Assembly: GCA_038214755.1 (NCBI GenBank)
Contig: JBBQRQ010000001.1
Coordinates: forward strand, 1 to 64,000
Origin: Verrucomicrobiota bacterium
GTDB taxonomy: Bacteria; Verrucomicrobiota; Verrucomicrobiia; Limisphaerales; CANJXF01
Length of the DNA: 64,000 nucleotides
Direction: 5' to 3'
Positions 1 through 64,000 of this stretch are shown here, one piece after another; positions within the stretch are counted from its first letter, which is position 1; the number at the start of each line of letters is the position of its first letter. Made by a program: the position numbers and the translations under genes. The notes beneath the pieces were generated by a model, which was not told where the DNA came from, made no database searches, and saw only the letters and a list, made by a program, of their open reading frames with translations.

Positions 1-85
1 GATTCGACTCAAACGCCGATCAACGTGCTGCGGGATATTTTGCGCATCATCTCCAGGTTGTAAACTCCGGGTATGATTAAAAGCG

Positions 86-247
86 GGTGAGGCTGGATTT
101 GGTTCCTTGGACTGCGGCGGCATGACGCCGCTTTTCCTGCAAGTTCCGCGATGGAGCAAGTGCGCAAAAATGAAGAACCTTTCCGGCTTTTCCACCGTGC
201 AGCCAAAGCGGGGACGTGTCCCCGCAGTCCAAAATAAGATCGGTTCC
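86..247. repeat. Dispersed ~160-bp repeat, copy 1 (copy 2 at 32248-32406)
   Basis: ggtgaggctgg...tgacgccgcttttcctgca...cttttccaccgtgcagccaaag...aagatcggttcc aligns with 32248-32406; REP-like internal arms. Confidence 0.85.
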
Positions 248-436
248 AACCTCACCCACTTTTAGTCACACCCGTAAACTCCTGCCAGGGTTCCTCGACA
301 TTTCTTTGGGTTGGCGTATCGAAGACACAGGCCCCGGTAAGGTTCCACGACAGAAATTCTTCCCTGTGCCTCTGTCCTGCTACTCATAAAAATTCTGTTT
401 TCTTGCGCAAATTTTTGGCCTCGCGGAAATACGGAC

Positions 437-569
437 GTAGCGCAGGTTTCCAACTTGCCGTATCGCCGATGTCCAATCGGCAGGCGATATCAGGAACTCA
501 GATGGTCGGATTTTTTCAGCGCTCTGCGGGTTAGTTAGAAACCCGCGATACAGCAGAGTGGAAATCTGC
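437..569. repeat. REP-like palindromic element (gtagcgcag family)
   Basis: gtagcgcaggtttccaacttgccgtatcgc ... gcgatacagcagagtggaaatctgc; same family at 33390-33498. Confidence 0.7.
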
Positions 570-621
570 ACGGCTTTCGTTGCGGCTTGCCGCGCTATGC
601 CTCTTTGGTTAAATCCGTTCC

Positions 622-1533
622 ATGCGCGTTTTGATTGTCGGCTGCGGCTACATTGGAGTTCCACTCGGGGTCGAACTCATTCGGCTCGGCCACGAAGTTT
701 TTGGAGTTCGCCGGTCAGCCGATGCGTCGGAAGAATTGAAAGCCGCCGGAATTCATCCGCTCCTCGGCGATATTTCTCGCCGGGAAGATTTGGAAAAGTT
801 GCCGAGCGATTTCAATTGGATTATCAACACGGTTTCTTCAACCAGAGGCGGCGTGGAGGAATATGAACAAGTTTATCTCAACGGCACTCGCAATTTAATC
901 AACTGGCTCACGGCGAATCCTCCGATGAAATTTATTTACACCAGCAGCACGAGTGTTTACGGCCAAACCGATGGCTCGCCCGTCAAAGAAAGTTCGCTCA
1001 CGGAACCGCAAAGTGAGACGGGCAAAATTTTGGTTGAGACGGAAAAATTTTTGTTGGACGCGGCGCGGGAGAAAAATTTTCCCGCGGTGATTTTGCGCGT
1101 GGCTGGGATTTACGGGCCGGACCGCGGTCATCTGTTCCTGCAATATCTCCGCAATGAAGCGAAAATCTCCGGCAAAGGCGAACGGCTCATCAATATGATT
1201 CATCGCGATGATTTGATCGGCGTGATTATGGCCGCGCTGAAAAATGGGCGCGCTGGAGAAATTTACAACGTGGTCGATGACGAGCCGGTTCCACAGATTC
1301 ATTTCTTCCGCTGGCTTTCCGAGACGCTCGGAAAATATATGCCGCCGTTCGCGGGCGAGGCCGAAGACACGCAACGCAAACGCGGTTTGACTCAGAAAAA
1401 AGTTTCCAATCGCAAACTGAAAATGGAACTTGGCTATCAACTTAAATATCCAAATTTTCGTCAAGGCTACACGGCGGAAATCACGCGGCTGGATCGCGCA
1501 GGAAAATTAAATCTCGCGCGAGAGCCAAGATAA
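622..1533 (+). CDS. NAD-dependent epimerase/dehydratase (extended/atypical SDR)
   Basis: N-terminal IVGCGYIG Rossmann motif; YTSSTSVYG; LRVAGIYGP. Confidence 0.9.
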   Translation: MRVLIVGCGYIGVPLGVELIRLGHEVFGVRRSADASEELKAAGIHPLLGDISRREDLEKLPSDFNWIINTVSSTRGGVEEYEQVYLNGTRNLINWLTANPPMKFIYTSSTSVYGQTDGSPVKESSLTEPQSETGKILVETEKFLLDAAREKNFPAVILRVAGIYGPDRGHLFLQYLRNEAKISGKGERLINMIHRDDLIGVIMAALKNGRAGEIYNVVDDEPVPQIHFFRWLSETLGKYMPPFAGEAEDTQRKRGLTQKKVSNRKLKMELGYQLKYPNFRQGYTAEITRLDRAGKLNLAREPR

Positions 1534-1538
1534 AAATT

Positions 1539-1765
1539 CAATCCTGAAAGGATTGAATCACTCAGCCCAGGGTTGCGAGGCAGGAGCTACCCTGGGGTGA
1601 AGTGAAGTAAAAATTTTCCAACTCCAACGGAGTTGCATCTCATTCCGAGTTTAATATTTATTCGGGTCTCCAACCCATTCAGGGTTGATTCTCTTCGTTA
1701 TAGTTCACCCACGGTAGCTCGTAGCTCGCAACCCTGGGCTAGACGATGCAATCCCGTTGGGATTG
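1539..1765. repeat. REPIN-like inverted repeat
   Basis: agcccagggttgcgag..gagctacc versus ggtagctc..ctcgcaaccctgggct, with terminal hairpins caatcc..ggattg; architecture resembles the repeats flanking the Y1 transposase at 47401. Confidence 0.8.
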
Positions 1766-1839
1766 AACGCTACGGGAATATTTGCTGCGGACTTTGAAGC
1801 GTCGTGCAAAAATAAAAAATCAATTGATTTATTTCTGAC

Positions 1840-3261
1840 ATGAAAACCCATCCGCTTTATCTCGATGGCCAATTTGTTTTTCTGGAAAAAAACATTCCGG
1901 TCAACAATCCGGCGACGGGTCAAGCCTTCGCCAATATCTGCGTGGTGGATCGCGCCCGTGTCGCGCAAGCGGTCGGGGATGCGCACGGCGCATTCGCGAG
2001 TTGGCGCGCGCTCACCGCGAAAGCCCGCGGAGAATTTCTGCATAAAATCGCAAATGAACTTGAGCGGCGTGGCGATCAAATTGCTCGAACCATCACGATG
2101 GAAAATGGCAAGCCGCTCGCGCAAAGTTCCGGCGAAGTCGCCATGGCGGTCGATCATTTGCGCTGGTTTGCCGAGGAAGGTCGCCGCGCTTATGGCCGGA
2201 TCATTCCGCATCAAACCGATGGTAAACGAAACCTCGTTGTCAAAACTCCCATCGGTGTCGTCGCTGCGATCAGCCCGTGGAATTTTCCGCTGGTGCTGGC
2301 CGTGCGAAAAATAGCTCCGGCGCTGGCGGCTGGATGTCCGGTCATTTTAAAACCCGCCAGCGCGACGCCGCTGTGCGCGATTGCTTTTGCCGAAGCGTGC
2401 GACGCGGTGAAACTGCCGAAAGGCGTTTTTCAAGTGGTCTGTGGAGCAGCGTCAGAAATCGCGCAGGAATTTCTGGACAACTCACTCGTGCGCAAAATCA
2501 CCTTCACCGGCTCGACGGAAGTTGGGCAAAAATTGATTGCAGGCGCGGCGAAAAATGTGAAGCCGCTTTCACTTGAACTCGGCGGCCTCGCGCCCGTGCT
2601 CGTGTTCGACGACGCCGATTTGGAAAAATCTGTCGATGGCGCGATGCTCGCAAAATTTCGCAACACCGGCCAATCGTGCATCGCGGCCAATCGGATTTAT
2701 GTTCAACGCGGGATTTACGAGCGGTTCGTGAAATTATTTGTCGAGAAAACCACGGCGCTGAAAGTGGGGGATGGATTGGAAGACGGCGTGCAGATCGGCG
2801 CGATGATCGACGAGAAAGCGATTGCTAAAGCGAGCGAGCACGTTGAAGACGCGTCGGGACGCGGGGCGAAATTGGTTTGCGGCGGAAAACGGCTCGAGCG
2901 CGCCGGATATTTTTTCGAGCCAACTGTTTTGACGGATGTGCCGCGAGACGTGCTTTGCATGAAAGAAGAAACGTTCGCGCCGATTGCGGCGATTGCCCCA
3001 TTTGAAACGGAAGCCGAAGGAATTGAACTCGCGAATTCCGCTCCGTTCGGATTAAGCGCCTACGTTTTTACTCGCGATCTGAGCCGGGCGTTTCGGTTGA
3101 TGGAATCGATTGAAGCGGGAATGATCGGCATCAATGATGGTTTGCCGACGACAAGCAACGCGCCGTTTGGCGGAATGAAAATGAGCGGCTGGGGGCGCGA
3201 ACTGGGCAGCGAAGGTCTCGATGCTTTTCTGGAAACCAAACATGTGTCGATTGGAATTTGA
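1840..3261 (+). CDS. gabD: NAD(P)-dependent succinate-semialdehyde dehydrogenase-like aldehyde dehydrogenase
   Basis: PWNFP, FTGSTEVG, LELGG, FRNTGQSC (catalytic Cys), EETFAP. Confidence 0.85.
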   Translation: MKTHPLYLDGQFVFLEKNIPVNNPATGQAFANICVVDRARVAQAVGDAHGAFASWRALTAKARGEFLHKIANELERRGDQIARTITMENGKPLAQSSGEVAMAVDHLRWFAEEGRRAYGRIIPHQTDGKRNLVVKTPIGVVAAISPWNFPLVLAVRKIAPALAAGCPVILKPASATPLCAIAFAEACDAVKLPKGVFQVVCGAASEIAQEFLDNSLVRKITFTGSTEVGQKLIAGAAKNVKPLSLELGGLAPVLVFDDADLEKSVDGAMLAKFRNTGQSCIAANRIYVQRGIYERFVKLFVEKTTALKVGDGLEDGVQIGAMIDEKAIAKASEHVEDASGRGAKLVCGGKRLERAGYFFEPTVLTDVPRDVLCMKEETFAPIAAIAPFETEAEGIELANSAPFGLSAYVFTRDLSRAFRLMESIEAGMIGINDGLPTTSNAPFGGMKMSGWGRELGSEGLDAFLETKHVSIGI

Positions 3262-3269
3262 TCGCCTAA

Positions 3270-3423
3270 TCTCATTAACACCCTGCTTTAGCTGGGTGTT
3301 AGCAAACGCGAGGAGCTTAAAACCGTTTTAACGGTTTTTGTTCGCGACAAAAGAAAACCGCTGAAGCGGTTCAAAACTTTTTGAACCGTCGCAACACCCA
3401 GCTAAAGCAGGGTGCTAATGAGA
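3270..3423. repeat. REP-like long palindrome
   Basis: tctcattaacaccctgctttagctgggtgtt ... aacacccagctaaagcagggtgctaatgaga. Confidence 0.85.
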
Positions 3424-3523
3424 AAAGACGCAAACCCGGATAAACAGTGTGAGAGAGAAAAGAAAAAAATTTATGGAAAAAAGAAAGTCACGGCTCGACG
3501 GGAGTCTCGCCCTACCAATATTT

Positions 3524-4285
3524 ATGGACACAATAAAATCAGCGAACTTTCTCAGCGCGGATGCGTCGGCGTTTCGCTACGTCGAGAAATCCAATCCGCA
3601 CAATTCCAATTTACAATTTTTGACCTATGGCGTTTACGAGCTGACGGGCGCAGCGCAAAGCGGTTTGCTCTCGCATGCGGGAGAAGAGGCGTTGCTTTTT
3701 TGCTGGAGTGGAACCGCCGTGGCGCATCTCGACGAAAAAGAATTCCCGCTCGAACATTACGACACGCTCTACCTTCCGCGCGGCGCGAGCTATCGTCTGT
3801 CGCAGAAAAGTGGCGAGAGCAAAATCATCATTTGTCGCGCGTCTTCGGAAAAAGTTCATCCCGTTTTTCATTCCAAATGGAGCGAGTTTTCCAAAGATGA
3901 AAAGCGCATCCGCCATCTCAAAGGCAAAGATGTGTTCCTCATGTTCGACGTGAGCGAAGGCGCGGACAAGTTGATCGCGGGCTACACGATTTTCCAACCG
4001 CATCAACGCTCCTATCCGCCGCACAATCACACCGACCAGGAAGAAATTTACATTTTCACCAAAGGCGGCGGCTCGATGGAAGTTTATGCCGGCGAAGAGA
4101 CGAAAAGTTTTGTGCGCGCGGTCAACGAAGGCGATGCGGTGACGATTCCGCTTTTAAATTATCATCCCGTGTTCAGCCAGGAAGAGGAGTTGCATTTTAT
4201 CTGGTGCATCGCGGGCAATCGCTATTGGGTCGGCGATAAGAATAAAGATTTTATGACGGGCAAAGTGGAGAAGTTGACGACGTGA
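3524..4285 (+). CDS. KduI/IolB-like cupin isomerase (5-deoxyglucuronate isomerase family)
   Basis: Bicupin layout; SYPPHNH..QEEIY and YHPV motifs; start uncertain (alternative ATG near 3473). Confidence 0.7.
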   Translation: MDTIKSANFLSADASAFRYVEKSNPHNSNLQFLTYGVYELTGAAQSGLLSHAGEEALLFCWSGTAVAHLDEKEFPLEHYDTLYLPRGASYRLSQKSGESKIIICRASSEKVHPVFHSKWSEFSKDEKRIRHLKGKDVFLMFDVSEGADKLIAGYTIFQPHQRSYPPHNHTDQEEIYIFTKGGGSMEVYAGEETKSFVRAVNEGDAVTIPLLNYHPVFSQEEELHFIWCIAGNRYWVGDKNKDFMTGKVEKLTT

Positions 4286-4337
4286 AGCGTGAAAGCGTTG
4301 AAGCGTTGAAGCGTGGAAGCGTGGAAGCGTGGAGCGT
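4283..4337. repeat. Tandem short repeats (tgaagcgt/ggaagcgt); similar run at ~6395-6427
   Basis: Visible tandem 7-8-mers directly after stop codons. Confidence 0.75.
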
Positions 4338-4445
4338 AAATGGTTTGGCATCCGGCGTTGAGTGGCGATTCAACAATTTAACGATTTACGCGCGCCCACC
4401 TCCGGCACCGACTCGTCAATCGTCAATCGTCAATCGTAAATAGGA

Positions 4446-5453
4446 ATGAAACTCACCTCCGAACTCCTGGCTCACGGGCAAATCATCCGGGAGCCGGTTG
4501 GTTTTGAAAAAGGTTATTGGGCGGGCGCGCCCGGAGTTTTTTACGCGGCCGATGAAAAGGTTTGGTATCTCACTTATCGGATCCGACGGCCTCGCGGAGT
4601 GGAGCCGGATCGCGGCGGCGAAGCGAGAATTGCGCGCTCGACCGATTTGAAAAATTGGGAGGACATCTGGTCGGTCACGAAGGACAAATACAATTCCGCG
4701 TCCATCGAACGCAGCGCCATTCGCAAAGGCCGCGATGGATTGTGGCGCTATTTCACGAGCTACGTTGACCCGGCCGATGGACGTTGGTGCGTCTCTGTTC
4801 TCAAAGGATCCGACATTGCCAAACTCGATCCAGCGAAAGCGCAATCCGTTTTCAAAGCAGCGCCGCACGGTTTGGAAGGCGTCAAAGACCCGTGGATTTT
4901 CGAGGTGAACGGAATCTTCAACATGATCCTTAGCGTGGCAAGTCCAACGCTCAAGACGACGGGCGAATCTCATTCGTCCCTCGATATTTTCAATACCGGC
5001 GATTGTATCTCCGCGACGGCACTGGCGACTTCCAAAGATTTGGACGAATGGATTTGGCGCGGGATAATTTTCGAGCCGGACGAAACCGGATGGGATTCCT
5101 ACTGCCGGCGCATCAACAGTATCATCTCGCACAACGGAAAATATTTTGCGTTCTACGACGGCAGCGCGAGCCATCTGGAAAATTACGAAGAAAAAACCGG
5201 TGTCGCTGTTTCGGACGATTTGAAGACCTGGGATACTCTGACTCCAACCATGCCCGCCTACGTCAGCCCGCACGCCTCAACTTCTCTTCGCTACATCGAC
5301 GCGCAAATCATCGGTCAACAAATTTATATTTTCTACGAATTTGCCCGAGCGGATGGCGCGCATGATTTGCGATTGGTCACAGTGGAGGAATGGCCATTCA
5401 ATTGTAGCGGCGTCTCTGCGAGCGCGGATGAAACGCAGGAGCGAAAAAATTAG
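4446..5453 (+). CDS. Five-bladed beta-propeller glycoside hydrolase-like protein
   Basis: GAPGV, KDPWI, repeated S-x-DL-x-x-W blade motifs. Confidence 0.65.
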   Translation: MKLTSELLAHGQIIREPVGFEKGYWAGAPGVFYAADEKVWYLTYRIRRPRGVEPDRGGEARIARSTDLKNWEDIWSVTKDKYNSASIERSAIRKGRDGLWRYFTSYVDPADGRWCVSVLKGSDIAKLDPAKAQSVFKAAPHGLEGVKDPWIFEVNGIFNMILSVASPTLKTTGESHSSLDIFNTGDCISATALATSKDLDEWIWRGIIFEPDETGWDSYCRRINSIISHNGKYFAFYDGSASHLENYEEKTGVAVSDDLKTWDTLTPTMPAYVSPHASTSLRYIDAQIIGQQIYIFYEFARADGAHDLRLVTVEEWPFNCSGVSASADETQERKN

Positions 5454-5479
5454 CGGCGGTCACAGACGCGCCGCTACAA
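5402..5479. repeat. REP-like palindrome overlapping the 3' end of the upstream CDS
   Basis: ttgtagcggcgtctctg ... cacagacgcgccgctacaa; half-copies at ~24951-24976 and ~34904-34928. Confidence 0.7.
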
Positions 5480-5522
5480 GTTGAATTTGATTTGTGGAAA
5501 TACGCGCCGCAAATTTCGCCTG

Positions 5523-6368
5523 ATGAACTCCTTTCCTGACTATTTAAGAGTCCCGGCCGCTGACCTTGGAGAGAACACCAACGTCACCGTCACCCCAAAA
5601 AGCGACATGGCTTCCATTGCGCAAACGATTGCCGATGACATGCTCGCGGAAATTTTGCGGGCGCGCGACGAAGGCGGCCACGCAACGCTCATCGTTCCCG
5701 TCGGCCCGGTGGATCAATATCCCATTTTCGCGCGGATGCTGAACGAGAAAAAAATTTCCATCCGCGACGTGATGCTCATCAACATGGATGAATATTTGAC
5801 CGACGATGACCAATGGATTCCCATCGAGCACCCACTCAGTTTTCGCGGTTACATGGATAGGATGTTTTACCATTTGCTCGAATCGACGATTGCGCCAGAG
5901 GTTGGGAACCGCGTTTTTCCACATCCGCAGAAATGTGGTGAAATTCAAGACCGGATTGAGAGTCGCGGTGGAGTCGATTGTTGTTTCGGCGGAATTGGAA
6001 TCAACGGCCACGTCGCCTTCAACGAGCCGCCTGAACCTGGCGAAAAAATTTCCGACGATGAGTTTGCCAAAATTCCCACGCGCGTCCTCTCGCTCTCCCG
6101 CGAAACACGCACCATCAATTCTGTCACCGTCGGCGGAGAAATCTCGGTCGTGCCTTCGCGCTGCGTGACTGTCGGGATGCAGGAAATTCTCGGAGCGCGC
6201 CGTCTTCGTTTCTATTGCAATCGTCCGTGGCAAAGCGCCGTGGTGCGCCGCGTTTTGCACGGACCGATCACGGCGAGTTGTCCGGCTTCCTTCCTGCGCA
6301 ATCATCCCGCGGCGGCTATTACGGTGGCGGAATACGTGGCGGCACCGCCTCTCCTGCAATTGCGGTGA
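5523..6368 (+). CDS. Glucosamine-6-phosphate deaminase/isomerase family protein
   Basis: NMDEY, GGIGINGHVAFNEP, GPITASCPASFL. Confidence 0.85.
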   Translation: MNSFPDYLRVPAADLGENTNVTVTPKSDMASIAQTIADDMLAEILRARDEGGHATLIVPVGPVDQYPIFARMLNEKKISIRDVMLINMDEYLTDDDQWIPIEHPLSFRGYMDRMFYHLLESTIAPEVGNRVFPHPQKCGEIQDRIESRGGVDCCFGGIGINGHVAFNEPPEPGEKISDDEFAKIPTRVLSLSRETRTINSVTVGGEISVVPSRCVTVGMQEILGARRLRFYCNRPWQSAVVRRVLHGPITASCPASFLRNHPAAAITVAEYVAAPPLLQLR

Positions 6369-6437
6369 AGTGTGAAGATCGTAGAAGCTTTGGAACGTTG
6401 GAGCGTTGAAGCGTGAAGCGTGAAGCGGGGTGGAGCA

Positions 6438-6745
6438 ATGACAACGACTATTAGCGTTTCGCCAAACGGCAGGTGGAACTCCCCAAGGAATTCTGTAAGC
6501 GAAAAAGATCAAAACCGGGATGGCTTTGCGCGTAACGGAAGTGGGCGACGGTCTGTATGTGCCCCCTGTGCTGGAGCCGACCGAGAATGAATTCAAAGAC
6601 GTTATCGCCGCCCGCGATTCGCCCGCCCGCCGCGAAACGCCGGAGGAAGAAAATTTCGTGCGCCAGGTCATCTCCGACTAGCGCGAGGAGAAGCGGCGAA
6701 AACAAAAAATGAATATGGTCGCGGACAGTGGAACTTTCATTGCAC
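6438..6745 (+). pseudogene. Frameshifted AbrB/MazE-type antitoxin followed by a possible PIN-toxin N-terminal stub
   Basis: Across two frameshifts: MTTTISVSPNG/QVELPKEFCKRK/KIKTGMALRVTEVGDGLYV...QVISD*; then MNMVADSGTFIA. Confidence 0.55.
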
Positions 6746-6852
6746 GAGCAAGACAAAGAATTTCGCCGAGAAATACCAAGCGCAAGCCCACGATGAACGT
6801 TGCCTGATTTGCCGGGCTTGTTGTGTTAGTCGCGATGACGTATTTTGTGCGC

Positions 6853-7077
6853 ATGAAGCTGTTAGAACGCATCACGGTGGAGCCAGATAAATGTGGCGGG
6901 CGTCCTTGCATCCGGGGCTTACGCATTCGTGTGACGGACGTGCTGGCCATGTTGGCCGAAGGGGTGCCGCACGAGGAAATCCTGCGCGATTTTCCTTACC
7001 TTGAACCGGATGACATCAAGGCGGCACTCGCTTACGCGGCGCGCCAATCCGACCACGCCATTCTACAGCCCGTGTGA
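6853..7077 (+). CDS. DUF433 family antitoxin
   Basis: RITVEPDKCGGRPCIRGLRI...DIKAALAYA. Confidence 0.9.
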   Translation: MKLLERITVEPDKCGGRPCIRGLRIRVTDVLAMLAEGVPHEEILRDFPYLEPDDIKAALAYAARQSDHAILQPV

Positions 7078-7406
7078 ATTTTCTCGTGGATGCGCAGTTA
7101 CCGCCGACACTGGCACAGTGGATTTCCAGCCAAGACCATCAAGCCATCCACGTCTTCGATTTAGGTTTGCAGAGGGCCGACGACCCGGTGATCTGGGAGC
7201 GCGCCCGCAACGACCGGTCCGTCATCATCAGCAAAGATGAGGACTTTGTTGATCGTTGGCTCGTGAGTGACACACCAATTCCCTTGGTTTGGATTCGGAA
7301 AGGGAATTGTTCAAATCAGGTGTTAATGGCGTGGCTGGAACCGCTCTGGCCGGAGACGTTGGCACGGTTGGAGCGAGGAGAGCGGCTCATTGAGTTGAGG
7401 GCCTGA
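7074..7406 (+). CDS. DUF5615 PIN-like toxin
   Basis: MNFLVDAQLP, ISKDEDF; overlaps the DUF433 stop (GTGA). Confidence 0.85.
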   Translation: MNFLVDAQLPPTLAQWISSQDHQAIHVFDLGLQRADDPVIWERARNDRSVIISKDEDFVDRWLVSDTPIPLVWIRKGNCSNQVLMAWLEPLWPETLARLERGERLIELRA

Positions 7407-7522
7407 AATTATCGAACTCGAAAGTGTCCGGTTCAACGCCGACTTCGTCATCAACATCACGCGCTTTCCCCTTTTCTCCCTGCCGCATCGTGCTACCTTT
7501 CCGCTGATCAAAGTATTTAAAA

Positions 7523-8812
7523 TTGAAAGCGCTCATCTCGAACCACCAACGCACCGAACGGGTTTTCCTCATTGGCCTCGAACTTAAATCGCGCTCCTCT
7601 TTCGATGTCCGCGATTCTCTGGATGAATTAAATGAACTCGCCACCAGCGCAGGCGCGGACGTGATCGGCGATGGCACCCAAAAACTCGAGTCGCCCGTCG
7701 CCGGAACATTTATTGGAACCGGCAAGGCCAAGGAATTTGCCGACGACTGTCGCGCGCAAGATGTCGATACGGTGATTTTTGACGACGAACTTTCGCCCGC
7801 GCAAAGCCGCAACCTGGAAGAAGTTTTCGCCTGCAAAGTTTTGGATCGCACTTCGCTCATCCTCGATATTTTCGCGCAACGCGCCCGTAGCAAAGAAGGC
7901 AAATTGCAAATCGAACTCGCGCAACTCCAACATTTACTCCCGCGCCTCACGAGATTTTGGGGCCACTTGTCGCGGCAAAAAGGCGGCATCGGTATGCGGG
8001 GTGACGGTGAAACTCAATTGGAAACCGACCGACGCCGTGTGCAGGATCGCATCTCGAAAATTTCCGGCGAACTCGACATCGTCCGACGACAACGCGGGAC
8101 GCAACGCAACGGTCGCCAGCGAAAACTTTGGCCGCTCGCGTCAATTGTCGGCTACACGAACGCGGGCAAATCCACTTTGCTCAACGCGCTGACTGGCTCC
8201 GCCGTTTTCGCCGAAGAAAAAATGTTCGCGACGCTTGATCCGACGACGCGCCGACTTCGTTTGCCCACGAACCAAAATGTTTTGCTGACCGACACGGTCG
8301 GTTTCATTCGCAAATTGCCGCACGGTTTGGTCGAGGCGTTCAAGGCGACGCTGGAAGAAGTGGTCGAGGCCGATTTGCTTTTGCACGTCGTCGATATGAG
8401 CCACCCGCAGGCCGGGGAACAAATTCTCGCCGTCAATTCCGTGCTGGAAGAAATCGGCGCGGCCGGCAAACCGACGATTATGGTTTTCAACAAAACGGAT
8501 CGCTTCGAGACTGACGATTGGTTGAACAAATTTTCCGAGCGCTTTCCGAATGCGGTTGGCATCTCGGCGAAAACGGGCGCGGGCCTTCCTGCGTTGCTCG
8601 CGGAACTCAGCACGCAACTCCGGCCCATCCGCGAATTTGTGGAACTGGATGTGCCGCATCATCACACCGCGCTCATCGCTCGGCTGCATGAAGTGGCGCA
8701 AGTCATCGAGAGAAATTACGAAGGTGTCAGCGCGAAATTCAAAGCGCGCATCCCGCCGCATTTTCATTCCGAGTTCGCGCCATTTATCGTGCAGGAATTG
8801 CAGACGGTTTGA
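7523..8812 (+). CDS. hflX: GTPase HflX
   Basis: GYTNAGKSTL, FATLDPT, DTVGF, NKTD; LDIFAQRA..EGKLQIELAQL. Confidence 0.97.
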   Translation: MKALISNHQRTERVFLIGLELKSRSSFDVRDSLDELNELATSAGADVIGDGTQKLESPVAGTFIGTGKAKEFADDCRAQDVDTVIFDDELSPAQSRNLEEVFACKVLDRTSLILDIFAQRARSKEGKLQIELAQLQHLLPRLTRFWGHLSRQKGGIGMRGDGETQLETDRRRVQDRISKISGELDIVRRQRGTQRNGRQRKLWPLASIVGYTNAGKSTLLNALTGSAVFAEEKMFATLDPTTRRLRLPTNQNVLLTDTVGFIRKLPHGLVEAFKATLEEVVEADLLLHVVDMSHPQAGEQILAVNSVLEEIGAAGKPTIMVFNKTDRFETDDWLNKFSERFPNAVGISAKTGAGLPALLAELSTQLRPIREFVELDVPHHHTALIARLHEVAQVIERNYEGVSAKFKARIPPHFHSEFAPFIVQELQTV

Positions 8813-8857
8813 AGTTTTGCGCTTGTCGGAAAATAGCGACAAGGGCATTTTAACGCC

Positions 8858-9064
8858 ATGACCAGAGACCAAGTTCAAACTGCGATTCGCGAAGGAATTC
8901 CTTTCGCCATCAAGATGGCCGACGGCGAAAAGTATGAAGTATCAGAATCTTATAAAATCGCCCTCGGCAGAACATATATTATCGTCATCGGTGCAGACGA
9001 CCTGCCGCACATTTTGCCGCTGTTGACCATGACGGGGATAAGTTATTTGAAGCCGACAAAATAA
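8858..9064 (+). CDS. Small hypothetical protein (PVC-type PF-x-I-x-MADG family), copy A
   Basis: 68 aa; full-length paralog of 9373-9579. Confidence 0.8.
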   Translation: MTRDQVQTAIREGIPFAIKMADGEKYEVSESYKIALGRTYIIVIGADDLPHILPLLTMTGISYLKPTK

Positions 9065-9114
9065 TTCATTGAACCTGAGCGACCTTGCCAATCGCCGATT
9101 ACTAAGCTAACGCC

Positions 9115-9339
9115 ATGACCGAATTAACCTTCAACGTAGAGCATTGCCCTGACACCGGATGGTTGGTTGCGTCATGGGACGAAGCCGGCGGAGTTGGTGG
9201 CATCACTACGCAGGGTAAAGATTTGCGTGAGCTTGAAGAAATCGTCAAAGACGCGGTGCGCTGCCATTTTGACGAAGGCCACACGCCGCAAACCGTCCGG
9301 CTGCATTTTCTGAACGATCGGGTTTTGGAAACGGTGTGA
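9115..9339 (+). CDS. HicB-like antitoxin
   Basis: GITTQGKDLRELEEIVKDAVRCHF; followed by a possible HicA stub (gtgaaactttccccggat). Confidence 0.7.
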   Translation: MTELTFNVEHCPDTGWLVASWDEAGGVGGITTQGKDLRELEEIVKDAVRCHFDEGHTPQTVRLHFLNDRVLETV

Positions 9340-9372
9340 AACTTTCCCCGGATTTTGATTCGAAGAAACACT

Positions 9373-9579
9373 ATGACAAGGGACAAAATTCAAACTGCGA
9401 TTCGAGAAGGAATCCCGTTTATGATCAAAATGGCTGATGGTGAACATTACGAGGTTTCGGATCAATTCAAGGTCGCGCTGGGCAGAACCACCGTGATTGT
9501 TGTCGGCGACGATGACATGCCTCATGTCCTGCCGCTGCTGACCATGACGGGCATTTCTTATTTGAAACCGAAAAAGTAA
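9373..9579 (+). CDS. Small hypothetical protein, copy B
   Basis: MTRDKIQTAIREGIPFMIKMADG...LPLLTMTGISYLKPKK. Confidence 0.8.
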   Translation: MTRDKIQTAIREGIPFMIKMADGEHYEVSDQFKVALGRTTVIVVGDDDMPHVLPLLTMTGISYLKPKK

Positions 9580-9640
9580 TAAGCGGAGGAAGAAGACTTT
9601 TTACTTGGTGTCTATCTGCGCTGCTGGTTAAACCTGCCAC

Positions 9641-10348
9641 GTGACCGGCATCCGCATCAAAGACCTTCCCGATTCCGAACGGCCACGGGAACGTTTGGTC
9701 GAGCATGGCGCAGAAAAATTACGCAGCGCGGAGTTGGTTGCGATCCTTCTGAGAACGGGGATGAAAGGTTTTTCCGCCATCCACATTGGCGAAGAGCTTC
9801 TCCAAAAATTCGGAACGCTGGATAGTTTGTCGCGGGCTTCGTTGGAAGAGTTGCAGACGACAAAAGGAATCGGCCGTGACAAAGCCATCGCGTTGAAGGC
9901 GGCCTTTACTCTCGCTCGCCGAATGGCGGCGGAAATTCGCAGCGAGTCGCCCGTGCTTGATAATCCCGAAGCGATTGCGGATTTATTTCGCGAAGAAAAT
10001 CGCGCGTATCAAGTGGAGAACTTTCAGGTCCTGCTTTTGAATTCGCGCCGGAAATTGATTCGCCTCGAACAAATTTCTCAAGGGACACTCGACAGCATCC
10101 TGGTTCATCCGCGCGAAGTTTTTAAATCCGCCATCGCTGCCAATGCGTCCGCCATTGTGCTTCTGCACAATCATCCCAGCGGCGATCCGGCTCCCTCCGA
10201 TGCGGATGTGAAAGTGACGCGCGATTTGATTCGCGCCGGGCAGTTATTGAAGATCGAAGTGCTCGACCACATCATTCTCGGACGGCGCACGCCGGAGCGA
10301 CCGAAAGATTATTCGTCGCTGAAGGAACTGGGATTTTTCTACACCTGA
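9641..10348 (+). CDS. radC: RadC (JAB domain) protein
   Basis: ERPRERL, HhH GIGRDKA, VHPREVF, HNHPSGDPAPS, LDHII. Confidence 0.95.
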   Translation: MTGIRIKDLPDSERPRERLVEHGAEKLRSAELVAILLRTGMKGFSAIHIGEELLQKFGTLDSLSRASLEELQTTKGIGRDKAIALKAAFTLARRMAAEIRSESPVLDNPEAIADLFREENRAYQVENFQVLLLNSRRKLIRLEQISQGTLDSILVHPREVFKSAIAANASAIVLLHNHPSGDPAPSDADVKVTRDLIRAGQLLKIEVLDHIILGRRTPERPKDYSSLKELGFFYT

Positions 10349-10351
10349 AAA

Positions 10352-11146
10352 ATGATTCATCCAACCGCCGTCATTCATCCCCACGCACAGGTTGATTCTA
10401 CAGCCAGAATTGGCCCCTACGCCGTCATCGACGAACATGTTTCGCTTGGCGCGAATTGCGTCGTTGCTCCTTTCGTGCATCTGACCGGTCACACTTTGAT
10501 TGGCGCAGGAAATATTTTTCACTCTGGCTGCGTGATTGGCGACGCGCCGCAAGATTTGAAATACGACGGCGAACCAACCCGACTGCGCATTGGCGACGAC
10601 AATGTTTTTCGTGAACACGTCACGGTGCATCGCTCCAATAAAATGACCGAAGAGACCGTGATCGGCTCGAAAAATTTTCTGATGGCCAACAGTCACGTCG
10701 GGCACAATTCCCATCTCGGCGACGAAATAATTCTGGCCAACGGCGCGCTGCTCGGCGGGCACGTCACGGTGGAAGATCGCGTTTTTATTTCGGGCAATTG
10801 CCTGGTGCATCAATTCGTGCGGATCGGGACGCTCGCCTTAATGCAAGGCGGCGCGGGGATCAGTAAAGATTTGCCGCCGTTCACCATCGCCACCGGCCAC
10901 AATCGAATTTGCGGACTGAATATGATCGGTTTGCGCCGCGCCGGATTTTCCTCGGAGCGACGGCTTGAATTAAAAAAAATTTATCACGCGCTTTTTCGCA
11001 GCGGAAAAAATTTCCGCCTGGCGCTCGCGGAGTCCCAAAAGCAGTTCACCAGCGAGGTGGCACGAACGATGTTGGATTTTATTGCCGCCAGTAAACGCGG
11101 CGTTTGCGTCGATCTTGGTGAGAGCAGGGACGAGGAATGTGATTGA
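10352..11146 (+). CDS. lpxA: Acyl-ACP--UDP-N-acetylglucosamine O-acyltransferase
   Basis: IHPTAVIHP, hexapeptide repeats, PQDLKY, HVGHN, VHQFVRIG. Confidence 0.9.
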   Translation: MIHPTAVIHPHAQVDSTARIGPYAVIDEHVSLGANCVVAPFVHLTGHTLIGAGNIFHSGCVIGDAPQDLKYDGEPTRLRIGDDNVFREHVTVHRSNKMTEETVIGSKNFLMANSHVGHNSHLGDEIILANGALLGGHVTVEDRVFISGNCLVHQFVRIGTLALMQGGAGISKDLPPFTIATGHNRICGLNMIGLRRAGFSSERRLELKKIYHALFRSGKNFRLALAESQKQFTSEVARTMLDFIAASKRGVCVDLGESRDEECD

Positions 11147-11172
11147 AAGTGACGGTCAAAACTTATTGACCC

Positions 11173-11491
11173 GTGCTGTTAAAAGCGGCGGAGGGCCGTC
11201 GCAGTCCAAGACGCTCTCGCGAATTTCGATGGCGCATGAATGGCGCGATAGCGTCTTGGAGTGCACCTGTCCTCTGGCGCTTTTGTTCTGACCATCAGTT
11301 TAAATCACACCCGTTGACATCGGGTGTATTTCAGGTGGCGTTCACTACCGGTGCTGTTAAAAGCGGCGGAGGGCCGCCGCACTCCAAGACGCTCGCGCGA
11401 ATTTCGATGGCGCATGAATGGCGCGATAGCGTCTTGGAGTGCGCCTGTCCTCTGGCGCTCTTGTTCTGACCGCCAGCTTGAATCACACCCG
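11173..11491. repeat. Two tandem copies of a ~140-bp REP-like element
   Basis: aaagcggcggagggccg..tccaagacgct...agcgtcttggagtgc..tcctctggcgct at ~11173-11312 and ~11351-11491; further copies at 12672-12812 and 52799-52899. Confidence 0.9.
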
Positions 11492-11571
11492 GGGACCACG
11501 CCACGATTGACTAACTGCGCCCGCTTCTCTATTACCAAGCGAACATTTCAACCAACGAAACGCTAAAATTT

Positions 11572-12642
11572 ATGCCCCCAAAAACCGCTGAAAAAAATTT
11601 TTCCCCCGACGCGAAATCCTCCGAAGCGACCAAAGCTACGGCCACTCGCGATCGCGAACTCGAAGCGGCCATTTCCTCCATCACCAAAGCTTACGGCGAC
11701 GGCAGCATCCTGCGCCTCGGTGCCGCTCATGCCGCGAAAAAGATCGACGTGATTCCGACCGGAGCGCTGGCGGTTGACCTTGCGCTTGGCGTCGGCGGAT
11801 TGCCGCGCGGACGTGTCGTGGAAATTTACGGCCCTGAATCTTCCGGCAAAACGACGTTGATGTTGCACGTCATTGCCAACGCCCAAAAGGCGGGCGGGCT
11901 CGCGGCCTTCATCGACACCGAACACGCGCTTGATCCCGGTTACGCAAAAAAATTGGGCGTGAACCTCGACGAACTTCTCGTGTCGCAACCTGACAGCGGC
12001 GAAGAAGCGTTGACCATTTGCGAAACGCTCGCGCGCTCGAACGCCCTCGACGTCATCGTGATTGATTCCGTCGCCGCGCTCGTGCCGAAAGCCGAACTCG
12101 AAGGCGAAATGGGCATGGCGACGATGGGCATGCAAGCGCGTTTGATGAGTCAGGCGCTTCGCAAACTCACCGCGGTTTTAGGCAAGTCCAAGACAACCTG
12201 CGTTTTCACCAATCAATTGCGTGAGAAAGTTGGCGTCATGTTCGGCAGTCCTGAAACGACGTCGGGCGGCAAGGCGCTGAAATTTTACGCGAGCGTGCGC
12301 ATTGATATTCGCCGCAAGGAAACGATCAAAGACGCGGCAGGTGTTGCGACCGGCAACCACGTCAAAGTTAAGATTGTGAAAAACAAAGTTGCGCCGCCGT
12401 TTGCCGAAGCGGAATTCGACATCATCTACAATCACGGCATCAACAAAGAAGGCAGCATCCTCGATGTCGGAATTGCCGACGGAGTGGTGGAGAAAAAAGG
12501 CGCGTGGCTGCAATTCGAAGGCAACTTGATTGGCCAGGGAAAAGAGGCTGCGCAAAAAACGCTCACCGAAAAACCGGATCTCGCGAAGAAAATTGTCGAT
12601 GCGATTATGGCCAAGCGGAACGGTGCGCCGGCGGCAGAATAG
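11572..12642 (+). CDS. recA: Recombinase RecA
   Basis: [39 protein letters not shown]. Confidence 0.99.
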
Positions 12643-12671
12643 GAGTGTGATTCAAAGTGGCGGTCACTCCC

Positions 12672-12812
12672 GGTGCCGTTGAAAGCGGCGGAGGGCCGCC
12701 GCACTCCAAGACGCTCGCGCGAATTTCGACGGCGCATGACAGTCGCGAAGCGTCTTGGAGTGCGCCAGTCCTCTGGCGCTCTTGTTTTGACCGCCAGTTT
12801 AAATCACACCCA
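12672..12812. repeat. REP-like element, same family as 11173-11491
   Basis: Direct similarity; recA is flanked by copies on both sides. Confidence 0.9.
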
Positions 12813-12862
12813 CGGAATAGCGGGGCGTTGATGCCCTCTTCTGAAATGATTAAGGTTCGTTC

Positions 12863-13072
12863 ATGGACACGGTCGAATTTCTCACTGAGTTGAGCGGCAA
12901 ATCGGTTTTGACGATTCCGCAAGAGATCGCGGGGAAGCTTCCAAAATCCGGTCCCGCGCGCGTGATTGTTCTGACGGGCGACGTGGAAGAAACAGAATGG
13001 CGCAAGGGTGCCTACGAACAATTCATGCGCGAAGATGCGCCGGAAGATTCAGTTTACGACAACTATTCCTGA
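12863..13072 (+). CDS. Small hypothetical protein, probable antitoxin
   Basis: 69 aa; AbrB-like N-terminus (VLTIPQEIAGKL), acidic tail EDSVYDNYS; downstream toxin-like stub IFIAQFPFTS. Confidence 0.6.
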   Translation: MDTVEFLTELSGKSVLTIPQEIAGKLPKSGPARVIVLTGDVEETEWRKGAYEQFMREDAPEDSVYDNYS

Positions 13073-13111
13073 CCGTGTTTGGAAAATCTTCATCGCTCAA
13101 TTTCCGTTCAC

Positions 13112-13188
13112 CTCGTAGCCGCCGACGTGAGGAGGCGGATTGGTGGTCTTTCGGTCGAAATCCGCCTCCTCACGTCGGCGGCTACGAG
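13112..13188. repeat. REP-like perfect palindrome (gtagccgccgacgtgaggaggcggat family)
   Basis: Perfect arms; also at 23578-23649 and 39423-39495. Confidence 0.9.
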
Positions 13189-13202
13189 TTAGTCTCGAAA
13201 TT

Positions 13203-13931
13203 ATGACCACCAAACAAATTTGTGTGCTGGCAAATTCGGTGAAGAACAAAAACCGGTGTGTGGCGGGATTCGAGTTAAACAAGACGCAAGGCGGACAAAT
13301 TATCTGGGGTTCCTGGATTCGCCCCGTCAGCCCGCATGACAACGGCGCGGTGAATTTCAATGAGCGCCGGTTGCTGAATCGCAGCGACAATCAAGAGCCG
13401 CAAATTCTCGACGTGATCGAGATTTCCCTCACGCAACACGAAGCCGATCCCATTCAACCGGAAAACTGGCTGGTCGATTCGTCGAAAAGTTGGAAATGGA
13501 TTGGAACGATTCCGTGGAACGAAATTGCCGCGCGCGAAGAACGTCCCGTGGATTTGTGGCTGGAAAATCGCAAGTCTCCCGAGCGCGTCTCGACTGGTTA
13601 TTTGCAGCAACAGCCGAGCGTGCAATCGCTCTACTGGATTCGCCCTCAGAAAATTCACATCGAAGCCCACACCGAATACAATCGCGCGGAAGGCCGCAAC
13701 AAACGAGTGCGGCGAGTTTTGTTTTCCTACAACTGGTTCAATTACGATTTGCCGCTGACCGATCCCGAAATTGAAGCGCATTATTTTCCGGATTTTCCAA
13801 ACGAGAAGGAAGGCGTGCGGCGAATTGATCTCGCGTCGGGAAATAGGTGTCTGATGTGCGTCAGTTGTACGCCGGTGTTTAACGGCTTCCATTACAAAGT
13901 CGTGGCGACGATATTGGAACTGCCGGAATGA
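13203..13931 (+). CDS. Dual OB-fold domain protein
   Basis: ICVLANSVKNKNRCVAG, WIRPVS, YDLPLTDP, YKVVATI. Confidence 0.75.
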   Translation: MTTKQICVLANSVKNKNRCVAGFELNKTQGGQIIWGSWIRPVSPHDNGAVNFNERRLLNRSDNQEPQILDVIEISLTQHEADPIQPENWLVDSSKSWKWIGTIPWNEIAAREERPVDLWLENRKSPERVSTGYLQQQPSVQSLYWIRPQKIHIEAHTEYNRAEGRNKRVRRVLFSYNWFNYDLPLTDPEIEAHYFPDFPNEKEGVRRIDLASGNRCLMCVSCTPVFNGFHYKVVATILELPE

Positions 13932-14554
13932 ATTCGAGCGACGCACCAAAAAATCCCCTGTTCACGATTGGCCACTCCAACCTGGAGGCGGCCGCGTTTC
14001 TGAAATTGTTGCGGCAGCATAACGTTCAAACAGTGGCGGATGTTCGGTCGTCGCCCTACAGCCAATACACGCCGCAATTTAATCGCGAAGTTTTGCAAGC
14101 GACCCTCAGGCCAGCGGGAATCGGTTATGTTTTTCTCGGCGACGAATTGGGGGCGCGCCGCACCGAACGCGAGGTTTATGAAAACGGTCAGGCGACTTAC
14201 GAACGCATCGCGCAAACCTCGTCGTTCAAAAGCGGATTGGAACGCGTGTTGAGGGGATTGGGAAAATTTCGCCTCGCCTTGGTGTGCGCCGAAAAAGATC
14301 CGCTGACCTGTCATCGCACGATTTTGGTTTGTCGAAATTTGAAAAACGCTGGCATCGAAATCCAGCACATTCATTCCGACGGCCATTTGGAAACTCACGC
14401 CGAAGCCGAACAGCGGTTATTGCAAACGTTGAAGTTGCCGACCGAAGATTTTTTCCGAACGCATTCAGAAATTTTGAATGAAGCCTACGCGCTGCAAGGG
14501 AAAAAAATTGCCTATGCCGAAGAAGCTGAGAGCGAAATTCCGTCCGCCGTATGA
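13928..14554 (+). CDS. DUF488 family protein (long type)
   Basis: FTIGHSN, DVRSSPYS, FLGDELGAR, LVCAEKDPLTCHR. Confidence 0.9.
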   Translation: MNSSDAPKNPLFTIGHSNLEAAAFLKLLRQHNVQTVADVRSSPYSQYTPQFNREVLQATLRPAGIGYVFLGDELGARRTEREVYENGQATYERIAQTSSFKSGLERVLRGLGKFRLALVCAEKDPLTCHRTILVCRNLKNAGIEIQHIHSDGHLETHAEAEQRLLQTLKLPTEDFFRTHSEILNEAYALQGKKIAYAEEAESEIPSAV

Positions 14555-14997
14555 CCACGATTCAATTGTTCACCATCGGCTTCACCAAAAAAAACGCGGA
14601 ACAGTTTTTTGGTAAAATAATTTCAGCGGGAGTGAAACGCGTGGTGGATGTGCGGCTGAACAACACGTCGCAACTGGCCGGTTTCGCCAAGAAAGAAGAC
14701 CTCGCTTATTTTTTAAAAAATCTGGGCGGCATTGATTACGTCCATTTGTCCCAACTCGCGCCGACCCAGGACATGCTCGATGAATACAAAAAAAAACAAG
14801 GCGACTGGGCGCTTTACGAAACAAAGTTTCTTGAGTTGATGGCGTATCGGGAGATTGAAAAGACGATTGCGCCCGAAATTTTGGAACAAGGCTGTTTGCT
14901 TTGCAGTGAGGAAAAACCGCATCATTGTCATCGCCGCCTCGTCGCGGAATATCTTTCCGCAAAATGGAAAAATATTCATACGCATCATTTGGTTTGA
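14551..14997 (+). CDS. DUF488 family protein (short type)
   Basis: FTIGFTKK, DVRLNNTSQLAGFAK, LLCSEEKPHHCHR. Confidence 0.9.
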   Translation: MTTIQLFTIGFTKKNAEQFFGKIISAGVKRVVDVRLNNTSQLAGFAKKEDLAYFLKNLGGIDYVHLSQLAPTQDMLDEYKKKQGDWALYETKFLELMAYREIEKTIAPEILEQGCLLCSEEKPHHCHRRLVAEYLSAKWKNIHTHHLV

Positions 14998-15099
14998 AAA
15001 CCCGGTTGGATTTGAGCGAAAGACAGAATCCGACCGCACTGTTTTCCCAAGATTATCCTGTTTATCATGGGCATCCCTGTTCAATTGTGCTTCCACAAA

Positions 15100-15291
15100 A
15101 TGAGCGGGCAATTGACTGCGTTGAATCTTCACAAAAGCTTTGGGACGTTGTCGCCGTTCAGGGGGTGAGTCTGCACGTCGGCGCTGGTGAAGTCGTGGGA
15201 CTGCTGTGACCCAACGCGGCGGGCAAAACCACCACGTTGCGAATGCTCGCTGGAATTCTGACTCCGGACGCAGGCCAGATGCGGGTCAGGG
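15100..15291 (+). pseudogene. N-terminal fragment of an ABC transporter ATP-binding protein
   Basis: [57 protein letters not shown]: decayed Walker A with a stop and a frameshift. Confidence 0.8.
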
Positions 15292-15343
15292 AGGCTTGAC
15301 CCTGACGCTACGACGGGGCATAAGAAGCCTCCCGATTTTTCCG

Positions 15344-16690
15344 ATGTCCAAATACCTTATTTTATTTTCTGTTGCGCTGCTGGCTGGCCCGCTTTTTGCC
15401 GAACAGGAATTTATCACCACCCAGAGCCTTTCAAAGCAGTTCGTCATTTACGGGCCAAAAGGAACTCCGGCGCCGTCATCTCGTTTAAAGCGGCTGCCGC
15501 TTGATCCGACTTTTTTAACCGTGTCCTGCGAGCGAATAAAACAATCCGTGCTGGCGCAGTTGAGCGCCGACGAACGTTTGCAAATAAAATGGCGAACATC
15601 TTCACCCGGGAAAATTTATGTCGTGCTGCACCCCGGGACCGAGCAGCACCCGCTCATCACGCCGTTGCCAGGTTCCGCGCTGCCCGCTTATCGGATCGAT
15701 TTGCCGAATCTAATTGACGGGGCGCGTCTGATCGAAGCGATCACCGAGGTCGTGCTTCTGGAAATCGCCAATCGAAATTCCGACGAGAATTTTTCTCAAT
15801 TGCCTCGTTGGTTTTCTCAAGGCATCGCCGAGCAACTGAAGTCTGCCTCCCCGGAAACGCTCCTCTTACAAGCCAATCAGCCCATTTCCAGCGCCCAGGT
15901 AAAAATCGATCCAATCGCGAAAATTCGCAAAGAGTTGGAAACTTTTTCGCCTTTGACATTTGACGAATTAAGCTGGCCCGAAAAGTTGCCGCCGGAACGC
16001 TTCCGTTATTTTGACAAATGCGCTCAACTTTTTGTGCATGAACTTTTGCGTTTGAAAGACGGCGAGAGTTGCGTGCGCGAATTCCTCGATGAGTTGCCGC
16101 GGAATTTGAATTGGCAAGTGGCTTTTCTCCGCGCCTTCCGCCCGCATTTCCAACAACTCATCGATGTGGAAAAATGGTGGGGGCTTCGGCTCGTCGGGCT
16201 GACCGGACGCGATGCCTCGCAACTTTGGTCGCGCGAGCAATCACTGGAAGGATTGAACTCCGCTCTGCGCGTCCCGGTGCAATGGCTGGCCGCCGAGGCC
16301 GCGCCGAACCGCACCGATTTAACTTTGCAGCAAATCGTTTCCAATTGGGATCCGCCCCAGCAAAAAATTCCACTGCAAAAAGTAGTCAACCAACTGCGCG
16401 CCTTGCGAATCAGAATCCAACCGGAGATGGTTCTTTTGCTCGACGAATATGCCGGTGCTCTGGCGAATTATTTGGAAAACGACGAAAGGCAAGGGGTGAT
16501 CAAACGCATTTTTTTACGGAGCAATCTGCGCGACTTGCGGCAATCGACTTGCGAACGACTCGACGCGCTGGATCGTCGGCGTGCGGCTTGTGGCGACAAG
16601 CCGAAACCCGGCACCCGCGAAGAAGCGATGCTCAGCGCATTGGAAGCCGCGACCCGCGCAAATTCTCCTTCGACGACGCGCAAAGAATAA
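15344..16690 (+). CDS. Secreted hypothetical protein (possible degenerate peptidase-MA-like fold)
   Basis: Signal peptide MSKYLILFSVALLAGPLFA; LPRWFSQGIAE motif. Confidence 0.7.
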   Translation: MSKYLILFSVALLAGPLFAEQEFITTQSLSKQFVIYGPKGTPAPSSRLKRLPLDPTFLTVSCERIKQSVLAQLSADERLQIKWRTSSPGKIYVVLHPGTEQHPLITPLPGSALPAYRIDLPNLIDGARLIEAITEVVLLEIANRNSDENFSQLPRWFSQGIAEQLKSASPETLLLQANQPISSAQVKIDPIAKIRKELETFSPLTFDELSWPEKLPPERFRYFDKCAQLFVHELLRLKDGESCVREFLDELPRNLNWQVAFLRAFRPHFQQLIDVEKWWGLRLVGLTGRDASQLWSREQSLEGLNSALRVPVQWLAAEAAPNRTDLTLQQIVSNWDPPQQKIPLQKVVNQLRALRIRIQPEMVLLLDEYAGALANYLENDERQGVIKRIFLRSNLRDLRQSTCERLDALDRRRAACGDKPKPGTREEAMLSALEAATRANSPSTTRKE

Positions 16691-16761
16691 TCGTTGAGGT
16701 CCTTACTCGGCGAGGCGGCTAATTAGACTCGGGGCGTAACGATTCAATAGAGAAGTTGCTC

Positions 16762-16892
16762 GCCCTCACCCTAACCCTCTCCCCCCGAGGAGAGGGAACC
16801 TGAATCATAGGCTGGATCGGTCATTTAACGAGGACAGTTTCCAGCGCTGAATAATTTTCTCCCTCTCCTCGGAGGAGAGGGCCGGGGTGAGG
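16762..16892. repeat. REP-like element (ccctcaccc..ccctctccc family)
   Basis: ccctcaccctaaccctctcccc..gagaggga and ccctctcctcggaggagagggccggggtgagg. Confidence 0.8.
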
Positions 16893-16994
16893 TCGAGCGT
16901 TTCTTTTTACTGAATGGTTCCGACGCCGCTCGCCGTCCATTTCGCATTTTAGTTTCGACTTGGTTGCGCGTTTCAGAAAAGAATTTCTCCACCG

Positions 16995-18725
16995 ATGAAT
17001 CGCAGAAATTTTTTGCAAACCATTTCTTTCGTCGGCGGCGCGCTGGCGGCCAGTCCTGCTTTAATTTTTCCAAGGTCAGCGCGCGGTGAACAGGAACGCG
17101 CCGCAACGAGAATCGGTGGGAAGGAATTTTCCGCGGATGTAATTATCGCCGGCGGAGGCTTGGGTGGTTGCGCCGCCGCGCTTTCTGCTTTGCGAAAAAA
17201 ACTTCGCGTTGTCATGACCGAAGAAACGGATTGGATCGGCGGCCAGATCACGCAACAGGGTGTTCCACCAGACGAGCATCGCTGGATTGAATCCTTCGGC
17301 TGCACCCGCGCCTATCGCGAATTCAGGAATGCCATTCGCGATTACTATCGTCAAAATTATCCACTGACCGAAGCGGCGCGCTCCCGCTGGAACCTAAATC
17401 CAGGCGACGGCGGCGTTTCAAAGATTTGCCACGAACCGCGCGTGGCGCTGGCCGTGTTGCAGAATTTTTTTGTCCCGTATTTAAGTTCGCGTCAGTTCAT
17501 TTTGTTGCTCGAACATAAAGTCGTCGCGGCAGAAGTGGACGGCGACAAAGTCGACGCGTTGAAAGCCCGCAGTTCGCGGAGTGGGAATGAAATTATTTTG
17601 CGCGCGCCATATTTCATCGACGCGACGGAACTGGGCGATCTTTTGCCGCTGACCAAAACAGAATTCGTGACTGGTGCGGAATCGCAAAAGGAAACGGGCG
17701 AACTTCACGCGCCGGATAAAGCTGCTCCGGAAAATCAACAGGCGTTCACCGTTTGCTTCGCCATGGACCACGTCGCCGGAGAAAATCATCTCATCGAAAA
17801 ACCGCGCGAATATAATTTTTGGCGCGACTACGTTCCGCAACTTCGTCTTGCCTGGCCGGGCAAGCTCCTGAGTTTTACCTACAGCAATCCGCATGATCTG
17901 AAACCGCGGACTCTTGCCTTCGATCCTGATGGCGAAGTCGCTGGTTCAACCAACCTCTGGACGTATCGCCGACTGGTTCACAAAGAAAATTTTTCACCTG
18001 GAACTTTTCCCGGTGACATCAGCCTGGCCAATTGGCCGCAAAATGATTATCTGCTCGGCCCGTTGATCGGAGTGGACGACGCCGAAGTTGCAAAAAATAT
18101 TGAGCGCGCTAAACAGCTGAGTCTGTCCCTTTTTTATTGGCTGCAAACCGAAGCGCCTCGCCGCGATGGCAAACAAGGTTTTCCTGGCCTGCGATTGCGC
18201 GGAGATGTCCTCGGCACCGAAGATGGTCTGGCAAAATATCCTTACGTCCGGGAAGCGCGGCGCATCAAAGCAGTGTTCACCATTTTGGAAAAACATGTCG
18301 GGGCCGGGGCGCGCGCCAAGCTTACCGGGAAAGCCGAAAAGGAAGTTGTCGCGGAAATTTTTCCTGACTCAATGGGCGTGGGAAGTTACAACATCGACCT
18401 TCATCCGAGCACGGGCGGCGATAACTACATTGATGTTCCTTCGCTCCCATTTCAAATTCCCCTCGGCGCGCTTTTGCCACAGCGCGTAAAAAATTTAATT
18501 CCTGCCGCAAAAAATATCGGCACCACCCACATCACCAACGGCTGTTATCGATTGCATCCGGTGGAATGGAACATCGGCGAATCGGCCGGTGCGCTCATAG
18601 CCTACGCTCTGGAAAAAAAGGATTCGCCACATCGCATACGGGAAAACAAAACGCGCCTCGCGGAATTTCAAAGCCGTTTGCGCGGGCAAGGTGTTGAAAC
18701 GGAGTGGCCGAGCGGCCAGTTTTAA
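16995..18725 (+). CDS. Tat-exported FAD-dependent oxidoreductase
   Basis: NRRNFL Tat motif; GGGLGG dinucleotide motif; IDATELGD; YRLHPVEWNIGE. Confidence 0.85.
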   Translation: MNRRNFLQTISFVGGALAASPALIFPRSARGEQERAATRIGGKEFSADVIIAGGGLGGCAAALSALRKKLRVVMTEETDWIGGQITQQGVPPDEHRWIESFGCTRAYREFRNAIRDYYRQNYPLTEAARSRWNLNPGDGGVSKICHEPRVALAVLQNFFVPYLSSRQFILLLEHKVVAAEVDGDKVDALKARSSRSGNEIILRAPYFIDATELGDLLPLTKTEFVTGAESQKETGELHAPDKAAPENQQAFTVCFAMDHVAGENHLIEKPREYNFWRDYVPQLRLAWPGKLLSFTYSNPHDLKPRTLAFDPDGEVAGSTNLWTYRRLVHKENFSPGTFPGDISLANWPQNDYLLGPLIGVDDAEVAKNIERAKQLSLSLFYWLQTEAPRRDGKQGFPGLRLRGDVLGTEDGLAKYPYVREARRIKAVFTILEKHVGAGARAKLTGKAEKEVVAEIFPDSMGVGSYNIDLHPSTGGDNYIDVPSLPFQIPLGALLPQRVKNLIPAAKNIGTTHITNGCYRLHPVEWNIGESAGALIAYALEKKDSPHRIRENKTRLAEFQSRLRGQGVETEWPSGQF

Positions 18726-18783
18726 AACGGCCCAAAGCGCCGTAGGTCGCGCGTGCGCCAGACGCCTCTCACTTATGGGCCAC

Positions 18784-18854
18784 GGAACGCCGATCTCCTG
18801 ATCGGCACTGAAATGCTCCAGATTTCCGCGGGCCGATCTGGAGATCGGCGTTCC
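18784..18854. repeat. REP-like palindrome
   Basis: ggaacgccgatctcc ... ggagatcggcgttcc. Confidence 0.8.
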
Positions 18855-19032
18855 GTTATTTGGCAAAAGGTTGAGTCTCGCCTGCGTCGGATGTCCCTTT
18901 TTCTCGGGCGCAGGCGAGACGCACTGCGCTACTCTCGGTAGTCGCGAATCCGCCAAAAAAAAAGCGCCGCGCTCGGGGCGCGACGCTCATAATAATCCAC
19001 GGAACCGCAGTTCGGTGTTTCCACTCCTGCCA

Positions 19033-19929
19033 TTATTTCGAATTGCCCGAATCGTTTCTGCGATACGATTTTTTATCAGTCCCGGCTGGCTCATTTGCTG
19101 AGTTGCTCGCGCTGGAATCCGGCGCCCATTTTTGCAACATCGACAAATGTTTGCGCAATGTTGGCAAAGTCGATTTGGCGAAACGGCTGATGTCCGAGTC
19201 ATCTGAACGAGCGGCTTGCTCGAATTTTGCGATGCTCTTTTTATGTCCCTGCACCATGTGCTGGGCGTAGGCTTTATCGAATTCCTCCCCCGACAATCCC
19301 GAAATATGATCGATCATCCCCTGATGTTTGGAATTGATTTCGGTGGAAAGAGACACACCTTTTTTCTGAGCTAGCTCCTTGACTTGCTCATTCAATTTTG
19401 AGTGGTCTCTGACCAATTTCATCGAGACATCTTTCAACTCGGGGTCTTGCGCCTTTTGTGTTCCAAGCTGCGCCATATTTACCTCCGCTACGCCGTTTCG
19501 GGCGACTTCCTGAAGAAACGTTTCCTTGTCGAAAGCTCCAGCCCCCGCTGGCTCCGAGATTTCCCGCCGCGATGAAGAAGAATAATCGCGCGTTTGCCGC
19601 GTTCGATTTTCATCGGTGTCCAAACGTGTCGCATCGGTTTGGGCGATGCTCCTCTTTTCATGGCCGCGCGGGCTGCCCGGCGAGAGACCCTGTGAATCAT
19701 ATTCCGTGTAGCGCGCCTGTGTCGCGTAACCACTTCGAAACATGTTGCGCTGTTCGTCCGCGCGTTCCATTGCCTTCGGGCTGCCGGGCCGCATGCTTTC
19801 GGGACAAGTGCGGGTTTCTATATTCTCCGAGGTTTCCCTGTGCTCCCAAGTGTGGTTGGCAAATGAGGCGGTTGTCCCAACCGTGAAGCCCGCCGCGATA
19901 ATGAGTCCGATAACTTTTTGTTTTTTCAT
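19033..19929 (-). CDS. Secreted DUF4142-domain protein
   Basis: Signal peptide; AEVNMAQLG, DHSKLN, FDKAYAQHMVQGH, TLPTLRKHL. Confidence 0.85.
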   Translation of the reverse strand: MKKQKVIGLIIAAGFTVGTTASFANHTWEHRETSENIETRTCPESMRPGSPKAMERADEQRNMFRSGYATQARYTEYDSQGLSPGSPRGHEKRSIAQTDATRLDTDENRTRQTRDYSSSSRREISEPAGAGAFDKETFLQEVARNGVAEVNMAQLGTQKAQDPELKDVSMKLVRDHSKLNEQVKELAQKKGVSLSTEINSKHQGMIDHISGLSGEEFDKAYAQHMVQGHKKSIAKFEQAARSDDSDISRFAKSTLPTLRKHLSMLQKWAPDSSASNSANEPAGTDKKSYRRNDSGNSK

Positions 19930-20125
19930 AATAATTTCCGTAATTTTCGTTTTAGTTTGTCCGAAGAGTCAATGGTGTTGCCCATTGACTGTTTCTTGAA
20001 TTAGTAAAACGTAAATTTCCCGGAGCCGGCGGCAAGGCGGGTAAAACATGATTCCTCACTGGGAAAATCCGCCAAGCTGCCTTCCGTAAATTATGGCAGG
20101 ACGGCGGGGAGTTCGACCAGCCGGT

Positions 20126-20884
20126 TCACCAGGAAGCAAAGTCATCCACGAACGAGGTGACCTCTTGGACGATGCCGGCGAGAAATTTTTTTCCTTTTTC
20201 GGCGGAGGCAATTTCGGGCCGGCCCACCACGCCGCTGCCGGAAATTTCATGGAACTCGTTCACAAAATAAATCGGGCGGGAATATTGCATGTCCGCCCGG
20301 CGATAAATATCCGTCTGTTCCGGCCCATCGGGTCGCGCGCGATTCATTTTCACACGGGCTGGATGCAAGTGGAGCATGAGCGACGTTTCCATTTCGCACG
20401 CGTGACCCAACCCGCCCAACTCCGAGTCGCGCACCGCTTTAATGCTTTGCGCCGCGAGTGACCAATAGGACGCGAAGACAAATTTCGACTTCGGAAATTC
20501 CGTTTTCAATTCGCGCATGGCCGCGCGAATGGGAATGTCATTTCCACCGTGCCCATTGAGCAGAAAAATTTTCTTTCCGCCCATGCTGACAATCGAGCGG
20601 CAAAGTTCGATGACCAACTGAATGTAGGGCATCTGGCTGACGCTGAGTGTTCCCGGAAAAAAAAGATGATGCGTCGAATGGCCCGGCCACAAAGTAGGCA
20701 GGCAAAGAATTTTTTCAGCGCGATTTTTCTCCAAGCGCCGGGCGATGGCGGTGACGAGGTCGGTGTCCGTGGTGAGCGGCAAATGCGGTCCGTGCTGTTC
20801 AAAAGAGCCAAGTGGAAACAGAACTATTTTGTTTCCGACCTTGAGCGATTTTACCTCAGGCCAGGATAAATTTTCGAGCAACAT
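20126..20884 (-). CDS. Creatininase family protein
   Basis: GSFEQHGPHLP, NGHGGN, HACEMETS. Confidence 0.92.
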   Translation of the reverse strand: MLLENLSWPEVKSLKVGNKIVLFPLGSFEQHGPHLPLTTDTDLVTAIARRLEKNRAEKILCLPTLWPGHSTHHLFFPGTLSVSQMPYIQLVIELCRSIVSMGGKKIFLLNGHGGNDIPIRAAMRELKTEFPKSKFVFASYWSLAAQSIKAVRDSELGGLGHACEMETSLMLHLHPARVKMNRARPDGPEQTDIYRRADMQYSRPIYFVNEFHEISGSGVVGRPEIASAEKGKKFLAGIVQEVTSFVDDFASW

Positions 20885-20938
20885 GCTTTTGTGAAACGTT
20901 GCAAAGGTTGCGGGCTGTGGCAACGGATTATCGCGGGG

Positions 20939-21110
20939 CAAATCAGAAATCAGAAATCAGAAAGAAATCCGAAATCCAAAACCCGAAAACCAAAGCGTCG
21001 CGGGACTGCGCTCTTCGCCGAACCCTTTCCAAGACTTTCGTCGGAAGGCATCTTCCTTCGGTATTCGGCCTTCGGTTTTCTTTCGGTTTCGTGGATTTGG
21101 ATTTCGGAGT
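20939..21110. repeat. Inverted heptamer arrays (aaatcag/aaatccg versus ttcgg..gatttcgga)
   Basis: Seen in the divergent intergenic region. Confidence 0.65.
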
Positions 21111-21172
21111 CGGAGTTAATCGAATTCCGCTTTGCCTCCTGTCGCGTAGAGTTTAGTTTTGCCTTCGCCAAC

Positions 21173-22444
21173 ATGAAAGTTGATCTCGCTTACGGCCACG
21201 GCCACTTACAACTCAATTTGCCCGACGAACGGACGACGGTCATCATGCCTTCGCACAATCCGGGCGTGCTGGATGAAAAAGAAGCCGTCCGGTTGGCGCT
21301 GGAAAATCCGATTGCTTCAAAGCCGTTGAGCGAATGGATCAAGCCGACCGACAAAATCTGCATCGCCTTCACCGATATCACTCGCGCCACTCCGAACGAA
21401 CGGATCATTCCGTGGCTGCTCGAATACCTCGCAGCTTTTCCACGCGAAAATATTACGTTGCTCAATCAACTCGGAACGCATCGGCCCAATACAAAAGCCG
21501 AACTGGAAAAATTGCTCACGCCGGAGGTGGTAAAAAACTATCGGGTCATCAATCACGAACCGGAAAATCCCGCGGCGTTAAAACAATTTGGAACGACGAG
21601 CGACGGAACGCCCGCCTTGATCAATCGCCATTTGGCCGAAGCGGACGTGCGCATCATCACTGGATTCATCGAGCCGCATTTTTTTGCCGGGTTCAGCGGC
21701 GGCATCAAAGGCATCATGCCCGGTTGCGCTGGACTCGAAACGGTGATGAGCAATCACGGCGCGAAAAACATCGGCCACGCAAAAGCGACTTTTGGTATCA
21801 CGGAGGGCAACCCGCTTTGGGAAGAGCTACGGGATATCGCGCTGCGGATCGGGCCAAGTTTTCTTTTCAACGTGACGCTGAACGAGCAACGGGAAATCAC
21901 CGGCGTTTTTGCCGGCGATATTTTGGAGGCGCACAGAATTGGATTTGAATTCGTGCGCAAATCGGCGATGCAAAAAGTCAAAGCGCCTTTTGAAATTGTG
22001 GTCACGACCAACAGCGGCTATCCGTTGGATTTAAATTTATATCAAGGCGTCAAAGGCATGAGCGCCGGCGGGAGAATTTTGGAAGAAGGCGGTCTGCTGA
22101 TTCTTGCCTGCGAATGTCGTGAAGGGGTTCCAGCCAACAGCCCACTCGATCAATTGCTGCACAGCGCATCGAGTCCGGAAGAAATTTTGACGATGCTTTC
22201 CACGCCAGGTTTTGTCCGACCGGAACAATGGCAGGCGCAAATTCAGGCGCTCATTCAACGCCGCGCGGAGGTTCTGCTTTACAGTTCGCTGCCGGACGAA
22301 ATTGTGCGCCGATGTTTTCTCACGCCGTGCCACGACATTGAAAAAGCGGTTCAGGAGAGATTGGAAAAACTGAGGCCGCAGGCGCGCGTGGCCGTTCTTC
22401 CGCAAGGGCCGCTGACGATTCCATATTTACAAAGTTTTTTTTAA
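21173..22444 (+). CDS. larA: Nickel-pincer-dependent lactate racemase/epimerase family protein
   Basis: DITRATP, LGTHRP, IEPHFFAGFSGGIK, GYPLDLNLYQGVKGM. Confidence 0.85.
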   Translation: MKVDLAYGHGHLQLNLPDERTTVIMPSHNPGVLDEKEAVRLALENPIASKPLSEWIKPTDKICIAFTDITRATPNERIIPWLLEYLAAFPRENITLLNQLGTHRPNTKAELEKLLTPEVVKNYRVINHEPENPAALKQFGTTSDGTPALINRHLAEADVRIITGFIEPHFFAGFSGGIKGIMPGCAGLETVMSNHGAKNIGHAKATFGITEGNPLWEELRDIALRIGPSFLFNVTLNEQREITGVFAGDILEAHRIGFEFVRKSAMQKVKAPFEIVVTTNSGYPLDLNLYQGVKGMSAGGRILEEGGLLILACECREGVPANSPLDQLLHSASSPEEILTMLSTPGFVRPEQWQAQIQALIQRRAEVLLYSSLPDEIVRRCFLTPCHDIEKAVQERLEKLRPQARVAVLPQGPLTIPYLQSFF

Positions 22445-22460
22445 ATTTAGACTGTGAAAA

Positions 22461-22703
22461 ATGAAAGCGGAAACTATGCGGCAGATATTGGGTTCTACCA
22501 AACCGCCGCTGAGTTTTTATTCTTCGGATGGCCGGATACTTTATGTGGATCATCCAGAGCAAGTCATCGTTAGCGAGGGCTTGATTGCAATCGGCTCCGC
22601 CATGGACGAAAATGGCGCGCTCAAAGAAATTGTTTTGTTGAATCCCGATCACATCAACCGCATTGAGCGAACCAAACGCAAAGCGCTCCCGCGCGCCGCG
22701 TAA
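22461..22703 (+). CDS. Small hypothetical protein (family resembling 8858/9373)
   Basis: SSDGRILYVDHPE motif. Confidence 0.65.
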   Translation: MKAETMRQILGSTKPPLSFYSSDGRILYVDHPEQVIVSEGLIAIGSAMDENGALKEIVLLNPDHINRIERTKRKALPRAA

Positions 22704-22705
22704 AA

Positions 22706-22768
22706 TCAGTTTTTCACGCAGCGAAATCCGGTGTGTGACAATCCTGTGTCCGGCGAAGTTTTCATCCG
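22706..22768 (-). pseudogene. Stranded 3' end of the FGE-family gene (second allele of 23681-23743)
   Basis: Encodes RMKTSPDTGLSHTGFRCVKN*, identical to the gene C-terminus; 8 of 21 codons differ, all synonymously. Confidence 0.9.
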
Positions 22769-22823
22769 TGTATTTGTTTTCATTGAGGTTGACCACGTTC
22801 CCCCCTGATGACAATTTGTCATC

Positions 22824-23132
22824 GTGCGGCTTATCAAGAAAAGCTTTTTGATTCAAAAGCAGAAAGAATTTCCAAAGGCGGCAAAGTATTTGCGGGGATG
22901 GCGCGGTGTGGTCGAAGCAGCGAAATGGCAAAACATTGTCGATGTGCGAAAAACCTACGCCAGCGCGGACGCCGTTCGAGTGAAAAGCGGGAGGAATGTG
23001 GTCATATTCAATGTTGGTGGGAATACCTATCGGCTCATTGCCGCGCTGCATTACAATCGGCAGATTGCTTATACGCTTAAATTTTTAACGCACGCTGAAT
23101 ACAGCGAAGAACGATGGAAAGACGAGTTATGA
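22824..23132 (+). CDS. higB: HigB-family toxin
   Basis: VIFNVGGNTYRLIA..FLTHAEYS. Confidence 0.88.
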   Translation: MRLIKKSFLIQKQKEFPKAAKYLRGWRGVVEAAKWQNIVDVRKTYASADAVRVKSGRNVVIFNVGGNTYRLIAALHYNRQIAYTLKFLTHAEYSEERWKDEL

Positions 23133-23560
23133 AAAACAGAAATTCCTCGAAACTTAACTTCACAAGTTTGCCGAAAACTTATTCGCGCTTAGTGAACCTG
23201 CACATGTTGCGCCCGGTTCACGACCACGTTGAACTTAAGAATGCGCTGGAAATACTCGATGTCATGGCCGGTCAAAAACTCTCGGCGGAACAGGACGATT
23301 ATTTTGAAGCGCTTTCTACATTGGTCGAGGCATACGAAGGTCAGCAGCTTCCAGCCACAAAATTGAGCGGTCTTGAATTGCTGCAACATTTAATCGAAGC
23401 AAACGACATGTCAGCGGCAGATTTGGCCCGCTTGCTGGACTGCGATCGAAGTCTCGGGGTGCGTCTTCTCAGCGGCGAACGTCAACTGAACATTACGCAC
23501 CTCAAAAAATTATCTGCGCATTTTGGTTTGCCCACGCAACTTTTTCTCGAGCTGGACTAG
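23129..23560 (+). CDS. higA: HigA-family HTH antitoxin
   Basis: LSTLVEAYE, C-terminal HTH, LSGERQLNITHLKKLSAHF; ATGA coupling to higB. Confidence 0.88.
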   Translation: MKNRNSSKLNFTSLPKTYSRLVNLHMLRPVHDHVELKNALEILDVMAGQKLSAEQDDYFEALSTLVEAYEGQQLPATKLSGLELLQHLIEANDMSAADLARLLDCDRSLGVRLLSGERQLNITHLKKLSAHFGLPTQLFLELD

Positions 23561-23577
23561 AAGATCTTTCATAGGTT

Positions 23578-23649
23578 GTAGCCGCCGACGTGAGGAGGCG
23601 GATTCGAGATCTTTTCAGCCGAAATCCGCCTCCTCACGTCGGCGGCTAC
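23578..23649. repeat. REP-like perfect palindrome
   Basis: Same family as 13112-13188. Confidence 0.9.
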
Positions 23650-23680
23650 GGGTGTTGGACTGATGACCCAATTGTAGGTT

Positions 23681-24763
23681 CTAATTTTTCACGCAGCGAA
23701 AACCGGTGTGCGACAGCCCCGTGTCCGGCGAAGTTTTCATGCGAGCGCTCGGACGATAACCCGTGCAATAAAGTTCACTGCACAAATACGAACCGCCGCG
23801 CGTCACCCGTTTCGAAACACCAGGTTCGTTTGGATCAAAACTATCATTTGGCCCGGGCGGATTTTTCTGCGCGCTCTGCTCGTAATAATCAGGCCGATAC
23901 CAATCGGCGCACCATTCCCAGACATTTCCGGCCATGTCATAAAGCCCGAATTGATTCGCCGGAAAAGTCGCGACTGGCGACGTGAGACGAAAACCATCGG
24001 CCAATAAATTTTCGTTCGGAAATTTTCCCTGCCAGATATTCGCCATCCATTTGTTACCGGGAACTTTTTCCTGGCCCCAGACGAACGGCTGTTTGTCCAA
24101 TCCACCGCGCGACGCGTATTCCCATTCCGCTTCGGTCGGCAAACGTTTGCCCGCCCATTTGCAATAAGCCATCGCGTCATCCCAACAGACCTGAACGACG
24201 GGATGCTTTTCCATTCCTATGAGATTTGAGTCAGTCCCCTGAGGATGACGCCAGTTCGCGCCCGGCACATAAGTCCACCAGGCATAATGATTTTCCAGCG
24301 AAACTTCTCCCGGCGGTGGCGTGAAAACAATCGAGCCTGGAACTAAATTTTCCGGCGGCACACCGGGGAAATCTTTCGGGTCCGGTCTGCGTTCGGCCAC
24401 GGTGACGTAATGCGTGGCGCGCACAAATTTCTCGAACTCCTCATTCGTCACTTCTGTTTTATCCATCCAAAATCCCTCCACGGCGACTTCATGAATTGGC
24501 TTCTCATCTTCCTGTCCGTCGTCGGAACCCATCCAGAATTTTCCAGCGGGAATCCAAACCATGTTGTTGGTGTCGGGCGGCGAAATAACTTGGTGGCCGA
24601 GTGCGCCGGGCTTGTCGAATTTTTTGGCAGAATCTTTGTTCGCCATTTTCGTCGTCACGACCGAACCCACCGCGACGCCGACTAAAACAATCGCAAAGAT
24701 GGCGATGATTTTCCCTGTGGAAACTGCGTTTGGATTCTTCGGTGTTTTCTTTTCTTTTTTCAT
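23681..24763 (-). CDS. Formylglycine-generating enzyme (sulfatase-modifying factor) family protein
   Basis: FWMGS, EVTNEEF, RLPTEAEWEYA, GNVWEW, RGGSYLCSELYC, GFRC. Confidence 0.93.
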   Translation of the reverse strand: MKKEKKTPKNPNAVSTGKIIAIFAIVLVGVAVGSVVTTKMANKDSAKKFDKPGALGHQVISPPDTNNMVWIPAGKFWMGSDDGQEDEKPIHEVAVEGFWMDKTEVTNEEFEKFVRATHYVTVAERRPDPKDFPGVPPENLVPGSIVFTPPPGEVSLENHYAWWTYVPGANWRHPQGTDSNLIGMEKHPVVQVCWDDAMAYCKWAGKRLPTEAEWEYASRGGLDKQPFVWGQEKVPGNKWMANIWQGKFPNENLLADGFRLTSPVATFPANQFGLYDMAGNVWEWCADWYRPDYYEQSAQKNPPGPNDSFDPNEPGVSKRVTRGGSYLCSELYCTGYRPSARMKTSPDTGLSHTGFRCVKN

Positions 24764-24777
24764 TTTTCTTTTTGGAC

Positions 24778-24950
24778 GGAGCGCCGGTTTGCCACCGGCT
24801 TTTGGCGATGCACGAAGGAGCGCGGAATTTATTCCGCTTCAGCTCGATCACGGTTTGTAATCACCGCACACACCAACGATGCGTCGCGTTGAAGCGGAAT
24901 AAATTCCGCGCTCCTTCGCAATCCAAAGCCGGTTGCAAACCGGCGCTCCC
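24778..24950. repeat. Nested palindromes (REP inside REP)
   Basis: Outer ggagcgccggtttgc/gcaaaccggcgctcc; inner gaaggagcgcggaatttattccgcttca/tgaagcggaataaattccgcgctccttc. Confidence 0.85.
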
Positions 24951-24975
24951 GGCGGTCATAGACGCGCCGCTACAA

Positions 24976-26586
24976 TTACTCTTTCACCTTGCGGCTTTCG
25001 TAGCTGGACAATCTGTCTGCAACGATTCCGCGTCTAACCAATTCCGTTTCGGGAATCGCGCCCATATCATGCGTCTCGACAATCCAGTTGTCCAACGCGG
25101 TGCGAAGCTCTTTCAATTTCGTTTCATGTTTTTTGTTTCCGACGAGATTGTCGATCTCGTGCGGATCGGCATTGCAGTCGTAAAGTTCTTCCTTCGGTTT
25201 GGTCGGAGCGAAAAAAAGTTTTTGCGCGTCGTTTAATTTTCCTTCGGCGTTCCATTTTCGCCAGACCTGCATCGTCGGCATTTCTTCGCCGTAAGTGATG
25301 CGTTGCGCGTAAGGCAATTGCGGCTCGAAATTGCGAATGTATTTAAATTGTGTGTCGCGCACGGCGCGAATGCGGTCGTAAGTTTCGTCCATGCGATCGC
25401 GCGCGGCGAAAATGTATTTTCTTTTTTGGGCTGGCTCGCCGAGAAAAACAATTCCCTGCATCGGAGGATAAAACGTTTTTGCGTCATTCGTTCCGCCAGG
25501 AACGTGCGGCCGAGTTCCACTCGGCAGATGCGGGGAATCATTTCGCGACTGAGAATCTCCCGAAAGAATCCCGGCAGCACTTTGCACTCCGGCCAAACTC
25601 ATCATCGTTGGCGCGAAATCAATGAAGCTCACCAAATCATCCCGCACTTCGCCGGCTTTAATTTTTCCCGGCCAGCGCACCATCAGCGGGACATGAATCC
25701 CGCTGTCGTAAACCCAGCGTTTGCTGCGCGGCAAACCGCGGCCGTGATCGCCCGTGAGAATCACCACCGTGTTCGACGCGATGCCCCATTTCTCCAAAGT
25801 GGCCAGCACATCGCCCATTTTTTTATCCACTGCCGTGACGAGGTCATAGTAATTCGCCAGATCGCGGCGGACTTCAGGCGCATCGGGATGATACGGCGGC
25901 ACGATCATTTTTTTCGGATCGTGACGTTCGTTGGGTTTCAATTTTTCAGTGAGCTTGGCGAAAGTCTCAGCGTCGGCGCGGATTTTACTTTCGTGCGACC
26001 AGGTGATGTTGAAAAAGCCGAAGAAGGGTTCCGTAGGTTTTTTCTGCGTCCAATCGGTGCGAACATCAAACGCGTTCGGCGGTATCTCGAAATTAAAATC
26101 TGTTTTGCCAAAACCCGCTTTGGTCGGCCAACAAATCGTGTAACCCGCCTTCTTCAAATACTCGGTGAACATCGGCGGCGGCTTGAGCAATTGCGAGCGC
26201 ATGTGATGCGTGCCGATGGTGGTCGGATATCGCCCGGTGATCAGTCCCGAACGGCTCGGCGCGCAAACCGGCGCGTGGGTGAAGCAATGCGTGTAGCGCG
26301 CGCCTTCGCGAGCGAGCCGATCCATGTGTGGCGTGATGGCGTTGGTATCTCCATAGCAACCGAGTTCCGGCCCCATGTCCTCGCCGATAATCCAAATGAT
26401 GTTCGGGCGCGTGTCAGCAGCATGAAGATTTGTCGCGACCAAAAATAAAAAAAAGAAGGAAAGAAAATGGAAGAGAAGTTGATTGGGTGACGAGGGGGAA
26501 ATTTTGCGAAGCGCCCCGATTTCTTTCGGCTGACCTAAATCCAGATTGATGGGAAGAATATTTTCGGCAGGGCGAATATTTTTCAT
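24976..26586 (-). CDS. Sulfatase (Cys-type)
   Basis: RPNIIWII, CAPSR signature, GDHG, ELYD; start uncertain. Confidence 0.9.
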   Translation of the reverse strand: MKNIRPAENILPINLDLGQPKEIGALRKISPSSPNQLLFHFLSFFFLFLVATNLHAADTRPNIIWIIGEDMGPELGCYGDTNAITPHMDRLAREGARYTHCFTHAPVCAPSRSGLITGRYPTTIGTHHMRSQLLKPPPMFTEYLKKAGYTICWPTKAGFGKTDFNFEIPPNAFDVRTDWTQKKPTEPFFGFFNITWSHESKIRADAETFAKLTEKLKPNERHDPKKMIVPPYHPDAPEVRRDLANYYDLVTAVDKKMGDVLATLEKWGIASNTVVILTGDHGRGLPRSKRWVYDSGIHVPLMVRWPGKIKAGEVRDDLVSFIDFAPTMMSLAGVQSAAGILSGDSQSRNDSPHLPSGTRPHVPGGTNDAKTFYPPMQGIVFLGEPAQKRKYIFAARDRMDETYDRIRAVRDTQFKYIRNFEPQLPYAQRITYGEEMPTMQVWRKWNAEGKLNDAQKLFFAPTKPKEELYDCNADPHEIDNLVGNKKHETKLKELRTALDNWIVETHDMGAIPETELVRRGIVADRLSSYESRKVKE

Positions 26587-26828
26587 GGGCAAAGATTTAT
26601 TTGAAAACCGGTTGGCAAGCGAATCCATTTTCGGAGCGAAGATGTTTTGATTGGTTGAGCAGCCGAGAAAACTTGCAGGAGTTGAAGAAGCCGCTGTAGC
26701 CGGACGATTCCGTAAATCCAATTCGATTACGAATGGATACGAATGAACCCCAAGCAAAACATTCGCACACCCGCTTCGGCTCAAGACAGAGGACTGGGGC
26801 ACATTCGTGTCGTTTCCTGGTTTCCGCA

Positions 26829-28313
26829 TCAGGCTCCAGTCGCTCGTTTAATTTCCTTCAACTTTTGAAACTCCGGTTTCTCCTTGTAATATTGATCGAG
26901 TGGGTAGCAGCCGCTGATAAGCCCGTTTCGTGGCGCAGTCGTGCAATCGCTGAATGTTCGACAAATAAATTTCGGCGTGAGTTCTCCGCGCGAAAGGGCG
27001 TCGGCGAAAATCGTTGGGTAGCTCAAAACCATTCTGCCAATTCCAACCATGTCCGTCCATCCGTCGCGCAAAACAGCTTGCGCGACGTGCGGCAAATATT
27101 CCTGGAGATAGCTGTAGCCGGAGCCGATCAAAATTAAATTGGGCGGCGCTTTGCCTTTCACCTGGCGGACAACGGAGATTTGCCGCGCGACATCGATCAG
27201 CGGATCGTGCGCGGGTTGATACCCATCGGAAGGCGGATAGGCGGCGGGGCGTTGGATGTGCGGATTATAGTAAGGGGAACCCGCGCTGAGATTCAATAGT
27301 TTGATGCCGAGTTCGCCGCAGAGTTGCGCAAACTGAAACGTTTCTTCCAATTGAAATTCGAGCGGATTGTCTTGGTTTGCGCCGAAGGCGAATGGATAGG
27401 GCAGCGGAAATTCTTCGGGAACACCCGGCCCCAGTTTTCCAGGTTGGGCGCGCGTTGGATCAGGTTTGAACGGAACAAAATCAAAGGCGCTTAGACGCAC
27501 GCCGAGTTCAATTTTATTTCCGCTGGCGCGAAGGCCTTGCACAATTTCGCGGAGGATGCGCGTGCGATTTTCAAAGGAGCCGCCGTATTTTCCGGGTCGG
27601 GTAAACGCGCTCAAAAATTCGTGCAGCAAATACCCGTGACAATGTTTGATGTCCACGAAATCCGCTCCGATGTCCGACGCGATTTTCGCCGCATCGATGT
27701 ATTTCAAAATCAGCTTCTCGATTTCAGCGTCGCTCAAGATTTGCGCGTCGCTCGTGACATTAAATTTTTTATCGAGCACTGGATGGCGATACGCGACGCG
27801 CGGTTCCCAGTTTTTTTTGTCGTTGGGCCGACAGAAACGTCCTGAGTGCGTGAGTTGAAAGCCAACGACCAGATCGTCGATGTTTCCATAACGTTCGCGA
27901 TGCGCGGCGATGAGCGTTTCGCGCAACTTCGCGATGCCCGATTTATTTTCCTCATTGATGAGGAGTTGGTTTGGATTGGCCCGGCCATCGGGACGTATCG
28001 CCATCGCCTCGCCGCCATAAATCATCTTCGCTCCGCTTTCGCCGAACCGCTGCCAGCGCCGAATCATTTCTTCGGTGACGCCGCCCGTCGTTGTCCCGTC
28101 CCAACCTTCCATCGGTTGAATGGCGAATCGGTTGCCGATTGGCTTTCCGTTGATTTGAATTTCGGGAACTGGCTGCGCCAGAGGCGAAGCGGAACCGACT
28201 TGGATTTGTTCGTCACAAGGCAGTTCCAGTTCGAGTGATCTCAGATGTTTTTTAAAATCGACAACTGTTTTGAGAGTGGGGATGCGCGTCAATTTGAATG
28301 GCGAGTCGGTCAT
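26829..28313 (-). CDS. NADH:flavin oxidoreductase (old yellow enzyme family)
   Basis: NRFAIQPMEG, QLTHSGR, HGYLLHEFLS, YGGSFENRTR. Confidence 0.9.
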   Translation of the reverse strand: MTDSPFKLTRIPTLKTVVDFKKHLRSLELELPCDEQIQVGSASPLAQPVPEIQINGKPIGNRFAIQPMEGWDGTTTGGVTEEMIRRWQRFGESGAKMIYGGEAMAIRPDGRANPNQLLINEENKSGIAKLRETLIAAHRERYGNIDDLVVGFQLTHSGRFCRPNDKKNWEPRVAYRHPVLDKKFNVTSDAQILSDAEIEKLILKYIDAAKIASDIGADFVDIKHCHGYLLHEFLSAFTRPGKYGGSFENRTRILREIVQGLRASGNKIELGVRLSAFDFVPFKPDPTRAQPGKLGPGVPEEFPLPYPFAFGANQDNPLEFQLEETFQFAQLCGELGIKLLNLSAGSPYYNPHIQRPAAYPPSDGYQPAHDPLIDVARQISVVRQVKGKAPPNLILIGSGYSYLQEYLPHVAQAVLRDGWTDMVGIGRMVLSYPTIFADALSRGELTPKFICRTFSDCTTAPRNGLISGCYPLDQYYKEKPEFQKLKEIKRATGA

Positions 28314-28356
28314 GGGGAAATTATTTCCAGATTTTGCCGAAGGGGAAGTCTGGTCT

Positions 28357-28630
28357 TACTGGGCATGGTGACAACACATAGGTAACACTTTGATGACAAC
28401 ACATGGGTGACGCTTTGTGCGATAAATACGGCAGGAAAATGCTTTTTGGTCGTCCGGCCGAATTGCTACAGTCCTCAACGCAAACCCCGTATTTCTTGCT
28501 TTTAGGGGCTTGCGTTGAGGTCTGTAGCAATTCTCGTTTAAGCCCGAGAGGAGCCTTGAAAACATTGAAAGTGTTACCCATGTGTTGTTATTGTTTTGTA
28601 ACCCATGTGTTGTCATCGTGCCCTGCGTAC
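28357..28630. mobile_element. Non-autonomous MITE-like element with doubled terminal inverted repeats and an internal hairpin
   Basis: Left gggcatggtgacaacacataggtaaca..tgacaacacatgggtgac; right gttacccatgtgttgt..gtaacccatgtgttgtcatcgtgccc; no transposase. Confidence 0.65.
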
Positions 28631-28749
28631 GTTTTCCTCCCGAGCGCGGGTAGAGCGAGACCCCGTCGAGATCCATTCAAAATTTTTTACTCCGATTAAA
28701 AAGAGAACAGGCCAAATCTCGACGGGAGTCTTGCTCTACCTGGTTTTGC

Positions 28750-28785
28750 AAAAAAAAGCGGCGTTGCTTTTTCGACAACGCCGCT
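28750..28785 (-). terminator. Rho-independent terminator of 28802-31102
   Basis: agcggcgttg/caacgccgct 10-bp stem with an A-run on its left (U-tract on minus strand). Confidence 0.75.
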
Positions 28786-28801
28786 CCGCCTTTCCGCGGA
28801 A

Positions 28802-31102
28802 TTATTTTCGCAAACGGAAAAATTGATTTCCGCTCGAAGCGCCGACGCTGACGGTATTGTTGGTTCCGTTAATGACCACGGAATTTGTCACCGGCGACCA
28901 ACTGATGGGAGAATTCAGACTGCCCGTGCCTTCAAGATTGAATCCGGTCGCGCTCGTCGGCCACGAAAGCACCGCCGCATTATTACTCAAAGCCACCGTC
29001 AATCTGGGCAAGGCCACAGCGGCAGGCGGAGTCACATCCGACCAGGCCAGGCCGACGCGAATTTCATCGGCATAAGACTTACTCGGACCGTTGGACGAGC
29101 GTAAAGCAAACCCGACGATGGGCGGAAAGTCCGTCGCACCCACTCCAATATCCCCGACCGTAGGCGACGGCGCGTTGGTCGCCCCAAAGGTCGATGGATT
29201 AGGGTCGAGCCAAAGAGCGCAGGTATCATCGGTTGTTCCATCGCTGTAAGTGTACCGGCCTACCACAAAAACGGTGTTGGACAGCGATAAAACATTCGTC
29301 GCATAACCGCCGTTTGATTCTGCGCCCCCTTTGAAAACTCCAAGATTGTAACCGGGAACGCCCGTCGCGTTGGTATGGACATTGATTTTTGTCGTGTAGC
29401 TCGCGGTGGTGAAATTCTCCACAAAGGCTGCGATGGTTACACCCGCCACACCCGCATTCAAACTGCCCAAGTTGTCGATGCGGTACGCAAACGAAAAATA
29501 AATCGAGCCGCTCAGCGTGGTTGCATTCGTCAAACGGATACTCGCCGCCGGAATTAAAGGCCAGGTAATCCGATTGGATTGAGAAGCCGCCAAACCTGGC
29601 ACGTCAAGATTTCCAACCTCCGACACGAAAGTGATCCCTTGATTTGGGGGAGAAGACCAATTGCCTTGTCCGGCGATGAAAGAACCAGCGGCGTAAGGAA
29701 TCGGATCATAATTTAAGAGCGAATTGGGCGGTGTCGCGACGACGGTCAAAGTCGCCACCGAACTTGTTACACTGCCCAGAGAATTGCTGGCGATGATGCT
29801 GTAACCGCCGGCGTTGTTGGTTTGCACATTCGTCAAAGTCAAACTGATATTAGTAGCATTGGTAACGGGCGTGCCGGCAAATAACCATTGGTATGAAATC
29901 GGCAACGTGCTGTCGGCCCCGGAAGTCAATATTGGTGAAGCTCCCACCACTACCAATTGATTGGCCGGATTTAAGAAAAAGGCTGGAGACAACGAGTTGG
30001 ACGCTACACTGGCAAATGTAAACGCCATGATTCCATTATCGCTATCCAGCGCGTAGAGCACGCCATTCGTTCCCAAGGCAAGCGAGCCGCTAAAAGCGTT
30101 GTTGTTGTTGGCAGTAACAAAACTTTTGCGATCCAACAGAACGGGCGAATTCGAGTTTGAAATATCATACAACCTCACGGAATCCGCTCCTGAAACCATC
30201 GTGATTCCCGCCAGCAAATTGCTGGAGGGCACTACCAAAATAGGAGAAATGGTTCCCGGAAAAGTTGGCGAAGGAAAATTGGTCAGAGTCGTAGCGGTTC
30301 CGGCTAGTGCGTCAAATTGCAGGTGGAGCAAAGGGCCATTGTTGAACGCGCCCGATGTACTCCAAAATGTGTCTCCTGCCCCAAAACTCAAACCAATGGA
30401 AAAACCGCCGACAGGCGCGTCGGTGGTCAAGGTTCTGATGGAGAAAGCAGTCAAGCTGCTGTCAGTAGGTGTGAGAAGAGCTACGAGCGTTCCGCGATTG
30501 GCGATCAAAATTTGAGTGGTCATTCCCGAACCGCGGACCGCCATCGTATCGCCCCAACGCTTTTGCGAGGAGTTTGTGTTGCCGTTGCTGGGATCATCGT
30601 TTGGAGACGAGGCGGTGGGCAACACGCGTGTCAGTGAACTTGTTTCACTCGCCCAACGATAGAGACGGTATTGTGGAATCGTTGTGCTACTGGTAGCGCT
30701 GCTGAGGTTTCCTGCGTAGATCGACCCGTCCTCAGCCACGCCAACCAGGTTAAAAATAAAAGCAGTGTTTCCCCCAGTGGACAAAATATCGCCACTGCTT
30801 GTATCCAAAGCGCCGAGATGGGTGCCGGTGTTTCCGTCGATGATGTTAACCGCGTAGTTTATTCCTCCGTTGGTGGAACGGTCAACCACGAGCAGATGTC
30901 CGGTAGTCGCATTGTAAGCCATGCCTCGCTGCAACTGTCCCGTCGCGCTTAAGTCCGGAGTCAAATCCCCAGGTCGAACGCTACCATCTCCGTGAGAACC
31001 AAAAGTTGTCAACGGCTGCAGGGTGATCACATCACCGTAAGCCGCGATGGAAAACAGCGTAAATAGAACAGGGATAATTATAGAGAGTGCAATTTTTTTC
31101 AT
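28802..31102 (-). CDS. Secreted Ser/Thr/Asn-rich protein with propeller-like region, Ig domain and Verrucomicrobia-type C-terminal beta domain
   Basis: Signal peptide; Ig motif PISYQW..GGYSIIASN..SVTSSVATLTV; C-terminus LSWP..FNLE..FFRLRK. Confidence 0.8.
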   Translation of the reverse strand: MKKIALSIIIPVLFTLFSIAAYGDVITLQPLTTFGSHGDGSVRPGDLTPDLSATGQLQRGMAYNATTGHLLVVDRSTNGGINYAVNIIDGNTGTHLGALDTSSGDILSTGGNTAFIFNLVGVAEDGSIYAGNLSSATSSTTIPQYRLYRWASETSSLTRVLPTASSPNDDPSNGNTNSSQKRWGDTMAVRGSGMTTQILIANRGTLVALLTPTDSSLTAFSIRTLTTDAPVGGFSIGLSFGAGDTFWSTSGAFNNGPLLHLQFDALAGTATTLTNFPSPTFPGTISPILVVPSSNLLAGITMVSGADSVRLYDISNSNSPVLLDRKSFVTANNNNAFSGSLALGTNGVLYALDSDNGIMAFTFASVASNSLSPAFFLNPANQLVVVGASPILTSGADSTLPISYQWLFAGTPVTNATNISLTLTNVQTNNAGGYSIIASNSLGSVTSSVATLTVVATPPNSLLNYDPIPYAAGSFIAGQGNWSSPPNQGITFVSEVGNLDVPGLAASQSNRITWPLIPAASIRLTNATTLSGSIYFSFAYRIDNLGSLNAGVAGVTIAAFVENFTTASYTTKINVHTNATGVPGYNLGVFKGGAESNGGYATNVLSLSNTVFVVGRYTYSDGTTDDTCALWLDPNPSTFGATNAPSPTVGDIGVGATDFPPIVGFALRSSNGPSKSYADEIRVGLAWSDVTPPAAVALPRLTVALSNNAAVLSWPTSATGFNLEGTGSLNSPISWSPVTNSVVINGTNNTVSVGASSGNQFFRLRK

Positions 31103-31169
31103 AAGTGGTGATTGGTAGAATGGTATCAAATCAAATTTCAAGTGTCTTCTCGCGTTTGGGAAACTTTGG

Positions 31170-32045
<876 letters not shown>

Positions 32046-32247
32046 GTTTAACGTTTAACCGAAGGGAACAAGCAGTGCGATTCAATTAATTTACTACTGG
32101 AATTCTCCCATGAACACGTCGGTCGCCGAGGGGAAACTGTCCGCGCATTAATGAAAGATTTCATGGATGAGAAGTATGTAACATCCCTCCCGGTTTTTTT
32201 CCAACTATTTTCCTCCGCGCGAGGTAATCCTGGGTTGATTCATATTA

Positions 32248-32406
32248 GGTGAGGCTGGTTTGGGTTTCCTTTTGACGGCGGCGGCGTGACGCCGCTTTTC
32301 CTGCACGTTACGCGATGGAGAAAGTGCATCAAATGAACCTTCCTGGCTTTTCCACCGTGCAGCCAAAGTGGGGACGTGTTCCCCAGTCCAAAACAAGATC
32401 GGTTCC
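32248..32406. repeat. Dispersed ~160-bp repeat, copy 2
   Basis: Aligns with 86-247. Confidence 0.85.
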
Positions 32407-32491
32407 CGTCTCCACAGTTTTTAATCACGCTCGGTAATCCGGCGGGATTCGCGATTGGCAATCCCAACTCAATCGCTCTAGCTTTGGAACG

Positions 32492-33343
32492 ATGGCGCTG
32501 CAAAAATTGACTTTAGGACATTCGCCCGACCCCGACGATGCGTTCATGTTTTATGGTCTGGCGAAGAATTTAATTCCTACCCACGGTTTTTCTTTCGAAC
32601 ATATTTTGCAGGACATTCAAACTCTCAACGAACGCGCCACTCGCGGCGAACTGGATATTTCCGCGATCAGCATTCACGCCTACGCCTACGTCAGCGGCCA
32701 GTATGCGCTGCTGCCGAGCGGCGCGAGCATGGGCGATGGCTATGGCCCAATGCTGGTCGCGAAAAATAAATTTACCCGCGAAGAAATCGCGAAAAAGAAA
32801 ATCGCCATTCCTGGAAAAATGACGAGCGCGTTTCTGGCGATGCAACTTTGGCTGGAAAAATCCGCTGACCAAAAAAATTTAATTGTCGTTCCGTTCGATC
32901 AGATTTTTTCCGTCGTGCGTTCGGGCATGGCCGATGCCGGACTCATTATTCACGAAGGACAATTGACTTATCAAAATGAAGGTTTGGTGGTTTGCCAGGA
33001 CCTCGGAAAATGGTGGGGGGAAGAAAATGACGGATTGCCATTGCCGCTCGGCGGGAATGTGATTCACAAACGCTTTGAGGAAAAAACGCGCAAAATCATT
33101 TCCGACATTTTGACGGCGAGCATTCAATTCGGTCTCGATCATCGCGCTGATGCCGTGCAACACGCGTTGCAATTTGCCCGCGACATGGGACGCGACCTCG
33201 CGGACAAATTCGTCGGGATGTATGTCAATCATTGGACACTCGACTACGGAGAGCGTGGCAGAAAATCTATACGCCTGTTCCTCGACAAAGCTTACGAGCA
33301 AGGATTGATTCCGCACCGCCAGGAATTGGAATTTGTCGTCTGA
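32492..33343 (+). CDS. mqnD: MqnA/MqnD family menaquinone (futalosine pathway) protein, MqnD-like
   Basis: GHSPDPDDAFMF, IIHEGQLTY, LPLPLG, MYVN. Confidence 0.8.
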   Translation: MALQKLTLGHSPDPDDAFMFYGLAKNLIPTHGFSFEHILQDIQTLNERATRGELDISAISIHAYAYVSGQYALLPSGASMGDGYGPMLVAKNKFTREEIAKKKIAIPGKMTSAFLAMQLWLEKSADQKNLIVVPFDQIFSVVRSGMADAGLIIHEGQLTYQNEGLVVCQDLGKWWGEENDGLPLPLGGNVIHKRFEEKTRKIISDILTASIQFGLDHRADAVQHALQFARDMGRDLADKFVGMYVNHWTLDYGERGRKSIRLFLDKAYEQGLIPHRQELEFVV

Positions 33344-33389
33344 GGAAAAATAAATCTCTTCGTTTTAAACCCGGATTTGCGTTGGAGCC

Positions 33390-33498
33390 GTAGCGCAGCT
33401 TTGCAAGCTGCTGTATCGCCGGTTTGCAACCGGCAGGGCGCTGGCGAAACCCAGCAGGTTGCAAACCTGCGATACGGCAGGTTAAAAACCTGCGCTAC
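33390..33498. repeat. REP-like palindrome between convergent genes
   Basis: gtagcgcag ... ctgcgctac; family of 437-569. Confidence 0.8.
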
Positions 33499-34706
33499 GA
33501 CTTTTTCAAACCCAAATCTTTTTCGTAAGCGCCAAGTTTTACATCGGAAGTGATTTCATTTCGCTTGGCTTGGAGGCGCAGGTATTCCGTTCGCAGATTC
33601 GCTTGGTCGGCGTAGGCCGCGTTTGGGAAAAGATCGGGAATGCGCTGAATCGTTGCTCGCGCGGCGGAAACATCGTTGCCAATTTTAATCTGCAAATCAG
33701 CGAGCAAATTCAACCAGCGCACCACTTGTTTGGCCGGATGGTTTGGCTGTGAAACCAATTGCTCAATTTCATCGGCGGCCAGATCGAGCCGTTGATAATC
33801 ATTCGCGTAAATCAGCGCCAAGGTTTCGCGCGCTTCGGTATCGAGCGGATGTTGCTCCAATTTCTTAAGGCACTCTGCGGCGCGGGTGGCTGCATCCGCC
33901 AGCAAAGGGGCCGCGCTCGGGGATGGGTTTTGCAAACTCGCGTATGGATCAAAATGCTTTAACGCCATTCTTGGTCGCTCGTGAGTGGCGAGCAGTGAGT
34001 CCACCGAGCCGAGATGCGCAATGCGTTGCGACGCCATTTGCGAATATGACGAATCGGGAAAGCGCTCGATAATTTTTTCCAAAGTCGCGCGCGCAGACTC
34101 GGGGTCTTGCGCCAGTTTCATGTGCCAGTCGGCCAGCGCGTGGAGCGCGCCGGAGATTTGCGCGGGACTGTGTCCGGGTTGATCGACAATTTTCTGGATG
34201 ATGATTCCGGCGCTTTGCAAGTCCTGCAAATGTTCGGCGTTGATCTCCGCCAGCAACATCTGGCCGTGAAAATCGTTGGGAAATTTTTCCAATTCTTTGC
34301 GAACCTCGTCGATAGCTTCGCGGAATTGATTTCGTTGGCGAAGTTTCTCGGCCCTGGAATAAAACGGACGCGCTTCCACCTCTTGCTTGCCGCCATCGAA
34401 AATCCCAACAAAAGGATTTGTGATCATCTCGGCGATGCTGCGGCGCCAAAGAATTGCCAGCACTATCCCACAGACCGCCGCCAGAGGAACTCCGCCAAAG
34501 GCCGCTCCGTAACCGCCTTGCGCCACCATGGGAAACACCACGCGCAACATGAAAAATACGACGCCGATGGTGAGTATCCATTTGACGATCAATTTCAGCG
34601 GATCGCCGCTATCTTTGAAGGCGCGGTAGAAAGTCCAACCGATTCCAAACAGAACCAAGGCTAGAACAATCAGGTCGAACACCAGTCTCCAACCGGTCGG
34701 GTGCAT
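33495..34706 (-). CDS. Membrane-anchored TPR-repeat protein
   Basis: Three N-terminal hydrophobic helices, then helical repeats (IIERFPDS). Confidence 0.8.
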   Translation of the reverse strand: MHPTGWRLVFDLIVLALVLFGIGWTFYRAFKDSGDPLKLIVKWILTIGVVFFMLRVVFPMVAQGGYGAAFGGVPLAAVCGIVLAILWRRSIAEMITNPFVGIFDGGKQEVEARPFYSRAEKLRQRNQFREAIDEVRKELEKFPNDFHGQMLLAEINAEHLQDLQSAGIIIQKIVDQPGHSPAQISGALHALADWHMKLAQDPESARATLEKIIERFPDSSYSQMASQRIAHLGSVDSLLATHERPRMALKHFDPYASLQNPSPSAAPLLADAATRAAECLKKLEQHPLDTEARETLALIYANDYQRLDLAADEIEQLVSQPNHPAKQVVRWLNLLADLQIKIGNDVSAARATIQRIPDLFPNAAYADQANLRTEYLRLQAKRNEITSDVKLGAYEKDLGLKKS

Positions 34707-34758
34707 AAGCCAATTTCAACACTTGACCGCTTTATTTCAAAGATTTAATTTCCGCGCC

Positions 34759-34839
34759 ATGAATTTAATCGCGCTGCAAATTGTCGTTGTCCGGAGCGTC
34801 GTCGTAGGAGACGACGCCGCTGGGTCTTGTCGCGCGTAA
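34759..34839 (+). CDS. ilvB leader peptide (26 aa, Ile/Leu/Val-rich)
   Basis: MNLIALQIVVVRSVVVGDDAAGSCRA*; 10 of the first 16 codons are Ile/Leu/Val. Confidence 0.8.
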   Translation: MNLIALQIVVVRSVVVGDDAAGSCRA

Positions 34840-34852
34840 GGCAACTTTCGAC

Positions 34853-34890
34853 AAAAACCCACGGCTGGAAACGGTCGTGGGTTTTTTATT
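34853..34890 (+). terminator. Attenuator terminator upstream of ilvB
   Basis: cccacggctg-GAAA-cggtcgtggg hairpin followed by tttttt. Confidence 0.85.
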
Positions 34891-34935
34891 AACCTCAACT
34901 GCCGGCGTTCACCAGAGACGCCGCTACAAAAAAGT

Positions 34936-36789
34936 ATGAGCACCATAACGAAATCGAAAAAGAAAAGTGAACGCGCCGAAATCGGTCAGACGATGAAAGG
35001 TTGCGACATTCTCGTCGAGGCGTTGGAACGCGAAGGTGTGGAAACGATCTTTGCCTATCCCGGCGGCGCGAGCATGGAACTTCATCAATCGCTCACGCGC
35101 TCGAAAATTCGCACCATTCTCCCGCGCCACGAACAGGGCGGTTCGTTCGCAGCGGAAGGTTACGCGCGCGCCAGTGGCAAAGCAGGCGTCTGCATGGCGA
35201 CGAGCGGGCCGGGCGCGACGAATTTAATCAGCGCGATCGCCGATGCTTACATGGATTCCATTCCGCTGGTTTCGATCACCGGCCAGGTTCCGCAAGCGAT
35301 GATTGGCAAAGGCGCATTTCAGGAAACGGATTTTTTTGGAATGACTCTCCCGATTGTCAAACACAGCTATCTCATCACGAACATCGCGGACATTCCGCGC
35401 ATCGTGAAGGAAGCGTTTTATATCGCGGCCACAGGACGACCCGGCCCGGTGATTATTGATTTTCCGAAAAATATTCAGCAACAGAAAGCGCAGCCGATCT
35501 GGCCGAAGGAAATTAATTTGCGCGGCTACAATCCCAATAAACGCGCGGATGATTTGGTGTTGAACGAAATCATCGGCTTGATCGAAAAAGCGGAGCGGCC
35601 AGTTCTTTATTGCGGCGGCGGAGTCATCAGCGGCAACGCGAGCGAGGAGCTTCGCCAATTCGCGGAGGCCACGCAGATTCCGGTGACGACGACCATCATG
35701 GGTTGCGGCGCATTTCCCGAAACGCATCCTCTTTCGTTGCGCTGGCTCGGCATGCACGGAACGGCTTACGCGAACTGGGCGGTGAGCGGTGAATTCGGGG
35801 CGCGCAAAACGCCCGATGAAATTCCTGCGAAAATCAAAGAAGGCGCGGATTTGCTTCTAGCATTCGGCGTTCGCTTCGATGACCGCGTGACGGGCAAAGT
35901 GGAAAAATTTTGCGAGACCGGAACGATCGTTCATCTCGACATCGATCAATCCGAGCACAACAAAAATCGCAAAGTGCAATTGCCGATTGAGAGCGACATC
36001 AAATATGCGCTCACTCGTTTGAACGGCATGATCAAACAGCGCCCGATTCGGAAAAAGTTTTCCGCGTGGCACAAACAAATTGCCGAATGGAAAAGCAAAG
36101 GGCCGCTACGCTACGGCGTGACCGAAGAAGTGATTCGCTCCGAGCACATGCGCGATCATCTTCACGGCAAGGAGAGCGAAGTGATTTTGCCGCAATACGC
36201 GATCGAGTTGCTCTACGAATTGACCAAAGGCGATGCGATCATCACGACCGGCGTCGGCCAGCATCAGATGTGGGCAGGGCAATGGTACAAATATAAATTC
36301 CCACGCCAATTTCTGACGAGCGCTGGACTGGGCGCGATGGGTTACGGCTATCCGGCCGCGCTCGGGGCGAAAGTGGCGTGCCCCGACAAGCAAGTGATTG
36401 ACATCGACGGCGACGGTTCCTTCGTGATGAACGTGCAGGAGCTTGCGACAGCGCACATCGAGAAAATCGCCGCGAAAGCCATGATTCTAAACAACCAGCA
36501 CCTCGGCATGGTCGTGCAATGGGAAGACAATTTTTACGCAGGCAATCGCGGCCACACTTATTTGGGCGATCCGGAAAATCGGCAAAAAATTTATCCGGAC
36601 TACGTGATGATGGCGAAAAGTTTCAACGTTCCTGCTGAGCGTGTGATGTTCAAAAAAGATCTACGCGCGGCGCTGCAACGAATGCTGGATTCCGATCAAC
36701 CTTATTTGCTCGATGTCATCACGCCTTATACCGAACACGTGTTGCCATTTATCAAAGCGGGCGGGACGGTCGCCGACATGATTTATTAG
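34936..36789 (+). CDS. ilvB: Acetolactate synthase large subunit
   Basis: [42 protein letters not shown] motif. Confidence 0.96.
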
Positions 36790-37076
36790 AAGAAGCGCAA
36801 GGTATTTGTTAAGGTCGGCGCAGGAACGGTTTGGATAAATTCATTCGCCCAACCCATATTGTCGGGGAAAGAAGCGCGAGAGTTTCGTGAGTTCCTGATT
36901 TGTAGAAGACTTTTGTCAGGGGACAAAACCAGGGGGAACTTCACCGCATTTTTTTTGCACTGACTACTTTCTTTGCGACCTCTGCGTTTATCTCCGGAAA
37001 CCCCGGTTGAAGAACCTCAAAGAAACTATTTCTATTTGCGCAACAAACTTCGTTCGCCTAAATTCGGCGCTCCATC

Positions 37077-37153
37077 GCGCGTGTAGCTCAATTGGATAGA
37101 GTGGCGCCCTCCGAAGGCGAAGGTTGTGGGTTCAACTCCCGCCACGCGCACCA
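37077..37153 (+). tRNA. tRNA-Arg (anticodon CCG)
   Basis: Acceptor stem GCGCGTG/CACGCGC, D-arm TAGCTCAATTGGATAGAG, loop CT-CCG-AA, GGTTCAACTCC T-arm, encoded CCA. Confidence 0.95.
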
Positions 37154-37193
37154 CTTCGTTTATTCGGGTAATTCCACGTTTTTTTTATTTGCT

Positions 37194-37290
37194 CCAAACC
37201 GCCGGAAGATGTTTTGAAATTGGATGCGGATTAAGATGGGAAACGGCGGCGATCACGCGGGGATGCGCTCAGGTATTTGGTGGCGATCAA
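37194..37290 (+). pseudogene. Probable phage terminase large-subunit C-terminal relic
   Basis: Across frameshifts and a stop: PNR/PEDVLKLDAD*DG/NGGDHAGDALRYLVA (D-H-x-x-DALRY motif). Confidence 0.5.
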
Positions 37291-37330
37291 TCGCAAAGAT
37301 GAAAACCGAAACCGAGCAGGGGCGCAGGCC

Positions 37331-38227
37331 TTACGGTTGGCCTGTCGCTCCCAGGAATAATTGTTTGGTGTCAGGACGAGTGAATGGATCGCGGAAGAAC
37401 TTTTCCACCGTCTGGTTGAACATCCCTGGATCCTCCCATGGGATCATGTGGGTCGCTCCCGGAAAAATGCAGAGATGCGCCTTCGGGAGCGCCTGAAATA
37501 TCTGTAAGGTGTGCTCTTCGCGAATCACGTCTTTGTCCGCCGCCATGACGAGCGTTGGCCCTGACAGACGCTTCAGTTTCTTGATCGAAATATTCGGCTG
37601 CTTGCCCAGAAGATTTAGATGCTGTTTTTGGATCGACCACGGCTGAGATTTGTCACCCTTGGCGATCATCGCGTCCACGCTTTTCTCCTGCTGCGAAACC
37701 CAGTCAAGCGCCCAATCATATGCCCCGTGCGGGTTAAGATTCGCACCCATGATGGCGAGCTTGGCCACCTTATCCGGATGGTTTATGGCCAGGAGGAGAC
37801 CCACGATTCCGCCATCGCTCCAGCCCATGACATACACCTGCTTTAAACTCAACTTGTCGAGTAAAGCATTGGCGTCTTCCGACATTTGTTCGTAGGTCAG
37901 GCGTCCTCGTCCCATCTCGCTCTGGCCGTGACCACGGCTGTCAGGCGCGATCACGCGGTAGTGTGCGGAGAAGAACTTGAGTTGATGACCCAACGAAGAG
38001 ATGCCCTGGCCGTTACCGTGGAGCAACAACATCGGCAGCCCTTCCCCGTAAGTCTCGAAATAGACCTTGATGCCGTTCACCTCTTGCCATCGTCCCGCCG
38101 ACTCGTTATGTCCATACGGAATCTCCAGCTTGGGTGCTGTGAATGACTCAGCGCGGGCCGATGGCCCCGAAAAAATGCCGAGGCTAAGCAGGGTCAGGAG
38201 GGCTGAAAGGGGATTTTTCATCTTCAA
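37331..38227 (-). CDS. Secreted alpha/beta hydrolase
   Basis: LLHGNG, DSRGHG, GWSDGG nucleophile elbow; signal peptide. Confidence 0.9.
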   Translation of the reverse strand: MKMKNPLSALLTLLSLGIFSGPSARAESFTAPKLEIPYGHNESAGRWQEVNGIKVYFETYGEGLPMLLLHGNGQGISSLGHQLKFFSAHYRVIAPDSRGHGQSEMGRGRLTYEQMSEDANALLDKLSLKQVYVMGWSDGGIVGLLLAINHPDKVAKLAIMGANLNPHGAYDWALDWVSQQEKSVDAMIAKGDKSQPWSIQKQHLNLLGKQPNISIKKLKRLSGPTLVMAADKDVIREEHTLQIFQALPKAHLCIFPGATHMIPWEDPGMFNQTVEKFFRDPFTRPDTKQLFLGATGQP

Positions 38228-38399
38228 TTCGCTTTCATCTTAGGATTTCGTCGGACGTGGCAGCGACCGTTCAAGCTCGACCCGGAATCAGGTTCTGACG
38301 CCTGCCGTGTCCTACGTTTCGAGGCTGTGCTGCACGAAAATAGTTGTCGAGGATAATTCCTTGTTGAACCGCGCACCCAAAAATTTAATTGTTCTCGAT

Positions 38400-38427
38400 T
38401 GTAACCTTCCTGCCGCGACACTCGTAT
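38400..38427 (+). promoter_or_regulatory. Putative ECF-sigma promoter
   Basis: tGTAACc...CGTA, with AAC and CGT 17 nt apart, upstream of an operon encoding an ECF sigma. Confidence 0.5.
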
Positions 38428-38477
38428 CCATCAGTGAGGGCCGTTGTTCGCACTCGTGAAATAAAATGGATTAAATT

Positions 38478-39419
38478 ATGAAATCAAAATTCCTTCGGTC
38501 AATTCTCTCCGGCGTTCTTCTCGCTACCGTTGCGGCTTCGGCTGGTTCGCTCCAGCGTAACTCCGTCCCGGCAAATTCTGTTTGGGTCTTGCACGCCGAT
38601 TGTGATGGGTTGCGCCAAACGGCGGTGGGTCGTTACCTTCTCACTGAGTTGGAAAAACCGGATGCGCAAAAAAAGTTCGCGGCCTTTCAAACCATTTTTA
38701 GTTTCGATCCGCGTCAAGCGCTTCACGGGTTGACGCTCTATGGCATTTCACAAAAACCGGAAGATGGCGTCTTGTTGGTCAATGCCGACTTCGATGCGGC
38801 ACGGCTGACAACTTTGGCTGAAGGCGCGAAAGCCCACCAATCCACCGAGCACGGCAAATACACAATTCACAGTTGGATTGATGAAAAAAAACCGGCCAGG
38901 AACGGAACGAAGCCGCGAACCTACGCCGCCATTCACGGCGCAACGGTAATTTTCGGACAGAAAGAGGAACGCGTCGCGGACGCGCTGGATGTGCTGGCTG
39001 GAATCAAGACAAGTCTCGTCGCCGGAAAAGATTTTCCGAATCTCGGCGCAGCGGGAGGGAAAAGTTTTATCCAGGGTGCGGCGCGCAAAATTGAATTGCC
39101 AGAGTCTGACCCAAATGCCGCAGTGTTGAAACAATCGAAGTCTCTCGCGCTGGACGTCGCGGAATCTGACAACCGATTTGCGGCCACGCTCAACCTGGAA
39201 GCCGACAGCGAAGACGTGGCCAAACAAGTTTCTTCCATCGCCAACGGACTCATTGGTTTGATGACGTTGAAAAAAGATAAACCGGATTCGGTCAAACTCG
39301 CGCAAGGTTTGTCCGTCGAGCAGAACGGTGTGGGTGTCACCGTGAAATTGAATATGGTCGCCGACGAAGTCATTGCGCTTTTGAAAAACGCCGCAGCGCA
39401 AAAAGTGAAAAAAGAGTGA
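38478..39419 (+). CDS. Secreted hypothetical protein
   Basis: Signal peptide; long clean ORF. Confidence 0.8.
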   Translation: MKSKFLRSILSGVLLATVAASAGSLQRNSVPANSVWVLHADCDGLRQTAVGRYLLTELEKPDAQKKFAAFQTIFSFDPRQALHGLTLYGISQKPEDGVLLVNADFDAARLTTLAEGAKAHQSTEHGKYTIHSWIDEKKPARNGTKPRTYAAIHGATVIFGQKEERVADALDVLAGIKTSLVAGKDFPNLGAAGGKSFIQGAARKIELPESDPNAAVLKQSKSLALDVAESDNRFAATLNLEADSEDVAKQVSSIANGLIGLMTLKKDKPDSVKLAQGLSVEQNGVGVTVKLNMVADEVIALLKNAAAQKVKKE

Positions 39420-39422
39420 CAT

Positions 39423-39495
39423 CGTAGCCGCCGACGTGAGGAGGCGGATTCTGGCTGGTAAACTACGACTCCGCCTCCTCGCGTCGGCGGCTACG
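39423..39495. repeat. REP-like palindrome
   Basis: Same family as 13112-13188. Confidence 0.85.
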
Positions 39496-39507
39496 GGTGA
39501 TCGATTT

Positions 39508-40104
39508 ATGATCCCAATTTCAGACGAAACACTGGCTCAACAAGCGCAGGCTGGAGACATGACGGCGTTTGAGGAATTGGTTTTTCGTTACGAAACGCGC
39601 GTCTATCGCTTTCTCGCGAATTCTTGCCGCAACCAAACCGATGCCTCCGATTTGTGTCAGGAAACTTTCGTCGCCGCGTTTCGCAATCTGAAAAAATTCG
39701 ACTCGACGAAATCTTTTTGCACCTGGCTTTTCACCATCGCTCGACGAAAGAGCATCGATCATCACCGCAGCCATCGACCTCAGCGCGGAGAAGCGCTGCC
39801 CGAAATCGCGGACACGAATGATCCGGCGAGTTTGTTCGCGCGCCAGCAAAGGGAAAAAGACCTTTGGAAATTGGCGCGCGGAATTTTACCCGGGAATCAA
39901 TTCCAAGCGCTCTGGTTGAAATACGCGGAGGATATGACCGTCCAGGAAATCGCGCGCGTCATGCAAAAGACGCTGACGCATATCAAAGTGCTGTTGTTTC
40001 GCGCGAGAAAGTCGCTTGCTCGCGAAATTGAAATGCGGGAGGCCGACGGGGCCATTGTCAAAACCGAAAAACATTTTTTGAGCCGTCAAAGTTTTCAAAC
40101 GTGA
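39508..40104 (+). CDS. ECF sigma-70 factor
   Basis: AFEELVFRY, DLCQETF, WLFTIAR, EIARVM..KVLLFRAR. Confidence 0.92.
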   Translation: MIPISDETLAQQAQAGDMTAFEELVFRYETRVYRFLANSCRNQTDASDLCQETFVAAFRNLKKFDSTKSFCTWLFTIARRKSIDHHRSHRPQRGEALPEIADTNDPASLFARQQREKDLWKLARGILPGNQFQALWLKYAEDMTVQEIARVMQKTLTHIKVLLFRARKSLAREIEMREADGAIVKTEKHFLSRQSFQT

Positions 40105-40126
40105 TTTAATTCTGTGAAAATAATTT

Positions 40127-40627
40127 ATGAACTCATGGCTGCAAAAATATAAAATCTCCGCCGCTTTGGATGAAGAAAAAAAAGTTTTGGAGCGCCAACC
40201 AAAATGGCGCGACAACGAAATGCAACAATTTGAAAAAAGGTTGCGCGCCCTGGATGATCAATTGAAGTCAACGGTCCCGCGTCACGCCATGCCCGAAATG
40301 TTGCACACGGAAATCATGCGAGGAGTTCGGGCGACGGCGGAATCCAAAGCTCGCCGACCGGTTTGGCTTTGGGTGCCGGTCCCAGCGATGGCTTTGTTCG
40401 TGTTGGTTGGCCTATGGTGGTTCGCTCAGCGCCACGATGCTGTTCCATTGGCCGTGACGGAGGAAAGGACAACTTCTTTTTCCGAAGTCACCGTCACGTT
40501 GGATGTCAGCCGTCAAATTGCTCAGGTCGCGCCCGCTGCTGCGCTTGCCCCGTTGTCCCAGGAAATGGATTTTTTGCGCGATGATTTCGAGAAGACAGCG
40601 GCGTTTCTACTGGCGAGCCTTCCCTGA
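40127..40627 (+). CDS. Putative anti-sigma factor (single TM)
   Basis: Follows the ECF sigma; one hydrophobic helix. Confidence 0.65.
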   Translation: MNSWLQKYKISAALDEEKKVLERQPKWRDNEMQQFEKRLRALDDQLKSTVPRHAMPEMLHTEIMRGVRATAESKARRPVWLWVPVPAMALFVLVGLWWFAQRHDAVPLAVTEERTTSFSEVTVTLDVSRQIAQVAPAAALAPLSQEMDFLRDDFEKTAAFLLASLP

Positions 40628-40682
40628 TTTGTTGGATAACTTTTATGAAAGTTTCTTTTCGACAGATGTTTTCTGTCTGAAA

Positions 40683-40962
40683 ATGAAAAGTTGTGCTTAC
40701 TGCGGGCGAGAGAACAGCGACGAGACTCTGAATTGTGTCGATTGGCGTCACTCGAATTCATAGGAAAGAAGATGGCGGCACGGGCGGCCACGACGTGGTG
40801 CAACCTTCATCCTGGTTGCTGGCCTATTGGATGGGCCGTTACCACGGATTCATAGAAGCGCCGCAAGTCATCGCGCCTTCGCTGCTCTCGGTCGAACGTA
40901 TTTCTGTTCACGCGTCGGGAGCAAAACCTTATTCGGAGCCACCGCGACCGAGCAGATTCTGA
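40683..40962 (+). pseudogene. Fused gene shards: zinc-ribbon N-terminus plus an unrelated C-terminal fragment
   Basis: MKSCAYCGRENSDETLNCVD, then in another frame DGGTGG..WLLAYWMGRYHGFIEAP. Confidence 0.5.
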
Positions 40963-41027
40963 AACGCGGTCACGTTAGACCAATAAACGTGCGGGTAGCA
41001 TCTGCCTCCGGCGGGTGCGAAATAATT

Positions 41028-41112
41028 TCGGATGTTCAGTGTTGGATGTTCGATGTTCGATGTTAGTTATTTTGCAAACATCGAACATCGAACACTGAAC
41101 ATCCAACATCGA
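41028..41112. repeat. Inverted heptamer arrays (gatgttc/gaacatc)
   Basis: Forms a long hairpin upstream of the sulfatase. Confidence 0.85.
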
Positions 41113-41197
41113 ATGAAAAAAATTCTCATCGCGTGAGAGTTGTTATCCGTTTGCCGTTGCGCGACACCTTTCTCAACTTCATGACGTCTCTTGCTCC

Positions 41198-42625
41198 ATG
41201 CAAAAAACCATTTTTCTTTTTCTGACCCTTGTGTCGGCGCTTGGTTCATCTGCCGCCACCAAACCTAACATCGTTTTTATCCTTGCCGATGATCTCGGCT
41301 ACACGGATGTCGCTTGTTACGGCAGTAAATATTACGAGACACCAAACATTGATCGGCTCGCGCAGCAGGGGATGCGGTTCACCGATGGACATACTTGCGG
41401 ACCAAATTGTCAGCCGTCCCGCGCCGCGTTGATGAGCGGTCAATACATGCCGCGCACCGGGGTTTATACTGTGGGCGGCATCGACCGATTCAATTGGCAA
41501 AGTTGTCCTTTGCGGCCAGTGGATAATGTCACGCAACTTCCGCTGGAAAAAATCACGGTCGCGCAATCTTTGAAAAAAGCCGGTTACGCCACCGCCATGT
41601 TCGGCAAATGGCATTTGGGAAATGACGCAGCGCATCATCCTTCCCAGCGGGGATTTGATGAGGCCATTGAAAGTTCCGGCGTCCATTTTAATTTCAACAC
41701 GAATCCAAAAACCGATTATCCAAAGGGAGAATATCTCGCCGATTTTCTGACGGACAAAGCGGTTGATTTTATTCGCCGCCACAAGGACGGACCCTTCTTT
41801 CTTTACCTGCCGCACTTCGCCGTTCACCAACCGCTTCAAGCCAAAAAAGAATTGATCGAAAAGTTCGAGAAAAAAACTCCAGTCGGCGGACACAAAAATC
41901 CGACTTGCGCCGCGATGATCCAAAGCATCGATGAAAGCGTTGGCCGCGTTCTCGCCGCGCTCGATGAATTGAAGCTTGCTGAAAACACGCTCGTGATTTT
42001 TTCCAGCGACAACGGCGGGGTCGGCGGATATGAGCGCGAAGGAATTAAAAAAGAAGGCGACGTGACGGACAACGCGCCGTTGCGCGGCGGAAAAGGAATG
42101 TTGTACGAGGGCGGACATCGCGTGCCCTATATTTTTCGCTGGCCGGGCAAAATTGCCAAAGGGACAACCTGCGCCGAGACAATAACCGGGGTTGATTTGT
42201 ATCCCACCTTGCTCGAAGTCGCCGGAGCAAAACCTCCCGCAAATTATCCGCTTGATGGAGTGAGCTATCTCAAACTGCTGACGAGTGATGGGAAAGCGAA
42301 ACTAGATCGCGACGCCATTTATTGGCATTTCCCCGGCTATCTCGGCGCAGGCGCGGACCAATGGCGCACGAAACCAGTTGGCGTGATTCGATCCGGTGAT
42401 TGGAAGTTGATGGAATTTTTCGAGGACAATCATCTTGAGCTTTACAATTTGCGCGATGACCTCAGCGAAAAAAACGATCTCGCGTCGAAGAATCCTGAGA
42501 AAACAAAAGAGCTTCAAGCCAAACTCGCCGCCTGGCGCAAAGAGTTGAATGCCCAAATGCCGACACCCAACAAACCGACCAACGTTGTTTCCAAAAAGAA
42601 GAAGAAAAAAGGCGGCGAGGATTAA
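41198..42625 (+). CDS. Arylsulfatase-like sulfatase (Cys-type)
   Basis: KPNIVFILADDLG, CQPSR, GKWHLG, SDNGG, ELYNL. Confidence 0.95.
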   Translation: MQKTIFLFLTLVSALGSSAATKPNIVFILADDLGYTDVACYGSKYYETPNIDRLAQQGMRFTDGHTCGPNCQPSRAALMSGQYMPRTGVYTVGGIDRFNWQSCPLRPVDNVTQLPLEKITVAQSLKKAGYATAMFGKWHLGNDAAHHPSQRGFDEAIESSGVHFNFNTNPKTDYPKGEYLADFLTDKAVDFIRRHKDGPFFLYLPHFAVHQPLQAKKELIEKFEKKTPVGGHKNPTCAAMIQSIDESVGRVLAALDELKLAENTLVIFSSDNGGVGGYEREGIKKEGDVTDNAPLRGGKGMLYEGGHRVPYIFRWPGKIAKGTTCAETITGVDLYPTLLEVAGAKPPANYPLDGVSYLKLLTSDGKAKLDRDAIYWHFPGYLGAGADQWRTKPVGVIRSGDWKLMEFFEDNHLELYNLRDDLSEKNDLASKNPEKTKELQAKLAAWRKELNAQMPTPNKPTNVVSKKKKKKGGED

Positions 42626-42673
42626 ACGAATCCACGCTCACCGACCCTTGCCAAGGATTCTCCGCGTACTCTA

Positions 42674-43495
42674 TTACTTCGTCGCTGCGAATTTCCCTCT
42701 CTGCGCCGTTCCAAGTGGGCTAAGGAATTGCCTCGCACCAGCGGCGATGAAGTCGAGAACCTTGGGAGCCTGAAAGAAGAGGAAACCTTGCTTCTGAAAT
42801 CGTTTTAGATCCTCCGGCGTACGAGCGGGCCGTCCCATCACCTTACCAAATTTCTTTCCGGCACCTGCAATTTTGGAAATGGCTTCTTCCAACCGTGGGT
42901 GATTTTGTTTGCCGCGAAGCCCGAGCGAGAACGAAAGGTCGCTCGTGCCGATGAAGAGCACATCAATGCCAGGAGTGGCGGCAATCTCTTCGATATGAGA
43001 GAGCGCCGTCGCATCCTCGACGACCGCGACCACCAGAACGTTTTCATCCGCAAAATCGTAATAGCCTTCCGGTGCCGGCCAGCGGAACGCAGCGAGGTCA
43101 GCACCCGATCCTCGCAAACCTGCAGGCGGATAGCGGCACGCGGCAGCGGCTTGCCGCGCCAGGTCCGGTGTGCTGGTGAAAGGAAAGATCACGCCGAGCG
43201 CCCCGGTGTCGAGGACGCGTCTGGCGGACCAAAGTTCATTTACGGGCGGACGAACGAACGGCACCGCCGGCAATCCGCGCGTGGCCAGAACGATGTTGCG
43301 CACTGTCTCCAGGCTGATGGGCGAATGTTCCATCTCAAGCCAGAGGAAATCGAAACCAAGCGCGGCGGCATGGGCGGCGACCTCAACATTGTTGACGTTG
43401 ATCGTGATGCCGATGACGGGCTGGCCACTCTTGAGTTTTGCCTTAACCGGATTTTTCCATTTCGAATTGGCCGGCGTTCTTTTTCTCGATCGCAT
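42674..43495 (-). CDS. HpcH/HpaI aldolase family protein
   Basis: GFDFLWLEMEH, RVLDTGALG, PGIDVLFIGTSDLS. Confidence 0.9.
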   Translation of the reverse strand: MRSRKRTPANSKWKNPVKAKLKSGQPVIGITINVNNVEVAAHAAALGFDFLWLEMEHSPISLETVRNIVLATRGLPAVPFVRPPVNELWSARRVLDTGALGVIFPFTSTPDLARQAAAACRYPPAGLRGSGADLAAFRWPAPEGYYDFADENVLVVAVVEDATALSHIEEIAATPGIDVLFIGTSDLSFSLGLRGKQNHPRLEEAISKIAGAGKKFGKVMGRPARTPEDLKRFQKQGFLFFQAPKVLDFIAAGARQFLSPLGTAQRGKFAATK

Positions 43496-43560
43496 AAACG
43501 TGGTTCGCTCTGCGTCACTGTGTGGGAGGGGGAAACTCTTTGACCAGCCAAACTTCCGAA

Positions 43561-43846
43561 ATCTCGCAGGCGCGGACCAATGGCGCACGAAACCAGTTGG
43601 CGTGATTCGATCCGGTGATTGGAAGTTGATGGAATTTTTCGAGGACACAAATCATCTTGAACACTACAATTTGCGAGCTGACCTCAGCGAAAAAAATGAT
43701 CTCGCGTCGAAGAATCCTGAGAAGGCAAAAGCGCTTCAAACCAAACTCGCCGCCTGGCGCAAAGACTTGAACGTCCCGATGCCGACGCGCAACAAACCAA
43801 CGAACGTCGCTTCCAAAAAGAAGAAAAAAAAGGCGGCGAGGATTGA
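43561..43846 (+). pseudogene. Stranded second copy of the sulfatase 3' end (42339-42625)
   Basis: AGADQWRTKPVGVIRSGDWKLMEFFED...KKKKKK; near-identical at the start, diverged distally. Confidence 0.92.
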
Positions 43847-43911
43847 GGCCGTTGCCACGCCGCCTAACGAATCCAAACTTACCGACTGCGGAGTAGTTTG
43901 CTCGTCCGATT

Positions 43912-44088
43912 TTAGGACTTGGTTGATTTGGTGACAACCTTGTGGCCGGATTTCCATTGGCGCGCGCGCGCATCACGAACCATCGCAGCCAAATCGTAAT
44001 TGTAACGCTTCATCAATTCGGTTTTCACGCGGCGAACTTCGGCCATAACCGAATCGATCTCCTTGGGGTGATTGGTCTTGGGTGTCAT
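43912..44088 (-). CDS. Small hypothetical protein (antitoxin-like)
   Basis: DSVMAEVRRVKTELMKRYNYDL motif. Confidence 0.55.
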   Translation of the reverse strand: MTPKTNHPKEIDSVMAEVRRVKTELMKRYNYDLAAMVRDARARQWKSGHKVVTKSTKS

Positions 44089-44136
44089 TGTCGTCACTCT
44101 GGCGCAGATCATCAGTGTTGTGCAAGCGCGAGGGGC

Positions 44137-44258
44137 TCCGCGGCAATCATGGTATTTGGATGACGCATGAACTCGCGCAAATCCGTTTCGCTCATGCCGT
44201 GAAACACCGCCGATGCGCCGCCATTTTTCTCGATCTCCAAAATCATTTCAATCTGATC
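44137..44258 (-). pseudogene. Stranded copy of part of the D-aminoacylase gene (45320-45441)
   Basis: 122-nt ungapped match; 7 differences, all synonymous in the aminoacylase frame. Confidence 0.9.
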
Positions 44259-44614
44259 CGCACGCGATGAACTTCGATCAGGAAGAGTTTGCCGTGGTAG
44301 AATTCCTGAGCCGGATGGCTATCGAGAAAGGCGACCAGTCGTTCCATCAGTTGCGGAATAATCTCCGGGTGATTGTGCAATTGAACGGCCAGGATACCGA
44401 GGAAGTTCGCCGGCGGATAGGCCACGATGTCGGCGAAATCGCCATTGAGGGAAAGGAGAATCGCGCCCAGTTCGTGCGCCTGGGCGATGACCACCGGGTC
44501 AAGCGAGCGGACGGGAAGAACTTCGCGCAGTAAGGTGACCTGATGTCCGTGTCGGCGAAGCGTGTCGCTGATTTCGGCCGGCACGCATTGGTCGCTGAAG
44601 AACCGCAGGCTCAT
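44243..44614 (-). CDS. DUF5615 PIN-like toxin
   Basis: MSLRFFSDQCVP, LLSLNGDF. Confidence 0.82.
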   Translation of the reverse strand: MSLRFFSDQCVPAEISDTLRRHGHQVTLLREVLPVRSLDPVVIAQAHELGAILLSLNGDFADIVAYPPANFLGILAVQLHNHPEIIPQLMERLVAFLDSHPAQEFYHGKLFLIEVHRVRIRLK

Positions 44615-44832
44615 GCCGGTACGGCTTCAAACTCCGCCAACTCGCGCGCGTAATCCAGACAGGCCGCCACGTCGGTCGCAATGAGGTCGGGGAATTCCTG
44701 CTGGATGGCTGCGGCATCGCGTCCTGCGGCCAAATATCCCAGAATGAGCGCCACGGGAATTCTGGTGCCTTTAATGCACGGTTTGCCACGGAGGATTTGC
44801 GGATTGCTGACGATGTGTTCACGCCAATTCAT
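44611..44832 (-). CDS. DUF433 family antitoxin
   Basis: IVSNPQILRGKPCIKGTRIPV..DVAACLDYA. Confidence 0.9.
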   Translation of the reverse strand: MNWREHIVSNPQILRGKPCIKGTRIPVALILGYLAAGRDAAAIQQEFPDLIATDVAACLDYARELAEFEAVPA

Positions 44833-44949
44833 ACGACGGATTATGTCATGGTATCGAGTGAAGGCGAGTTCTTTGCGCCGATCAAACCAGACGCGCAGTT
44901 CATCCTTGCGCAACTGTTCCGCGCATCATGGCAAAAATATTTCGGTTTA

Positions 44950-46521
44950 TCAGTTGAGCTTTGAAGTATGTCGCAAAGCCATGCCCGGTCGCGCGCCAGT
45001 ATGCTCGTCGTTTTCGACAACCCTGACGCCATTTACAAAAACATATTTAAATCCAGTTGAGTAATGATGCGGATCTTTGTAGTTCGCATTGTCGATGATC
45101 GTCGCGGGATCAAACACCACGATATCCGCCCAATTTCCTTCGCGTAATTCGCCGCGATTTTTAATTTGAAAAGTTGTCGCCGGAAGCGAAGTCATTTTCC
45201 GAATGGCATCTTCGAGCCGCAAAACTTTTTCCTCTCGCACGTATTTGCCGAGCACACGCGCGTTGTTGCCATAGCCGCGAGGGTGGGGGACGCCTTCGTT
45301 CAATTTTCTCACGCCGCTGTCCGCTGCAATCATCGTATTGGGATGACGCATGAACTCGCGCAAATCCGTTTCGCTCATGCCGTGAAACACCGCCGACGCG
45401 CCGCCGTTTTTCTCAATCTCCAAAATCATTTCAATCTGGTCGTCGAGCGAATCGCTGTGGCGGGTTTTTTGCGCGGCTTCGACGATGTTCAATCCATTCA
45501 ACGATTTGTCATGCTTGTAGGAAGCGATCACGGCGTAGGCGTAACTTTCGCTGCCGCGACGCTGCAATCCGTCCTTCATCTGAGCGATAATTTTTTTCTT
45601 TTGTTCCGCATCATCGAGCCGTTCGATCAACTTTTTGTTTCCGCCATCTTTCGCGCTGTCCGGCACGAGTTGGCTGATGCCGGTGCTCGAAGCGGTGTAG
45701 GCATATTGGTCCTGAGTAATGTCGAGTCCTTCGCTGCGCGCTTTTTCGATGGCGGCAATGACCTGATCGGTCTTTCCCCAATTTGATTTTCCAGAAAGTT
45801 TGATGTGCGAAATTTCCGCGCGAATGTGCGCTTCGCGAGCGATGCGAAAAATTTCGTCGAGCGATTTCAAAATCTCTTCGCCCTCGCTGCGTTGATGCGT
45901 TGCATAAATTCCATCGTAAGCCGAAGCCACTTTCGCCAGCTCGATGATCTCTTCGGTCTTGGCGAAAACTCCCGGCAGATAAATCAAGCCCGTCGAAAGT
46001 CCGACCGCGCCATCCTTCATCGCTTGCTCGACGAGTGAACGCATCATGTTCAATTCTGCCTCGGTGGGCGGGCGCATGAATGAGCCGCCCATCGCTTTTC
46101 CGCGAACCGTTCCGTGCCCGATCAGCGTCGCGACATTCGGAGACATTTTGATTCGCTCAAGCTTTTTAAAAAATTCTCCAACTTTTGCAACTGAGCCGCC
46201 GCAATTGCCGAGCACCAAAGTCGTGACACCCATGCGCACGAAATTTTCGCCGAGCGGCTGCTCGCTGATTTCCTCGGCGTGGGTGTGGACGTCGATGAAT
46301 CCCGGGGCGACCACCATTCCGCTGACATCGATTTCCTTTTTTGCGCGTTGATGGATTTTTCCGATGGCAACGATGCGCCCTTTTTTCACGGCGACGTCGC
46401 CGAGGTAAGACGGATTTCCCGTGCCGGCCGCGATGCGGCCGTTGCGCAAAATCAAATCGTAATTTTTTGCATCGAGAGAAAAGACCGCGCTAAACAACGC
46501 CAAAGTCATCCAAATTTTCAT
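44950..46521 (-). CDS. N-acyl-D-amino-acid deacylase (amidohydrolase)
   Basis: APGFIDVHTH, GNCG, GLSTGLIYLPG, PHPRGYG, ADIVVFDP. Confidence 0.92.
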   Translation of the reverse strand: MKIWMTLALFSAVFSLDAKNYDLILRNGRIAAGTGNPSYLGDVAVKKGRIVAIGKIHQRAKKEIDVSGMVVAPGFIDVHTHAEEISEQPLGENFVRMGVTTLVLGNCGGSVAKVGEFFKKLERIKMSPNVATLIGHGTVRGKAMGGSFMRPPTEAELNMMRSLVEQAMKDGAVGLSTGLIYLPGVFAKTEEIIELAKVASAYDGIYATHQRSEGEEILKSLDEIFRIAREAHIRAEISHIKLSGKSNWGKTDQVIAAIEKARSEGLDITQDQYAYTASSTGISQLVPDSAKDGGNKKLIERLDDAEQKKKIIAQMKDGLQRRGSESYAYAVIASYKHDKSLNGLNIVEAAQKTRHSDSLDDQIEMILEIEKNGGASAVFHGMSETDLREFMRHPNTMIAADSGVRKLNEGVPHPRGYGNNARVLGKYVREEKVLRLEDAIRKMTSLPATTFQIKNRGELREGNWADIVVFDPATIIDNANYKDPHHYSTGFKYVFVNGVRVVENDEHTGARPGMALRHTSKLN

Positions 46522-46695
46522 CGGTGCATTTTCCGAAATTGAAGAGCGGAAAGCGATAAGGTTTTTAGCTTGCCTGATTGGCAAAAACAAAATCAATCCA
46601 GACGAATTGAACCAATGCGTCGTCGCGCTGGCCGTGATGTGTTACGCGATTGCTGATGGAAAAGAAGATTTGCTTCGCCGATAATCGACGCATTG

Positions 46696-47285
46696 TTACA
46701 ATACGTCGTGCCGTAGAACCTTCTCCCGCCACTTTCGCACACTACTCATGTCCATCCGTTCGCCCTTGAATTCGATCTGCTTCACCGGCTTCGTCCCGTT
46801 CTGGCTTTCGCGTTTGAGCACGCTGCTGATTTCCATCCAGCGCACGTCGGCGAACTCCACCTTCTCCTTCCCGACGGCCCGCTCGTCCTCCTCGGAGAAG
46901 GTGCCGATCACGAGCATCACCGGATGGGGCTGATTCATCCACGTCTTCACCCAGCGCTGTTTCCGGATCGTGAAAATCTCCGCCCCGTCCGCCTTCCTCT
47001 TCGTGAGATGCGAATTGCCGGCCTTGAGTTGCAGGCAGAGTCCCTTGCCGGTTCCATTACCGTCCTCATTGGTGAATTCGAGCAGGATGTCGATCCCGTC
47101 GTCCTCATCCCCGGGAACCTCGATCCATTTCTGATTCGCGCTCGTGATGCGCGCGCCGACATCGAGCACGAGCAGCTTCCCTTTTCTCCGCGTGGTCAGT
47201 TTCGCGAGATCGTCCGCCTGAAGTTCCTCCACCTGCCGGCGCCCCGCCTCGCTGGCAAACTTCCTCTCCAGCGCATCCCAGAGCG
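46696..47285 (-). pseudogene. C-terminal fragment with a DUF4365-like PD-(D/E)xK domain
   Basis: DDGIDILLEF..LCLQLKAG; upstream part replaced by REP sequence. Confidence 0.65.
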
Positions 47286-47287
47286 GG

Positions 47288-47391
47288 AGGGCCAAAGGCC
47301 CGTCCACAAGCCAGCCCAGGGCAAGCGAGGAACGAGCGCCGCCCTGGGTTCTTCCGGACAAAAATGAAAACAAGCCCCAACGGGGCGCGAC
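47288..47391. repeat. REP flank of the Y1 transposase (left)
   Basis: agcccagggcaagcgaggaacgagcgccgccctgggt..agccccaacggggcg; inverted relative to 47873-47972. Confidence 0.9.
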
Positions 47392-47400
47392 TAGACCCGC

Positions 47401-47856
47401 TCAATCCCACACGTATCGTTCATCGATCTCGACGCCATGTTTCCGGCAAAGCGCCCGAAACTCATCCTGAAATGACACCTCGCGATGATGCTCCTCCTGC
47501 GTCGCGACATAGGCCCGGACCTGCTCGACGTTGGATTGGCTGACGGAAAACGCGCCGTATCCACCCTGCCAGTGGAAATCTCGGTAAGCGGGTGCCTGTT
47601 CCTTCATCCATTTCGACGGACCTGTCTTCGCCTTTTCCACCAAATCCGCGATGGTGACGGTTCGGGAAAGATTGCACAGGATGTGAACGTGATCTTCCAC
47701 GCCGCCGATGAGGATGGGTTCGCACCCGATGTTTTGCAGGACGCCCGCCATGTAGCCGTGCAGCCGGGCGCGAAGTTCCGGGTCTTTGAGAAAAGGAACA
47801 CGATTCTTCGTGCTGAAGACGACATGCAGGACGACGCGGGCTAATGATTGCGGCAT
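47401..47856 (-). mobile_element. tnpA: Y1 HUH transposase (IS200/IS605 TnpA or REP-associated tyrosine transposase)
   Basis: HVVFSTK, DHVH (HUH), WQGGYGAFSVS, YVATQEEHH. Confidence 0.92.
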
Positions 47857-47872
47857 AATGGAGCGAAATTGT

Positions 47873-47972
47873 TACGCCCCGTTGGGGCTTTGCCCATTCT
47901 ATATTTCCAGACCCAGGGCGGCGCTCGTTCCTCGCTTGCCCTGGGCTGGCTTGTAGCAGGCCGTTGGCCTTG
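47873..47972. repeat. REP flank of the Y1 transposase (right)
   Basis: cgccccgttggggct..acccagggcggcgctcgttcctcgcttgccctgggct. Confidence 0.9.
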
Positions 47973-48035
47973 GGCTTCGCGTCGCTTCAGTCGCCGCCGA
48001 AATACCACAGCCAGATTTCTGGATCGAGGCCGAGA

Positions 48036-49247
48036 TCATCGTTTTCTAGCGCCACGCTCTATACGCCAGACGAAATAGGCCGGGGAGCGGCGAGTTTCGC
48101 GCTTCGTTTCATGGGAGTCCCATAGTGCTTTGATTGCCGCGGCTATCGGTGCACTACAACCTGCAATAACCGAAGGGAGCGCAAGCCCATGGACGGCTGC
48201 GATAGTTAGAGCCGTGCTGGCAACATACGCGCCGCTTCTGGCAATCGAGTTCATCCGAGCAAGCCGGTTACAAGTATGGCGGACTTTTTCTAGCTCATCC
48301 TCTAACAAATCACGCTTGAGCTGCTTGGCCGCTTCTGTAGTGTCTTTAGCATTAGAGGCATCCTCAATCGCCCGGTCGAGCTTCCGTCTGAACGCTGTTA
48401 GTGATTCAGCTTCATCCTCAAGAACCTTAGCAAGAAGTGGAAGCGGTATGTTTTCGAGGAATGGAATTTCGAGTCGAAGCAGAGGATCTTCGTCCGGCGG
48501 TTTCAATGTTTCGCTGAGATCAGATAAATGCGTCGCACCCAACACATCGGCTTTCAGCACATCCTCGCCGACTGATGCCGCATTTATCCCGGGAGAAATG
48601 AAAGGAGTAAACGCTACTTGTCCCGAAACCATGAGTGGCTGGCAATCCTCAAGGAACTGATTCTCCTGCGGGATCGCAACGTGCAAAAATCCACCTGCCA
48701 AATGACAGTGCTCGCCGTGGGCATTGATGGAAGGGTCTGCCAAACGAGAAGACATGGTGCGGTTCCATCGCGACGTGCCCTTGCCTGACCAGTCTGCCGC
48801 TAATAAAGCCGTCTCGGACGACACGTCTGCAGAGGCGATCATCTTCGCAACCATTGCTACTAGCCAATCGCGGGCTGGCGCGAATCCGAGACGGCTACCA
48901 GTTTTTGGGTCAATGCTGGCAGATGCGCCAAGGACTGGACTCGCTAGTTCATCAGAGATTGGAAAAACGGAGTAACCAGAGGGCTTGACCCATTCATCTA
49001 CGCTAAAGCAGACGAGGTCCGCTGCGATTAGACCTCGGCGAATCGCTCCTGCTGCTTCAACTGGCGAGCCGACAATGCGAATGGCTTTCCTACCAGGGAA
49101 CTCGCGGATCGACTCGATGTAGTCTTCGACTGAGTGTTTGATGTGGAAATCGACTAACTCTGTCTTTGCCTTGGGGAACGTGGCTACCAAGTCGAAGAGG
49201 GCTTGATTCAAGGCAGCCAATCTCTTTCTGTTATGTTCAATCCGCAT
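48036..49247 (-). CDS. Hypothetical protein with a C-terminal coiled coil and hydrophobic hairpin
   Basis: 403-aa ORF whose sequence style differs from the host genes; no motif recognised. Confidence 0.65.
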   Translation of the reverse strand: MRIEHNRKRLAALNQALFDLVATFPKAKTELVDFHIKHSVEDYIESIREFPGRKAIRIVGSPVEAAGAIRRGLIAADLVCFSVDEWVKPSGYSVFPISDELASPVLGASASIDPKTGSRLGFAPARDWLVAMVAKMIASADVSSETALLAADWSGKGTSRWNRTMSSRLADPSINAHGEHCHLAGGFLHVAIPQENQFLEDCQPLMVSGQVAFTPFISPGINAASVGEDVLKADVLGATHLSDLSETLKPPDEDPLLRLEIPFLENIPLPLLAKVLEDEAESLTAFRRKLDRAIEDASNAKDTTEAAKQLKRDLLEDELEKVRHTCNRLARMNSIARSGAYVASTALTIAAVHGLALPSVIAGCSAPIAAAIKALWDSHETKRETRRSPAYFVWRIERGARKR

Positions 49248-49614
49248 GTTGCGCCAGGGAGCCTTTGATGGGGGCGTCGTCGAGCCGCAGGGGAAGGAAG
49301 CGGCGCTCCTTGTTCAGCGGGTCGCGAAACCGGAACGTGCCGGACTCCAACTGCGCCCAGTCCGAGCCGAACGCATGGGCCGACATGCAGAGCACCAGCA
49401 CGCGCGAGTGCTCCAGCCCTTCCTCGATCTTCGCCGCCCTCACCCCTGACCCCTCTCCCATCCGATGGGCGAGGGGAACCTCAGGCTTGAGCCCCCATTC
49501 ATCGAACCACACCTTCACCCCGTCCTTCCGCAACCGTTCCGCCAGCGGGCGCACCACCGCCTTGTCCTTTGCGCTGTGGCTCAGGAAGACGTCGTGTTGG
49601 AAATCATTCGACAT
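49237..49614 (-). pseudogene. Truncated TIR-domain protein (N-terminal fragment)
   Basis: DVFLSHSAKDK, VWFDEW, IEEGLEHSRVLV, SDWAQLE; ends abruptly. Confidence 0.8.
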
Positions 49615-49749
49615 GCGTTATCTCGGCGATGTAAGGCGAAACGCTTGGGTTCTTCAAGTTACATATTCTACCAACGGCAAGAAATAGAGGTTTAAAGCTA
49701 ATCGAGTTGACGCGACTTCGGGAAAAGTTTGAAACTTCGTTTTATCACT

Positions 49750-52428
49750 ATGCGCAAGCTGCTTTCTTTTTCTCATTTCTTTTCTTTTAGTTTCGCGGTG
49801 ATTTGTTTTTTTGCAGCTACGCTGATTTCCGCGAAGATCGCAGCGGAAGAGATTCGTCCTGACCTTGATTATTTTCCGTCGCGTCTGCACGCCGCTATTT
49901 TTCGGAACTGGGACATTGTTCCGCACGAGCGGCTGGCGAAAGTTTTGGCCACAGATATTTCTGTCATTGAAAAGGCGGGCAAAGAACTTGGCCTGCATAA
50001 AGCAAAATCGCTCACGCCGGAGGAAATCCACCGCAACATCGAAATCGTTTTGCGCCGCAACTGGCCGCTTTTCCCGCGAAATCAAATTGAAGAACTGCTG
50101 AACTTTTCGCCGCAAGAATTTGACGAGTTTCTATCGAAGGAAATTTTTCTGCGCGCGCTATTGGCGAGTCCGCCGCCCGGTCTAACGCCGTTGAAATTCA
50201 CTTCGGAGGGACGCGCTCCGCAAGTCCCCTATCAAAAAGAAAATTCAGGGACTCGCGGAGCGCGTCCCTCCGAGGTTTTGGCAGCGCGGGTGCAATGGTT
50301 CGGCGAACAGGTTCGCAAGCATCTCAAAAATGTAGGTGACACGCCGGAGGAACCGAGACTCGCTTTCGTCTCGGAGCTTTGTCAGGCGCACAATCCGGAG
50401 GATTTTATTCGCGGAACAAGACCGAAGCCGGGCGACGCGGATTTGGGTTTGTTCAAGACGATTCACTTGTCATTTGAACCAGGAATTGTTTTGAAAAATG
50501 CCGCCAAGGATTTCTCCGATTATTGCGAACAGGTTCAGCACGCCAGAAAACTCAAGCTGTCCGATGCGGCGGATTCATCCCGTAAAATGATCTGGCTTGA
50601 TCTGACTACATCCTCCAATGCAACCGAAACTTATGCGCTGAAAATTTCTTCCGATTCGATTTCTCTATCGTCCGGCAGCGAACTTGGCCTCGCTCGCGGC
50701 CTGATGGAATTGGAAAGAAGAATGGCCGAGCGCGGCGGGCCTTTTCTTTCGCCAACGGATGAAACGAATTCTCCATCGTTTAGTCTGCGTTATGTCTCCT
50801 CCTATTTTTCGCTGCTGACCGATCCGCTCGGCCACGATTTGGATTACGGATTTTCCGACGGTTACTTGAATGAAATTTTTCATCAGGACGCCGATGGCAT
50901 TTGGCTCTACGTGTTGTTGAATGATCTGGTGCCGTCGCCGGTTTTTGAGGGGATGGGCGTTGGCAGCGAAGCGCGATTGCAGCGCCTGCGTGATCTGGTG
51001 AATCGCGCCGCTAAACGTGGTTTGAAAGTTTATCTTTATCTCAACGAACCGCGCGCGCAGTTCCTTCCGTTCTTCGACAAATATCCCGAAGTCAAAGGCC
51101 AGCCTGAGGGCAACACCGCCGCGCTTTGCACTTCAACTGATCTTGTGCAAAAACATTTGCGCGGTTCGTGCGAAAAATTATTCCGCGAAGTTCCTGGACT
51201 CGGTGGTGTCTTCGTCATCACTGCGAGCGAAAATCTTTCCAATTGTTACTCGCATCGCTACGGAAAAAATCTTCTGTGCCCGCGTTGCGCAAAGCGCACT
51301 CCAGCCGAGGTGGTCGCAGAAACCATTCGCTGCATGTCGGAAGGTGTTTGGGCCGCCGACCCGAAAGCCAAGTTCATCGTCTGGGATTGGAGCTGGCACT
51401 CGGTTCTCGGCGAAGAAGTTCCTGAACAAATCATTCAACGCTTGCCGAAAGGCGTCGGGCTGATGGCGGATTTTGAACGCGGCACCCGCATCGAACGCGG
51501 CGGAATTCCGATGAACGTCGAGGAATATTCCATTTCTACCATTGGTCCGTCACCGCGCGCGAAGATTCGGTCTGAACAAGCCAAAAAATTTGGTTTTGAT
51601 TTTCTCGCGAAGATTCAACTCTCGACCACATGGGAATGCGGAACCGTTCCGTTCATTCCAGTTCCAAATCTGCTTGCGCGAAAAGCGCAGGGAATGCGCA
51701 ACATCGGCGTGAATGGCGTGATGGCGACGTGGACGATCGGCAGTTATCCGTCACCGAATACCGAAGCGTTCGCAATTCAAAATTGGAATCCCAATCTGTC
51801 AGAGGAAGAAGTTTTGCGGAGAATCGCAGCGAAACGTTACGGACCGGCCGCAGTTGAAAGTGCCGTGCGCGGCTGGACAAAGTTAAGCGCAGCGTTCGCG
51901 GAAGAATTTCCCTTTTCGGTTTCGCCCTATTCCGCGCCACTCCAACACGGGCCCTCGCTACCGCTCTATCGCCGGGATATTCCGCCGCCTTACGGACAGG
52001 TGACTCTTTTTAATTGCAAAGATGATTGGCAACATTGGCCGCCGCCGTATTCGCCAGAAATGATGACGAAACTTTTGCGCCACCTGTGCGATCGATGGGA
52101 CGAAGGATTGAAAGATTTGCGCGAAGTGGTGGAGAGAAGCGGAGGGCGTCGCAAAATGGCCGAACGCGATTTAGGCGTCGCGTGGATGGTGGGTTATTAT
52201 TGGCGGGCTTACGCGAATGATCTGGAATTTTACAAAGCGCGCGACGGCGGAGATGCCACGGGCATGAAACAAATCGCAGCGGAAGAACTGAAAAATACTG
52301 AGCAAGCATTTCGGCTCGTGCGAAGTGATTCACGCTTCGGTTGGGAAGCGGAACTGCAATATTTTTATCGGCCTTTGGATGTCCTGGAACGATTGATTTC
52401 ACTCGACGCGGTGTTGCAGCCGCAATGA
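49750..52428 (+). CDS. Large secreted glycoside-hydrolase-like protein (GH20-type N-terminal domain plus probable TIM barrel)
   Basis: Signal peptide; ETYALKISSDSISLSSGSELGLARG; family not assignable. Confidence 0.65.
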   Translation: MRKLLSFSHFFSFSFAVICFFAATLISAKIAAEEIRPDLDYFPSRLHAAIFRNWDIVPHERLAKVLATDISVIEKAGKELGLHKAKSLTPEEIHRNIEIVLRRNWPLFPRNQIEELLNFSPQEFDEFLSKEIFLRALLASPPPGLTPLKFTSEGRAPQVPYQKENSGTRGARPSEVLAARVQWFGEQVRKHLKNVGDTPEEPRLAFVSELCQAHNPEDFIRGTRPKPGDADLGLFKTIHLSFEPGIVLKNAAKDFSDYCEQVQHARKLKLSDAADSSRKMIWLDLTTSSNATETYALKISSDSISLSSGSELGLARGLMELERRMAERGGPFLSPTDETNSPSFSLRYVSSYFSLLTDPLGHDLDYGFSDGYLNEIFHQDADGIWLYVLLNDLVPSPVFEGMGVGSEARLQRLRDLVNRAAKRGLKVYLYLNEPRAQFLPFFDKYPEVKGQPEGNTAALCTSTDLVQKHLRGSCEKLFREVPGLGGVFVITASENLSNCYSHRYGKNLLCPRCAKRTPAEVVAETIRCMSEGVWAADPKAKFIVWDWSWHSVLGEEVPEQIIQRLPKGVGLMADFERGTRIERGGIPMNVEEYSISTIGPSPRAKIRSEQAKKFGFDFLAKIQLSTTWECGTVPFIPVPNLLARKAQGMRNIGVNGVMATWTIGSYPSPNTEAFAIQNWNPNLSEEEVLRRIAAKRYGPAAVESAVRGWTKLSAAFAEEFPFSVSPYSAPLQHGPSLPLYRRDIPPPYGQVTLFNCKDDWQHWPPPYSPEMMTKLLRHLCDRWDEGLKDLREVVERSGGRRKMAERDLGVAWMVGYYWRAYANDLEFYKARDGGDATGMKQIAAEELKNTEQAFRLVRSDSRFGWEAELQYFYRPLDVLERLISLDAVLQPQ

Positions 52429-52798
52429 TTGGGAATGCTTTTCAGCACATCCCTTTCCTTCAATCCTTTAGTTTGAAAATGAAGCGTCTTTTTCATTCCT
52501 GCGCGGAAGGTGTTCAACTATTTTGCAGACGAAAAACCCTCTCCATTCACCGACGAATAAATATGAAAACTTTTTCTCAAAAAAATCTGGCACGCTACGT
52601 GTTCGTGTTGAGTTTTACGACGAGTGCGCCTATTTCTTACGCGTCGCTCAACCAACTCATCACGCAGATTTCGTGGATAAAATTGGAGCCGGGGAATGCG
52701 CGGGTTTCGCAGGCGAATGCTGGGCAAAAATAAAAGGCGTGTTTTTCAAAATCAATTTCATGGAAGGAAGTCCGCACAGGGTTGGGGTGAGCGTTGGG

Positions 52799-52899
52799 AA
52801 AAGCGGTAGAGGACTACCGCACTCCAAGACGCTCGCGCGTTGGATAATCGACTTGGAATGGCGCGAAGCGTCTTGGTGTGCGCCAGTCCTCTGGCGCTT
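52799..52899. repeat. REP-like element (family of 11173)
   Basis: aaagcgg..cgcactccaagacgct..gaagcgtcttgg..cagtcctctggcgct. Confidence 0.85.
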
Positions 52900-52947
52900 G
52901 AGCGGATATTGAAACCCTAACTCGGAAATAAATCTTGGAATAATTTT

Positions 52948-53259
52948 ATGAAAGCGGTTTTGGAAAACTCATCTCTTCGCACCCGCCGGAGGCAGATGCT
53001 ACCCGATTTACCACGTCGCGAATTTTTGAAAACGTCTGCGTTGGCAGCCGGCGGAATTTTTGTCGCCGAAAATGTCGAGTGGGCGATTGAGAATCGCGCC
53101 GTTTATGATTTTCTTTCGCACCCTGCCGTGCTTTGCGCCAAAGACCCGGAGTTCAAAGCAATTGATTTGATTTGCGACCTTGTGAAAAACGCCGGCGACC
53201 GTGCTGAGTTGGTGGATTTGGAAACCATCGCTGGGCAAATGAAATCAACCAAAGCTTAG
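52948..53259 (+). pseudogene. Internally deleted Tat-exported protein (possibly polysaccharide-deacetylase-like)
   Basis: Tat motif PRREFLK joined directly to a C-terminal-looking segment WAIENRAVYDFLSHP. Confidence 0.45.
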
Positions 53260-53295
53260 AGATGTTCAGTTAACCTCAGAGCAATCAAATCACTC

Positions 53296-56200
53296 GTGGT
53301 GATTCTTCGAAATTTAATTCTCCTGTGTTTCGTCGCCATGAGTGGCGTTGCAGAGCAACTCGATTTGTCCAAACTTCCGCCGCCTTCGCCTCGGCAAATT
53401 GATTTTGTTCGGGACATTCAACCGATTCTTTCCGAGCGGTGTTATTCGTGCCACGGCGAGTTGAAACAGGAGAGCGAATTGCGCTGGGACACGAAATCCT
53501 CCGCGTTCAAAGGCGGCGCTTCCGGCAAAGTTATCATTCCCGGAAAAAGCAGCGAAAGCCGAATGATTCATCTCGTCGCTGGCTTGGAAAAAAATCTCGT
53601 CATGCCTAAAAAAGGCGAACGATTGACGGCGGAACAAATTGGTTTGCTACGGGCGTGGATTGATCAGGGCGCAAATTGGCCGGAGCAAGTCGCGCTACCG
53701 ACAACCAAAGACAAATCCGATTGGTGGAGTTTCAAACCAGCATCGCGTCCTGACTTGCCCCGGGGCGCGGCTGTGTCGGGCTCGACCAGCCGCAGCGCAT
53801 CGAAGAAAGAAGACGCAACAGATTTATCCCAGCGACCTTTCAATGCGAAGCCGCTGCGGCTGGGCAAAGACGACACAGCCGCGCTCCAAAAAAATTGGGC
53901 GCGAAATGAAATCGATCTTTTTATTTTGGCGAAGTTGCAGGAACAAAAATTAGGGCCGTCGCCGGAAGCGGATCGGCGCACGTTGATTCGCCGCTTGAGT
54001 TTTGATCTCACCGGTTTGCCGCCGTCGCCCGAAGAAGTGGAAAAATTTGTCAGCGACAAAAGTCCCAAGGCTTACGAAAAACTCGTGGATCGTTTGCTGG
54101 CGTCGCCGCGCTACGGCGAACGTTGGGCGCGACATTGGCTCGACGTGGTTCATTTCGGCGAGACGCACGGCTATGATAAAGACAAGCCGCGTCTCAATGC
54201 CTGGCCGTATCGCGATTACGTCATTCGTTCACTGAACAGCGACAAGCCGTATTCAAAATTTGTCGAGGAACAACTTGCCGGCGACGTGCTTCATCCTGAC
54301 AGCCCGGACGGAATCGTGGCGCTCGGTTTTATTGCCGCTGGTCCGTGGGACTTTGTCGGGCATGTCGAGTTGCCGATTGAAAAAACCGACGGACTGATCG
54401 CGCGCTACAACGATCGCGACGATATGGTGATGACGACGATTTCAACTTTTCAAAGTCTAACGGTCCACTGTGCGCGTTGTCACAATCACAAATTCGATCC
54501 GATCACGCAGAAAGATTATTACAGTTTGCAATCGGTCTTTGCCGGAGTGGATCGCGCAGATAGAAATTTTGATTCAGACAAATCGGTTCAAGTTAAGCGC
54601 CGGGATTTTAGTCAGGAGAAAAAACTTTTGGAGAATCAACTCGCTGTTTTGACGAACCAGATCGCCAGGGTTTCGAGTCCCGCACTTGAGAAACTCAATT
54701 CGCAATTGGCGAACTTGAAATCGCAATCGGGTGTCTCGGACACAGCCGAGAAAAGTCCGAGCAACGGTTATCACAGCGGAATTGCGAAAACCCCCCACGT
54801 CACGAAATGGGTTCAGGTGGATTTGGGCGCAGAAAAGCAAATCGATCAAATTCGTCTCGTGCCGGCGAGGCCGGTGGATTTTCCGAATACGCCGGGCTTT
54901 GGTTTCCCACTGCGCTTCCGTGTCGAAATGTCCGACGAATCAGAGTTCAAGAAAGGAGAGATTCTCGCGGACTTTAGCGGCTTCGATTTTAAAAATCCGG
55001 GCGACGATGCCTTCACGATTCTGGTGAACAAACAAGCGACGCGCTTTGTTCGCGTGACCGCGACAAAATTATGGAAACGCACCGATGATTATGTTTTTGC
55101 GCTGGCGGAACTACAGGTTTTTTCAAACGGCACAAACGTCACCGAACACGCTGAAGTTTCAGCGCTCGATTCGATTGAAGGCGGTTTGTGGTCCAAAAAA
55201 TTTCTGGTGGATGGTTTCAGCAGCCGAACCAAGCTGAAGCCTGTTGTTTCTGTCACTGAGCAAAAAAGCCACGACGATTTAGAAAACCAAATTCAAGCAG
55301 TCCAGGAACAGCGTTCCAAATTGGTGGACTCGTTGGTTCCTCCTTTGATCAAAAAAGATTTTCAGAGCGTCACGAATCGTCTCGGCGAGTTGGCTCGCGA
55401 GATCAGCGGTTTGCCGCCTCAGCAAAAAGTGTTTGCCGCCACGAGCGATTTTCCGCCGAACGGAAATTTCATTCCTGCAAAAGTCCCACGGCCAGTGCAT
55501 CTGCTCGCGCGCGGCGATGTGACACAACCTCGTGATTTGATGCGTGCTGCCGGAGTCGCTTCCGTTGCTGGACCCAATCCTGAATTTGAAATCTCAGATA
55601 CGAATAACGAAGGCGCTCGCCGCGCCGCTCTGGCCAAATGGATAACTGATCCGAAAAACATGCTGACGCGTCGGTCGATTGTGAATCGCGTTTGGCAATA
55701 TCATTTCGAGCGCGGCATCGTCGAGACGGCGAATGATTTCGGTCACATGGGCGCGTTGCCGACGCATCCCGAATTACTCGACTGGCTCGCATTTTGGTTT
55801 TTGGAAAATGGCGAGTCGTTGAAAACACTTCATCGCCTCATCGTCACCAGTGCGACGTATCGTCAAAGTTCATCAATCAATCCTGATCTCGCGAAGTTGG
55901 ACGCCGACAATCGTTTTCTTTGGCGGATGAATTGCGAACGACTCGATGCCGAATCGATTCGCGATTCAATGTTGCTGATTAGTGGGAAACTGGATCTGGC
56001 AATGGGCGGGCCATCTATTCAGCAATTCGGTTTCAAAGACGATCATTCGCCGGTCTATGATTACACGCAGTTCGACGGAAACAGCGCCGCTGCGTGCCGC
56101 CGGAGTATTTACAGTTTCACGGTGCGGAGCGCGCCTGATCCGTTGATGGAATCGCTGGATTGCCCGGACGCTTCCATTCTCGCGCCGAAACGAAATGTCA

Positions 56201-56451
56201 CCATGACTTCGTTGCAGGCGCTGGCCGTTTTGAATAATCCGTTCGTGTTGAAGCAATGCGCGAATCTGGCGAGCCGCGTTTCAAAATCTGGCGATTTAAA
56301 AATTCAGGTTGCCCAAGCTTTTCAACTCTCCTTGAATCGTGCGCCGACCGCCGACGAAATGAAAAAACTGATTCCGTTCGCGGAAAAAAACGGCATGGAA
56401 AATTTTTGTCGCCTCCTTTTCAACCTGTCTGAATTCATGTTTGTTGATTGA
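53296..56451 (+). CDS. Planctomycete cytochrome c / DUF1549 / DUF1553 (PSD1) protein with a discoidin-like domain
   Basis: CYSCH and CARCHNH heme motifs; YGERWARHWLD; HPELLDWLA; WVQVDLG. Confidence 0.92.
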   Translation: MVILRNLILLCFVAMSGVAEQLDLSKLPPPSPRQIDFVRDIQPILSERCYSCHGELKQESELRWDTKSSAFKGGASGKVIIPGKSSESRMIHLVAGLEKNLVMPKKGERLTAEQIGLLRAWIDQGANWPEQVALPTTKDKSDWWSFKPASRPDLPRGAAVSGSTSRSASKKEDATDLSQRPFNAKPLRLGKDDTAALQKNWARNEIDLFILAKLQEQKLGPSPEADRRTLIRRLSFDLTGLPPSPEEVEKFVSDKSPKAYEKLVDRLLASPRYGERWARHWLDVVHFGETHGYDKDKPRLNAWPYRDYVIRSLNSDKPYSKFVEEQLAGDVLHPDSPDGIVALGFIAAGPWDFVGHVELPIEKTDGLIARYNDRDDMVMTTISTFQSLTVHCARCHNHKFDPITQKDYYSLQSVFAGVDRADRNFDSDKSVQVKRRDFSQEKKLLENQLAVLTNQIARVSSPALEKLNSQLANLKSQSGVSDTAEKSPSNGYHSGIAKTPHVTKWVQVDLGAEKQIDQIRLVPARPVDFPNTPGFGFPLRFRVEMSDESEFKKGEILADFSGFDFKNPGDDAFTILVNKQATRFVRVTATKLWKRTDDYVFALAELQVFSNGTNVTEHAEVSALDSIEGGLWSKKFLVDGFSSRTKLKPVVSVTEQKSHDDLENQIQAVQEQRSKLVDSLVPPLIKKDFQSVTNRLGELAREISGLPPQQKVFAATSDFPPNGNFIPAKVPRPVHLLARGDVTQPRDLMRAAGVASVAGPNPEFEISDTNNEGARRAALAKWITDPKNMLTRRSIVNRVWQYHFERGIVETANDFGHMGALPTHPELLDWLAFWFLENGESLKTLHRLIVTSATYRQSSSINPDLAKLDADNRFLWRMNCERLDAESIRDSMLLISGKLDLAMGGPSIQQFGFKDDHSPVYDYTQFDGNSAAACRRSIYSFTVRSAPDPLMESLDCPDASILAPKRNVTMTSLQALAVLNNPFVLKQCANLASRVSKSGDLKIQVAQAFQLSLNRAPTADEMKKLIPFAEKNGMENFCRLLFNLSEFMFVD

Positions 56452-57947
56452 TGAAAACCAATGCCCACATTTGTTCCTCGCAACAACAGCCCGTTCAACT
56501 CGGCGCGGGAGATTCCCGGCTCATTGACCGGCGCGAATTTCTCTGGCGCTTCGGCGGCGGACTCGGCGGGATTGCAATGGTTCATTTGCTCGGCGAAAAC
56601 GGATTGCTCGCCGAAGTGGCAAAACCGAAACAGGAATTCAATGGCGGCTTGCATTTTCCAGCGAAAGCCAAACGCGTCGTGCAACTTTTCATGTCGGGCG
56701 CGGCCAGCCAATGCGACACGTTTGATTACAAACCAGAACTTATCAAACGCGCTGGGCAAAAATTTGATCCGGGCGGAAAAGTGGAATTGTTTCAAAGCGA
56801 TCCGGGCGCGGTAATGAAAAGTCCGTGGGACTGGAAACAATACGGTCAATGCGGCAAATGGATTTCCGATTTGGTGCCGCACATCGGCTCGTGCGCCGAC
56901 GACATCACGTTCATTCATTCGATGATCTCGAAGTCAAACGTGCACGGCCCGGCCACGTTCATGCAAAACACCGGTTTTGTTTTTCCCGGATTTCCAAGTA
57001 TGGGCGGCTGGATCTCTTATGGGCTGGGAAGTCTCACGGAAAATTTGCCAACGTTCGTGGTGCTGCCCGATCCGCGGGGCCTTGCGCCAAACGGGCAGTC
57101 AAACTGGTCGGCTGGTTTTCTTCCCGCCGCGCATCAAGGCACGATGATTCGCATGGGGAAACCAAATCCAATTTATGATTTGTTTCCTCCAAAATCGGCG
57201 AACTTCATCACGCCCGAAAGCGAACGCGAAACACAAACGTTGCTCAAAGAATTAAATGAAATACATCTCGCCACGCGCGCGGGAGATTCGCGGCTCGATG
57301 CCCGAATCGCGTCGTACGAACTGGCCGCGAAGTTGCAACTGAGCGCGCCGGAAGTTTTGGATGTTTCAAGTGAGAGCGATGCGACAAAAAAACTTTATGG
57401 CCTCGACGAAAAAATCACGGAAGATTTTGGGCAACGTTGTCTGGTTGCGCGCCGGTTGCTGGAGCGCGGCGTTCGTTTTGTGCAGGTGTGGAGCGGGGCG
57501 GACAACGGATTTCCCCGACGCAACTGGGACAGTCACGAAGACCTTGCCAAAGATCATCTCGACATGGCGCGCAGCATGGACAAACCGGCGGCCGCGCTGC
57601 TCAAAGATTTGAAAGCGCGCGGAATGCTAGACGACACGATTGTTATTTGGACAACGGAGTTTGGCCGAATGCCGTGCAGTCAAGGGAGCAAAGGTCGCGA
57701 CCACAATCCATTTGCGTTCACGAGTTGGGTTGCGGGCGGCGGATTCAAAGGTGGAACTTCATTTGGCGAAAGCGATGAGTGGTCTTACAAGGCCGCGAAA
57801 GATCCGACTTATTGCTACGATCTACACGCGACGATTCTTCGGCAACTCGGCATCGACCATGAGAAATTGACCTTTCGTCACAACGGAATTGACCGGCGGT
57901 TGACCGATGTTCACGGGGAAGTGATTAAGGAAATTATTTCCGCCTGA
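56451..57947 (+). CDS. DUF1501 family protein
   Basis: RREFL Tat-like motif; WDSH; EFGRMP; GRDHN; RLTDVHG. Confidence 0.92.
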   Translation: MKTNAHICSSQQQPVQLGAGDSRLIDRREFLWRFGGGLGGIAMVHLLGENGLLAEVAKPKQEFNGGLHFPAKAKRVVQLFMSGAASQCDTFDYKPELIKRAGQKFDPGGKVELFQSDPGAVMKSPWDWKQYGQCGKWISDLVPHIGSCADDITFIHSMISKSNVHGPATFMQNTGFVFPGFPSMGGWISYGLGSLTENLPTFVVLPDPRGLAPNGQSNWSAGFLPAAHQGTMIRMGKPNPIYDLFPPKSANFITPESERETQTLLKELNEIHLATRAGDSRLDARIASYELAAKLQLSAPEVLDVSSESDATKKLYGLDEKITEDFGQRCLVARRLLERGVRFVQVWSGADNGFPRRNWDSHEDLAKDHLDMARSMDKPAAALLKDLKARGMLDDTIVIWTTEFGRMPCSQGSKGRDHNPFAFTSWVAGGGFKGGTSFGESDEWSYKAAKDPTYCYDLHATILRQLGIDHEKLTFRHNGIDRRLTDVHGEVIKEIISA

Positions 57948-57980
57948 AGGTGAGGCGTGTTGAGCGTTCGGGAATTGAGT

Positions 57981-58178
57981 TCATTCATCGCGCGATGCCA
58001 ACTGCGCTGACCGACGAAGCAATGATTGTTTCCAACGATTCATTTCAATGTGGGAACGGAATTTTTGCGATGAAAAAGAAGGCAGCGTCGGCGATTCAGC
58101 AAGCGGCGCGACCATCTGATTTTCCGCCCAGATACGGAGCTTGGCTTTGTAATCGTCGGTATATTTTATGCGCTTCAT
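57981..58178 (-). CDS. Small hypothetical protein (possible orphan antitoxin)
   Basis: 65 aa; KFRSHIEMNRWK motif. Confidence 0.5.
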   Translation of the reverse strand: MKRIKYTDDYKAKLRIWAENQMVAPLAESPTLPSFSSQKFRSHIEMNRWKQSLLRRSAQLASRDE

Positions 58179-58210
58179 TTAATTGAAAGTGGCCATTGCG
58201 GCAACGGAGA

Positions 58211-58350
58211 TTATTGCGAGAAGGCTGGTTTATTCTTAGGCCAGAGGTGGTTTTGTTCGTAGGCGTGCGCGATTTTCAAAATGGTTTCCTCGCCGAAAGG
58301 TTTGCCAAGGAGTTGGTGGCCGGTGGTAGTTCGGGATTTGTCGTGAAACC
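58211..58350 (-). pseudogene. Stranded second allele of the gatA 3' end
   Basis: GFTTNPELP../[21 protein letters not shown]; the 21-codon core is protein-identical to gatA with 9 synonymous differences. Confidence 0.9.
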
Positions 58351-58365
58351 CCAGCGCAACTCAAC

Positions 58366-58599
58366 TCATTCGCGAACGGACAAAACTTTTTTGCGTCCCT
58401 CCGAGTGCAAGCGCAACGACAACCGACCGGCGCGCACCCATCGTTTTTCCGCGCCCGCCTCGCGCACCATTTCCAGCAGGTAATGGATAAGAGTGGAGGT
58501 GGCTGCTCCCTGTTTGTGGCGAAATCGCCGCCGTCCAATCGCCAGCGCCCCGAATGACTCTGCCTCAGCCGCCTCGGCCAAATTGATTTTAGGTTTCAT
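58366..58599 (-). CDS. Small hypothetical protein coupled to the GNAT-like gene
   Basis: ATGA overlap with the 58596 stop. Confidence 0.55.
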   Translation of the reverse strand: MKPKINLAEAAEAESFGALAIGRRRFRHKQGAATSTLIHYLLEMVREAGAEKRWVRAGRLSLRLHSEGRKKVLSVRE

Positions 58600-59162
58600 A
58601 AGGTGATCCAACTTTGAGCTTGAGCTAATTTAAAAAATTCTTCTGCCGAATCAACATCGAATGTGAATACGTCGTAATTCTCATCCGATTTCGCGGTCTG
58701 TTCGGTCATGCCGATTCCCCGATAAAACATCAGCGTCTTTGCATCCGCCAACGACTCCAGCCATATTCGTCCTGCCATTCCCAATTCTTTACTGCGTGCC
58801 ACGGCCACAGCGAGCAACGTCACGCCGACATATTTCAGACCGCCCGTTCGATTTCTTGGATTCGTCGCCAGATACTCTAGGACGAGGGCTTCCGAACGTC
58901 CAATTTTTCTCCCTTTCGCCTCTATCGCCATCAAGCCATGCAGTTCTTCTCCTACGACTGCTGCGTAACACTCAATCGACGACCGACTGCGTTGAGTGAT
59001 CGCAAAAATTCCAGCCCAATCCCACTCGCGGTCGAGAGCGTTCTCTTCGTAATCCCACTGCGATTGTGCGGCGATGTCGAGCCACGTTGCTCGATGAATT
59101 TCCCCATTGACCCTGGCGCTATTTGCTCTTTCGACAAAACGCGCGGCAACAGGAAATTTCAT
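58596..59162 (-). CDS. GNAT-fold acetyltransferase-like protein
   Basis: [37 protein letters not shown] overlap with the gatA stop. Confidence 0.75.
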
Positions 59163-60622
59163 AATGCCGCTTTCTCTTCGTGCCAATTCGTGGATTGCTC
59201 GTAGGCATGAGCGATTTTTAAAATCGTTTCTTCGCCAAAAGGTTTTCCGAGGAGTTGCAAACCGATGGGCAGTTTTGGGTTTGTCGTGAAGCCGCAGGGA
59301 ATACTGATCCCCGGAATGCCGGCGAGATTGCAGGAGATCGTGAAAATATCGGACAGATACATTTGCAACGGGTCGTCGGATTTTTCGCCGATTTTGAAAG
59401 CAGGCGTCGGAGTCGTTGGCGTGACGATGGCGTCCACTTTTTCAAACGCTTTCAGGAAATCCTGGCGGATGAGCGTGCGGACTTTTTGGGCGCGCAAATA
59501 AAATGCGTCGTAATAACCGCTGCTCAAAACGTAAGTGCCGAGGATGATGCGGCGTTTGACTTCCGCGCCGAATCCTGCGCCACGAGTGCGGCTGTAAAGT
59601 TCGTCGGGGCTCGTGCCTTCGACCCGCGCGCCGTAGCGGATGCCATCGAAGCGCGCGAGGTTGGCGCTGGCCTCGGCGGTGGCGACGATATAATAAGTTG
59701 CGACGGCGTAATCAGTGTGCGGCAAAGAAATTTCCACGATTTCCGCGCCCAGATTTTCGAGTTGCTTGACGGCTGTGTGGACCGCAGCGCTCACTTCAGG
59801 ATTCATCCCGCCGATCATGTATTCCTTTGGCAAACCCAGCCGCAGTCCTTTGATCTCGCCATTCAACGCCGCTGAATAATTTGCAACTGGTTGAGGAACA
59901 CTCGTGGAATCCCGATGGTCAACTCCGCTCATTACCTCGAGCAATATCGCCGCATCGCGCACGTCTTTTGTCAGCGGACCAATTTGATCGAGCGACGATG
60001 CAAATGCGACGAGACCGTATCGCGAAATGCGTCCGTAAGTTGGCTTGAGTCCGATGCAGCCACAGAGCGCGGCGGGTTGGCGAATCGAGCCGCCGGTGTC
60101 GGTGCCGAGTGATGCGAGACATTCGTCCGCTGCGACGGCTGCCGCCGAACCGCCGGATGAACCGCCGGGAATTCGCGTCGTGTCCCACGGATTTTTCGTG
60201 ACGCCGAACGCGGAATTTTCCGTCGAACTGCCCATGGCAAATTCATCCATGTTCAATCGGCCAAAAATAATTGCTCCAGCGGATTTTAATTTTTCAATGG
60301 CCGTCGCGTCATACGGCGAAATGAATTGGCCGAGAATTCCTGAGCCGCAATTCAGCGGCTGATTTTTCACGGCGAGCACGTCTTTGACGGCGATAGGAAT
60401 TCCGAGCAGCGGTCTTTGTAATTGCGTTGCGCCGCTGAAAATTTCTTTATCTGCGGCGTCAGCCTGGGCGAGAGCATCCGTCGCATCGTAAGAAATAAAA
60501 GCGTGAACTTTCCCCTCCACGCGCTGGATTTGGTCGAGGCACGATTGCATCGCTTCGCGCGCGGAGACTTCGCGCTTGGATAATTTTTCTGCGAGTTCGG
60601 AAATAGTGAGTTGGTTGAGCAT
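59159..60622 (-). CDS. gatA: Asp/Glu-tRNA amidotransferase subunit A
   Basis: [42 protein letters not shown]. Confidence 0.98.
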
Positions 60623-60626
60623 GAAG

Positions 60627-61016
60627 TTATTTCGTAGGAATTCCAAAAGCAGTGCGCGCCTCGTTGCGAAAGGCGCGACAGGTTTTCAGCGCGCGTTCGG
60701 CTTCCCCCTTCGTGAAAATACTTCCTGGGTAACGCGGCTGTATTGCGGAATTCGTCAAGTCTTTCAGAGCGGCGTGAAAAGCAACCCATAATGGTTCGAC
60801 GGCAACGGACTGGTTAAGCAATTGCTCCAGATCGTGGCTCTTGTAAAACTGGATTGAGGCTTCGTTCAACCGCGCCTTCAAATATTTTTCCACGCATTGC
60901 TGCGCATGAAAGCATACGGGCGCGAATAATGGCTTTTTCTTCAAGCGCGACAACGCGACCGCCGCTTGGAAATCTTCTTCCGCTTTCGTGATCCAATCGC
61001 GGGTGCTAGCCTTCAT
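60627..61016 (-). CDS. HEPN-domain protein
   Basis: [30 protein letters not shown]. Confidence 0.88.
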
Positions 61017-61386
61017 AAAGAACGACCCCGCGATTCATCACCAGTTCAATAAACATGTCCCGCTCTTGCAAACGCCTGGCAATAAATCCCGGCTTGCGCA
61101 CCAGTAAATCCAATGCAAAAGGTGCGTCAAAGCGCGCACGGATTTCTCGCGCTTTGTTTACTTCATTGCCACGAAATCCCAAGACGACGAGCAAATCCAC
61201 GTCCGACTCTGGCGTCGGCGTTCCGTAAGCATGAGAACCGAATAAAATGATCTTGCTGGGACGAAACTCACGCACCAGCCCATCGCAATAAGCCCGGATG
61301 TCCATCAGCGGCACGACCGACCGCGCTCCAGATTTGGAGGACCCCGCCATCTCCTGCGCCAAACCATTTTCAAGGCGTGGTTTCAT
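61006..61386 (-). CDS. Minimal nucleotidyltransferase (MNT)
   Basis: ILFGSHAYG..SDVDLLV. Confidence 0.88.
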   Translation of the reverse strand: MKPRLENGLAQEMAGSSKSGARSVVPLMDIRAYCDGLVREFRPSKIILFGSHAYGTPTPESDVDLLVVLGFRGNEVNKAREIRARFDAPFALDLLVRKPGFIARRLQERDMFIELVMNRGVVLYEG

Positions 61387-61664
61387 TCCACAATTTTTGG
61401 CACGAGAAAAAGCCCGTTCGCCTTCGAGGGCGCGTTGCGCAACGCCTCTTCGTTGGAAAGCGATGGGCGAATTTCGTCCGCGCGAAAAACATTGATCAGT
61501 GGCACAGCGTGGGCGGTTGGCTCGACATTGCTCACGTCCAATTCTTTCAATTTTTCGATGTAGCTGAGGATGTTCTTAAGTTGAACTCCGAGCTTTTCTT
61601 CCTCGTCCGGGGACAAGGCCACGCGCGCGAGGTGGGCGACGTACTTCACATCGAAATCTGACAT
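61383..61664 (-). CDS. gatC: Asp/Glu-tRNA amidotransferase subunit C
   Basis: VAHLARVAL, LDVSNVEPT, NAP..FLVPKIVE. Confidence 0.95.
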   Translation of the reverse strand: MSDFDVKYVAHLARVALSPDEEEKLGVQLKNILSYIEKLKELDVSNVEPTAHAVPLINVFRADEIRPSLSNEEALRNAPSKANGLFLVPKIVE

Positions 61665-61777
61665 GCGAAAAAATTACGGAGCGTGAATGAAACTTCAAGG
61701 TTCAAAAGCGGAGATGCGCTGCCTCAGATCTTTCTCAGAGTGTTTGCATTTGGTGAGGTGCGGGCCCGTACGTTCAC

Positions 61778-61985
61778 GGGCTGGAAGTGCTCCGGCAAAT
61801 GCACAGCCAGCCGCGAAAAAATATTGTCGTCGTCTTGACTTCTTCTGGCGCGGAATCCGACATCGAAACCGCCTACGAATTCGGCGCTAATTCTTATTTG
61901 CTCAAACCCAGCACAGTGGAAGAACGATTGGAACGGGTCAGAGATTTGGAAAAATATTGGCTGGGCCGAAATAAATGTCCGGGCC
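61778..61985 (+). pseudogene. C-terminal half of a response-regulator receiver domain
   Basis: GLEVLRQ..VVVLTSS..DIETAYEFGANSYLLKP..YWL; phospho-Asp half missing. Confidence 0.7.
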
Positions 61986-62018
61986 GCCTGGTACTGCGGC
62001 TACGGCGGTTAAGAAAAA

Positions 62019-62309
62019 TTACTCTTCGTCAAACTTCCGCCTCAGCAATGATTCGAGTTCTTCCAGAGCAGCACTGCCATCCTTGCCTTGGACGGAGACG
62101 GTAATTTTGCTCCCAGGCCCGGCGGCGAGCATCATCAAACCCATGATGCTTTTGCCATTTACTTTCTCGCCATCTTTCTCCACAAAGATTTCGCAATCGA
62201 ATCGGTTGGCCGTTTTGACGAACATGGCGGCGGGACGCGCGTGAATCCCCAGCTTGTTGGTGACGACAAGTTCTCGTTCATGGCCTGGGGTTAATTTCTT
62301 CGCGCTCAT
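62019..62309 (-). CDS. ptsH: HPr phosphocarrier protein
   Basis: GIHARPA, NGKSIMGLMML. Confidence 0.95.
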   Translation of the reverse strand: MSAKKLTPGHERELVVTNKLGIHARPAAMFVKTANRFDCEIFVEKDGEKVNGKSIMGLMMLAAGPGSKITVSVQGKDGSAALEELESLLRRKFDEE

Positions 62310-62348
62310 CAAAGTGATTCAGCCAAACAATATTTTTTGCAGAAAGTT

Positions 62349-63296
62349 TTACAAGCGCAGATTGCCCGACATTTGCGCCAGAAGCCGGTCGTTCAATTCC
62401 TGCGCCGGATTGTGGCCGGATGATTTGAGCTTCGTTTGAAACGCCGCGACCTCGATAAGCCGCGCCAAATCTCGTCCCGGTCGCACCGGAATTGTGATGT
62501 GCGAAATATCGATGCCCAAAATCTTCACGAATTGCTCGTCCATCCCGAGCCGATCGACATCATCGACTTGGTCCCATGATTTGAGAGTCACGACCAGATC
62601 GACCCGCTTTTCCTGGCGAATACTTTTGACGCCAAACATGGCCGCGACATTGATGATGCCGATGCCGCGCACCTCCATGTGATTGCGCGTGAGGTCCGCG
62701 CTGGTGCCGACCACTTCGCGTCCATCGATCACCGTGACGCGCGTGATGTCGTCGGAAACCAAACTGTAACCGCGATCGATCAGCGCCAGAACAGTTTCAC
62801 TTTTTCCAATGCCGCTCTCTCCGCGAATAATCACGCCGATGCCGAGAATATCGACCATGCTGCCAATGTCTGAGCCGCGCGGGGCGAACAACATTTCCAG
62901 CGCGAGCGTGGCGAGGTTGATAAACTTCATCGTGATCAGCGGACACTTGAACACCGGCACGTCCGCGGTCTCCGCAGCTTGCAACAAAAGTTTATCCGGC
63001 TGCAAATTGCGCGAAAAAACAACGCAGGGAATTTTGTGGGAAAATAAAGTTTGATAACGTTCTTTGCGTTCTTCGGTCGAGAGCGATTTCAAAAAAGTGA
63101 ATTCCGCATTGCCGATGACTTGAATGCGTTTGTTGGCGAAGTAGCGAGTGAAACCGGCCAGCGCGAGGCCCGGCCGATTCACCGTCGGCTCGCGAATCAC
63201 TCGCTTCAATCCGTTGGCGCCGGCAACGAGTTGCATTTGCAATGCGCCGGATTGCTCGCTGTAGAATCGCTCGACTGTGATGTCGTCTTGTTTCAT
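62349..63296 (-). CDS. hprK: HPr kinase/phosphorylase
   Basis: NRPGLALAG, GESGIGKSE, LVSDD, EVRGIGII, PGRDLA. Confidence 0.96.
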   Translation of the reverse strand: MKQDDITVERFYSEQSGALQMQLVAGANGLKRVIREPTVNRPGLALAGFTRYFANKRIQVIGNAEFTFLKSLSTEERKERYQTLFSHKIPCVVFSRNLQPDKLLLQAAETADVPVFKCPLITMKFINLATLALEMLFAPRGSDIGSMVDILGIGVIIRGESGIGKSETVLALIDRGYSLVSDDITRVTVIDGREVVGTSADLTRNHMEVRGIGIINVAAMFGVKSIRQEKRVDLVVTLKSWDQVDDVDRLGMDEQFVKILGIDISHITIPVRPGRDLARLIEVAAFQTKLKSSGHNPAQELNDRLLAQMSGNLRL

Positions 63297-63311
63297 GAGT
63301 GAAGGATAAAG

Positions 63312-63376
63312 CGTGAAACGTGAAACGTGAATTCCTATTTCACGCTTCACGTTTCACGTCTCACGCTTCGCGCTTC
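63312..63376. repeat. Inverted heptamer arrays (cgtgaaa/tttcacg)
   Basis: Hairpin between lptB and hprK. Confidence 0.8.
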
Positions 63377-63379
63377 ACT

Positions 63380-64000
63380 TCACATATTAAAATCCGGCCC
63401 CAGGTAAATCTCCCGCGCCTTCGGATCCTTTGCCAAAAATTCCGCCGACCCTTCGCGCAGGACTTCGCCTTTCACGATGATGTAGCCGCGGTCAATCAGC
63501 TTCAACATTTCGCGCACGCTGTGATCAGTGATTAAAATTCCCAAACTGCGATCGCGCAGACGGCGCACAATTTTTTGCACTTCGTACACGGCGATCGGAT
63601 CGATTCCGGCAAAAGGCTCATCGAGCAAAAGCAATTTCGGACTCGTCACCAGCGCGCGCGTGATTTCCAATCGGCGCTTTTCGCCGCCGCTCAAGGTGTA
63701 GGCTTTGTTTTTGGCGAGCGGCGCGAGATCCAATTCATCGAGCAAATATTTCAGCCGCGCTTTTCGCTCCGCTCCGTCTATTTTGCACGTCTCCAAAATG
63801 GCGAGAATATTTTGCTCAACCGTCAGCTTGCGAAACACCGACGGCTCCTGCGTAAGATAACCAATGCCAAGACGCGCGCGTTTGTGCATCGGCAACGTCG
63901 TGATTTCTTTTCCTTCAAACTTCACCGCGCCTTCGTCCGGCTTCACAATTCCGACGACCATGTTGAACGTCGTCGTTTTTCCCGCGCCATTGGGTCCGAG
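63380..64000 (-). CDS. lptB: LPS export ABC transporter ATP-binding protein (5' end outside the window)
   Basis: GPNGAGKTT at the window edge; LSGGEKRRLEI; DEPFAGIDP; ITDH; YLGPDF. Confidence 0.93.
   Translation of the reverse strand, partial: LGPNGAGKTTTFNMVVGIVKPDEGAVKFEGKEITTLPMHKRARLGIGYLTQEPSVFRKLTVEQNILAILETCKIDGAERKARLKYLLDELDLAPLAKNKAYTLSGGEKRRLEITRALVTSPKLLLLDEPFAGIDPIAVYEVQKIVRRLRDRSLGILITDHSVREMLKLIDRGYIIVKGEVLREGSAEFLAKDPKAREIYLGPDFNM

Follow-up and report, generated by a model that had tools for sequence, protein, structure and literature searches.

Small gene cassettes followed by displaced gene ends in a Verrucomicrobiota genome: probable scars of integrase-free, homology-anchored capture

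Homology-facilitated illegitimate recombination (HFIR) in natural transformation was reportedly documented by de Vries and Wackernagel and by Prudhomme et al., both in 2002, and experimental HFIR events are usually described as insertions accompanied by a deletion. Insertion with long target duplication is said to have been found for restriction-modification (RM) genes by Nobusato et al. in 2000, and C-terminal displacement with orphan modules of Rhs/CDI toxin genes was reportedly described by Jackson et al. in 2009 and by Koskiniemi et al. in 2014. According to Furuta et al. (2010; PMC2853133), most cases of RM gene modules come from naturally competent species, and the published repeats are near-identical (43-47 of 46-47 bp). 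The structures analyzed below are similar to these modules, which are small and selfish, lack an integrase or transposase, and are flanked by direct repeats, tens to hundreds of bp long, of which relatives have a single copy at the empty site.

The window, a 64,000-nt stretch of DNA from a Verrucomicrobiota bacterium, was compared with itself by BLASTN and with its own ORFs by tblastn. All four same-orientation repeat pairs were recovered, and at each of the four loci (Table 1) we find the arrangement proposed in a first-pass annotation, namely an intact gene, then cargo, then a fragment of the same gene in the same orientation. The codon counts given there were also reproduced, all changes being synonymous at the formylglycine-generating enzyme (FGE) locus (8 of 21 codons), the amidohydrolase locus (7 changes in 122 nt) and the gatA locus (9 of 21 codons).

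Table 1. Positions of genes, repeat copies, remnants and cargo at the four loci of the window
Feature	Position	Strand	Evidence
Intact FGE-sulfatase (formylglycine-generating enzyme family) gene	23681..24763	-	Pfam PF03781, E 6e-86
FGE repeat copy 1, last 21 codons of gene, stop included	23681-23743	-	self-BLASTN
FGE gene-end remnant, 21 codons with stop	22706..22768	-	sequence comparison
Cargo: HigB-like toxin	22824-23132	+	PF09907, E 6e-23
Cargo: HTH antitoxin-like (HigA-like) gene	23114-23560	+	HTH_3, E 3e-4
Multi-copy palindromic REP-like repeat, between higA and FGE stop codon	23558..23673		repeat matches
Intact sulfatase gene	41198..42625	+	PF00884, E 4e-69
Sulfatase repeat copy 1	42346-42650	+	self-BLASTN
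Sulfatase 3'-end remnant	43565..43886	+	self-BLASTN, tblastn
Cargo: HpcH/HpaI aldolase, single gene, opposite strand to sulfatase	42674..43540	-	PF03328, E 4e-30 from aa 84
Intact Amidohydro_3 (D-aminoacylase-like) gene	44950..46596	-	PF07969, E 2e-24
Amidohydrolase repeat copy 1, internal, aa 386-426 of 548	45320-45441	-	self-BLASTN
Amidohydrolase remnant of internal piece	44137..44258	-	self-BLASTN, tblastn
Cargo: DUF5615/PIN-like	44243-44614	-	PF18480, E 9e-10
Cargo: DUF433	44611-44913	-	PF04255, E 8e-22
Intact gatA (amidase) gene	59159..60646	-	PF01425, E 3e-158
gatA repeat copy 1	59195-59297	-	self-BLASTN
gatA end remnant, aa 449-495	58220..58360	-	self-BLASTN, tblastn
Cargo: 196-aa ORF, no known family	58596..59186	-	no Pfam match at E<=1

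At the FGE locus, the stop codon is TAG in the gene and TGA in the remnant. The REP-like repeat next to the gene has up to 168 matches genome-wide and copies in many genomes of the order. Cargo-free sites are seen in G005, G006 and G002, where LarA and FGE lie 3-7 nt apart by their listed coordinates. No donor was found: in a search of 400 genomes from the order, the closest relative of the higBA cargo DNA is 67% identical, and the nearest HigA in metagenomes is 61% identical. FGE-sulfatase/C-type-lectin folds are typical targets of diversity-generating retroelements, and the repeat does sit at the very 3' end of the FGE gene, where it could be taken as a variable repeat with its template repeat downstream. 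This reading was rejected on the substitution pattern of the repeat, whose 8 differences are all synonymous and not restricted to the adenines of one copy. No reverse transcriptase family was found among the ORFs scanned between 20.9 and 64 kb of the window, and the identical layout recurs at about 40 unrelated genes; we give a retroelement practically no credence.

The sulfatase repeat is identical over its first 82-83 nt and about 88% identical over the remainder, with one 3-nt indel, one 1-nt indel that shifts the frame of the remnant, and a 20-nt insertion after the stop; its BLAST-aligned codons carry 9 synonymous and 10 non-synonymous changes. A repeat that is first identical and then diverged would fit a crossover within the repeat combined with a joint upstream of it. 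The true start of the aldolase is probably near 43490-43540, because the 324-aa ORF extends into the repeat. In G001 and G005, aldolase orthologues of 272-273 aa are part of another operon, which is conserved. The cargo-free site is present in G001, G003 and G005, with sulfatase and amidohydrolase some 38-144 nt apart (from listed coordinates).

The amidohydrolase fragment had been labeled as 3' region of its gene. A second copy does exist, but the piece is internal rather than the gene end and the label is only loosely right; the last 122 codons of the gene have no second copy. Besides the synonymous changes, one D>E change is found at the edge of this repeat. Judging from their families, the two cargo genes would constitute a toxin-antitoxin-like pair.

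The gatA segments 59195-59297 and 58253-58354 share 80% identity, and their 21-codon core has no non-synonymous change. The remnant has a 1-nt frameshift upstream of the core, and its tail resembles that of no gatA in the genus; a 28-mer taken from the remnant had 0 matches in two collections. The cargo had been read as a pair of GNAT genes, for which there is no Pfam support; it is a single ORF, with no homologue in the gatA loci of relatives or elsewhere in the genome. Elsewhere in the window, at 47401-47856, there is a Y1/HUH transposase.

Contigs that mix co-occurring strains could produce such repeats as an assembly artefact. The genome is a 5.1-Mb draft of 175 contigs from a sediment metagenome, only one sequencing run (X1, probably the source) contains the DNA, and minor variants are present at 59272 and 59276. 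However, a separate Logan k=31 assembly of X1 has a single error-free contig, 57128-59339, that runs from the flank through the remnant and the cargo into the end of gatA. At the sulfatase and amidohydrolase loci, further contigs of this assembly join the cargo to both repeat copies, breaking only at identical stretches of at least 31 nt. The junctions of three loci are then bridged by a second assembly, and the strain chimera that the first-pass annotation had named as a danger was not seen there. Depth in the run is even, and the repeats are diverged rather than k-mer overlaps. Similar structures with remnants are also found in independent assemblies of other species (G005, G007, G002 and G003), all compared genomes being draft, metagenome-style assemblies. 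An artefact is very improbable.

The layout was predicted to recur throughout the genome, and it does. ORFs were called crudely, as longest ORFs and with no gene finder, and short repeats of 30-350 nt with at least 75% identity were counted. At a spacing of 0.5-2 kb there are 175 direct versus 40 inverted repeats genome-wide, and at 8-32 kb the numbers are 164 and 158; the excess of close direct repeats is beyond chance. When the repeat is at the C-terminus of a gene, the other copy is downstream in 47 cases and upstream in 8. With cargo of up to 6 kb, 45 repeat pairs were collected in 43 ORFs (medians of 804 nt for the cargo and 106 nt for the repeat), and only 4 more cases have cargo above 8 kb. 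The host genes are mostly housekeeping genes, for example purB, accC, tkt, ilvD, thrS, mutS, ftsK, lipA and glyA, with arrays of remnants behind thrS and ilvD. Repeats reach 400-612 nt, and remnant length varies within one gene (512, 129 and 74 nt for ilvD, several lengths for thrS); the fdhF-like remnant measures 566 nt in this genome and 173-178 nt in G005. Cargo-free alleles, which the annotation had suggested looking for, exist in genomes of the same genus, some of which also have remnants of their own.

In 33 of the 45 pairs, pairs of 95-97% identity included, the two copies cease to match no more than 6 nt from the stop codon, and only one of the 45 runs past the stop codon by more than 6 nt. 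The latter count bears on an in-place insertion with long target duplication of the RM gene type, which would leave copies identical at first, with the gene copy or the remnant overwritten later by recombination with cargo-free relatives. Our inserts have no mobility genes and are flanked by repeats longer than 30 bp, of which the empty site in relatives has one copy, as in the definition given in PMC2853133. The pair at C26:29492 is 100% identical over 41 nt, a higBA homologue on an unrelated metagenome contig (L135/L136) is bracketed by a perfect 53-nt repeat, and at C1:127-131 kb a gene-gene junction is duplicated, so that each side of the cargo shows one gene's end together with its neighbor's start. 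Later conversion tracts could explain repeats in which an identical stretch adjoins a diverged one. A random staggered target should nevertheless often pass the stop codon, and just one of the 45 pairs is identical, the median identity being 89%. A second recombination, in which a partner about 10% diverged hits a remnant of about 100 nt, would moreover be needed at most loci, and we judge this explanation unlikely.

Substitutions between the copies also count against it. Pooled over loci, dS is 0.41-0.43 and dN 0.067, with a dN/dS of 0.13 when locus C65 is left out and 0.16 with it. These values agree with the earlier proposal that the copies look like diverged functional alleles and not like an in-place duplication followed by decay. 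Among the loci with at least 5 substitutions, 21 of 40 individually exceed a synonymous share of 40%, the estimate for an in-place duplicate. The end of the fdhF/ydeP-like gene and its remnant are 0.912 identical, and the distance between species in the genus is 0.90-0.91. By these figures, the copies would often derive from lineages diverged to about species level.

The direction of transfer was addressed at 8 loci by comparing gene copy and remnant with orthologues of the same genus. The gene copy is closer to relatives for gatA (7 of 7), tkt (4 of 4, by 1-5 nt), the fdhF-like gene (3 of 5) and sulfatase (3 of 4), and the remnant is closer for thrS (3 of 3) and ilvD (2 of 3); FGE and amidohydrolase give a tie. 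Such inconsistent loci, and a gatA remnant that looks foreign, do not support the suggestion that the remnant is the old host allele and the intact 3' end the import. It was also proposed that each event is a fresh HFIR, which we could not support either. G000 and G007 share the boundaries of their ilvD remnants and a common junction of cargo and remnant, and because of this some structures appear to be passed on by descent or transferred whole, and not to have formed independently each time. The shared ilvD boundaries and the duplicated gene-gene junction would fit a spread of cassettes that already carry repeats.

The cargo comprises toxin-antitoxin and defense genes, orphan ORFs, REP-like repeats and a metabolic gene. 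In the window, HigB_toxin with an HTH gene and DUF5615/PIN_10 with DUF433 are predicted matches to type II toxin-antitoxin families. Elsewhere in the genome, predicted Pfam families include Phd with PIN, Gp49 with an HI1420-type antidote, DUF4258, AbiEii, SocA_Panacea and further PIN genes. Toxin-antitoxin families are, as had been noted, among the cargo, with defense families and many ORFs without a Pfam match in addition. No near-identical copies of cargo are present elsewhere in the genome, and therefore the cargo is not transposing within it.

The reported lack of an integrase in the window is confirmed, with no PF00589 or PF00239 match on contig C1. Scanning 85 ORFs (82 cargo and 3 window ORFs) returned 0 matches to recombinase or transposase families, and six-frame searches with PF00589 and PF00239, which found 5 tyrosine and 1 serine recombinase match in the whole genome, placed none inside any cargo. 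No shared junction motif was recognized by eye, and there is no identical core at the 5' edge of the repeats; the first mismatch lies at a median distance of 5 nt from either repeat edge, there is no identity gradient, and boundaries differ in ilvD, thrS and the fdhF-like gene, although G000 and G007 share those of ilvD. As had been claimed, neither an integrase nor a common att motif accounts for the sites.

These searches matter for the idea of decayed integrative elements (e14/icd-type or CIME-like), that is, islands inserted by a recombinase in the 3' ends of genes, bringing a spare end, from which the integrase was later deleted or which moved in trans. When such elements decay, toxin-antitoxin modules are plausibly the last part to survive. 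Direct repeats of the end of the target gene flank the insert, the ilvD remnant boundaries are common to two species, and a HigA homologue on metagenome contig L148 is within a 3.3-kb stretch with tRNA-end repeats on both sides. The layout is the one known from e14, which sits in icd of E. coli (PMC13626634). Excision of an element would give a circle and restore the empty site; among the 15 joints listed for X1, none skips over 942, 1183 or 1219 nt. However, at some 43 loci there is no recombinase gene or detectable fragment of one, though the remnants are barely decayed, and merely 6 recombinase matches would have to serve more than 40 unrelated target sequences. The long repeats that differ within one gene, the missing core and the few cases of large cargo also argue against such elements, which we hold to be an improbable source.

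We lean towards regarding the structures as scars of integrase-free, homology-anchored capture of foreign DNA from diverged relatives. A fragment from a diverged relative would pair with the recipient's chromosome at a housekeeping gene, whose conserved end provides the homology, and the host recombination machinery would presumably carry out a single homologous crossover there. The other end may be joined with no extended homology, as in HFIR, which would fit the repeats as a mechanism. Alternatively, the fragment may itself carry the gene end twice and be joined through the second copy (an "ends-in" or Campbell-type event). Both routes would leave the gene intact, with the cargo immediately after the stop codon and, beyond the cargo, another gene end that is not functional. 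The cargo would be whatever adjoined the gene end on the incoming DNA, and addictive toxin-antitoxin or defense cargo would favor persistence of the insertions. The route of DNA entry, the microhomology that the annotation proposed for the second joint, and the copy that is the import are conjectural parts of this scheme. The competence genes for which a search was proposed are present, with 1 ComEC and 2 DprA matches above cut-offs, though they are non-specific, the same families being found in 10-11 of 14 control genomes, non-competent ones included.

It is conceivable, though doubtful, that the cassette bracketed by gene ends is itself a recombinase-free mobile element. A fragment that starts in one copy and ends in the other would be an "ends-in" substrate, which the RecA pathway could insert into naive relatives at the same gene, so that the bracket is restored with alleles of both origins. 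In that case, any conserved gene end would serve as an attachment site, fixation would be driven by addictive toxin-antitoxin cargo, and the thrS and ilvD arrays would record successive arrivals. If this is true, bracketed cassettes could be a general route in uncultured bacteria.

Capture anchored in gene ends bears on how small toxin-antitoxin and defense modules move without a mobile-element gene of their own, for which this genome offers about forty natural examples, and points to a recombinase-free entry of toxin-antitoxin and other small cassettes into genomes. The "pseudogene" stubs behind housekeeping genes are usable markers of past gene flow, and gene callers as well as scans for recombination can be misled by them. 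In essential genes, thrS, ilvD and gatA among them, the ends may be mosaic.

In the RM-type modules the resemblance is in the layout, whereas the cargo here consists of toxin-antitoxin or defense genes, REP-like repeats, orphan ORFs or a metabolic gene. Almost every repeat here is formed by the last part of a housekeeping gene and ends at the stop codon, the copies differ mainly at synonymous sites (dS 0.43), and about 40 loci, some of them arrays, are found in one genome. HFIR has in common with our loci one homologous anchor and one non-homologous joint with no mobile-element enzyme, and predicts allelic differences as well as a sharp, site-unspecific far boundary; the outcome here is, however, insertion with duplication, and the remnant is not consistently the native allele. 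For e14 (and phage 21) in icd, PMC13626634 describes an intact gene with its end supplied by the element, then the element, and then the displaced end as a C-terminal pseudogene, icdC, with conservative differences. While e14 and ICE-derived CIMEs use a site-specific recombinase and a fixed core site, the cargo here has neither recombinase nor core, its repeats vary in length, and it is typically below 1 kb. The thrS and ilvD arrays are reminiscent of Rhs/CDI loci, with their arrays of displaced 3' fragments that have a conserved stretch of variable length and small genes interleaved. In Rhs/CDI genes, however, the new end encodes a different toxin tip, whereas here both ends encode the same protein and the hosts are housekeeping enzymes.

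All four layouts described in the first-pass annotation, an intact gene followed by small cargo and then by a same-orientation second copy (remnant) of the gene's own end, were recovered by self-comparison of the window and tblastn with its ORFs. At 4/4 loci the second copy lies downstream of the gene and in the gene's orientation. The final 21 codons of the FGE-sulfatase gene, which carries higBA behind it, recur 975 nt downstream; all eight codon differences between the copies are synonymous, and one copy stops with TAG, the other with TGA. A diversity-generating retroelement at this gene was rejected, all 8/8 differences being synonymous. At gatA, a 21-codon core has nine synonymous differences, with a frameshifted stretch on one side of it and, on the other, a tail that does not resemble the gene's. 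The cargo at this locus had been described as a GNAT pair, which could not be confirmed because it is a single ORF of 196 aa for which Pfam gave no match even at E<=1. For the amidohydrolase (cargo DUF433-DUF5615), a 122-nt piece with seven synonymous differences is indeed repeated, but its supposed position at the gene end does not hold, the piece being internal (aa 386–426 of 548); neither the genome nor the relatives' loci contain a match to the 291 nt that follow it. About 300 nt of the sulfatase gene are duplicated beside an HpcH aldolase, the opening 82–83 nt being identical and the remainder ~88% identical with indels, with nine synonymous versus ten non-synonymous codon changes. Recombination between paralogues could apply to this sulfatase, a member of a large family; it does not apply to the single-copy genes gatA, ilvD, tkt, mutS and lipA.

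The genome (G000) is planctomycete-like, and the window contains PSCyt/PSD1, DUF1501, many sulfatases and an N-methyl pilin-like gene. The assembly is a 5.1-Mb draft in 175 contigs, 97% complete. The stretch was found in only one public sequencing run, X1 (0.98 of sampled words), which is probably its source. Logan contigs, assembled separately at k=31 from these reads and not independent data, were used to check the gatA, sulfatase and amidohydrolase loci, and carry the layouts as listed in the table. The sulfatase and amidohydrolase contigs break only where the repeat copies share at least 31 identical bases, and depth is even at about 20–30x. It is very unlikely that the layouts are a crude chimera of strains. 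No excision joint was seen among the 15 joints listed of 35 in the X1 contigs.

Coordinates of features in the window, elsewhere in the genome and on metagenome contigs
Feature	Location	Remarks
Logan contig, gatA	window 57128-59339	Error-free; flank, gatA remnant, cargo and gatA end in one piece
Logan contig, sulfatase	window 42399-43594	Sulfatase repeat, stop, aldolase, remnant
Logan contig, amidohydrolase	window 44184-45364	Remnant, both cargo genes, gene
Palindromic REP-like repeat	window 23558-23673, 13105-13189, 39422-39519	First copy directly after the FGE stop codon
HEPN + nucleotidyltransferase pair	window 60627-61386	Toxin-antitoxin-like; immediately upstream of gatA
Small island	window 46696-49614	Between amidohydrolase and a large ORF; DUF4365, Y1 transposase, 403-aa ORF without family, TIR-domain protein (49237-49614)
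Y1/HUH (IS200-like) transposase gene	window 47401-47856	Like a REP-associated transposase unit (47290-47969); raised depth and variants in Logan contigs over the unit
Inverted repeats of the transposase	window 47290-47387, 47875-47969	~100 nt, 82% identity
68-aa ORF	window 8852-9580	Two adjoining copies, 78% protein identity
Repeat family	window 11133-11490, 12641-12811, 52799-52898	100-180 nt, 79-93% identity; partly tandem, partly both-strand matches; overlaps small ORFs
Direct repeat	window 86-247, 32248-32406	160 nt, 85% identity, 32 kb apart; overlaps an 87-aa ORF (32240-32503) beside a mqnA-like gene
453-aa ORF between two tandem genes	C1:127384-131764	Outside the window; upstream gene's end and downstream gene's start both copied on each side, the whole gene-gene junction duplicated
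Sole large serine recombinase gene of G000	C7:54363-57315	Part of its 3' region (aa 561-596) recurs 1 kb downstream
higBA homologue, unrelated metagenome contig	L135 3571-4506	Same sequence in L136; HigA 53% identical; directly behind a 786-aa ORF, with a perfect 53-nt repeat of the end of this ORF on either side; copies differ only in stop (TAG beside cassette, TGA in remnant), as at the window FGE gene
HigA homologue, metagenome contig	L148 1615-4975	In a 3.3-kb stretch between 38-nt repeats resembling a tRNA gene 3' end

The layout is neither due to chance nor limited to the window. In a self-comparison of the whole genome, short repeats 0.5–2 kb apart are direct in 175 cases versus inverted in 40, and the two orientations are equal at spacings of 8–32 kb (164 versus 158). 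Repeats touching a C-terminus have their partner downstream in 47 cases and upstream in 8; for those touching an N-terminus the partner is upstream in 23 and downstream in 13. Some of the N-terminal pairs resemble a mirrored version of this process, for example one of 468 nt with 45 synonymous versus 9 non-synonymous differences and one of 266 nt with 16 versus 6. The repeat screen worked at BLASTN-level similarity (E<=1e-4) with a cargo limit of 6–8 kb, on ORFs called crudely, with no gene finder, as the longest non-overlapping ORFs of at least 60 aa. After removal of duplicates, and with cargo of at most 6 kb, it gave 45 pairs in 43 ORFs, of which one is itself an ilvD remnant and one, on contig C65, may be a paralogue. 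Median values for the 45 pairs are 106 nt for repeat length (range 35–647), 89% for identity and 804 nt for cargo; extension to cargo above 8 kb adds only four cases. The host genes are largely housekeeping (purB, deoC, pyruvate carboxylase, accC, transketolase, gyrB/parE-like, glyA, ilvD, PDH E1 beta, ftsK, thrS, fdhF/ydeP-like, mqnE, phoH2, DAHP synthase, pilB/gspE, nuoE, pcrA/uvrD, mutS, lipA, tatD).

Are the two copies alleles, as the first-pass annotation had it, or is one a decayed duplicate? A pool of 2369 codons gives a dS of 0.43 and a dN of 0.067, hence a dN/dS of 0.16 (0.13 without locus C65), which speaks for alleles. By our own estimate, an in-place duplicate with a drifting remnant should show about 40% synonymous changes. 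Among the 40 loci with at least five substitutions, 21 individually exceed this share (p<0.05); in 22, synonymous changes make up at least 70%. Given the pooled ratio of 0.13–0.16 and these 21/40 loci, the idea that the differences stem mainly from a copy made in place that then decayed neutrally was rejected. At each such locus at least one copy therefore evolved inside a functional gene of another lineage until recently. The 566-nt remnant of the fdhF/ydeP-like gene is 0.912 identical to the gene end (42 synonymous, 7 non-synonymous differences), which equals the between-species distance within the genus for the same segment (0.90–0.91).

The boundaries of the repeats are equally characteristic. 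In 33/45 pairs the repeat ends no more than 6 nt from the final base of the stop codon, and in only 1/45 does it run more than 6 nt past the stop; this boundary is also seen in pairs that are 95–97% identical, where common non-coding sequence would still show. Since homology ends at the stop, the intact gene's stop is followed directly by cargo and the remnant's stop directly by native flank. The upstream repeat edge is sharp, and inspection by eye revealed no motif there common to the loci. The first mismatch lies a median of 5 nt from either repeat end, the upstream edge being no more conserved, and identity by successive thirds is 0.87, 0.88 and 0.86 (Wilcoxon p 0.48). Neither a common att motif nor an identical core was thus seen in the edge inspection and mismatch profile, in keeping with the original observation that the targets share no obvious att motif.

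The textbook explanation of such a layout is a decayed integrase-borne element, as with e14 in icd (PMC13626634). It fails here on three points: there is no recombinase trace at any of the ~43 little-decayed loci, there is no core, and the boundaries are variable. Six-frame profile searches of the whole genome gave five tyrosine-recombinase matches and one serine-recombinase match, none of them on contig C1, to which the window belongs, or within any cargo; the window is therefore free of an integrase, as first reported. No recombinase or transposase family was found in a Pfam scan of 85 ORFs (82 cargo ORFs and 3 window ORFs).

The cargo families identified in that scan include ORF6N, DUF4258 (twice), HTH_3/HTH_31, CAP12-type TIR, Phd with PIN, Gp49 with a HI1420-type antidote, DUF234 ATPase, DUF6932, AbiEii, DUF5615, SocA_Panacea, more PIN genes, NTP_transf_5 and DUF2442; most of the remaining ORFs have no Pfam family. 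Cargo GC is slightly below that of the host genes (0.515 versus 0.535, p 0.004). No near-identical copies of cargo occur elsewhere in G000, which excludes transposition of cargo within the genome. Multi-copy repeats lie inside the cargo at 13/45 loci, and on contigs C98 and C107 the cargo is little more than a REP-doublet-like hairpin element; the layout is therefore independent of the kind of cargo. The palindromic REP-like repeat of the window (~75–95 nt) has up to 168 hits in G000, and copies of 80–92% identity are spread over many genomes from different families of the order; it has no Rfam match at gathering score. Orthologues of the HpcH aldolase in two same-genus genomes (G001, G005) lie inside a different conserved operon and do not adjoin a sulfatase. 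In the search for donors, the best match to cargo DNA was 67% identical among 400 genomes of the order, the best match to HigA was 61% identical among metagenome contigs, and for 28 nt of the gatA remnant there was no hit in either genome_contigs or metagenome_contigs. Repeats of a tRNA 3' end around an insert, of the kind seen on contig L148, are a classical integrase-type signature.

The search among relatives covered eight other species of the genus; all compared genomes are drafts, and no claim is built on the unpublished genome G009. Cargo-free alleles are found in these relatives. LarA and FGE are convergent and 3–7 nt apart in G005, G006 and one G002 contig, and sulfatase and amidohydrolase are convergent and ~38–144 nt apart (spacings from match coordinates) in G001, G003 and G005. 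In G004 and G007 an unrelated ORF of ~210 aa lies between LarA and FGE. The DNA behind gatA differs species by species, with a gatA remnant within 1.5 kb in 0/7 relatives. The relatives' matches end at the gatA start, so the HEPN/nucleotidyltransferase pair was not found upstream of gatA in the eight same-genus genomes searched; no gatA 5' remnant was found.

The relatives carry remnants of their own, and the process therefore operates across the genus. G005 has an fdhF-like remnant of 173–178 nt, 5.2 kb downstream of the gene, and arrays of thrS fragments are present in G007, G002 and G003 with boundaries unlike those of G000. The ilvD remnants of G007 have the same boundaries as in G000 (aa 387/389 and 544/545), ~150 nt past the junction are common to both, and the adjoining cargo stretch is 95.6% identical; some products are thus passed on by inheritance or exchange as blocks. 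As for thrS itself, its halves are ~5 kb apart in G001 (C42) and G007 (C144). On contig C42 of G000 (L032) five thrS fragments lie downstream of the gene, and a second thrS 3' half (90% identity) lies 18 kb away in opposite orientation.

It had been proposed that the gene end is imported and that the remnant is the old host allele. Both copies were compared by identity with 3–8 same-genus orthologues at eight loci, with no consistent answer as to which copy is native. The gene copy is nearer to the relatives for gatA (7/7), tkt (4/4, by 1–5 nt), fdhF-like (3/5) and sulfatase (3/4), and the remnant is nearer for thrS (3/3) and ilvD (2/3). The amidohydrolase is about even, as is FGE, where the 60-nt repeat is too short to decide. 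The gatA result is clear and opposite to the proposal: the tail of the gene (QSTxWHxEK...) is common to 7/7 relatives, while the remnant, which has a conserved core with synonymous changes only, differs in its tail and upstream stretch (identity to relatives 0.63–0.68, versus 0.72–0.78 for the gene copy). The stranding of the old allele therefore fails as a rule.

Four facts, namely the allelic differences, the exact stop-codon boundary, the non-site-specific far boundary and the lack of a recombinase, argue for homology-guided capture in a conserved gene end by host recombination. The event may have resembled homology-facilitated illegitimate recombination (HFIR), with one homologous crossover and one non-homologous joint. 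At the sulfatase, a crossover 82 nt inside the repeat and a joint upstream would leave the copies identical up to that point and diverged beyond it, and such an event would explain this repeat well; a joint of this kind would also explain the varied remnant lengths within one gene. The reverse pattern, diverged and then identical, is seen for example at deoC (last 52 nt identical) and galK (last 46 nt). Alternatively, cassettes that already carry a copy of a gene end could spread, being anchored via that copy or inserted ends-in. Pre-repeated cassettes would fit better the deoC/galK pattern, the duplicated gene-gene junction and the ilvD junction common with G007. Duplication at insertion, described as 'long target duplication' for restriction-modification genes (PMC2853133), is possible as a first step. 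The perfect 53-nt repeat around the L135 higBA homologue favors it, but it leaves unexplained both the stop-codon boundary and the scarcity of identical pairs. Regarding natural transformation, to which homology-guided capture had been likened, ComEC and two DprA genes are present in G000, which is weak evidence because the same families occur in most control genomes.

We found nothing in open-access text that links HFIR to toxin-antitoxin genes, and nothing relevant on HFIR with duplication and microhomology. Nor did we find there a description of the full combination of features: stranded ends, differing mainly synonymously, at about 1% of the genes in a genome and mostly at housekeeping ones; cargo of toxin-antitoxin, defence or orphan type; the lack of a recombinase; and occurrence across a genus. 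The separate ingredients are already known: selfish gene modules that lack mobility genes and are flanked by long direct repeats, HFIR itself, displaced gene ends beside integrated elements, and the displaced 3' fragments of Rhs arrays.
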